The notes under the pieces are model-generated. The model worked only from the letters and a program-made list of their open reading frames with translations, ran no database searches and was not told the origin of the DNA. Made by a program: the position numbers and the translations under genes. From positions 630,001 through 662,000 of the forward strand of contig JAXLZO010000001.1 in NCBI GenBank assembly GCA_046350815.1: DNA of 32,000 bases. The letters are read 5' to 3'. This document shows, one piece after another, positions 1 through 32,000 of this stretch. This stretch comes from Candidatus Saccharimonadota bacterium (GTDB taxonomy: Bacteria; Patescibacteriota; Gracilibacteria; BD1-5; UBA2023). Within the stretch, counting starts at the first letter, position 1. Every line of letters begins with the position of its first letter.

Positions 1-1
1 G

Positions 2-634
2 GTGATACTCAGGAGCGAAGAATATCCGGATGCTTCATTTCTCACAGCTCAAGGTATCCAAGAACTTTGTATTCTCGATATTGATGAGAGATCAGGTTTT
101 GATACATTTTATGGATGAACATTGATCAAAGAATGAATCGACGTTCATCGAGAGGTGATTCCTTATCTGGGTATCAGAGATATTGGGGATTATGAAGCTT
201 ATGTTCTTACAAAGAACAAAGAATACCTCGCGAATCGTGTTCAGCAGAGAGAACTCTCGATCGCTGGAGGTGGCATGAATAAATACGAGCCATCATCCGG
301 AGGAAAGGTAAAAAATAGCACCTCGTCGCTACCGAGTGACGGAAAAAGTGACAATCAAATCTCAAAATGACAGGCGGGAGTTGCTATGGGAACACTTGCG
401 ATGCTCATGATTTTTCTCTTTATCATCGATATGAGAAATGGTGCACCCCTATTCGCCGATAAATCAAAATACAAGACTGGGAGTGGTGCTTCATCATCGA
501 GTCCATGGTCATCTGGAGGTCGTTGGACTTCTGGATCGAGTTCAAGTTCATCAAGTTACTCTTCGAGCTCAAGTAGTAGCTCGAAGAGTGTAAGTTCTTT
601 TGGCGGAGGCTGATTTTCTAAGTGAGGAGGGTAG
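2..634 (+). CDS. TPM-domain-like (YgcG-type) membrane protein, 5' partial
   Basis: The frame stays open from the window edge when TGA (116, 134, 368, 611, 623) is read as Gly, and ends at TAG 632-634. It has one TM helix (GTLAMLMIFLFII) followed by a Ser/Gly-rich tail ending GGGGFSKGGG. That layout is typical of YgcG/TPM proteins. Confidence 0.45.
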
Positions 635-635
635 T

Positions 636-1832
636 ATGCAAATAACACCACATATCTCACCACAACGTGAAATGGATACTCAATATGTCACAGAAAAAGT
701 AGAAGCTCTGTATGGAGATCTCAATCTCCCAAAAGACTATTTTGACTATGTGGATAATGAGGTATTTGTGAATTTGTCGTCCGAGGAAGATGAGAATCTT
801 CGAACTCTGGTGAGTCGTGTCGATGCGATCATGCGACAGGCATATATCTATGCCTATGAAGAGCGATATATTCGACTCGATGAATATCGTCCTTGGCTTG
901 ATCGTTTTCGTCAGGAATATCCCTACGATGAGCATTTCATAGCTCGCTATGATGCAGTATTTGATAAGAATGGTGTGATCAAATTTGTTGAGAATAATGC
1001 AAATACTCCTGGGATGCAATTAGAGTCGATGTATTTTAGTGATTGGCTCACTCCGGCTGGATATACGAGTCATGCAAATCGTATCCGATCGAGCATCCTT
1101 GATTTTTGGAGGCGAAAGAGAGATGAAAAATGACTCAAAAATATTGCTATTCTCACAGCCTACACATTCGAAGAAGAGGATCATCTTGTGTGTCGTACCT
1201 ATGCGGAAATACTCTCAGAAATCTTTGAGCCATCATCTTTGGTAGTAGGAGATATCTATGATATGCACATTGTTGACGGACAAGTTTTTGTTCGTTGAAT
1301 CCCCGTTGATGCTGTTCTTTCTTATTTTCCACTCGAATTCTTTTTGACAGATTATGAGTTTGCTGATGATTTCTTTCAGGTGGTATTCGATGGATGATGT
1401 TTCTTAGCAAATCCTATTGAATCAATCATTCTCCAGGATAAGTGACTCTTTGCAACGATTCATGAACACAAATCGAAATTTTCTGAGGAAGATCAGCTTA
1501 TTATCGAACAGCATATTCCCTATACACAGCGCAAGATGCCTGATTCGAGTGATGGATGGATTGCAAAATGGCGATTTGGGAGATACGGTCGTGAGATATA
1601 CAAAGCTCATTTTGAATGAGAAATCGTCGAAGAGTCTCATTATATTTATCAACAGTATTTTGAGCCGCAGAGTATCAATGACAAGAATGATTTCCTCGTA
1701 TTTTCCATCTATACGACGATGCGAGAGGTGCTTGGATATATCGTGCGTCGGCAATTTCGGCACACGACGGATGACAGAGATAATGTTGTAACGATGGTGT
1801 ATACGGATAATACAAAAAGCTTTATTTGATAA
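636..1832 (+). CDS. glutathionylspermidine synthase-like ATP-grasp amidoligase (YgiC/YjfC-type)
   Basis: ATG 636 follows GGAGG (626-630). Fragments 600-1133 and downstream join in frame 0 through TGA at 1131, 1296, 1395, 1443, 1617 and 1827; the stop is TAA 1830-1832. Family-like motifs: NNANTPGMQLES, PLEFFL, ANPIESIILQDKGLFATIHE, WIAKWRFGRYGREIY, YIYQQYF, and a C-terminal ...RRQFRHTTDDRDNVVTMVY. Confidence 0.7.
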
Positions 1833-2209
1833 TGATGTCTATGGAAATATTTATTTTAATAGCAATGGGTCTCATTTTTGGAGCACATAATGTAATTATC
1901 AAGCACTTCAAAGGAACTCATCGCACGATGATCATTGTCTGATTGATTGTCGGGTTTCTATCCCTCATATTTGGGATGGGTTGAATGATCGCTTTCTTTG
2001 TATTTTGTTTTGCATTTTATACGATGATGTGTGCATTTCGCCGAACCAAGAATTCAAATAATATTCCAGCTCTTCCGGTAATTTTTACCGTGATCACCTT
2101 CTTTATATTTATGTTTCTTGCAGCGGCATTTAATAGTATAGCTACATTTTTTCTTGCAAGCGTTTGCCTCTGTTATTGGTGAGTGCAATATATGTTTGCT
2201 ACAAAATAA
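1832..2209 (+). CDS. small integral membrane protein (125 aa), unknown function
   Basis: ATG 1832 overlaps the upstream TAA (TAATG). The frame runs through TGA at 1940, 1982 and 2180 to TAA 2207-2209. About 4 hydrophobic helices (MEIFILIAMGLIFGA, MIIVGLIVGFLSLIFGMGGMIAFFVFCFAF, VIFTVITFFIFMFLAAAF...). Confidence 0.5.
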
Positions 2210-2247
2210 CTTGTTTCTGATACGAAGTAAATTCTCGCTCAATTATC

Positions 2248-2562
2248 ATGTTTATGCATTTAGATCAGTTTAAAATACATTTCGGACTAGGTATTGCTAT
2301 TGTACTCAGTATCCTTGGGCTGTTTTTTGGTAATTATATTTTATTTTTTTCCGCTCTCATTACACTTGCTGTGACGTTTTTTTGACCAACAATTGCGTTG
2401 TTCTTCGTAATTTTTGGCTTCTCATTATGTTCAGAAGCTCCCATTATGGGAATGGTTGTGCTATCAATAATCATCGGCTGCTGAATATTTATACTCTCTC
2501 CATTTTCTTTCTGGGAAATTCTCTGAGACCTGATAAGAAGGCTTGCTCGCAGAGAATCTTAG
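2248..2562 (+). CDS. small integral membrane protein (104 aa), unknown function
   Basis: ATG 2248; in-frame TGA at 2383, 2482 and 2524; TAG 2560-2562. Hydrophobic throughout (GLGIAIVLSILGLFFGNYILFFSALITLAV...). Confidence 0.45.
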
Positions 2563-2606
2563 TTTTATTATATCTTTTTGATCCATTGGAAAATAATTTT
2601 CTTTTT

Positions 2607-3743
2607 ATGTCTCAATACTTCCTCACGATCAATGGCAAAGAGCTTTGACCATATGATGCAACTCTCTCTTCCGATGTATCCTACCAAGGAGATATTCGTC
2701 CATTTGTCTATGATCGAGCGACGCTCAATCTTCGATCCGATCAGGGATCATTTGCTCTTGGGGCTTCTTTCGGAGTCAATATGCTCGGTGCAAAGACACA
2801 AAAAATTGATGTTATCAATGAACAAAGTGGTGATTTTTTCACGCTTTTTGCGGATAATATCTACTCGACTACACCACAAGAGGGGAGTCTCGTAGTCATT
2901 GCGCGCATTGGTGATGAAATTCGTGCCTACGAAAAAGGGATCAAGAATGATATTCATCTTGAGATCGATGGAGACAAGACAGATATGACACCACTCGGTG
3001 CATATGAGATGTATGTTCGATACGATGATGATTACTACTATCCATACATTCTGAACTCATCATATCAGAACACCAAGAAAGTAGAAAAATTCTTTGATTA
3101 CTATGGCTATCGATCCTACGAAGATAGCGAGGGGGGCAAGCATTTTATACTCTTTATCGAGGATATTCGCTCGACAGAATCGAAACCGTACTGGTATTTT
3201 ACTGATAATTTTGTTCAGATTTCTGAGAATATTGTTCTCTCAGAAGAAGAATATGTTGAAACATGGGAGATCACAGCCTCAGGTGATATTACCTTTGTTG
3301 TCACCAGCGGTGCGAACTATTATGTTGATCGATCAACCGGTAAATACTACCAAGGAACCCTCGCATCGAGACCGGTATCCAGCTTCAGCTATACTCGAGT
3401 ATTCGAAGATACAGACAGTGAATATGTGATCGCGAAGAATGAAAAATGAACATTTATTATCGACTCAACGATCAATAATCTCTCCCCAGAAAAAGAAAAA
3501 ACACTTCGATATTTTCAGGATTTTTACTGGTGCCTTTCTCCGAGTGAAGCAAATGAGAACGCTCCACGATTTCTTATGCTTACTTTTGATAATCAGATTG
3601 TTCTTACGGATGAATCCGGGGTAACCATTGCTGGTACAGACCTTATGCCAGATAGACTTATCGTATCAGCATCGATAGAATCAGATGTTCTCAAGGTATC
3701 ATTTGAAGATGGAGAGGCTCGCAGCTATTTTGTCGGCGTTTAA
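2607..3743 (+). CDS. hypothetical protein (378 aa), soluble, Tyr/Asp-rich
   Basis: ATG 2607. Frame 0 joins the 2781-3449 ORF upstream through TGA 2646 and downstream through TGA 3447, ending at TAA 3741-3743. I checked codon by codon and found no TAA/TAG. No motif I recognise. Confidence 0.6.
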
Positions 3744-3745
3744 CT

Positions 3746-4834
3746 ATGCAAACTCAATCACGAAAATATACGCTAATATCCCCATGGTTTGATGGGATAT
3801 TTTTTTGGTCAGCACTTCCTATTGTTCTGATTGTGACAGGTGTATTTGAACTTTTTGCTCCAGAGATGATTCATCCTGGATACTATCCTCTCTGGTTCTT
3901 TTTATTGGTTCTCTTGGTGGATGTTTCTCACGTATGGTGAAGCCTCTTTCGAGTACTTGCCGCACCTACATTGAGTCGCGGATATCGGACTCTCATTGCA
4001 GCTATACCGATCATTTCATTCATTGTGCTGCTGATATTGGCATATAGTTCACAACGAGAAGGATTCTTTCTTCTTTTTCAGGTGCTTGCTCTCATTGCTG
4101 CGTATCATTTTATTAAGCAGCAAATTGGTATCACTCTTCTCTATGCCCGAAGAGATTATACTCCGCAAAAGATGGATCATACATGGTTACGAAGACTTGA
4201 TAAAATGGCCTTATGGATGGCAACAGGAATACCGCTTGCATACTGGATATCGCGCTCGAGTGATATTGATTTGGAGTGGTTTGTGGATGGTGAGTTTGAT
4301 TTTCTCTCTCCGTTCTTCGCACGATTCGACCTGCTTTCACTCGTTGCGATCCTGCTGAGTTTGATTTATATTCTCTCGCAGATGTATTTTATAAAGGGAG
4401 AATGATATCGCCCGAATCCACTCAAATATCTTTATATCCTCATGACGGCTTTTATCTGGTGATGGGGGATTATCGTATATGAGAGTTTTGTGATCTTTGG
4501 TTGTGGCGTTATGTTGCTGCACGGGATTGCCTATCACGGATTGGTGATATCGAGCGTCACAAGACGAAAATCTGACTGGTCAAAAATATCGCGAATACTA
4601 CTTGGAATTTGAGTTTTTCTCCTAGTTATAACCCTTGCATACATTGAAGAATTTAGCTGGGATCAATTTGTATGGCGAGAACATGCAAATGTTTTTGGTG
4701 ATGTGTTCTACACTATCTCCACGAAGGATATATTACCAATCATTGTTGCAGGACTTGCGAGCATTCAACTGACTCACTACATTCTTGATCGCTATATTTG
4801 GCGAAAGGAATTTGGTGAGGTGATTGAGAAATAG
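3746..4834 (+). CDS. multi-pass membrane protein (362 aa), unknown function
   Basis: ATG 3746 lies 3 nt after the upstream stop. Fragments 3746-3940 and 3971-4405 plus the tail join through TGA 3938, 4403, 4460 and 4610, ending at TAG 4832-4834. Eight or more hydrophobic segments, with conserved-looking His (LLHGIAYHG, QLTHYILDRYIWR). Confidence 0.65.
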
Positions 4835-4863
4835 ATTTTTAATTTACTATTGATTTTTGTTCT

Positions 4864-5355
4864 ATGACAACTCACAATATTTCCGATTTAGCTCCCCTGT
4901 TCTGATTTTTGAGATTAAGATGGTATTATCTTTTTCTCTGTATATGTTGGTGAATTTTTCTTTGAGTCCATTTGTTCGGATATATTCCCTTAGATGATTG
5001 AATAATTGATGTACTTACTACCATTTCTTTTGGCTATCTGATGATTGGAAATATTGCCTATTTGGTTATTAAAGATGAACATTCAAATCAAGAGGTTTTA
5101 AAGTTCAAAACCTCGGTAGTATTGTGAGTATTTTTCTTAAGGGTAATAATTACGGTGTTTATTTTTATGGGCATGTCGATTGGCTCATTTATTATGAGTG
5201 CGATTTATGGTGGAAGTTATCTTGTTTTCTTTTTGAACTTTTCTCTTTTTGTTGCTATGCTCTTTGGTTGGATTGGTCTGAATACTGTCTTTAAAAAAAC
5301 TATGACAATTCCATCAAAGATATCTTATCTTTTTGACTCCAGCTTGATTCCATAA
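4864..5355 (+). CDS. hypothetical membrane protein (163 aa)
   Basis: ATG 4864 extends ORF 5155-5355 upstream through 5 in-frame TGA (4903, 4951, 4963, 4999, 5125). The product is hydrophobic. The high TGA density and lack of any motif keep confidence low. Confidence 0.4.
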
Positions 5356-5397
5356 GTGAGCGTTTAGTATTTGAAGAACAGAGTATTGAAGAAATAC

Positions 5398-5778
5398 TTA
5401 TTCTAGCAGAAATGATTCATAAGAAAATATTCTTCTTGGTACGATTTCGATATTTTCTTGTTCCTCTCTCGAATATGCAGACAAAATCTTATGTGCAAAA
5501 GCTTGTTTGAGGTCTTTTTGAAAAAACACGTCACATTCTGTGAACTCTAAAAATACAGTTGATATCTCAGATGGGTGATCGTCAGATTCAGATCAGTGAT
5601 GCAAAATACCAACTAAATGAGGAATGAATACTGAGGAATACGATCTCATTTCAGAAAATACGTCTTGATCAATGTTTGCAGCAATTCCAGAATCTCCAAA
5701 AGATATTAATGAAATAATAAATGAGTAAGTAGAATACATTAAACACATCTTTTGACTTTTCCTCCTCTCTAAATACAA
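5398..5778 (-). CDS. hypothetical protein (126 aa)
   Basis: Minus ORF 5593-5778 continues through TGA (complement of 5593-5595) to TAA (complement of 5398-5400). Acidic C-terminal half; no recognisable motif. Confidence 0.3.
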
Positions 5779-5802
5779 TACTCGCGTCTTTTTGGGATTG
5801 CC

Positions 5803-5830
5803 TTGTCATCAGGGCAATTTTCTCTATAAT
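5803..5830 (+). promoter_or_regulatory. sigma70-like promoter upstream of fusA
   Basis: TTGTCA (5803-5808), a 16-nt spacer, then TATAAT (5825-5830), about 30 nt upstream of the fusA ATG. Confidence 0.45.
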
Positions 5831-5860
5831 CCCAAAGCAAAATTTTTAATCTCTTTTCGT

Positions 5861-8002
5861 ATGGCGATCTCAAAAGATCTCAAGAATATCCGAAACTTCG
5901 GTATCTGTGCTCATATCGATGCTGGTAAGACTACTACATCGGAGCGTATTTTGTTCTACTCTGGAAAATCTCATAAAATCGGTGAAGTTCACGATGGTGA
6001 GGCAACTATGGACTGGATGGAGCAAGAGCGAGAGCGCGGTATTACTATTACTTCTGCTGCGACGACAACAGAGTGGAAGGGAATTCAGCTTAATCTTATC
6101 GATACCCCAGGGCACGTAGATTTTACGATCGAGGTAGAACGTTCTATGCGTGTACTTGATGGTGCAGTTGCTGTATTTGATAGCTCTCAGGGTGTTGAGC
6201 CTCAGTCTGAGACCGTTTGGAAGCAGGCAGATAAGTATGATGTTCCTCGTATTGCTTTTGCGAATAAGATGGACAAGACAGGTGCATCATTCAACATGAC
6301 GTACGAGTCTATTATCAAACGTCTTGCTGGTAACAAAGTTCTTCGAATCCAGATGCCAATCGGTGAGGAATCAGATTTTAGTGGAATCATCGATCTCGTT
6401 GCTATGAAGGCATATGAGTTCGAAGGGAAGATGGGTGAGAAGGTTGTTGAGATTGCTATTCCTGCACATCTTCAGGCAGAAGCAGACAAGCTCCATGCAG
6501 AGCTCGTAGAGCGTGCAGCTGAGCAAGATGAAGAGCTCATGAATAAATTCTTTGAAAATGGAACTCTTGAGCTCGCAGATATCAAGAAAGGTCTTCGTAA
6601 GGGTGTGATTTCAAGTTCTCTCTATCCTCTTCTCTGCGGTTCTTCACTTATGAACAAGGGTGTTCAGCTTGTTCTCGATGCAGTTGTGGATTACCTCCCT
6701 TCTCCAATGGATGTAAACAATGGTACTATTACTGGTACTGATCCAGATGATGAAACTAAGGAGATTACTCTTAAACAAGACCCAAAAGAACCTCTTGCAG
6801 CTATTGCCTTCAAGGTAATGACAGATCCGTTCGTAGGTCGTATTACGTTCGTTCGTGTTTACTCTGGTACACTCACTTCTGGTTCATATGTATACAACTC
6901 TGTATCAGGACAGAAAGAGCGTATCGGACGTCTCCTCCAAATGCATTCAAATCAACGTCAAGAGATCGAAGAGATTCCGGCTGGTAATATTGGTGCTGTT
7001 ATTGGTCTTAAGGATACAAAGACAGGTGATACACTCTGTGATGAAAATGCACATATTGTTCTCGAGCGAATGGTATTCCCAGAGCCAGTTATCTCTATCT
7101 CTGTAGAACCAAAGACCAAGGCAGATCAGGAAAAAATGGGTATGGCTCTCAACAAGCTCGCAGAAGAAGATCCTACCTTCCGTGTTAGCTCCAATACTGA
7201 GACCGGTCAGACGATTATCGCAGGTATGGGTGAACTTCACCTTGAGATTCTCGTTGATCGTATGAAGCGTGAGTTCAAGGTTGAGGCAAACACCGGTGCT
7301 CCACAGGTAGCATACCGTGAGACATTTACACAAGCAGTTATCGATCAAGAAACGAAGCATCAGAAGCAAACTGGTGGTCGTGGACAGTATGGTCATGTTG
7401 TAATGACATTCGAGCCGATTACTCCTGAGATGCGTCAAGCTGATCCAGAAGCACTCAAGGAAGAGAATGTATTCGTGAACAAAATCGTTGGTGGTGTGGT
7501 CCCTCGTGAATATATCCCAGGTATCGAAAAGGGTCTCAAAGCTGCATACTCTCGTGGTGTGATCGCTGGATACCCAATCGTTGATGTGAAGGCAACGCTC
7601 ACCTTTGGTAGCTACCATGATGTTGACTCGAATGAACTCTCGTTTAAGCTTGCTGCGTCAAAGTGTTTCCGTGAAGCATCAAAGAAAGCAAAACCAGCAC
7701 TTCTTGAGCCGGTAATGCTCGTAGAGGTGAATACTCCAGAAGAGTATATGGGTGAAGTTCTCGGTGGACTCAACTCAAAGCGTGGTCAGATCATCGAGAT
7801 GACAGAACGTGGTCTCGCGAAGATTATCCGAGCACATGTACCTCTCTCTGAGATGTTCGGATATGCAACAGACCTCCGATCTTCATCTCAAGGTCGAGCA
7901 ACCTACGTTATGGAATTCGCTCATTACTCTCAAGTACCAAACAATATTACTGAGAAGATCCGAGCAGAACGTGGTGTGAAATTCGAAGAAGATGATGAAT
8001 AG
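5861..8002 (+). CDS. fusA: translation elongation factor G
   Basis: [33 protein letters not shown]..., [13 protein letters not shown], and full-length EF-G domain order (713 aa). ATG 5861, TAG 8000-8002. It contains no in-frame TGA at all. Confidence 0.97.
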
Positions 8003-8010
8003 CAGTCAAT

Positions 8011-8045
8011 AATAATAAATCCCCCAATCTGGGGGATTTATTATT
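8011..8045 (+). terminator. intrinsic terminator hairpin after fusA
   Basis: Perfect 15-bp stem aataataaatccccc / gggggatttattatt with a 5-nt loop, flanked by A/T runs. Confidence 0.75.
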
Positions 8046-8158
8046 ATTGTGAACGAGATATTTGCATAGTATCTTCTCAATTATCCGTATGTGCATGATG
8101 AGTACAATTGATTTCTTGCATTTTTTACAAGAATATGATGTAATAGACCCTCGAGTAT

Positions 8159-11092
8159 ATGAATACTACAAATAGCACCATAACCGTCACACAAAATCAT
8201 AATCATTCCGCAAATACATTTAATGATTCCAATACGGTGGATTTTGAGCAATACATAGAGCAAGTCAAAGCAATGGTCTGACAGGTTATACATGAAGAAG
8301 CAAAGGAAGATATACCATTATCTGACGATACTCCTATTGATTTGTCGAATATGAGCGATGAGGAGATTGAGGTATATGCAGAAACCATTAAAGAAAATCC
8401 ATGGATGTTCTTGTCCATCTGAAAGTATCTTCCGAAACCTCAACATCGTAACCTTCTTGAATCCTTGTTACAAGATGAAAATATAAGTGAGGTTTTTGAA
8501 AATCTAGCCCAATATTTAGATATCCCATGGCTTGATATATCTGATCAGCAGTATCTCCATACAAATATTATAGGAAAGTTATTAGCTCATAATAAGCCTA
8601 TAATTAACTATTGGCGAAAGTCATGAGTGGATTTGATTTTGGACAATTTTGATAAATTTATCGGAATCGAATCATATCATAAGAGGATAGTAGATCAGCT
8701 ATGGACAGAGTGAAAAAAATACAAAGTTATTCATAATATCAAGAAATTCAGAAATATTGATGAGTACTATGGGGAAATATTAGCATTCTGTATAGAGCAA
8801 GATGACACAGATAATGTAGCTGAAGAATGCATATACTTTATACTCTCTCAACCAGCTTTTATACCATCAAAAGAATTTATCAATACATGTCTATCAAAAC
8901 AGTTATATGCTTATTTGATAAAAATTGCCGATAAATATGATGAGGATTTTGCTCAGAATATAGCCAATCGTATTTTGAGTAATAAAAAAGACTGGCATAT
9001 TTTATTCGAGCATAGAGATATATTTGATTTTGTCGATTATCGAGAGATCGCTCAACAATTGATAAATGCATGATATTACGAGTTTCTCATAGATATACTT
9101 GATAAAACTCCTGAAATTGAGCAACTCCACAGAGAAATTGTTATGAAGATGTTGCATGATGATTGTCGAATAAGTTTACTTCCAGAATATCTCGAAAAGT
9201 TTCATAATATTGAAGACCTTCATCCACAGATCGCAAATAAACTTATTGAAAAAGGTTATCACCATAACTTTCTCCCATATCTTTATAAATTTGTTGGCGT
9301 TGATGAAGTTGCCATCGCCCTTCGGATGATCGAACAAAATAGTGCTGATAGATTTTTGCATTACTTTAATCCTCAAGCATTGCAAAATTATGAATGAAAA
9401 TGATTTAACAGATCATTATTTCAGAAAGAAGATATGAGAAATATTATCAAAGCTATTGTAAACAGAGGGGAATATGGATTGTTAGCTCAAAATATTCATA
9501 TTCTCCCTGAGATTGACCCGTTGAAATTTGCCCATCATTTGCTAGATATTAAAGAATTTCAAGCGCTTGCATATGCTCTTGGTAATTTTCAGTGATTAGG
9601 GTACGAAGAGTTGATGACCCTTTTTTGCCATGGATATGGAAGTGATATTTCCCATGATATAAAAAGTTTTACAAATCTCGATCCAAAAGTGCAAAGATTT
9701 TTTCAAAAGCTCAAATGAAAAGTGTCAGATCAACTAATCGTGGGGAAGCTTTCTCGATTTTCTGATCGAGTGAAAAACTTAAGGGAAATGCTTGACTATA
9801 TGCTTGTATACAAACAATGAGCTATTGTTCCATTTATACAAAAAATAACGGATGCTTGGGATATGTGAATGCAGACGAATTTTTGAGCATTGAGCCATCT
9901 TACTGATACTCAATGGATCGATGGAAAAGAAACAACATATGTAAAAGAACATCTTCTCAAGAATTTCGAAAAACTGCTGGCTATAACGAATGATACAGGA
10001 AAAGAAAAGAAAATGCAGTCCTTTCAGCAATATCTCTCAAGTGTCAAAAACTTTGATGCAACAAATATTGTACTCCTCCAAAAGCAATATGAACCAGTTG
10101 TTATTAAGTATTTTGAGAGAATTTTGGATCATAAATTATATACGACTATCAAATCACATCTTTGAGATATTTGATCAGAATTGATTTCAAGACCTCTGCA
10201 GAATCGTAATTTTATCGAGATATTTAAAATGTATCTCAAGACTCCTATCAATAAAGAACAATTTAAAAGCATCTTGCAAGCATATATCAACAACGAGAGT
10301 ATTGAGGATGTAAAAAAACTGCTTGATAATCCAAAAAATAATGAATGGAGATCAAAAATGGAAGACCAATGAATGGATATGTCATATTTCCTTCAAGAAC
10401 ATAGACAGACCTTTCAGATTCAGAAGGATGAAGAACATTCCCATGATCAGGATATCCAGTATTTTTATGGAATTGCCAAAGGTTATATGCAGCAATTAGG
10501 ATATAACGATGAAATTCAAACCGTTGAGGATCTTGTTTCAGTTTTTCAAAGAGAATGGAAACCAAAAGAAAATCAGGAGTTGATTTACCAAAAATCTTGA
10601 TTCACACAAAGTGAATTTGATCAAATTTTTGCAAATATAGAGCTACAAGTTCGATCCATACAAGAACTATTTCATTCACAAAAAGCGAAAAATATAACGT
10701 CAATTACTCTATACCGAGAGACTAATCCTATGCGTGTTTTGATGATGGGAAACTGGGTAGATGGAAGTTGTCTGAGTTTTTATTCCTCCGTTGGTAATTT
10801 TTGGTCAACTGCCATCAATGCTCTAGATATCAATAAAAGTGTTTTTTACTTTGAAGACCAAAATGGAAATATAATTGGTCGTGTATTGGTAGCAATTGAT
10901 AATAATTGAAATCTTCTCCGTTTTCATGTGTACAAAAAAGGAAATATCTCAATCAATCTTGATCAGTATTTTGATCCATATATTCGAGATATTGTACAAA
11001 AATCTAGTATGTGAATGAATGGAGATGTTGAATTGGTAGACTTATTGAATGGAGAAAAGTGGTATAAGGATCCTGTTTATGTTATAAAATAG
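8159..11092 (+). CDS. large hypothetical protein (977 aa), helical-repeat-like with a Cys/Trp-containing C-terminal domain
   Basis: A single frame-2 ORF from ATG 8159 to TAG 11090-11092. I checked every codon: 18 in-frame TGA and no TAA/TAG. It absorbs track ORFs 9143-9397, 9890-10165, 10181-10372 and 10373-10600. A possible promoter is TTGCAT (8116-8121), 17 nt, TGTAAT (8139-8144). Confidence 0.7.
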
Positions 11093-11205
11093 AATACATA
11101 ATCATCTAAGTCGCTCCCATAGCATAATGAGAGATTGATTTTTTATACACTTGCAATCTTTCAAAATCTGCTACTATACGAGAGTTTATCCACTCATTTT
11201 TTCGT

Positions 11206-12642
11206 ATGGATTTCTCCAGCCTCGCGACTCCTCTTTTTCTTTTCATCGTTGCCTATCTTGCCGTCGATCTTCTCATCGGCCTCTATGTTGCACGTCGTGT
11301 GAAGACTTCTGCAGATTTTATCCTTGCAGGGAGGAGCCTCTCGCTTCCAGTCGTTATTGCGACTGCTTTTGCGACTTGGTTCGGCTCTGAGACGATTATT
11401 GCAACGGCTGCTGAGATGCTCAATCATGGGTTTCTCGGAGTGATCACCGATCCTTTTGGTACAGCACTGTGCCTCATACTTATTGGTATCTTCTTTGCGA
11501 AGAAACTCTATTCACTTCATCATCTCACGATCGGTGACTATTATCGAGAACGATATGGGAGATTTGTAGAGATTATCTGTTCACTCATTATCGCGCTTTC
11601 GTATTTTGGGTGGGTTGCAGCTCAATTTATAGCACTTGGAATCATATTCCAAACAGTGACATGAGGAGCGATTTCGCAGACGTACGGTATGTTTATCGGC
11701 GCGCTCGTTGTCCTCATCTATACCTATCGAGGCGGTATGATCTCGGTAGCGATCACGGATTTCATCGAGATGTTAGTGATATTTGTCGGTCTCATCGCAA
11801 TTTTTTGGTATCTTCAGGATAAGGCTGGTTGATTTGCTCATGTATTGAGCGTAACACCCATTGATCATTTCCGATTGACTCCTGCGGATTTCACAGCAAA
11901 AGATTATCTCGCCTACATTGCAGCATGGATCACGATTGGTCTCGGTTCAATACCGCAGCAAGATGTTTATCAGCGTATCATGTCAGCAAAAAATGCGAGT
12001 ACCGCGCGTTGGGGATCGATTATCGCAGGATTGTTATATCTCTCGTTTGCTATGATTCCTCTCGGTCTTGCACTCATTGCTCGAGTTTTAGAGCCAAGTT
12101 TTATTGGTATGAATGATGCAGAGGGCGTGATTCCTTCACTGGTGCTCAATCATGCTCCGCTTTTTCTTCAGATTATTTTCTTTGGCGCGCTGCTCTCAGC
12201 TATTATGAGTACGGCTTCTGGTGCACTTTTGGCTCCTGCGACGATCCTCTCTCGCAATTTTCTCCATCCGCTCTTTCGGGGCAATCTCTCGGATAAGAGT
12301 TTTCTCCGCCTGACTCGTATCTGTGTGATATTCGTAGCAATGGTTGCTATGTATCTTGCTCTCGGTGACTCGACGATATTTGAACTCGTGCAAAATTCCT
12401 ATACCTTTGTGCTTGTTGGAGCCTTTGTACCACTTGCATTTGGTCTCTATACCAAGTGGGCAAATACAGCTGGAGCAGTATTATCAAGTAGTTTTGGAAT
12501 TATTGCTTGGATCTATGCGAGTATGCATGAGACGGAGGCAACGGTAGTACCTGCATTGATTGTATGATTTCTTGCATCTATTCTTGGTATGATACTGGGT
12601 GGTATTTTACTAAAAATTATCAAATTTTATTCTCGTTCTTAG
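11206..12642 (+). CDS. sodium:solute symporter family (SSF) transporter
   Basis: ATG 11206. Fragments join through TGA 11662, 11830 and 12565, ending at TAG 12640-12642 (478 aa). The N-terminal signature DFILAGRSLSLPVVIATAFATWFGSETIIATAAE and 12 or more TM segments are typical of SSF (PutP/CHT-like) carriers. The substrate cannot be determined. Confidence 0.85.
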
Positions 12643-13183
12643 AATTTGATTCTATGATTGATAGCAGAAGATCTTTTATCTCTGTTAATTTTTTAGGGAA
12701 TGGCGGATTTATGCCCGCAATCTCAAGAGTTTTATGATAATCTGTTAAATCCGCTTTCGTTATAAGGAGATTCTTAGAAATATGTGTTTCTATTGTTTCC
12801 AGTACAGTTTGCAGATGTTGATTTGTTTTGTTATTGGTGATATTTGATGTTAAATTTTGATCATTCTTAGTAGTATTTGATGCATCAATACTTTCAGTAG
12901 TTGCATCTATATATGATCTGGCTCATAGAATTTCTCGCATCATAATCAAAATACTTCTTAATGTTTTTTTGCTTTTTGGAGACAATCATAGAATTCGCTT
13001 TGCTTCAATTATATCAATATCTGTGATAGGATTATTATTATGAGACTGTTTTTGTAATTTTTGATAGTAGTCTTCGATATGTCTAAGTAATAACTCTTCT
13101 TTTGATGGTACTGGAACGGTATGGATTTCTTTTGAACGCATACTCTCAAATATGATTTCTCATTGATGATGTTTTGTTGTCAT
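12617..13183 (-). CDS. hypothetical protein (188 aa)
   Basis: ATG is the complement of 13181-13183. There are 4 in-frame TGA and no TAA/TAG until the complement of 12617-12619. It is absent from the ORF track only because every standard-code fragment is under 60 aa. Its 3' end overlaps the symporter 3' end by 26 nt (convergent). Confidence 0.45.
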
Positions 13184-13295
13184 ATGAAATTACAGTAAAT
13201 TATATATGATTTTATCTGAGAATTTTTATATTATATAAATTTTTACAAAATGTCAAAATTCATTATGATGACATGACAATAGTAATCAATAGTAT

Positions 13296-13550
13296 ATGTT
13301 TCGTGTAAATCAAACAAAATGTGGTACGAAAGTACAAGTCGTTCACCAAAAAACAGGGTTAGTTGCTCAGAATCCTACTATTCTTGCTCTTCGTCCGAAC
13401 TATGGAGGAGCAGCACGCATTGAGATAGGCGAATCCATGCATAAAGATCATTTCTTGAAAGAAACAAGAGATGCAGTGCATTTTGTTATCAATGGAAGAG
13501 GTGTATCTCCAGGGGTATTCCTCGAAGAGCTTATAGAAGGAAAAAAATAA
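13296..13550 (+). CDS. hypothetical small protein (84 aa)
   Basis: Intact ATG-TAA ORF followed immediately by a hairpin. No recognisable motif. Confidence 0.5.
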   Translation: MFRVNQTKCGTKVQVVHQKTGLVAQNPTILALRPNYGGAARIEIGESMHKDHFLKETRDAVHFVINGRGVSPGVFLEELIEGKK

Positions 13551-13575
13551 AAAGAGCCAATTGGCTCTTTTTATT
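13551..13575. terminator. bidirectional terminator hairpin between convergent genes
   Basis: Perfect palindrome aaagagccaa/ttggctcttt (13551-13570) with T-run and A-run flanks. It lies between the 13296-13550 (+) stop and the tsaC (-) stop. Confidence 0.65.
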
Positions 13576-13576
13576 T

Positions 13577-14110
13577 CTAAAAATAATTTCTACGCAAGTA
13601 GATTATTTCATTTGATCACTTCATGAATTCAAAAATATTTGACCCAGGGTTATCACATATTCCACCATTAAAAGATTGTATTTCGATGCTATTATCCTGA
13701 ATGATACTCTTTGCTTCTTCGAGGGTGTGTGCTTCTTTTTCGCCAGAATGATTGGCAGATGTGAGAAAGAGTGGATAGGGGAGGATATCTCTGATCGTTT
13801 CAGGAATACAAACTTCAGCAACTCTCAGAGAGAGCTTTTGATATTTGTCATCTGTTCTGAGCTTTGCTGGAATCGGGGCATCACTCTTGCGTTCTGCGAG
13901 ACAACTCCAAGGATGGGGATAGACTCTGAGAATCTTTATTTGTTCTTCTGAGATGTTGATGTATTTCGGGAGGTCTTCAAAGTTTTTCACGAGAATGGCG
14001 AGTGGTTTTGAGAGATCCCGATGCTTGATTGCGTAGATTTGCTCATATGCGACCTCATCGTATGAGCCTGCAAGACCATAACAGGTATCGGTTGGGATGA
14101 TGTAAATCAT
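13577..14110 (-). CDS. tsaC: L-threonylcarbamoyladenylate synthase, YrdC/Sua5 family
   Basis: MIYIIPTDTCYGLAG..., IYAIKHRDLSKPLAILV, LFLTSANHSGEKEA. ATG is the complement of 14108-14110, just after the tag stop. The track stop at 13616-13618 is TGA, so under table 25 the ORF runs 13 codons further, to TAG (complement of 13577-13579). Confidence 0.85.
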
Positions 14111-14123
14111 AGTGTATAATCTG

Positions 14124-14669
14124 CTATATTTGGTAAAATGGACAATTTGTCCCATGAGCTCCTTCCATGTATCCAGTACTGACTAGAAATTCTCGCAGAA
14201 TCTCTCCGCCAGTAAATTTGAAACCTTGTTTTTTGAAGATCTTTTGCCATTCTAGAAGTGTTATTTGACGGTCTGCATGCACTTGAATCCATTGGGCGAA
14301 TGATCCATATTGCTCTTGGATTCTGATAATTTCTTGTGCATTGTGTATGGCAGCTCCTACCTTGAGCTTATTTCGAATAATGCCCGCATCTCCGAGGAGT
14401 CTCTGGATATCTTCGCCTGTATAGGTTGCTACTTTCGCAATATTGAATTGATCATAGGCACGATAGAAATTCTCCCATTTCGTGAGTATCGTTGTCCATG
14501 AAAGTCCTGCTTGGTTGATCTCGAGAATCAGACGAGCAAAGAGTTCCGTATCATTAGGTACTTGCACACCATAATGATGGTCATGATAGTATTTATGGAG
14601 GTGATGATATTTGTCTGTTGAGGGTTGATTGCAGTATTCGCAGTATGGATGAGAGTCATTTAGTGGCAT
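14124..14669 (-). CDS. tag: DNA-3-methyladenine glycosylase I
   Basis: Cys/His-rich N-terminus (CEYC...HH..YHDHHYG), then FARLILEINQAGLSWTTIL, IIRNKLKVGAAIHNA, FKFTGGEILREFL. Intact ATG-TAG ORF with no TGA. Confidence 0.9.
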   Translation of the reverse strand: MPLNDSHPYCEYCNQPSTDKYHHLHKYYHDHHYGVQVPNDTELFARLILEINQAGLSWTTILTKWENFYRAYDQFNIAKVATYTGEDIQRLLGDAGIIRNKLKVGAAIHNAQEIIRIQEQYGSFAQWIQVHADRQITLLEWQKIFKKQGFKFTGGEILREFLVSTGYMEGAHGTNCPFYQI

Positions 14670-14683
14670 ATGTTTTCCTATTG

Positions 14684-15781
14684 TTACATGATAGAGTGGA
14701 GAATAGAGTCCTTGAGTTGATCGAGATTCTCACTCTTTGCTGCACTCACCAAGATGGCATCTTGAAAGAGGGGATTACAAAGAATCTCTTGTTTTTGTTC
14801 GCTACTCAGAAGATCACATTTATTCAACACAAGTATTCGATCATTCTTTGCTCCGATTTGCTCGAGAGTTGTATTCACCACTTTGATCTTATCCTCTCTA
14901 TTTGGATCATTTGCATCGATCACATGCAAAAGGAGGTTTGATTCGATCGAATCTTCCAGAGTGGATTTGAATGCGTCGATAAGATCAGGAGGGAGATCAC
15001 GAATGAATCAAATAGTATCGCAGATGAGAATTTCTTGCCCTCGTCCTTCGTCTGTTGCAACCCACATTTTACCGACAGATGTTCCAAGCGTTGCAAAGAG
15101 TTTATTCTCGGAGAGAACTCATTTTTTTGTGAGAGCATTTGCAAGAGCAGATTTGCCAGCATTGGTATATCCTACAATTCCGACTGTTTTTAGATCTTTG
15201 CGCTTTCGTGCTTTTCGATGCTCTGATCGAGTCCGTTCATACACTTTGAGTCGTTCACGGATTTTGTACTCGTGCTCTCTGAGATGGCGTTTCATGATTT
15301 CTGTATTTGTCTCACCAATACCCACAGATCCTATTCATCAGCCCTGGCGAGATAGTTCCATACCCATGCCAAAAATTCTTGGTCACATGTGTTTCAGGGA
15401 TGCAAGTTCGATTTGGAGTTTTGCTTCTGGTGAGGTCGCATGCTGTTCGAATATTTTGAGTATAAGATCGACACGATCCCATACTTTGATTTTGTATTTT
15501 TTCTTCTCAAAAAATTCTTCAATATGGAATATCTGAGTAGGTTTCAGGATATTACCAATGACAAGAAGTTCAGCTCAGAGTTCCTCAGCAAGCATTCCTA
15601 TCTCCTCGAGCTTGCCAGATCATACATAGGTATGATAATCTGGGTCGTCCCGTTTTTGTAAGCGTTTGAGAATTGTGACACCACCATAAGTCCAAACAAG
15701 CGATTCAAGCTCGGTCATACGAAAGTTGAGATTTTCTCCTGAGAGTCATCGCGGTGCTACATCGATAATAATAGTTTTCAT
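14684..15781 (-). CDS. hflX: GTPase HflX
   Basis: One frame from ATG (complement of 15779-15781) to TAA (complement of 14684-14686), 365 aa, checked codon by codon. Motifs: [87 protein letters not shown], NKCD. Eight TGA codons, several on invariant glycines. Confidence 0.92.
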
Positions 15782-15791
15782 TTCGAAAAAA

Positions 15792-15821
15792 ATAATCCAA
15801 AGAGTATACTCTTTGGATTAT
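15792..15821 (-). terminator. perfect 30-nt hairpin between the hypothetical gene and hflX
   Basis: ataatccaaagagta/tactctttggattat (15 bp, no mismatch), followed on the minus strand by TTTTTT. The hflX ATG lies only 10 nt further on. Confidence 0.6.
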
Positions 15822-15850
15822 ACGAAGCTATCAGCTGAAAGCCATACCAT

Positions 15851-16159
15851 TTAGTGCAACACAATGTTGAGTGCCACGTTGTTTGTTGGTTCTCGGTCAT
15901 TGTTTGTTGGCACCATGGGGCATCCATCCTGTTGCAAGCTCAGAAAGGTTGTGCACGATATAGGCGAACACCAGAGATCGTTGTCATGGTTGAGTTGTAC
16001 CAGGAAATATTCCCCCTCGATTCTAGCACAAATCAACCCCAGGGTTTCTAAGTCTTTGCGTGATGCAAGAAGCAGCGTATCAAATTCATCTGAATCTTTC
16101 ATGATGCACATCCTTCCTGATTCTATAAAAATACCAACTTGATTGTACCTATGAAACAT
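15851..16159 (-). CDS. hypothetical protein (102 aa)
   Basis: Intact ATG-TAA ORF without TGA, followed by the hairpin at 15792-15821. No motif recognised. Confidence 0.45.
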   Translation of the reverse strand: MFHRYNQVGIFIESGRMCIMKDSDEFDTLLLASRKDLETLGLICARIEGEYFLVQLNHDNDLWCSPISCTTFLSLQQDGCPMVPTNNDREPTNNVALNIVLH

Positions 16160-16255
16160 GAAATATCAAATAAGCAGTTTGTTTGATATTTGATTATCGA
16201 TTGGATAATAATTTAAGGTGGCGTAAGCATGAATTTGAGTTAAGCGTATTTTTTG

Positions 16256-16420
16256 TTGACTTCTTGTATTCTTTTTATACCATATAGATCATATGCACAT
16301 TAGAACAAATCTCATTCTCGTTGCTTTTTCACCCGTACCCCTTTCGACTCTCGAAAGGTAGTTTGTCATTTAAAAAATCCAAATCCCCCTCGAGAGTCGT
16401 AAAATCGAGGGGGATTTTTA
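16256..16420 (+). promoter_or_regulatory. candidate leader/attenuator upstream of proB-proS
   Basis: A weak promoter: TTGACT (16256-16261), 16 nt, TACCAT (16278-16283). A 22-codon ORF at 16293-16361 (MHIRTNLILVAFSPVPLSTLER). Hairpin 1 at 16340-16358 (cctttcga/tcgaaagg). A terminator at 16383-16415 (atccccctcga/tcgagggggat) plus a T-run. There is an alternative 9-bp pairing of 16346-16354 (gactctcga) with 16390-16398 (tcgagagtc). Confidence 0.4.
16383..16420 (+). terminator. intrinsic terminator-like hairpin 20 nt upstream of the proB start
   Basis: 11-bp G/C-rich stem, 11-nt loop, then TTTTTATTATTTT. It lies in a divergent intergenic region, so there is no upstream gene for it to terminate. 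Confidence 0.6.
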
Positions 16421-16439
16421 TTATTTTACTCTTTATGCT

Positions 16440-17195
16440 ATGCAACAAACAATCGTCGTAAAAATTGGAACAGAATCACTGGAGGATTTTGAGTATTCTT
16501 ACAAAGTCAATAAATTGATAGGTGATATTACACAGAGTATTCGTGACGGAATCCGAGTAATTCTTGTGAGTTCTGGAGCGGTTGGATTTGGTCGGAAGAC
16601 GCTCTGAGTTGAAAAACATCCACAAGAACACAAACCTTCCTTAGCGGCTATTGGATGGGATGTATTGATGAGTTCATACCGTCAGAAATTCTCTGAAAAT
16701 AGTATTCACGTAGCTGGATTTTTGGTGACACATGCTGATATTGCTGATAAAAGCGATCGGAGAAAAATGATTCAAGAATCGATCCACGCTTGTTTGGATC
16801 AAGGTATCCTCCCTATTATCAACGAAAATGATCCTCTCTCGATTGAAGAAATCGACGCGCTGGGTCGTGGTGGGGATAATGATCAGAATGCCCTTCTCAT
16901 TGCACAATGTTTTCAGGCACAAGATCTTGTACTCATAACCAATACAAATGGTGTCTATGAGAATCCAAATGATATATCCTCTCGAATAGCAGAAATCCAC
17001 TCTCAAGATCTCTCTGATGATATGATTACTCATTTGTGTGCTGGAAAAAGTAACACTGGAACAGGCTGAATGGCATCCAAGCTCATGGTAGGACGAGAAG
17101 CTGGAAAGTCAGATATTCGCGTGCATATTTGCAACGGTATTGAATCATGACTGAGTGATAGATGCTCTGGCGGTACAACTATTTATCCATTGTAA
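16440..17195 (+). CDS. proB: glutamate 5-kinase (short form, no PUA domain)
   Basis: MQQTIVVKIGTESL, ILVSSGAVGFGR, PIINENDPLS, GDNDQNALLIA, TNTNGVY, KSNTGTG-G(TGA 17067)-MASKL. Fragments join through TGA 16605, 17067 and 17148, ending at TAA 17193-17195 (251 aa). Confidence 0.9.
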
Positions 17196-17202
17196 TTTTT
17201 TT

Positions 17203-18417
17203 ATGCTCTACCTTTCAAAATTCCCTTTTAAAACAACAAAGAATCTCCCATCTGGTGCGGATAACCGTGGGACACAACTTCTCCTTCAGGCGTGATTTAT
17301 ACGCCAAGAAATTGCTGGTGCATATAACTATACAACTCTTTGACTGAGAGTATTGCGAAATATTCAGGAGATTATCAGACAAGAAATGGAGGCGACTGGA
17401 TCATACGAGATCTCTATGACTGCACTCGCATCACAAGAGAAATGGGAGACAACTCTTCGATGGGATAGTGTTGATGTGCTCTTCAAATTGAAAGCCGCAG
17501 AAAATCGTGAGTACGCACTCAATCCGACGCATGAGGAGGTGGTCACGACACTTATGAAAAACTGGATTCAGTCATATAAAGATCTCGAATGTATGAGTGT
17601 TTACCAATTTCAGACGAAGTTTCGTAACGAAAAGCGCGCAAAATCAGGAATTCTTCGATGAAGAGAATTTCTTATGAAAGACATGTATTCTTTTCATCGA
17701 GATCAGGCATCACTCGACACTTATTTTGAGAGAGCAAAGATTGCTTATGAACGAACATTCGAAAGGCTCGGTATTGCAGGAGATACATACTATACTCTCT
17801 CAGATGGGGCACCGTATGCAAAGTATGGATATGAATTTCAAACAGCGCTTGCGATCGGTGAGGACCTATCCTACGTATGTGATGAGTGCTGATTGGGTCA
17901 CAATAGTGAGATCATGAATGAGCAACAATTTATCTGTAGTTCATGTGGATCTTCTCAAGTAACCATCCATCAGGTCTCAGAAGTGGGAAATATTTTTAAG
18001 CTCGGAACGAAATTCAGTGATGATTTTGGTGTGACATATACAGATCAAGATGGACAAGAGAAGAGTGTCTACATGGGTTGTTATGGTATTGGAGTATCTC
18101 GTCTCATGGGTGTGCTAGCAGAGAAGTTCTCTGATGATCGAGGTCTAGTATGGTCAGAATCGATCGCTCCATACACGCATACTATTGTTGTTCTTGGTGA
18201 TCATCTTCATGAGGCTGAACTGCTCGCAAAAAAGCTCGAATGAGAAGGGTATTCTGTCATGATTGATGATCGAGAAGCAAGTTTTGGGGCAAAAGCAGCT
18301 GATGCTGATCTCTTCTGAATACCACATCGTATCGTGATCTCAGACAAAAGTATTGTGTCATGAGGATATGAGTATAAGATGAGAACGTCAGAAGCTTCTA
18401 TCATTCAATCGTTCTAA
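17203..18417 (+). CDS. proS: proline--tRNA ligase, short bacterial-type lacking the INS editing domain
   Basis: ATG 17203. Fragments 17353-17661, 17674-17892 and 17893-18243 plus the tail share one frame through 8 TGA, ending at TAA 18415-18417 (404 aa). Motifs: LLLQAGFIRQ, ALNPTHEE, FRNEKRAKSGILR-G(TGA 17659)-REFLMKDMYSFH, EVGNIFKLGTKFS, MGCYGIGVSRL. Confidence 0.92.
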
Positions 18418-18425
18418 GTAACTCT

Positions 18426-18974
18426 ATGCCGTCAAAATATCATATCATCTATCAAAAACCCTACCACTGTGCTATTGCCTGCCTCTCAATGATTCTCTAT
18501 CGCCATGCAAATATCCTCATTGATCAAGAGGAGATAGGACAGAAGCTTGGTGTCCGTATACCTCATAAAATCAAAGATATATTTGTTCATGATCTTGAGG
18601 AAATGACCAATTATGGAAATGATGAGGGGATCTCTACTATTGATCTCGCTCCTCTTATTGAGAAAATTGGCCGTGAGTATATACCATCACTCTCCGTCGA
18701 AGTCTTGAGATATCAAGATCAAGATTATCATGGACGTTTCCAGGAATTTTTGTCACAAGGAAAAGATATATGGGTTGAGTGAGTATTGGTGCATAGTGCT
18801 TCCGATACTATCTATATTCACGATCGATTATTGGATTATTATGATGGGAATTATTGGCTCATTGACCCTGATCCAAATCGAAAAAATATTGTTCAGACGA
18901 ATATAGAGGAAATTTGCAGATGCATAGATGGCTCACGAGGGAAGCAGACAGGAATACTCGTTCTATCAAAATAA
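18426..18974 (+). CDS. papain-fold cysteine peptidase, C39-like (tentative)
   Basis: ATG 18426, 8 nt after proS. It joins 18786-18974 through TGA 18780 (182 aa). N-terminal YHCAIACLSMILYRH (candidate catalytic Cys) and C-terminal IYIHDRLLDYYDGNYWLIDPDP (candidate His, then ...DP) resemble the C39/C39-like layout. This is pattern recognition only. Confidence 0.4.
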
Positions 18975-18998
18975 ACCACATGATGTGGTTTATTTTTT
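18973..18998. terminator. bidirectional terminator between convergent genes
   Basis: aaaccaca/tgtggttt stem (18973-18991) followed by ATTTTTT. It overlaps both stop codons. Confidence 0.6.
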
Positions 18999-19670
18999 GT
19001 TTTGTGTGATATAGTTTTCTATTACCTTCTTGAGTTCTTCGGGATCTTGTGTATTTGCCTGAATAAGTGCACCATCAACATAGAGACTCGGGGTTGCATT
19101 AAGCTTCCATTTGTCTGCTTGTGATTGTTGTAATTTCAGCTCTCATTCATACCATTTATCGTCGATGCATTCCTCCATTTTTGCACCGTCGAGTCCAATC
19201 TTCTCAGAGAGAAGAGCAATTTGTGAGGTATTCATGACAGTTTTTGCTAAACCTTTTATGGCACGTTCTGACTCTGTGGTATAGATAAGATCTCGATATG
19301 CATCATATTTTCACGCACTCGCAGCACACAGGGCTCATAATGCTTCTTTTCTTGAATTCTGATGATTTGGAAGTGGATAATTTTTTCGTTCAAATGTAAT
19401 AGATCCACTTTCAGCCATTTGAAGAAGCGTTGGCTCTGAGTTTTTATGAAAAGCTTGACAACCGGGACATTGGAAATCAGCGAAGAGCGTCACAACGGTT
19501 TTTCCTGATCCCTCCGAGAGTTTGAGAGTTTGGTCCTTAATTGGAGCAATACAAGTATTTGGTGCCTGATTTGGTTGATCGCAGGGGATATAAGCAACTT
19601 TTCCGCATCCAACGAGGAGAGAAGCGCTGATGATACATCCGAGCACAATGGCTCATTGAGAGAGATTCAT
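18990..19670 (-). CDS. DsbA-family thiol:disulfide oxidoreductase lipoprotein
   Basis: ATG is the complement of 19668-19670. The signal peptide has a lipobox (MNLSQGAIVLGCIISASLLVGC). Thioredoxin-fold active site FADFQCPGCQAFH. It joins the tail through TGA, ending at TAA (complement of 18990-18992), 226 aa. Confidence 0.8.
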
Positions 19671-19779
19671 GAGTAAGGAAAGAAACAAGAGGTCTATAGT
19701 ATAGAAAAATGAATTTTTATCAAACCATCTTGCATCCATTGCTCTTTCCACTAAACTTACACTATCATTTATTCACACT

Positions 19780-20373
19780 ATGATTACCAAACCAGCACTT
19801 CGCTATGCTCTCAACGCTCTTGAACCAGTTATTTCGCAAGAGACACTCGAGTATCATTCTGGAAAACATCATCAAACCTACGTTGATAATCTTAACAAGC
19901 TTATTGCTGGTACAACCCAGGAACTTGATGATCTTGAAACTATTATTCGTCACTCAAGTGGTGGAGTATTCAATAATGCGGCACAGATTTGGAATCATAC
20001 TTTCTATTTTGATTCACTCTCTCCTGAAGCCCTTGCTCGCGGTGAAGGCAATCTCCCGAGTGGCGCACTTGCTGAGAAGATCAATACTAAGTGGGGGAGT
20101 TTTGAAGTGTTCTGGTCGGCATATGCTGATCTTACGGTTAAGACATTCGGATCTGGATGGGCATGGCTTGTAGAGAAGCAAGATGGATCGCTCGATATTA
20201 TCTCTACCTCAAATGCTGAGACTCCACTCACGAATGAGACTCTCGCCCCACTCCTCACGATCGATGTCTGGGAACATGCCTACTATATCGACTATCGCAA
20301 CCTGCGAGCGAAGTATGTGGAGAGTATGAAAAAAGTAATTGATTGGGGAGTAGTTGCGGGGAGGATGAAATAA
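19780..20373 (+). CDS. sodB: Fe-type superoxide dismutase
   Basis: LEYHSGKHHQTYV, FNNAAQIWNHTFYF, GSGWAWL, DVWEHAYYIDYRN. The AAQ..WNH and IDYRN variants favour the Fe form. Intact ORF with no TGA. Confidence 0.93.
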   Translation: MITKPALRYALNALEPVISQETLEYHSGKHHQTYVDNLNKLIAGTTQELDDLETIIRHSSGGVFNNAAQIWNHTFYFDSLSPEALARGEGNLPSGALAEKINTKWGSFEVFWSAYADLTVKTFGSGWAWLVEKQDGSLDIISTSNAETPLTNETLAPLLTIDVWEHAYYIDYRNLRAKYVESMKKVIDWGVVAGRMK

Positions 20374-20399
20374 AAACACCATTTGGTGTTTTTTATTTT
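20372..20399. terminator. bidirectional terminator between sodB and giant gene A
   Basis: aaaaacacc/ggtgttttt stem with a 4-nt loop, then a T-run. Confidence 0.6.
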
Positions 20400-23300
20400 G
20401 CAAGTTCTGTTTCAAGATATTTTTGAAGTTGTTTGAGGGTAATAGGTCCAAGGATACCATCCTGTCCGTTTTTATCATCAGATGCATTCATATTTATGCG
20501 TCGCTGCAATTCCTGAATATTTGCAACTGTAGGAGGCTTGAGAAATTCAAGTATGTCATTGCATGCTGTTTTTGACTGAATATCTGCATTATGATCGTTT
20601 AGAAAGGTTTGGAATGTTTGAAATTCTCTTGATCACATAAAACGCTTGGTGATGATTTCTCGTGTTTGAGTCGTCAGGATATCTCATCTACCATTATCTC
20701 GGCGGATATTAATCTCACTTACTTTTGTACCGATATCACGACATGCTTCTTCAGGTGTCACAGGAGCTGCGATTGGCGTAGTCGGATTGGTAAGAGATAC
20801 AGGTGTCAGCATCTTATTCTTATCATCGCCACTGCAGGCATAAAGAATTCCACCAATCAGAAGAAGTCCACCGAGACCCCAAGCTTTTCGTGTCCAATCA
20901 GTAGGATTTTTTGCTGCTTCTGGCGGGAGAACTTGAGTTCCTTTTGGGAGCGCAATTGGTCCTTCTGGAGTCACGATTTTGAGAGTATTTGTTCCATCGC
21001 GGATAATAGTCGGGAACTGGTTATGATTTACTGCAACAGAAACATCTCTAGAAACATCTCTCGGAGTATTTTTGAGACGATATTCTGATGCAATTCGGGC
21101 AAAAAGAATCGTCGGTCTGTGTTGCAGTTTTTGTTCACCTTTAGGAGTGGTAGGTTTATTCTTTAATTTAAGAAGTTCGGCCGACGCTTGTTTTAGTTGA
21201 TCATTGAACTGTGTGAGATTCTCTGGCTTTTGTGATCGAACCTCTTTGGTAGCGTTATAGATTTCTTTTTCGTATTTACTACCACCCCATCACTGAGCCT
21301 CAGCATCACGGAAACTCTTCTCAAATGCTGCATCGTTCAGCTTCATGAGATCGTGTATCTTGGTGCGTAGAGATTCTCTCAGAGGATCGCTACTCTCGAG
21401 TCTTAACATACTTGCAAGATCATCTTCCACTGTTTGCACTACTTTTCCTTTGTCTGGAGATGCTCATTTTTCTGCCCGAGCGATCGATCATTCGAGGTCT
21501 TGTATTTCTTTTTGTATACGACCAATCGCTGCTTGATTTTCTACAAACTCGCTTGTTGATTTTCTCGTATACTGTCTGATTATAGCTTGTCGCGTTATGA
21601 GCTCTTGATTGAGTGTGGCCAATTGTTCTCGGGCAGCAACGATATCGACGATAGCTTCTGGTTTGTATTTTATCTCAATAATTTTGTTTCCAATATGTCT
21701 TTCTCGCTTCCGTTGCTTCGGATCTGAGGGGTCGCGATATGTTCTAGTATCATATGTTTGATATCAAACTTTTGGATCCTTAGATACAGGAATTATAAAG
21801 TCTACCTTTGTTTCATTCGGACCAATTGATAGGTATATTTCTCATGGTTCTGCTTGTATGGCTCGATTTGTTTCAAGTTTTTCACCTTTTGAGTTTACTA
21901 TGTATATTTTTGAATCAGCATCATGCAATCTTGTTAACAATATTTGCTCCATTTGTGTTCCATTCTCCCCCAGTGTAGCTTCCATGTTAAAAGATTTAGG
22001 AGCCATTCTTTCGATAGTCGCATAATCAGGTATGAACACTATTGCATCTTGAGGGGTTTGTAGTTCTCCGGTTTTTGTTTTGAATCTTTGGATTCTTCAA
22101 TCAGGAAGGTAACGGTATATAGATCATTTTGCAGTGATGATCTCATCAACTGGTCTCTGAAGTTCCATTTTCTCGGCTTTCCCGGTTAATCCTGATTCCA
22201 TGAGCTTCGCTCTCTCCTCCTGTGTAAATAGCTCTTTTTCTGGTCTTTGTTTTTTTGGTAATTCCGCTCTTCGTTTGCCATATTGGAGTATCTCTAGCTT
22301 TGCTTTGAGATCTCCTGTTGACCACTGAAATATACTACCTTCCCCAGTATTATGAGCGAGTATGAGTGCATCTTTTTCCTCTTGATTGAGCGACCTTCTG
22401 AGGATTCTCTCTGCTTCAAGAATTCTCTCGGGATTGCTGAGTCATGCAACCTTCTCAATCATACGAATATACGCTTCGGCTCCTATTTGATCTCTGAAAT
22501 GTTGCGGAACTTTTGTGAGAGCGATAGCATAATCCTCTTGACTCAGTGTAATTCATTCCGGTACAGAAGACTTGTATGATGCTAATTTGGTATTGAGTTT
22601 TGGAAAGGCTTGTGCAAATTTTTCAGCCATTCCCGGGGCTGTTCGGAATGCGACCGTCATAGCAATCATATTCGGAGTAAGCTCAAAATCCCCCGTCTCA
22701 AGTCCATGAAGCAAATAGAGAGCGGATACATCTCCCGCACTGAGTACAATATTTTTTTGGGTAATGATTCATTTTTGTGCGGATATGCCAAGTTTGGCTA
22801 TGAGAGGTCAGCTGAGAAACTTCTCAACTCCAGCAAAAGTCCCGAACATGATAGCGTTTTGTGCAAATCTTTTTGCGAAAGATTCGAGAGACACACGTTT
22901 TGCTCCATCACCTTGCGCCAGGGGTCCATATGCCTCAAGAACAGTTTGTGCGGTTGTAAATTTCAGTGCTTCTCCGGCAGTCCTGACAATCGTACCTCCC
23001 GATTCCACCGCACGAACCGCTCAAGCGGCACCTTTGAGAGTTATCTCCGTAGCAGTCGCTACTTTCCGCGGTATATATTTTACAACATTACCAGATCAAG
23101 TTCAGGCATTTTTCGCAAGCGTTACCGCCTTCCTCATTCTGCTCGCGTTTTCGGTGACGGTGGCAAGATTTTTTGTCGCAAGTGCTGCTCGTACTCATCC
23201 TGCTACTTTTGCTACACCAAGAAGAATTCCGGCAGTTCCGAAGCTCAAAGCCATGCTCACAAAAGTAATAGCAAGTTCCTTGGTCATTACAACATTTTCA

Positions 23301-24370
23301 TCGGTGAAATTGAACGCACCGTAGAGACCTTTCATATCATCGTAGAGTTTCCCGATTGCACCAAGCTTTTCGCCACCATAAGTAGAGATGTACTTATCAG
23401 TAGCTTTCATGAAGATATTCTGTTCGGTGATACTTGCTATGATTTCAGTTTTCTTATTCTGATATTCTAGATATTGAGGGTATCATTCGAGTGATTTCAG
23501 GATCTCATCGAATTGTTTTTGAGCATCTTGTTGTGCAGATTTCTTAAATCCATCATAGTTCTTTTGATAAAATTCTCCGAGTTTTTTATAATTTGCATCT
23601 TCTGCATCATCTCCACTTGTTTCTCAGTCCGATTGTCGTTTCATTTTACGGGTTGCAACAACTCAGGAGTTTGCGGTATCGCCAATGACACGAAGTGCTG
23701 ATGCAAGATTTGCATCAGAAGCTTTAATAACATCAAATCTCAATGTTCATGCATCACTGTTACGCTTTTCAACTATGATTTTCTCCAGATCACCCAATAA
23801 TTTTTTCGTATGTACTAGCGTTCCTCCAACTCTTGTTCGATATTTCGCTATGGCTGCACTGATTTCGGCATCGTCCGATCGTGTTTCAAGTGCATCGATA
23901 AAGGTAGCGATACGATCGTATCATTCCGTATCCTTCTCTTTGCCTACTTGATCCGGGGTTCCTCACAAAAACTCTCCCACTCTTTTGCTATTTTTGCTAT
24001 ATCGTGCTATGAGTTCCCCTATGGATACAGTGTCTGTGCCGGTGTAGTTGAAGTTTATATCGTTTCCCTCCCATCCTTCGAATTTTGTCGTGACAGATCT
24101 CGCAAAATCTCATTTTGCTGAGGTCGCAACCCAGTGCTGCATGTTCTGGATTTCTCGCAATGGGGCAAGATAGGTATCTTTCATCGAAGTGAGCCTCTTG
24201 CTATTTTTCTCGAGTGTATCGTAAGCTTTCTGAAGATCCCGGTAGATCTCAACACGCTGCAAAAATTCTTCTGGTGGAAATGTATCTGCTGCTTTCGCCA
24301 TTTCTGTGGGAAGAGATTTTTTTACGTATTCAACTTTTTGTTGAATATCGGAGCCGTTTTCTGGAGGCAT
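20393..24370 (-). CDS. giant membrane-anchored protein A (1325 aa), unknown function, C-terminal peptidoglycan-binding-like motif
   Basis: One minus frame from ATG (complement of 24368-24370) to TAA (complement of 20393-20395). I checked every codon: 24 TGA and no TAA/TAG. It absorbs track ORFs 24110-24370, 23195-23410, 22808-23008, 21842-22039 and 20684-20974. Gly/Ala-rich hydrophobic segments occur mid-protein, a TM helix (AWGLGGLLLIGGILYAC) lies near the C-terminus, and the end carries ...DGILGPITLKQLQKYL. Confidence 0.7.
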
Positions 24371-24444
24371 ATAGAATAAAATTCAATAAATATGATTCGA
24401 GGATATCATATTTGCTTCGATCATGCTCTAAAATTATATTGACA

Positions 24445-24480
24445 AATAATAAATCCTCATTCAATGAGGATTTATTATTA
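24445..24480 (-). terminator. terminator hairpin after gene B (original 3' end)
   Basis: Perfect 17-bp stem aataataaatcctcatt/aatgaggatttattatt overlapping the TAA TAA TAA stops of the gene B remnant. Confidence 0.7.
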
Positions 24481-24663
24481 TTTTCGGATCACATTTCCTT
24501 CCTTATCGATCTTATAGTCTTCGATCGGACGGTTTTCGAGCTTGGCAATGTCACCAAGGATTTCTCCGTTGAATCTCTCAATCGTTTGACGTGAGGTGAT
24601 AGCACCAATCTTTGCTATGTTTTCTTTGATTTGTACCTCAAAAGCAAGAACTGACGGAGATTT
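24481..24663 (-). repeat. C-terminal protein module, copy 2 (coding tandem repeat)
   Basis: KSPSVLAFEVQIKENIAKIGAITSRQTIERFNGEILGDIAKLENRPIEDYKIDKEGNVIRK. It is collinear with copy 1, and by eye more than half the residues are identical. Confidence 0.75.
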
Positions 24664-24686
24664 TATTGTGAGTGATGTTCTGACAA

Positions 24687-24693
24687 TATTTCC
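24687..24693. repeat. target-site duplication (left copy)
   Basis: TATTTCC directly abutting the left inverted repeat, identical to 25447-25453. Confidence 0.8.
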
Positions 24694-24708
24694 GGGTCTA
24701 AACCAGTT
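24694..24708. repeat. IS left terminal inverted repeat
   Basis: GGGTCTAAACCAGTT, the exact reverse complement of 25432-25446. Confidence 0.9.
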
Positions 24709-24740
24709 GACAGGATAAATTATCCCATAAACTTGGCTCT

Positions 24741-25433
24741 ATGATCAGTAAAACTACCTATAGGAAAAAATCACGAATTTGAGATGCAAAAATAAGAGAA
24801 ATTGTGAAATATTTTTCTCTGGATTTTACTTCAGATAAAACAGCGGTATTAACAGGTCTCAATCCAAAAACAACACAGGATTGGTATAGATATATCAGAA
24901 AGGCGATAGCCTTTCTCTGTGAGAGAGAAAAGAATGAAATATGGACTGGAAATGTTGAGATAGATGAGAGTTACTTCTGACCAACAAGAGTCCGATGAAA
25001 GAGAGGAAGGTGAGCTGGTATGAAGACAATAGTCTTTGGTTTACTCAAAAGAAACTGAAAAGTATATACTGAGATAGTTCCTGATGTAAAAGCAAGGACT
25101 CTCGTGCCAATCATTCGATGAAAACTTCGTATAGAAGAGTCTGAGATTAACAGTGATGGATGGTGAGCTTATGATGGGCTTGTAGATATTGGATATGAGA
25201 AACACTACCGTGTTCATCACGGAGCAAATGAATTTGCAAGATGAACTCAACACATTAATTGAATAGAGTCATTTTGGAGTTATACCAAAAGAAGACTCTC
25301 TCAATTCAATGGAATCAAGAAAGTCTACTTCTACTATTTTTTGAAAGAATCTGAATTCAGATATAATTGTCGTATTCAATGAAAAGATATTTATAAGGAA
25401 GTGCTAAAGTTACTTCGTCAATATAACCCGTAA
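24741..25433 (+). CDS. IS1595-family DDE transposase (ISXO2-like), 230 aa
   Basis: Table-25 translation: ...VEIDESYFGPTRVRGKRGRGAGMKTIVFGLLKRNGKVYTEIVPD...INSDGWGAYDGLVDIGYEKHYRVHHG...HINGIESFWSYTKRRLSQFNGI...FLKESEFRYN. There are 10 in-frame TGA, and I checked all codons. It is not visible in the standard-code track. Confidence 0.9.
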
Positions 25434-25446
25434 CTGGTTTAGACCC
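25432..25446. repeat. IS right terminal inverted repeat
   Basis: AACTGGTTTAGACCC. It overlaps the transposase stop codon. Confidence 0.9.
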
Positions 25447-28400
25447 TATTTCCATTAACATCGATTTGATATTCGCTCACATCTCTTCCTTCTAATTTAG
25501 CAATATCACTAAGAATCTCTCGGTTAAATCGCTCAGCAGTTTGTCATGACAGAACACTTCCAATCTTAGCAATATTCTCTTTGATTTTTTCCTCAAATGT
25601 GAGAACCTTCGGAGATTTTACCACCCTTTCATCCACATCGTATTTACCATTAAGCGGTTCCCAGAAGCTTCCTGGGCGTAATGATTCTCGAACCATTCGT
25701 ACACCAATATCCCTGAGTGCTTGCTTAAGATTTTCTTGTGCATCTTTTAGAGTCGCTCAAGTTATCTCTTTAAAATTAAGCAAGTATTTTGTGGGATTAA
25801 TTTTTTGTATGTCGAGAACAAAATGAGCATCGCCCAAAGTAAGTGATTCTTGTATAACACTATTGTTTTGAGAATTTACTATATCTGAGAATATCTTATC
25901 AATCTTATCTTTTATGGTTTTTAATTCATTATGAGGCTGAGCTTCAATTCAATCCTTTGGTTCTTTCAGCTTGAATGATACTCCATTAATTCTATCAATG
26001 TATTCTTGAATGTAAGGAGATGCATTATCATCCTTTTCATCTATTGGCTTTGGAGTATTTAGAACTGGTATTCCATAAGAGTTATATTTTGATTTTCTAA
26101 TATCAAAAGAGTCAAATGGATGTGATTTCCTCATATTATCTGTATCGATCGAATGCGGATAATCGAGACTCTCATTTACAAGTTTTGAGAGTCGTGCAAT
26201 TTCTGGTGAGAAGTAATCATGATCATGTTGCGCTTTGTTTCATTTAATCACCCAGTCTGGAGATACACCAAAAAATGGAAACCATTTACCTTTCTTCTTT
26301 CAGCTTGTTCCCTGACTGGAACGATAAAATGGTACAGCCATACCACTCTTGGTCTTCATTACAATATATGGTCGATTGCTATCTATAAACCCAATTCTTG
26401 GAATTTGCTTGCTATCACGCATCACATCTCACTCTGCGATTAATTTGGCAATTCTGTCACCATATATTGTATTGACATCCTTTTTTGCATCGATGGCTTT
26501 ATCGGATTTACCCTCAGTCTTTTCGTTTTCAGACTTATGTGAAATCTTTGGAATCGGTCCCACGGTATTATTTTTGAGATAATCGTCCCACGTAGGAATA
26601 TCTTTCACTCAGAGTGTCTTGAGCTCCTCTTGGAGTCAGAGGATTTTTCGATCTAAGTAACGATGGTCTTCCGAGTGAGTTTCATGGGGACCTTCCTTTC
26701 CTGACCTGTTGTCAAAATCACGTCTTCGTCCAAAGAGTTCATCAAGTTTTGTACGGAGATCTTTTTCATGTTCTACTTTCTCTCTCTCCTTTCCGTCCAT
26801 ATCATCGGAGGAATCTTTTATTGGTACGGTCGGAGGAGGTGGGGAAGAAGGGGACACCGGATCGGGAGTTGGAGTCGGTATAGGCTCAACTGGTGGTATT
26901 GGATCATCACTGTGATCAGATTCACCCAGATGTTTAGTTGGCTTTGGCATCGGAGGTACCTTGATACGAGATCCTTTTTCTCATTTGGTTGTTTCATGAT
27001 ACTTATTTGCTCCAAACGGTAAGAGAATAACATCTTTGATCTTATCAAGCCAAGATCCAGATGGTGTCGGAGTTGGAACCGACTCAGGAATTGGTGCTGG
27101 AAGAGGATTTGGTACAATGACGGGAGTGAGCACACCAGTTCCACTGCCACGAATACTTGCGAAGATCTCATACTTTCCGCCTACATGCTTAGCGATCTCA
27201 AGATGTTGAAAGCTTGAGTTTCCGAGTACAGTACTGAGCTCGGTACTTGGAAGAAGTTTCCCATGTACATCGATAGCAACTTCATAGACTTTTCCGTTTA
27301 CAGTCACGAGTCCTACTGCATCACCACTCCGAACTATATCACTCAAATGACCATGAGATGATGAGTGTCCGAACATATGAGATACTTCAAATCCTCCACT
27401 TGAATCTTTCCAAAGCCGAAGCTCATTACCATCAAATGTATGAGTATTATTATCCATCCAGACGCGATCTATATGGGAAAGTGGAGTGATGCTTGATGTA
27501 TGGATAGGTGTTGGGGCTACTATCGTATTACTAGAAGTAGGCATATGTGATGGCACAGATATATTCGTATCACCCATAATACCATGATACGCCCCCTGTA
27601 CTCATGCGAGAATACCACCGATTCCAAGTCCTACTCAATAACCAACTGCAGCAAACTTGAGTCATTCCATGTTGCCATATTTTCTTGCGAACTCTTCACG
27701 TTTTTTGTAGATTTCTTGTGCACTTTCCTTGAGTGATATCACGATCGTTGCAATATAATCGGTATTTGGAGATACTTTGTACCAGTTTTTTCCACCAAGA
27801 TCTCATGAATTAATTGCCATAAGCATACGGGTGTTTTGTTCGGTGGAATTTCCTTCTCCATCATATTTGAGCCAGTTAATACCTGTGAGTTTGGTTGATT
27901 CACGTTTTGCAAGATACAAGAGAGCGGTCTCTTGGCGTTCTTCCAATGCAAGAGCTGGATCAATAACCTTCAGATACATGTCTGTAATGGAGTGCTGGTT
28001 GATGAGTGTATCAAGCTTATTTTGTTTTTCTGTGAGAATTTTATTCTCTTTGCGAGCATTGAGAGTGGTTTTGCCACGAGCAATGAGTACTTGTCTATCA
28101 AGCTCTTCACGTTTGCTTCGATGAGCAGCAACCACACCTCATACGAGTGATCATGGAATGAGTCCAAGTGTGAGGGCTTTTGTAAGAGTATTGAAACTTA
28201 TACTACTTGCTGTCACTGCCGCAGTCGCAGCAATTGCAGCTGTTGTTGGATGTCTGAGAATGCCAGAAACTCTTGATGCAATTGGGCCTGCACTACCGAT
28301 CTTTTGATCAAGCTTATTGAGAAATCTTGAAATACCTGATTTCGGAACATTATTTTTCATCTGTGTTTCTCAGCGCTCATTTCCGACGCGACCTATATCA

Positions 28401-30205
28401 AAGAGGTTCAGTCCAATATCCGTTGTTCTGAGATCGACTCCTATAAGTGCTGTTTCCACTCGCTGGAGAGCCCTATCCAGTTGATTGAGCTCGAGAAGCG
28501 AGCCTGATTGAAGCTCGAGAGCTGATTTGAGCTCTTTGAGTTTTTCTGTTCGTGCCGCACGATCGACTGCCGGCGTACTGAGGACATCTACGATGATTTG
28601 TTTGGTAGTAGCATCACGAATTGTGGGCTTTTGTATTTTTTCAAAATCAAGATAACTGCCGCCTTGGATCGAATCATCACTGTTTTTTACAAAGTCGATG
28701 ATGTCATCTTCGTGGAGGGTTCCATCTCGGAGTTGTTCTCGTATACCTCGCTTGATCTCTTCCTTCTGTGATTGAATATAAGCACCTCGTCCATTACGAT
28801 GTACGGCCCGTTTTACGAGTCTCTTGAAAAATCCTTCTTTCGAAATGTCTTCCATCTTCTGATCATAGTCAGACATGGCGAGTTGATCTGCAAAAATATC
28901 AAGATATGGCTCAACATCGACAAGATCTAGGTGAATCATGCCATCCGGTGACTCAGATGCATGATCGACGTGAGAATGAATACCATCGCCATCATTATCA
29001 CTTTGGATTTCTGCTTGTGCGAACGCATGACCATATGCCTTTTGAAAAGCATCTTCATAGATCATTTTTAAATCTTGCTCTGAGAGACCGTAGACATCAT
29101 TCTGCTTTACTCCATTCTCGATGTATTGAGAGAGATATTCTTTGTCTATCTTTCTATCTTTCATGACGAGAAAATCCTGATAAATTGCATGAGAAAACTG
29201 CCTTCTTATCTCATCGCGTTGTTCCTGGCTGAGCGTATTCAATGCTCTTTGTTGTTCATCTTGTTCAGATGTTGGTTTGCTCTGTGAAGACTGTGTTATA
29301 TGAGATCATCCATATACCTCATTAAGAGCTTGGTTATAGAGTGGCCGAGCTTGGTCTACCCATTTTTGGTCACCATCAAATCCTTGTCGAAGAAGAATTT
29401 CTCGTTTTCCAAGCATATCAGCTTTTGTTTGTCCGTATCGTTTGGTGTCTTGAAAAAGATTACGATACGAATCTAATAGGTGTCAATTAATTCTTTCTCG
29501 GCTTTGATTCCTGGATTTTTTTATGCCTTCATCAAGCTGTTTTTTATATTGTTCCAGAAGCATATCCAAGGTTTTTGCTTTGGTTATATCTTGCTTTGTT
29601 TGATCAATTCTTTTCTTTTCATCATCAAAAATATTCTCGCTTTGACGTCATGATTTTTGTCCCATTGAGCTCCATTTCACTATCATACGCGTCATATCTC
29701 CCAGAAGATTGTTCTGAATTTTTCAAAATATGCTTTGTTTTTCCCCGTATGCCTTCATATCTTTTAGGGATTGTTCACCCTTTGCAAATATATTGGGATC
29801 ACGCTGGTCGTATGGCATTGCATCTGGTCGTTGTGCAAGAAAGGATGTACGTGCGGACTCCAATTTTGCTAAAAATCACTTCATAAGTGAGTCATGAAGA
29901 TCGGAAGCTTCCATTCTTGTCATATTTTTACTCTCTATTTCGTTTCTGACGTATTCGTCGAGAGCATCAAAATATGCATTTTTGTCTTTCTCGGCAAGGT
30001 TGCACGCAATGAGTCCATCGAAGACTTTGTCTTCTGCAGCAGTATAGGAGAGTGGAAGAGTGGCATTTTTGCTTCCCCTCTCTTGCTTCGCTGATGCATT
30101 GTTCTTCGCTCGCCACTCCCCAAAGATATCGGCTGTTTTCTGTTTGAGAGCTGATACTGAATCAGTAATTTTGTCTCGAGTATTTCCGAGTGTTCCTTTG
30201 TTCAT
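25439..30205 (-). CDS. giant membrane-anchored protein B, IS-truncated (1588 aa as it stands; about 1655 aa before insertion), unknown function
   Basis: One minus frame from ATG (complement of 30203-30205), checked codon by codon: 21 TGA and no TAA/TAG. It now ends at a TAA supplied by the IS right end (complement of 25439-25441). It absorbs track ORFs 29876-30205, 28370-29242, 28151-28360, 27803-28135, 26981-27577, 26636-26950 and 25949-26134. It has two Gly/Ala-rich hydrophobic segments and Pro-rich linkers. Confidence 0.7.
25447..25453. repeat. target-site duplication (right copy)
   Basis: TATTTCC directly abutting the right inverted repeat. Confidence 0.8.
25448..25618 (-). repeat. C-terminal protein module, copy 1 (coding tandem repeat)
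   Basis: KSPKVLTFEEKIKENIAKIGSVLSGQTAERFNREILSDIAKLEGRDVSEYQIDVNGN, which continues as ...IVR across the IS. Confidence 0.75.
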
Positions 30206-30214
30206 ATAACTTTA

Positions 30215-30508
30215 TTAAAGACTTTGTAAAAATAATCGAACCTCTTGGATAAAAATATCCTGAATGAGATGATCAACTTCATTTGGTCGTATGCCCTTGA
30301 GAAATCCATAACCGTCCACTTCTCCATCTGTTTCGAGAAGTTCCTTATAAATTTCGACCTCATCTGGCGTGAGCTTCTCTGAAAGAATTCGTCCAAATGT
30401 AAGTCGTTCGAGTGACTCGATTGTATGAGCAAGGCTTTGCTCAAGTGGATCACCAGAGAGTCCAGTTTTTTGAAGACCGGATCGTAGAGTATTGATAATT
30501 TGTTCCAT
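30215..30508 (-). CDS. small acidic hypothetical protein (97 aa)
   Basis: Intact ATG-TAA ORF with no TGA. Its stop lies 9 nt upstream of the gene B ATG. A TTGACA (complement of 30560-30565) sits upstream as a possible -35 element. Confidence 0.55.
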   Translation of the reverse strand: MEQIINTLRSGLQKTGLSGDPLEQSLAHTIESLERLTFGRILSEKLTPDEVEIYKELLETDGEVDGYGFLKGIRPNEVDHLIQDIFIQEVRLFLQSL

Positions 30509-30582
30509 AGCGGTATATAAAATGAATATCTTCTACACGATACTATATAAATAAATATTTGTCAAAATATACGCTTTCGAAA

Positions 30583-30612
30583 CTATAACAACCCTTATAA
30601 GGGTTGTTATAG
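30583..30612 (-). terminator. terminator hairpin after gene C
   Basis: Perfect 30-nt palindrome ctataacaaccctta/taagggttgttatag, 11 nt downstream of the gene C stop. Confidence 0.65.
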
Positions 30613-30623
30613 TGAAATTTTTT

Positions 30624-32000
30624 TTAATCCTTTTTTCCGGTGAAAAATTTTTTTAATCCTGTAAGTGCATTTTGGAAGAATCAAGGTTGTTTTTCCTGCT
30701 GCACTATCTTCTGCGATACTGAAGCTTTTTTTGGTGTAGGTTGTTGCATTTTTACCTGCTTTTGCTTCGGTGCATACTCTTTATGTCCAAGCTCATTAAT
30801 GAATTTTCGTAATGCGAGAATAGCATTTTGACTCTTTTCATTTTCCCAGTCTATATTTTTCAGATATTTCTGAATTCACCCCTCACTCATGAGTATCTTT
30901 TTCTCCATTCCTGGAAATACAACTGCTTCATTTGGTGAGTTAAATTGCCCAAGGAACTGATAATACGCCTTCATACGGGTCTCTCAGAGATCTTTTTCTT
31001 GTTGGATTTTATCGTTTTCGTCTTGAAGGATCGCTATTTCAAGGCCTATAAGTTCACTTTGTTGATCTATGGAAAGCTTATTAAAACTCTTAATTCGCCG
31101 AGGATTGCTATCAAAATTTTTCTGTGCACGTTCATTCGCAAGATGAGATATCTCATCATCAGTGTAGAGATTTTTCGTGATTTCTTCCGGTTTGATAGCT
31201 GTTATGAACTCTTCCCATCCAGCATCTGTTGTGATTGCAGATGCAAATTCCGCTTGATGTCTTTTTATGGTGGCAATTCTTTCATCCTCAATTCTTTTTA
31301 ACTCATTCCGATCTTTTTCTTGGATTTTGTAGATGACCGATTCAAGATGATTGCCTTGTCTTTGAGCATCTTCATGATTTCCAAGAACAATAGGCTTAAG
31401 GAGATCGGTAGCTCTCTCTTCAACACTTCTTCCATCATCTTTTCCACTTGGATTGAGAAGGAGTTCTATCGCCTTTATTTGCTCTTCGAGAAGTTTATAC
31501 TGCTCTGGACGACGATCGAGATAGAGATGCTCAAGAAACTTCTTTTTTGGATAGTTCCACCACTCCTTTGCTTTCTCTTTAAAAGTTTTTTCTTCCCCTT
31601 TGTAGAGTTTAATAGCAGGATTGTATTGTTCTAAAAGCATGTATACAAAGTCTCGAGATTGCTCTGTAGTAACATCATTATCACCTTCTTGTTTGATGCG
31701 TGTGCTGTTGATAAGATGGGCAATGTCCTCAGCAATTTGTTCCATCAGTCTTTGTGTATCTAAAAGTACTTCGTTATAAGCATCCTTTCCACTTATCAGT
31801 ACATTCTTATTTCTCGATTTTTTTGAGCTAAATCGTCTTGCTTGAATTTGTCGAAAATTTGCAAGCAAACCATGCATAAAGAGTGTCAGTGAGACAAGTA
31901 ATATAATTTTTGCCGTACGTGGAAGTGATGCAGTGATTGCTGAAGCAAGTTTTCATTCTCTTTTCAAATTATCTATATGTTCAAGAAGGTTGCGAGCCTC
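30624..32000 (-). CDS. large helical/coiled-coil membrane-anchored protein C, 5' partial (more than 458 aa)
   Basis: The minus frame of ORF 30984-31877 stays open to the window edge upstream, through a TM-like AKIILLVSLTLFMHGLL. Downstream it reads through TGA (complement of 30984-30986 and others) to TAA (complement of 30624-30626). The sequence is charged and heptad-like; I recognise no motif. Confidence 0.6.

Follow-up and report, generated by a model that had tools for sequence, protein, structure and literature searches.

The window, meaning the whole 32,000-nt stretch of DNA that was analysed, has a G+C content of 39.1%, a value that is moderately low only and that tempers the 'low G+C' of the initial annotation. 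With TAA and TAG alone taken as stops, the window resolves into 22 gene models comprising 9,701 codons; no tRNA genes and no Rfam matches were found within it. The gene models considered here are the following, with the basis of each assignment in brackets where one applies.

636..1832, plus strand: glutathionylspermidine-synthase-like protein, 398 aa, six in-frame TGA (Pfam)
5861..8002, plus strand: elongation factor G (EF-G), 713 aa, no TGA
8159..11092, plus strand: hypothetical protein, 977 aa, 18 TGA (no Pfam match)
11206..12642, plus strand: sodium:solute symporter family protein, 478 aa, three TGA (Pfam)
13577..14110, minus strand: Sua5/YciO/YrdC family protein, 177 aa, one TGA (Pfam)
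14124..14669, minus strand: DNA-3-methyladenine glycosylase I (Tag), 181 aa, no TGA (Pfam)
14684..15781, minus strand: GTPase HflX, 365 aa, eight TGA (Pfam, NCBIfam TIGR03156, PDB alignments)
16440..17195, plus strand: glutamate-5-kinase-like amino-acid kinase, 251 aa, three TGA (Pfam, structure alignment, NCBIfam)
17203..18417, plus strand: prolyl-tRNA synthetase (ProRS), 404 aa, seven TGA (Pfam, NCBIfam TIGR00409, PDB alignment)
18990..19670, minus strand: DsbA-like thioredoxin-fold protein, 226 aa, four TGA (Pfam)
19780..20373, plus strand: Fe/Mn superoxide dismutase (SOD), 197 aa, no TGA
20393..24424, minus strand: hypothetical protein, 1,343 aa, 25 TGA (no Pfam match)
24741..25433, plus strand: IS1595-family transposase, 230 aa, 10 TGA (Pfam, NCBIfam NF033547)
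25439..30205, minus strand: hypothetical protein, 1,588 aa, 21 TGA (no Pfam match above cut-off)

In-frame TGA codons number 133 and are spread over 19 of the 22 gene models. No in-frame TAA or TAG occurs in any of the 22, which is partly inherent in the definition of the ORFs; this absence is independently backed because single homology alignments cross the TGA codons unbroken. Such alignments span 31 TGA codons in HflX, ProRS, the ProB-like kinase, the symporter, the DsbA-like protein and the IS1595 transposase. HflX residues 19–358 fall in one alignment that crosses seven TGA codons, homology is continuous across seven in ProRS (residues 5–394), and the alignments of the kinase (residues 3–235) and the transposase (residues 1–230) run over two and ten, respectively. 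The initial observation that neighbouring fragments are split by TGA alone is therefore borne out. The gene models end in 15 TAA and seven TAG codons, the same stops by which they were delimited, and two genes close with TGA-TAA, giving nearly the same protein under either reading. Taking TGA as a sense codon lifts the stop-to-stop ORF content (at least 100 aa) from 9,534 aa to 29,855 aa, compared with only 14,575 aa if TAA and 11,905 aa if TAG is made sense instead. Moreover, the standard bacterial table (table 11) would split the 19 TGA-bearing genes into about 150 pieces, so the choice of code does indeed alter the whole annotation, as had been proposed.

The identity of the inserted amino acid was examined by recording, for 30 alignable TGA positions, the residue found in the nearest standard-code homologue. 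Glycine was found at 21 of these positions and tryptophan at none (binomial P ∼ 1e-15). The glycine matches comprise 6/7 positions in HflX, 4/7 in ProRS, 2/2 in the ProB-like kinase, 1/1 in the symporter (where the reference is a solved homologue), 1/3 in the DsbA-like protein (aligned residues Ala, Gly and Glu) and 7/10 in the IS1595 transposase. The columns of HflX, ProRS, ProB and the transposase, which had been singled out for such alignment, are thus dominated by glycine and contain no tryptophan. Summed over the 30 positions, the BLOSUM62 score is +114 for Gly, +3 for Ser as the next best residue and –70 for Trp. The other nine columns hold Leu, Ala (two), Asp (two), Glu (two), Ser and Arg, and lie mostly within variable regions, the transposase Arg being a conserved residue. 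The sites named individually in the text are as follows.

15008..15010, minus strand: TGA in HflX DTI-X-FIR; Gly in both solved HflX references
15335..15340, minus strand: tandem TGA TGA in HflX RQG-XX-IG; Gly-Gly in Mycobacterium and E. coli HflX
15383..15385, minus strand: TGA in HflX HM-X-PRI; Leu in Mycobacterium and Ala in E. coli HflX
17067..17069, plus strand: TGA in kinase GTG-X-M; Gly in E. coli glutamate 5-kinase
17659..17661, plus strand: TGA in ProRS GILR-X-REFLMKD; Gly in E. faecalis and S. aureus ProRS
25164..25166, plus strand: TGA in IS1595 SDGW-X-AY (codon 142); conserved Arg in three standard-code homologues, CGA in sister copies

All four coordinate ranges given in the initial annotation (15335–15340 and 15008–15010 on the minus strand, 17659–17661 and 17067–17069 on the plus strand) are TGA on the coding strand, and the first of these is the tandem TGATGA. 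The DTI-X-FIR site lies in what we take to be the GTPase G3 motif, DxxG. The accompanying claim that the cited sites are invariant glycines stands for most of them and fails for two of about 11: HflX HM-X-PRI, where the homologues carry Leu or Ala, and IS1595 SDGW-X-AY, where three standard-code transposases carry Arg. The further claim that Trp would not fit the cited sites agrees with its absence from all aligned positions.

Profile scores point the same way. In four of four NCBIfam families, translation of TGA as Gly scored higher than translation as Trp, by 10–23 bits per protein: 349.7 versus 326.7 bits for HflX (TIGR03156), 368.0 versus 348.5 for ProRS (TIGR00409), 160.4 versus 142.8 for the IS1595 transposase (NF033547) and 165.1 versus 155.0 for the kinase (TIGR01027). 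The ProRS is a short form that lacks ∼ 130 residues of full-length homologues, and its PDB alignment falls into two blocks. Both kinase scores lie below the 186-bit cut-off of TIGR01027, and the match spans positions 1–233 of the 363-position profile. The best solved relatives of this protein are glutamate 5-kinases (E = 6e-24), which upholds the kinship implied by the earlier label ProB; the score short of the family cut-off does not carry the label itself, and the product of 16440..17195 is better described as ProB-like.

Composition was also informative. TGA provides ∼ 20% of the glycine codons in the window. Glycine makes up 5.41% of the residues in the gene models when TGA is left out and a normal 6.78% when it is counted. 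Tryptophan stands at 1.04% from TGG alone and would reach an abnormal 2.41% if TGA were Trp. TGA is used most in the low-G+C genes, which are presumably weakly expressed; the 977-aa hypothetical protein is encoded where the G+C content of the window is lowest. EF-G, SOD and Tag contain no TGA, and in EF-G none of the 56 Gly codons is TGA (P ∼ 3e-6) and 44 are GGT.

Next, the window was compared with a sister strain (L081; ∼ 90–95% nucleotide identity, 3,150 aligned codons). Among 31 TGA codons, 25 are unchanged, five are GGA and one is CGA in the sister strain, and GGA is exchanged for TGA four times. The totals are nine TGA↔GGA, two TGA↔CGA and no TGA↔TGG exchanges, and all 43 TGG codons are unchanged. 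Between strains, TGA evolves as a synonymous partner of GGA. Single examples are the TGA codons at 12565 in the symporter gene and at 1296 in the glutathionylspermidine-synthase-like gene, both GGA in the sister strain; the final TGA of the latter gene abuts its TAA. In more distant relatives (L001 and L002) TGA pairs with Gly codons in both directions, and the EF-G of L001 has a TGA facing a Gly of the window. The nearest EF-G loci, at 84% in a Patescibacteria MAG and at 71% in one of Ca. Gracilibacteria, likewise have in-frame TGA opposite Gly.

The translations with TGA as Gly are letter-for-letter identical to GenBank proteins MFO0763865.1 (HflX), MFO0763866.1 (the ProB-like kinase, named hypothetical there), MFO0763868.1, MFO0763303.1 and others. 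These come from a 1,283,673-bp contig of a MAG that is labelled Candidatus Gracilibacteria bacterium, which supports the earlier suggestion of a Gracilibacteria-type organism. The GenBank record of this genome is thus already annotated with table 25. NCBI sets that table by taxon name, a practice reported to misassign some genomes that bear the label 'Gracilibacteria' (preprint 10.64898/2026.05.24.727570), and for this reason the GenBank annotation is no independent proof of the code; for the genome of the window, the table-25 flag is right.

Taken together, the homologue residues, profile scores, strain exchanges, composition and GenBank proteins support UGA as a glycine codon, as the initial annotation had held, and the organism almost certainly uses NCBI translation table 25, in which UGA is Gly and only UAA and UAG terminate. 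The organism is probably a Candidate Phyla Radiation bacterium of the UGA-recoded BD1-5/Absconditabacteria lineage (the recoded clade being GTDB class JAEDAM01). One competitor is table 4, the Mycoplasma/Spiroplasma-type code, found in Mycoplasmatales, several insect endosymbionts and others, in which tRNA-Trp(UCA) reads TGA as tryptophan. In the window it likewise moves UGA from stop to sense and recovers the long ORFs just as well, and because these are the same ORFs as under table 25, several public pipelines used it for this organism; gene calls from JGI, ENA and Logan, both for the organism and for its IS1595 copies, place Trp at TGA, which implies as much. It differs from what is seen in the window, however, at the aligned sites (21 Gly and no Trp among 30), in the profile scores, in the exchanges (with GGA and not with TGG, which is itself invariant) and in the tryptophan content that it demands, so that this reading is effectively refuted and is extremely unlikely to apply. 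That TGA is still a stop, and that the genes are pseudogenes or carry sequencing or assembly breaks, would agree with their fragmented appearance under table 11 and with the pieces that some public pipelines report (HflX pieces of 47–81 aa, and a Sua5 protein of 164 aa where table-11 calls end at its TGA). Against this, the frames are interrupted over 9,701 codons by TGA alone and never by TAA, TAG or a frameshift, 25 of 31 TGA codons are kept in the independently assembled sister strain, a 9.8-kb stretch is matched at 100% identity by a Logan contig of a different run, and essential genes (ProRS, HflX) are among those hit. Random damage, moreover, would not favour glycine columns; the restriction of the interruptions to TGA and their placement on such columns refute this explanation, which is scarcely conceivable.

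A subtler possibility is that UGA is ambiguous, being read mostly as Gly with appreciable termination or misreading by near-cognate Trp or Arg tRNAs, and so serving as a slow or regulatory codon. The avoidance of TGA in EF-G, SOD and Tag could be read in this way, as could the two genes that finish with TGA then TAA and the TGA on a conserved Arg column of the multi-copy IS1595 transposase; rare non-Gly peptides at UGA were recorded in a BD1-5 bacterium (Hanke et al., PMC4032931), and wobble at U34 may leave UGA and UGG incompletely distinguished (Shulgina and Eddy, PMC8629427). Ordinary codon bias, however, gives the same avoidance in highly expressed genes, and EF-G strongly favours GGT; the 133 TGA codons, in genes that include essential and very long ones (25 codons in the 1,343-aa ORF), leave no room for substantial termination, and the Arg column is a case of simple CGA-to-TGA transition relative to the sister copies. 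Ambiguous decoding on this scale is accordingly very unlikely. Selenocysteine would be suggested by TGA being its codon and by the default ARAGORN label 'tRNA-SeC' for tRNA(tca). TGA is too frequent for it (19 of 22 genes affected, up to 25 codons per gene), no aligned TGA falls on Cys or Sec in homologues, the window contains no SECIS or other Rfam element, and selenoprotein families are not involved. Both the site count and the residues aligned to TGA refute this reading, whose probability is negligible.

Reassignment of CGA and CGG to Trp, described in Absconditabacteria, with CGG alone in some Gracilibacteria (PMC8629427), was considered as well, given that the broad lineage is the same. 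It is not seen in the window: CGA is common (124 uses) and aligns to Arg three times and to Gln once in conserved EF-G columns, and CGG (21 codons) corresponds to Arg at three conserved positions of HflX and ProB that were read by eye.

Neither the window nor ∼ 125 kb of contigs from the same species or from relatives (L001–L006, L081–L086, L091 and L092) yielded a tRNA(UCA). Genomes as small as this one carry no more than 30–45 tRNA genes, and for that reason the missing tRNA is uninformative rather than negative. A pattern scan of the metagenome returned tRNA(UCA) with Gly identity only on two unrelated contigs (L167 and L171), and no release-factor genes lie within the 32-kb window. With glycine as the preferred assignment, UGA would be an ordinary sense codon and termination would be left to UAA and UAG. 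From published work on the lineage, UGA would have its own tRNA-Gly, with a UCA anticodon and the GlyRS identity set G1:C72, C2:G71, G3:C70 and U73, and termination at UGA would have been abolished through loss of release factor 2 (prfB). UGG would stay Trp, with which the window agrees (TGG aligns to Trp in three of three conserved EF-G columns). UGA as Gly, with a tRNA-UCA that follows Gly identity rules, is documented in Absconditabacteria and Gracilibacteria (PMC8629427), proteomics of a BD1-5 bacterium gave 97 Gly-specific versus three Trp-specific peptides (PMC4032931), and prfB is undetected in every BD1-5 genome (PMC6851277).

The code seen in the window corresponds to table 25, the Candidate Division SR1 and Gracilibacteria code (Campbell et al., 2013; Rinke et al., 2013, cited in PMC8629427; proteomics in PMC4032931), in its use of UGA as a sense codon at glycine columns, in the presumed restriction of termination to UAA and UAG and in UGG as Trp, and it differs from it in nothing of kind. 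The organism also resembles the known hosts: it carries the Gracilibacteria label, falls within the Candidate Phyla Radiation and has a small genome (1.28-Mb contig), and its G+C of 39% in the window lies within the published range of 0.21–0.53. Glycine at UGA has been known in this lineage since 2013, with proteomics in 2014, and no new biology is involved. The value of the result is practical rather than conceptual: any list of genes drawn from the sequence under a wrong table is itself wrong, and table 4 would place 133 false tryptophans in the proteins of this 32-kb window where GenBank has Gly. Direct confirmation from the sequence is the correct check on table-25 flags that are set by name.

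The IS1595 transposase admits a more speculative reading. Half of its glycine codons (10/20) are TGA, five of them on glycines that are invariant in standard-code transposases. Codon 142 is not one of these, and on the evidence of the sister copies it is most simply a CGA-to-TGA change, from Arg to Gly, rather than a conserved glycine. The element is multi-copy in the genome of the window and in the sister strain, with at least five GenBank accessions in the same MAG, and close relatives in public data mostly have TGA at the same sites. On the basis of these counts the element may be tentatively regarded as a candidate 'code-locked' mobile element that spreads only among hosts in which UGA is Gly, an idea that has slightly less than an even chance of being right. 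If true, the IS1595 family would be a natural test of a changed genetic code as a firewall against mobile DNA.

When stop-to-stop open reading frames of at least 100 amino acids were summed over the window, the standard code gave 9,534 amino acids in total, and freeing TGA raised this figure to 29,855; for comparison, freeing TAA gave 14,575 and freeing TAG 11,905. Gene models built with TAA and TAG as the sole terminators numbered 22 (9,701 codons) and contained 133 in-frame TGA codons, spread over 19 of the genes. The terminators, restricted to TAA and TAG by this definition, comprised 15 TAA and seven TAG. The codons that the initial annotation had placed at 15335-15340 (TGATGA), 15008-15010, 17659-17661 and 17067-17069 (TGA) were all present on the coding strand. 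Its description of the DNA as low in G+C needs tempering, as 39.1% over 32,000 bp is only moderately low. The pattern of in-frame TGA is thus genuine and could not plausibly have arisen by chance.

Pfam domains recovered across the TGA-open frames were HflX, amino-acid kinase, class-II prolyl-tRNA synthetase (ProRS), IS1595 transposase and sodium:solute symporter, together with a glutathionylspermidine-synthase-like protein, Sua5/YrdC, Tag glycosylase and a DsbA-like protein. The features discussed here are as follows.

5861-8002, EF-G
8159-11092 (+), complete hypothetical ORF, 977 aa, no Pfam match at or above cut-off
14124-14669, Tag glycosylase
14684-15781 (-), HflX
15851-16369 (-), 172-aa ORF between HflX and the kinase, two in-frame TGA codons
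16440-17195 (+), amino-acid kinase, 251 aa
17203-18417 (+), ProRS, 404 aa
19780-20373, SOD
20393-24424 (-), complete hypothetical ORF, 1,343 aa, no Pfam match at or above cut-off
24741-25433 (+), IS1595 transposase
25439-30205 (-), complete hypothetical ORF, 1,588 aa, no Pfam match at or above cut-off
30624-32000 (-), incomplete ORF of 458 aa, truncated at the edge of the window

None of the seven hypothetical proteins scanned reached the curated cut-off of any Pfam family, and an Rfam scan of the window gave no match. The 977-, 1,343- and 1,588-residue ORFs and the 458-residue fragment jointly fill more than one third of the window. Gene calls on the identical Logan contig L091 include the 172-residue ORF; the GenBank accessions of HflX and the kinase are consecutive, so this ORF seems to be without a GenBank protein, and it is possibly not a genuine gene. 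Two genes end in TGA followed directly by TAA (1827-1832 (+) and 12617-12622 (-)), and each pair might mark an old TGA stop past which translation now continues for a single codon.

The amino acid encoded by TGA was judged against homologues from standard-code organisms only, a restriction that avoids circularity.

Residues aligned with in-frame TGA codons in standard-code homologues
HflX, Mycobacterium HflX: G, G, L, G, G, G, G
HflX, E. coli HflX: G, G, A, G, G, R, G
ProRS, E. faecalis ProRS: G, A, G, D, E, G, G
Kinase, E. coli glutamate 5-kinase: G, G
Symporter, nearest solved homologue: G
DsbA-like protein, nearest solved homologue: A, G, E
IS1595 transposase, Trichlorobacter lovleyi transposase: S, G, G, G, G, G, R, G, G, D

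Across the 30 TGA positions alignable to the nearest such homologue (Mycobacterium for HflX, Trichlorobacter lovleyi for the transposase), Gly was found at 21 and Trp at none; the probability of at least 21 Gly in 30 is approximately 1e-15. Summed BLOSUM62 scores at the same positions were +114 for Gly, +3 for Ser, the second-ranked residue, and -70 for Trp. A PDB search with the glutathionylspermidine-synthase-like protein gave no match, and the PDB alignment of Sua5 stopped short of its TGA. Most of the positions cited in the initial annotation as invariant glycines are indeed Gly, with two exceptions. In HflX HM-X-PRI (15383-15385) the column holds Leu in the Mycobacterium protein and Ala in that of E. 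coli; in IS1595 SDGW-X-AY (25164-25166) it holds a conserved Arg, present in all three standard-code homologues.

Consistent results were obtained when every protein was scored against NCBIfam profiles with TGA read as Gly and then as Trp. Gly was ahead in 4/4 families, with a summed advantage of approximately 70 bits: HflX (TIGR03156) scored 349.7 bits with Gly vs 326.7 with Trp, ProRS (TIGR00409) 368.0 vs 348.5, ProB (TIGR01027) 165.1 vs 155.0 and IS1595 (NF033547) 160.4 vs 142.8.

For the transposase, a general homologue search was dropped as a test of Gly against Trp. It proved circular: the best 120 matches come from recoded organisms and show a mixture of Trp and Gly at TGA that mirrors the translation table of each pipeline. 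It was therefore replaced by three plasmid-borne transposases from standard-code organisms, namely those of Trichlorobacter lovleyi, Acinetobacter (ISAcra1) and E. coli (ISEc69). Five TGA positions are Gly in all three. Two of the three carry the motif SDGWRGY, and the codon at 25164-25166 is CGA in all sister copies, which identifies the TGA there as a CGA-to-TGA transition.

Comparison with a sister strain bears on the same question. Contig L081 (JGI Ga0558119_00860) is 90-95% identical in nucleotide sequence to parts of the window. Over 3,150 aligned codons, the 31 TGA codons of the window correspond to 25 TGA, five GGA and one CGA in L081, which in turn has TGA at four GGA and one CGA of the window. 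The rate of exchange between TGA and GGA is about that among the glycine codons themselves. All 43 TGG codons are unchanged. An exchange between TGA and TGG is the synonymous change expected were TGA read as Trp (table 4); none was seen, and TGA exchanged with GGA instead.

In an EF-G scan of reference genomes the nearest locus, at 84%, was in a Patescibacteria MAG, followed by one at 71% in a Ca. Gracilibacteria MAG. Synteny with the distant relatives' contigs L001 and L002 is almost nil and the scan yielded few orthologous TGA comparisons; in these, TGA stands opposite Gly in both directions, as for a TGA in L001 EF-G at a window Gly. The L002 contig (JASDUA010000073.1), from the Patescibacteria MAG that is the closest EF-G relative at 84% identity, has a G+C content of 57%. 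Its homologues of the kinase and of a 182-aa protein have in-frame TGA opposite window glycines. UGA as Gly thus seems to persist at 57% G+C, beyond the quoted range of 0.21-0.53 (PMC8629427).

Amino acid composition was also considered. Counting TGA as Gly raises the share of Gly codons from 5.41% to 6.78%; Trp accounts for 1.04% from TGG alone and would rise to 2.41% were TGA Trp. TGA makes up 20% of all glycine codons in the window, and is concentrated in the low-G+C hypothetical genes and the transposase (10/20 glycine codons in the latter, the first at codon 14, and 18/43 in the 977-residue ORF, which lies where the window's G+C is lowest). It is missing from EF-G, SOD and Tag; in EF-G, where GGT is strongly preferred, none of 56 glycine codons is TGA (P approximately 3e-6). 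This distribution suggests that TGA may serve as an A+T-rich glycine codon that is avoided under translational selection.

Taken together, the lack of Trp in 30 alignments, the lower profile scores and the lack of TGA-TGG exchange lead to rejection of table 4, and the same evidence supports TGA as a sense codon for Gly, as first proposed. Readings of TGA as selenocysteine, or of the TGA-interrupted genes as pseudogenes, were likewise rejected. CGA and CGG were checked because both are reassigned to Trp in Absconditabacteria, and CGG possibly in some Gracilibacteria (PMC8629427). CGA aligns with Arg in conserved EF-G columns and CGG, as read by eye, with Arg at three conserved HflX/ProB positions, so that this further reassignment was also rejected; TGG is Trp in 3/3 conserved EF-G columns. 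No further reassignment was seen.

Decoding of UGA as Gly would rest on a tRNA-Gly(UCA) and on loss of RF2, and both lie outside the window, in which ARAGORN found no tRNA gene of any kind. In approximately 125 kb of same-species and related contigs no tRNA(UCA) was detected, either in the relatives' contigs L001-L006 or in the same-species JGI and Logan contigs (L081-L086, L091 and L092), where the tRNAs identified were limited to Leu(gag), Arg(tcg) and Lys(ctt). Metagenomes scanned for a pattern modelled on tRNA(UCA) gave mostly other tRNAs; among the matches listed, two have anticodon tca, both starting GCG and both on contigs of 34% G+C. One (L167, 1609-1683 (-)) lies in a tightly packed cluster of over 10 tRNA genes. 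The other (L171, 323-397 (-)) has a full Gly-type G1:C72, C2:G71, G3:C70 acceptor stem, is the only one of the two in which U73 was seen, and adjoins an ORF with five in-frame TGA. Both contigs are unrelated to the window's genome and offer no link to it. The prfB gene is absent from all BD1-5 genomes examined in PMC6851277.

The alignment of the 404-aa ProRS to 570-aa bacterial ProRS falls into two blocks and skips approximately 130 residues, in our reading the INS editing domain. The skipped residues are replaced by a short segment with the pattern CxxC...CxxC (VCDEC-X-LGHNSEIMNEQQFICSSCGSS), which resembles a zinc ribbon. The protein initially labelled ProB has the kinase domain, but its TIGR01027 score of 165 bits falls below the 186-bit cut-off. 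The match runs from profile position 1 only as far as 233 (of 363), the protein is named hypothetical in GenBank, and a glutamate 5-kinase role is not established. The insecure ProB label, like the inaccuracies over G+C and the two motifs, leaves the conclusion of the initial annotation unaffected.

An exact-sequence match places the window's proteins in a GenBank MAG named Candidatus Gracilibacteria bacterium (1,283,673-bp contig, locus tags U0518_). The TGA-to-Gly translations of HflX (MFO0763865.1), the kinase (MFO0763866.1), the 182-aa protein (MFO0763868.1) and the transposase (MFO0763303.1 and further identical accessions) agree with it letter for letter, so the record is already translated with table 25. 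According to a 2026 preprint (10.64898/2026.05.24.727570), NCBI sets its table-25 flag by taxon name, mistakenly so for some 'Gracilibacteria' whose code is in fact table 11; the annotation alone is therefore no proof. The alignment, profile, strain and composition tests show that the flag is right for this genome, and we have high confidence that table 25, and a Gracilibacteria-type organism, is correct. In the protein clusters of the window genes (P0047, P0048, P0061, P0062, P0065 and others), the JGI, ENA and Logan versions show Trp wherever a TGA stands, implying translation with table 4, and mistranslated copies of this lineage's proteome therefore sit in large public protein catalogues.

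The UGA=Gly code is textbook, and neither the phenomenon nor the annotation of this genome is new. PMC8629427, citing Campbell 2013 and Rinke 2013, gives it for Absconditabacteria and Gracilibacteria, and proteomics of a BD1-5 bacterium recovered 97 Gly-specific vs three Trp-specific peptides (PMC4032931). The sole mildly new angle is the IS1595 element. It is multi-copy, with at least five GenBank accessions in the MAG and five different loci in the sister strain (L081-L086, around 10001-10693), and its reading frame depends on UGA=Gly, so that it can be expressed only in a host with this code.

What the first reader, a model, noticed from the sequence alone, without database searches (positions are those of the whole stretch)
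20393..32000. 11.6-kb block of giant, membrane-anchored proteins of unknown function (C, 97-aa protein, B, A): candidate envelope/surface apparatus
Four co-directional minus-strand genes fill the last third of the window: C (partial), a 97-aa acidic protein, B (about 1655 aa before IS disruption) and A (1325 aa). Under the standard code they appear as more than 15 unrelated fragments, so the block would be invisible to ordinary annotation.
Shared design of the large proteins:
- Each is a long, charged, helical or coiled-coil-looking sequence with no enzymatic signature I can name.
- Each is interrupted by Gly/Ala-rich hydrophobic segments.
  - A: ELAITFVSMALSFGTAGILLGVAKVAGG, FAQNAIMFGTFAG, AWGLGGLLLIGGILYAC.
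  - B: TTAAIAATAAVTASSISF...LGLIPGSLVGGVVAA, FAAVGYGVGLGIGGILAGVQGAY.
  - C: AKIILLVSLTLFMHGLL.
- B adds Pro-rich spacers, a beta-looking region and tandem C-terminal modules.
- A ends in a peptidoglycan-binding-like motif.
Inference only: this could be a lineage-specific envelope-spanning or host-contact system, which would be plausible for an episymbiotic or predatory CPR bacterium. It is the best candidate in this window for an undescribed system.
Basis: partly seen in the sequence, partly recalled or inferred. Interest (0 to 1): 0.85.

Follow-up and report, generated by a model that had tools for sequence, protein, structure and literature searches.

The report
Orphan giant envelope proteins in Gracilibacteria
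Four neighbouring genes in a bacterium that reads UGA as glycine encode real, conserved, very large membrane proteins of unknown function, one of them tied to the cell wall, but nothing shows that they form one machine.

Summary
Read with code 25, the minus strand of 20393-32000 carries A (1325 aa), B (1588 aa; exactly 1655 aa once a 753-bp IS1595 element and its 7-bp duplication are removed), a 97-aa acidic protein S, and the 3' 458 codons of C (1076 aa in an orthologue). All four are under purifying selection. Their in-frame TGA codons align to TGA or GGN in the orthologue, never TGG.

None has a significant hit in Pfam, NCBIfam, PADLOC or PDB sequences. The one exception is a 70-aa domain of B that matches an uncharacterised PHROG. 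A founds a small family: 48 representatives among 1.84 billion proteins, the four placed members all Gracilibacteria/Altimarinota. It has a conserved membrane-associated core and a divergent PG_binding_1-like C-terminus preceded by a lipobox-like signal-anchor. By the positive-inside rule, B exposes about 780 residues outside the cell, with Pro-rich spacers.

The C-S-B-A order recurs only in one near relative whose flank is also collinear. More distant A homologues sit among housekeeping genes, or in one case beside different giant membrane proteins. The "apparatus" is therefore unproven. "Invisible to annotation" is wrong for A, which NCBI already lists as a hypothetical protein.

Best reading: lineage-specific envelope scaffold and surface proteins. 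Moderate interest.

The parts
20393..24370 (-). Gene A, 1325 aa, 24 in-frame TGA=Gly. It is the founding member seen here of a small family of large membrane proteins.
   Evidence: 100% identical to NCBI MAG hypothetical protein U0518_03365. dN/dS is 0.24 against L002. The family has 48 representatives among 1.84e9 proteins.
22571..24103 (-). Conserved family core of A, about aa 90-600. Motifs: ALRxIGDT, YDDMKGLxGxxNFTDENxxMTKExAI, FT, NxxMFxxFxG, GDxxxMxxLHxxETG, AFR.
   Evidence: This is the only region aligned across 15 full-length homologues. AF2 is confident (pLDDT 85-98) for the helical domain at aa ~146-365.
23177..23275 (-). Main hydrophobic Gly/Ala-rich segment of A, aa 366-398 (LAITFVSMALSFGTAGILLGVAKVAGGVRAALA). 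Candidate membrane hairpin or re-entrant segment.
   Evidence: Kyte-Doolittle peak of 1.97. It is conserved in position in every family member, directly after the NFTDEN motif.
20828..20890 (-). C-proximal signal-anchor of A, aa 1161-1181 (RKAWGLGGLLLIGGILYAC|SG), with a lipobox-like Cys.
   Evidence: The same [KR]-hydrophobic-C-S/E-G/S pattern occurs in L2_A, L15_A and P0008. All three Cys of A lie at or after it.
20396..20695 (-). C-terminal domain of A, aa ~1226-1325. Divergent PG_binding_1-like, predicted to lie outside the cytoplasm.
   Evidence: AF2 pLDDT is ~93. The motif VxNxQxLQRxIxM...QDGILGPxT is shared with P0007, P0014 and P0015. P0022 scores PG_binding_1 at 2e-7. The best PDB profile hits are PG_binding_1 domains of phiKZ gp144, SltB3 and 1lbu, at E 0.13-0.8.
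20372..20393 (.). 9-bp-stem hairpin between the convergent genes A and sodA. Likely a bidirectional terminator.
   Evidence: Terminator scan.
25439..30205 (-). Gene B as it stands: 1588 aa with 21 in-frame TGA, ending at a stop codon inside the IS inverted repeat.
   Evidence: An independent Logan contig, L007, is 100% identical to 25422-30611, including the B/IS junction. dN/dS is 0.19.
24478..24693 (-). Displaced 3' end of B: the last 67 codons plus the stop, which form the second C-terminal module.
   Evidence: Excising 24694-25446 plus 7 bp restores one 1655-aa frame. A 131-nt direct repeat, 24535-24665 against 25490-25620, is 73% identical.
24694..25446 (+). IS1595-family insertion sequence, 753 bp. 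It has 15-nt perfect inverted repeats GGGTCTAAACCAGTT, a 7-bp target duplication TATTTCC (24687-24693 and 25447-25453), and a 230-aa transposase at 24741-25433.
   Evidence: PF12762 E 5e-27. 10 of the 20 Gly codons of the transposase are TGA.
28124..28246 (-). Bilobed hydrophobic hairpin of B, aa 654-694, with positive charge on both flanks.
27587..27655 (-). Third transmembrane segment of B, aa 851-873 (FAAVGYGVGLGIGGILAGVQGAY). There are 4 K/R before it and 0 after, so the C-terminal ~780 aa are predicted to be outside.
   Evidence: positive-inside rule; inference.
26816..27478 (-). Predicted exterior part of B: a beta-rich region at aa ~910-1020, then Pro-rich spacers at aa 1021-1050 and 1081-1130.
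   Evidence: Pro-window count. Beta strands appear in the low-confidence AF2 model of the orthologue.
26150..26362 (-). Domain of B at aa 1282-1352 (RPYIVMKTK..VPFYRSS.GTSGK..G.W.PFFG), shared with a giant phage protein family of unknown function.
   Evidence: phrog_32390 E 2.3e-11. The distant homologue P0055 from a TARA metagenome is 34% identical.
24445..24479 (.). Perfect 17-nt inverted repeat directly after the restored B stop. A minus-strand promoter-like site (24432-24405) follows, upstream of A.
30215..30508 (-). Gene S: 97 aa, acidic (net -9), no TGA, ending 9 nt before the B start codon.
   Evidence: It is 74% identical to the L002 orthologue, with dN/dS 0.05. The exact sequence lies on four Logan contigs, always directly upstream of B.
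30582..30613 (.). 14-bp-stem palindrome between C and S. A minus-strand promoter-like site (30565-30537) follows.
   Evidence: Three of the four Logan contigs carrying S (L007, L008, L010) begin 103 nt upstream of S, which for L007 maps to window 30611, inside this palindrome.
30624..32000 (-). Gene C, the 3' 458 codons only; the orthologue in L002 is 1076 aa. The transmembrane segment AKIILLVSLTLFMHGLL lies at 31860-31916 and is followed by a strongly basic stretch.
   Evidence: It is 78% identical to L2_C, with dN/dS 0.10.

Best explanation
The block is a run of four real chromosomal genes of a code-25 Gracilibacteria (Altimarinota) bacterium. Three encode very large, lineage-restricted envelope proteins and one a small acidic protein. 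I read them as structural proteins that tether, scaffold or decorate the envelope, not as enzymes, and not as a demonstrated multi-gene machine.

Protein A.
- It belongs to a small family in which four members could be placed, all in Gracilibacteria/Altimarinota.
- About 1160 residues of helical and small beta domains stay in the cytoplasm. A conserved Gly/Ala-rich hydrophobic core (aa ~366-600) holds them at the membrane.
- A single late signal-anchor (aa 1161-1179) puts the last ~145 residues outside. There a divergent PG_binding_1-like domain fixes the protein to the cell wall.
- In architecture this works like a wall-anchored transmembrane hub of the FimV/HubP kind, but it is not a member of that family.
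- The Cys at the end of the anchor (LYAC|SG) may be lipidated or cleaved by signal peptidase II.

Protein B.
- About 650 cytoplasmic residues come first, then a transmembrane hairpin, then a third transmembrane segment.
- About 780 residues are then exposed outside: two Pro-rich wall-spanning spacers, a beta-rich module, a domain shared with a giant phage protein, and two terminal 60-aa modules.
- This makes B the likeliest surface or contact component.
- The IS removes only the last module.

Protein C has two membrane crossings with a ~290-aa external loop.

What is shown and what is inferred.
- Shown: gene models, genetic code, purifying selection, the IS, the A family and its motifs, hydrophobic segments, and the PG-binding relationship through homologues.
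- Inferred: topology, wall and surface roles, and any cooperation among the four proteins.
For: - Gene models and genetic code.
- Purifying selection on all four genes, dN/dS 0.05-0.24.
- No catalytic or other known family matches A, B, C or S.
- The A family is small: 48 hits among 1.84e9 representatives. Members are 1100-1760 aa, with conserved motifs around the hydrophobic core.
- The only Pfam families shared by more than one member are PG_binding_1 and PG_binding_3. The C-terminal motif is shared, and the best PDB profile hits are PG_binding_1 domains.
- All Cys of A lie at or after the late anchor. The lipobox-like motif recurs in 4 of 16 members checked.
- Charge distribution around the transmembrane segments of B and C fits the proposed topology.
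- B has Pro-rich spacers.
- The context is chromosomal and housekeeping: EF-G, ProRS, HflX, sodA and a DsbA-like thioredoxin lie in the same window.
- In L015, an A orthologue again closes a co-directional run of giant Gly/Ala-rich membrane proteins. One of them carries a bona fide PG_binding_1 (6.8e-8) and a Pro-rich linker.
- Giant membrane proteins thought to build a fibrous, host-contacting surface have been described for the related Vampirococcus (PMC8080830).
Against: - No experimental or proteomic evidence exists for these proteins.
- Topology rests on hydropathy and the positive-inside rule only. For A's first hydrophobic segment the flanking charges would, taken alone, favour the opposite orientation.
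- A itself does not reach the Pfam PG_binding_1 threshold, and the PDB profile hits are not significant.
- AF2 is confident for only about a third of A and fails on B.
- Foldseek finds no significant PDB analogue.
- Functional linkage of the four genes is unsupported: the order is conserved only in a collinear near relative, and hairpins separate the units.
- About 18-25% of the Gly codons in A, B and C are TGA, against 0% in EF-G and SodA. This argues against very high expression of the kind expected for a major surface layer.
Confidence: 0.45

Rival explanations
1. The proteins are divergent parts of the Patescibacteria type IV secretion system (MPF-FATA-like). A or B would stand in for the VirB6, VirB8 or VirB1-type membrane and wall components that profile searches fail to find in Gracilibacteria. 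B would serve as the surface adhesin.
For: - A preprint reports that VirB6 homologues are absent in Gracilibacteria and that the T4SS genes there are scattered rather than next to virB4 (10.1101/2025.01.22.634366).
- In L016, an A-family member lies 2-6 kb upstream of two DUF87/TrwB_AAD_bind (VirB4/VirD4-like) ATPases.
- Monoderm conjugation systems do include large membrane proteins with wall-binding modules and Pro-rich surface proteins (my own knowledge).
Against: - No T4SS Pfam or NCBIfam model matches A, B, C or any of 15 family members, even at E <= 1.
- No VirB4-like gene lies in the 20 kb downstream in the window, nor in L001, L002, L015, L017 or L018, whose called genes carry Pfam annotations. 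None was recognised by ORF inspection in L005, L006 or L011-L014.
- A has one strongly hydrophobic segment in its core plus one late anchor, not the 5-8 transmembrane helices of VirB6.
- In L016, toxin-antitoxin and lipid-metabolism genes lie between A and the ATPases.
Confidence: 0.12
2. The block is a remnant or domesticated piece of a phage tail or other mobile element. A would be a tape-measure-like protein: long and helical, with central hydrophobic segments and a wall-binding end. B would be a phage-derived giant protein.
For: - Foldseek against BFVD puts tape measure proteins at the top (best E 4.3e-5), and many of the first 35 hits are tape measure proteins.
- B aa 1282-1352 matches phrog_32390, E 2.3e-11.
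- An IS sits in the block.
- Some tape measure proteins carry wall-binding or wall-degrading modules (my own knowledge).
Against: - TM-scores of those hits are 0.06-0.09 with rmsd 30-50 A, which is the generic resemblance of long helices.
- No tape-measure Pfam or PHROG profile matches any of the 15 family members.
- tblastn of A against 50,697 phage and 72,556 plasmid records finds nothing. IMG/VR scans find no relative of A or of the B domain.
- No other phage gene lies in the window.
- Neighbours of family members are housekeeping genes in most lineages examined.
- All four genes are under purifying selection.
Confidence: 0.05
3. The four genes are functionally unrelated neighbours. They are fast-evolving orphan membrane proteins that happen to lie side by side, so there is no common apparatus at all.
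For: - A, B and C show no detectable similarity to each other.
- Hairpins and promoter-like sites separate C, S-B and A.
- The order is conserved only in a genome that is collinear through the flank as well.
- A homologues elsewhere stand without B, C or S.
- B tolerates an IS insertion that an independent assembly of another sequencing run also carries.
Against: - The genes are co-directional and tightly packed, with a shared design: Gly/Ala-rich hydrophobic segments in long charged helical proteins.
- S is only 9 nt from the B start and always accompanies it.
- L015 repeats the theme, with giant Gly/Ala-rich, PG-binding, Pro-rich proteins directly upstream of an A orthologue.
Confidence: 0.3

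Closest known systems
Giant membrane or surface proteins of CPR predators and epibionts (e.g. Vampirococcus lugosii, Absconditabacteria; PMC8080830)
   Same: Same superphylum-level group and the same genetic code. The proteins are over 1300 aa, have predicted membrane localisation and come from reduced genomes. A role in a fibrous, host-contacting envelope has been proposed for them.
   Different: The Vampirococcus proteins were described as carrying known interaction domains (WD40, PKD, fibronectin, integrin, DUF11). A, B and C have none apart from a divergent PG_binding_1-like end. Homology to those proteins was not tested.
PG_binding_1 (PF01471) wall-anchoring modules, as in phiKZ gp144, SltB3 and Zn D-Ala-D-Ala carboxypeptidase
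   Same: A's last ~60 residues carry the LQxxL...DGxxGxxT signature. A family member scores 2e-7, and a family profile picks these PDB domains first.
   Different: In known proteins the module is attached to a wall hydrolase. Here it ends a 1325-aa membrane protein with no catalytic domain, and A itself stays below the Pfam threshold.
FimV / HubP / TspA-type polar hub proteins
   Same: The architectural logic is the same: a peptidoglycan-binding domain outside, one membrane crossing, and a very large charged or repetitive cytoplasmic region that scaffolds other systems (my own knowledge). The A-family member P0022 has long acidic and Ala-rich internal repeats.
   Different: The domain order is opposite, with the PG-binding domain at the C-terminus. 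The wall-binding domain is not LysM, there is no sequence similarity, and A has an additional conserved hydrophobic core. This is an analogy only.
Phage tail tape measure proteins
   Same: Long helical proteins with central Gly/Ala-rich hydrophobic segments. They are the top BFVD Foldseek hits.
   Different: There is no profile match, no tail-gene context and no phage or plasmid relatives. TM-scores are about 0.07.
IS1595 family insertion sequences (ISXO2-like transposase)
   Same: DDE_Tnp_IS1595 domain at E 5e-27, terminal inverted repeats and a short target duplication.
   Different: The element is very small (753 bp), and its transposase uses TGA for half of its Gly codons, so it is native to code-25 hosts.

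Membership tests
Genetic code 25 (UGA = Gly) | In-frame TGA at positions occupied by Gly (GGN) in orthologues, not by Trp (TGG) | tested here: met
   Across A, B and C, 27 window TGA codons align to TGA and 12 to GGN in L002, and none to TGG. The IS1595 motif GKRGRGAG is written with TGA. Code-4 translations of homologues put W where others have G.
PG_binding_1 (PF01471) | Match to the Pfam model above the gathering score | tested here: not met
   A has no hit, even at E <= 1. Family members P0022 (2e-7) and the L015 neighbour g1 (33 bits against a cut-off of 23) do reach it.
PG_binding_1 (PF01471) | Conserved signature (hydrophobic-x-x-LQ-x-x-L ... DG-x-hydrophobic-G-x-x-T) at an exported position | tested here: inconclusive
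   The signature is present and invariant in 7 aligned C-termini (L82, Q83, D98, G99, T105). The top PDB profile hits are PG_binding_1 domains, but at E 0.13-0.8. Export is inferred from the preceding signal-anchor only.
Bacterial lipoprotein (signal peptidase II substrate) | N-terminal signal peptide ending in a lipobox [LVI][ASTVI][GAS]C | tested here: not met
   The motif RKAWGLGGLLLIGGILYAC|SG lies at aa 1161-1181, not at the N-terminus, and has Tyr at position -2. It recurs in L2_A, L15_A and P0008. Lipidation or cleavage cannot be tested with these tools.
Phage tail tape measure protein | Match to tape-measure Pfam or PHROG profiles | tested here: not met
   No such hit in A or in any of the 15 family members.
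Phage tail tape measure protein | Position inside a tail-gene module of a phage or prophage | tested here: not met
   Neighbours are sodA, a DsbA-like thioredoxin, ProRS and other housekeeping genes. No relatives were found in phage, plasmid or IMG/VR collections.
Type IV secretion system, MPF-FATA type | Profile match to VirB6/PrgH, VirB8/PrgL, VirB3/PrgI or VirB1-type components | tested here: not met
   Pfam and NCBIfam give nothing for A, B, C or S. The dedicated MPF-FATA profiles used in 10.1101/2025.01.22.634366 were not available.
Type IV secretion system, MPF-FATA type | Clustering with the signature ATPase VirB4 | tested here: inconclusive
   None in the window on the side that can be seen. 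One of ten A-family loci (L016) has two VirB4/TrwB-like ATPases within 6 kb. The region upstream of C lies outside the window.
IS1595 family | DDE_Tnp_IS1595 transposase flanked by terminal inverted repeats and a target-site duplication | tested here: met
   PF12762 5e-27. The 15-nt perfect inverted repeats occur only at 24694 and 25446. There is a 7-bp duplication, and precise excision restores the B reading frame.
Anti-phage defence systems (PADLOC) | Match to any PADLOC model | tested here: not met
   No hit for A, the B orthologue, full-length C or S.
DUF5663 (for protein S) | Match to PF18908 | tested here: not met
   S scores E 0.068, below the cut-off. The orthologue L2_S does not hit it at all.

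The most novel reading that the evidence does not exclude
The A family, defined by the YDDMKGL-NFTDEN core, would be the conserved membrane and wall-anchoring module of a trans-envelope host-contact or transfer apparatus specific to Gracilibacteria. Each lineage would pair it with its own fast-evolving giant partners: B and C here, g1 and g3 in L015. Signal peptidase II would process A at an internal lipobox, yielding a cytoplasmic scaffold plus a separate wall-bound lipoprotein. That would be a new envelope machine, possibly supplying the 'missing' channel parts of the Gracilibacteria T4SS, and an unusual case of internal lipoprotein maturation.
Probability: 0.12. Interest if true: 0.8.

Novelty: new variant of a known kind. 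Interest (0 to 1): 0.45.

Why it matters
Gracilibacteria and their relatives have tiny genomes and depend on other cells. How they attach to hosts and exchange material with them is largely unknown.

- This block occupies 11.6 kb, about 1% of a 1.28-Mb contig, and is under purifying selection. It encodes nothing recognisable except a wall-binding end.
- Protein A defines a compact new family with sharp motifs. It could serve as a handle for comparative genomics, proteomics and cryo-ET of the envelope in code-25 bacteria.
- If the internal lipobox is used, it would be an unusual maturation route.
- The result also gives a caution.

Tried and rejected
Searches that found nothing.
- Pfam, NCBIfam, PHROGs and PADLOC on A, B, full-length C and S gave nothing significant, apart from phrog_32390 on B.
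- PDB sequence searches: A hit only two designed Kelch proteins with no matched stretch, which I treat as spurious. B, C and the A-family profile gave nothing.
- tblastn of the B domain against phage records and of A against phage and plasmid records: no match.
- IMG/VR scans for A and for the B domain: none.
- JGI metagenome scan for C: none.
- Rfam on the whole window: none.
- tRNA scan: none.

Leads that failed.
- DUF5663 for S is not reproduced in the orthologue.
- BLAST found no paralogy among A, B and C.
- hhalign of the B family against L015 g3 gave a probability of 6.7%.

Structure.
- The AF2 model of the B orthologue's C-terminal 689 aa had mean pLDDT 36.6. Its Foldseek hits (expansin, C2 and adhesin beta-sandwiches, E >= 0.38) are not usable.
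- Foldseek of the A model against PDB gave nothing below E 0.8.

Access limits.
I used a code-4 database translation of the orthologue instead.
- I could not read upstream of C. P0001 is not in the contig index, and the Logan contigs carrying S start within about 100 nt upstream of it, near the C/S palindrome.
- The first attempt at a genome scan failed because the alignment was too divergent.

Full report
**What is in the sequence**

The window is 39% G+C. Allowing TGA as a sense codon raises the summed length of stop-free frames of at least 150 codons from 4,710 to 20,324 codons.

The first 20 kb carries housekeeping genes: EF-G, a sodium:solute symporter, HflX, glutamate 5-kinase, ProRS, a DsbA-like thioredoxin and SodA. 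The region is therefore chromosomal.

On the minus strand of 20393-32000 there are four co-directional genes.
- A: 20393-24370, 1325 aa.
- B: 25439-30205, 1588 aa as it stands.
- S: 30215-30508, 97 aa, net charge -9.
- C: the 3' part only, 30624-32000, 458 codons.

A is 100% identical to the NCBI entry [quoted passage not shown] on a 1.28-Mb contig. The organism is thus identified.

**Code 25 and reality of the genes**

I compared the window with an orthologous 12.4-kb contig, L002.
- Identities are A 66%, B 64%, S 74% and C 78% (BLAST).
- dN/dS is 0.24 for A, 0.19 for B, 0.05 for S and 0.10 for C. dS is close to saturation, but pN is far below pS throughout.
- In A, B and C, 27 of the window's in-frame TGA codons align to TGA and 12 to GGN in L002. 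None aligns to TGG.
- Database translations made with code 4 put Trp exactly where other homologues have Gly, for example DDMKWL against DDMKGL.

These are single long products, read with UGA = Gly.

**The insertion sequence**

A 753-bp element lies at 24694-25446.
- It has perfect 15-nt inverted repeats that occur nowhere else in the window.
- A 7-bp duplication, TATTTCC, flanks it.
- It encodes an IS1595-type transposase, E 5e-27.
- Deleting the element plus one copy of the duplication restores B to exactly 1655 aa. The restored B ends in a second copy of a ~60-aa module, directly before a perfect 17-nt hairpin.
- An independent Logan assembly (L007, from SRR26348422) is 100% identical to window 25422-30611 and contains the junction. 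The insertion is therefore real.
- Only the last 67 residues of B are displaced.

**Protein A and its family**

A full HMMER scan with A aa 80-729 against 1.84 billion representatives found only 48 proteins at E <= 1e-3, and 24 at E <= 1e-10. The full-length hits are 1100-1760 aa and about 30-36% identical over A aa ~90-600.

The family motifs are ALRxIGDT, YDDMKGLxGxxNFTDENxxMTKExAI (directly before the main hydrophobic segment), FT, NxxMFxxFxG, GDxxxMxxLHxxETG and AFR.

Members that could be placed are Gracilibacteria/Altimarinota. Two members, in L016 and L018, have no in-frame TGA.

AlphaFold2 with a 35-row alignment was confident in two places only.
- A helical domain at A aa ~146-365, pLDDT 85-98.
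- The last ~100 residues, pLDDT about 93.

Foldseek found no PDB analogue below E 0.8.

The C-terminus is PG_binding_1-like.
- Across 15 members, the only Pfam families matched by more than one member are PG_binding_1 and PG_binding_3.
- A shares the motif VxNxQxLQRxIxM...QDGILGPxT with P0007, P0014 and P0015. It aligns to the bona fide domain of P0022.
- A profile of these ends picks the PG_binding_1 modules of phiKZ gp144, SltB3 and 1lbu as its best PDB hits, though at non-significant E values of 0.13-0.8.

Just before this domain lies a signal-anchor, RKAWGLGGLLLIGGILYAC|SG. It looks like a lipoprotein signal placed 1160 residues into the protein. The same pattern occurs in L2_A, L15_A and P0008. 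All three Cys of A lie at or after it.

**Proteins B, C and S**

B has only close relatives in 5.8 billion clusters (63-68% identity).

Hydropathy and flanking charges suggest the following layout for B.
- A cytoplasmic N-terminal ~650 aa.
- A bilobed hairpin at aa 654-694, with positive charge on both sides.
- A third transmembrane segment at aa 851-873, with 4 K/R before it and none after.

This puts about 780 residues outside.
- A beta-rich region at aa ~910-1020.
- Pro-rich spacers at aa 1021-1050 and 1081-1130.
- A coiled segment.
- A domain at aa 1282-1352 that matches phrog_32390, a 1957-position phage family of unknown function (E 2.3e-11). One distant marine homologue also has it.
- Two terminal modules.

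C is 1076 aa in L002. It has two hydrophobic segments whose flanking charges imply a ~290-aa external loop and a 410-aa cytoplasmic tail.

S ends 9 nt before the B start codon and accompanies B on every contig found. Its weak DUF5663 score is not reproduced by its orthologue.

A, B and C show no similarity to each other.

**Is it a system?**

The C-S-B-A order is conserved in L002, but so is the convergent sodA downstream. The two genomes are simply collinear at that distance.

In L002 a perfect TTGACA-17-TATAAT lies upstream of C. In the window, hairpins followed by promoter-like sites separate C | S-B | A.

I examined nine other A-family loci.
- Six show only housekeeping neighbours (gatB, pgk, SHMT, RNase Y, CTP synthase, AlaRS, rpoC): L005, L006, L011-L014 and L018. 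L011 and L018 are copies of one arrangement, so they count once.
- L001 has IleRS and type IV pilus genes.
- L017 has an SLH/SpaA-type giant surface protein nearby.
- L016 has a toxin-antitoxin pair and two VirB4/TrwB-like ATPases within 6 kb.
- L015 is the most telling. Its A orthologue closes a co-directional run of three genes:
  - a 1437-aa protein with a bona fide PG_binding_1 (6.8e-8), a Pro-rich linker and Gly/Ala-rich hydrophobic segments;
  - a secreted trypsin-like protease;
  - a 946-aa Gly/Ala-rich membrane protein.
  None of these is detectably homologous to B, C or S.

There is therefore a recurring design around some A genes, but no conserved partner. A four-gene apparatus is not established.

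**Rival readings**

The tape-measure resemblance is generic. BFVD hits reach E 4e-5, but TM-scores are ~0.07. No tape-measure profile matches any of the 15 members. There are no phage, plasmid or IMG/VR relatives.

A link to type IV secretion is possible but thin. It rests on one locus and on the published absence of recognisable VirB6 in Gracilibacteria.

No defence-system model matches.

**Verdict**

- These are genuine, selected, membrane-anchored giant proteins with no known family.
- One is tied to the wall and one is probably displayed on the surface.
- Their cooperation and their role in host contact are inference.

They are a further, sequence-novel instance of the giant envelope proteins already noted in related CPR predators (PMC8080830). 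The A family and its internal lipobox-like anchor are the most useful new handles.

Noticed in passing
window 24694-25446: A very small (753 bp) IS1595-family element whose transposase writes 10 of its 20 Gly codons as TGA, so it is native to code-25 hosts. It has a 7-bp target duplication. Precise excision restores the B reading frame.
   Followed up: yes
window 20828-20890 (A aa 1161-1181); also L002, L015 and P0008: A lipoprotein-type signal (basic residues, hydrophobic stretch, C-S-G) sits more than 1100 residues into the protein, just before the wall-binding domain. It recurs in 4 of 16 family members. This raises the possibility of internal signal peptidase II processing.
   Followed up: partly
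L015 1746-13969: In a different lineage (~29% identity in A's core), the A orthologue is preceded by three co-directional genes: a 1437-aa protein with PG_binding_1, a Pro-rich linker and Gly/Ala-rich segments; a secreted trypsin-like protease; and a 946-aa Gly/Ala-rich membrane protein. The block is analogous but not homologous to C/S/B.
   Followed up: partly
L016 875-14610: An A-family member with no in-frame TGA lies next to an AbiEii/DUF6922 toxin-antitoxin pair and two DUF87/TrwB_AAD_bind (VirB4/VirD4-like) ATPases.
   Followed up: no
L016 875-1132; L018 9665-10000 and 14186-14515: Small helical ORFs of 85-111 aa, which look alike by eye, abut A-family genes. The two upstream ones end 1-2 nt before the A start codon, which suggests translational coupling. 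They have no Pfam match and do not resemble S.
   Followed up: partly
window 30582-30613, 24445-24479, 20372-20393: Three strong hairpins (two perfect palindromes and a 9-bp stem) lie at the gene boundaries of the block. Three of the four independent Logan contigs carrying S begin 103 nt upstream of S, which for L007 maps inside the 30582-30613 palindrome. Such palindromes appear to fragment short-read assemblies here.
   Followed up: partly
window 8147-11089 (+): Another large orphan ORF (977 aa from its ATG) with 18 in-frame TGA, which is 42% of its Gly codons, and no Pfam match.
   Followed up: no
window, whole: TGA makes up 0% of Gly codons in EF-G, SodA and S. It makes up 18-25% in A, B and C, 22-29% in ProRS and HflX, and 42-50% in the 977-aa orphan and the transposase. 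TGA=Gly seems to be avoided in highly expressed genes.
   Followed up: partly
window 2-631 (+) and 594-1829 (+): A partial ORF has one hydrophobic segment and ends in a long Ser/Gly tail (SSSSSSSYSSSSSSSSKSVSSFGGGGFSKGGG). A glutathionylspermidine-synthase-like preATP-grasp protein follows it (PF03738, 4.6e-20).
   Followed up: no
L006 8681-13324 (P0022): This A-family member carries a long array of ~40-aa Ala/Asp/Val-rich repeats between its core and a canonical PG_binding_1 end. The layout is reminiscent of the acidic repeats of HubP-type hubs.
   Followed up: no
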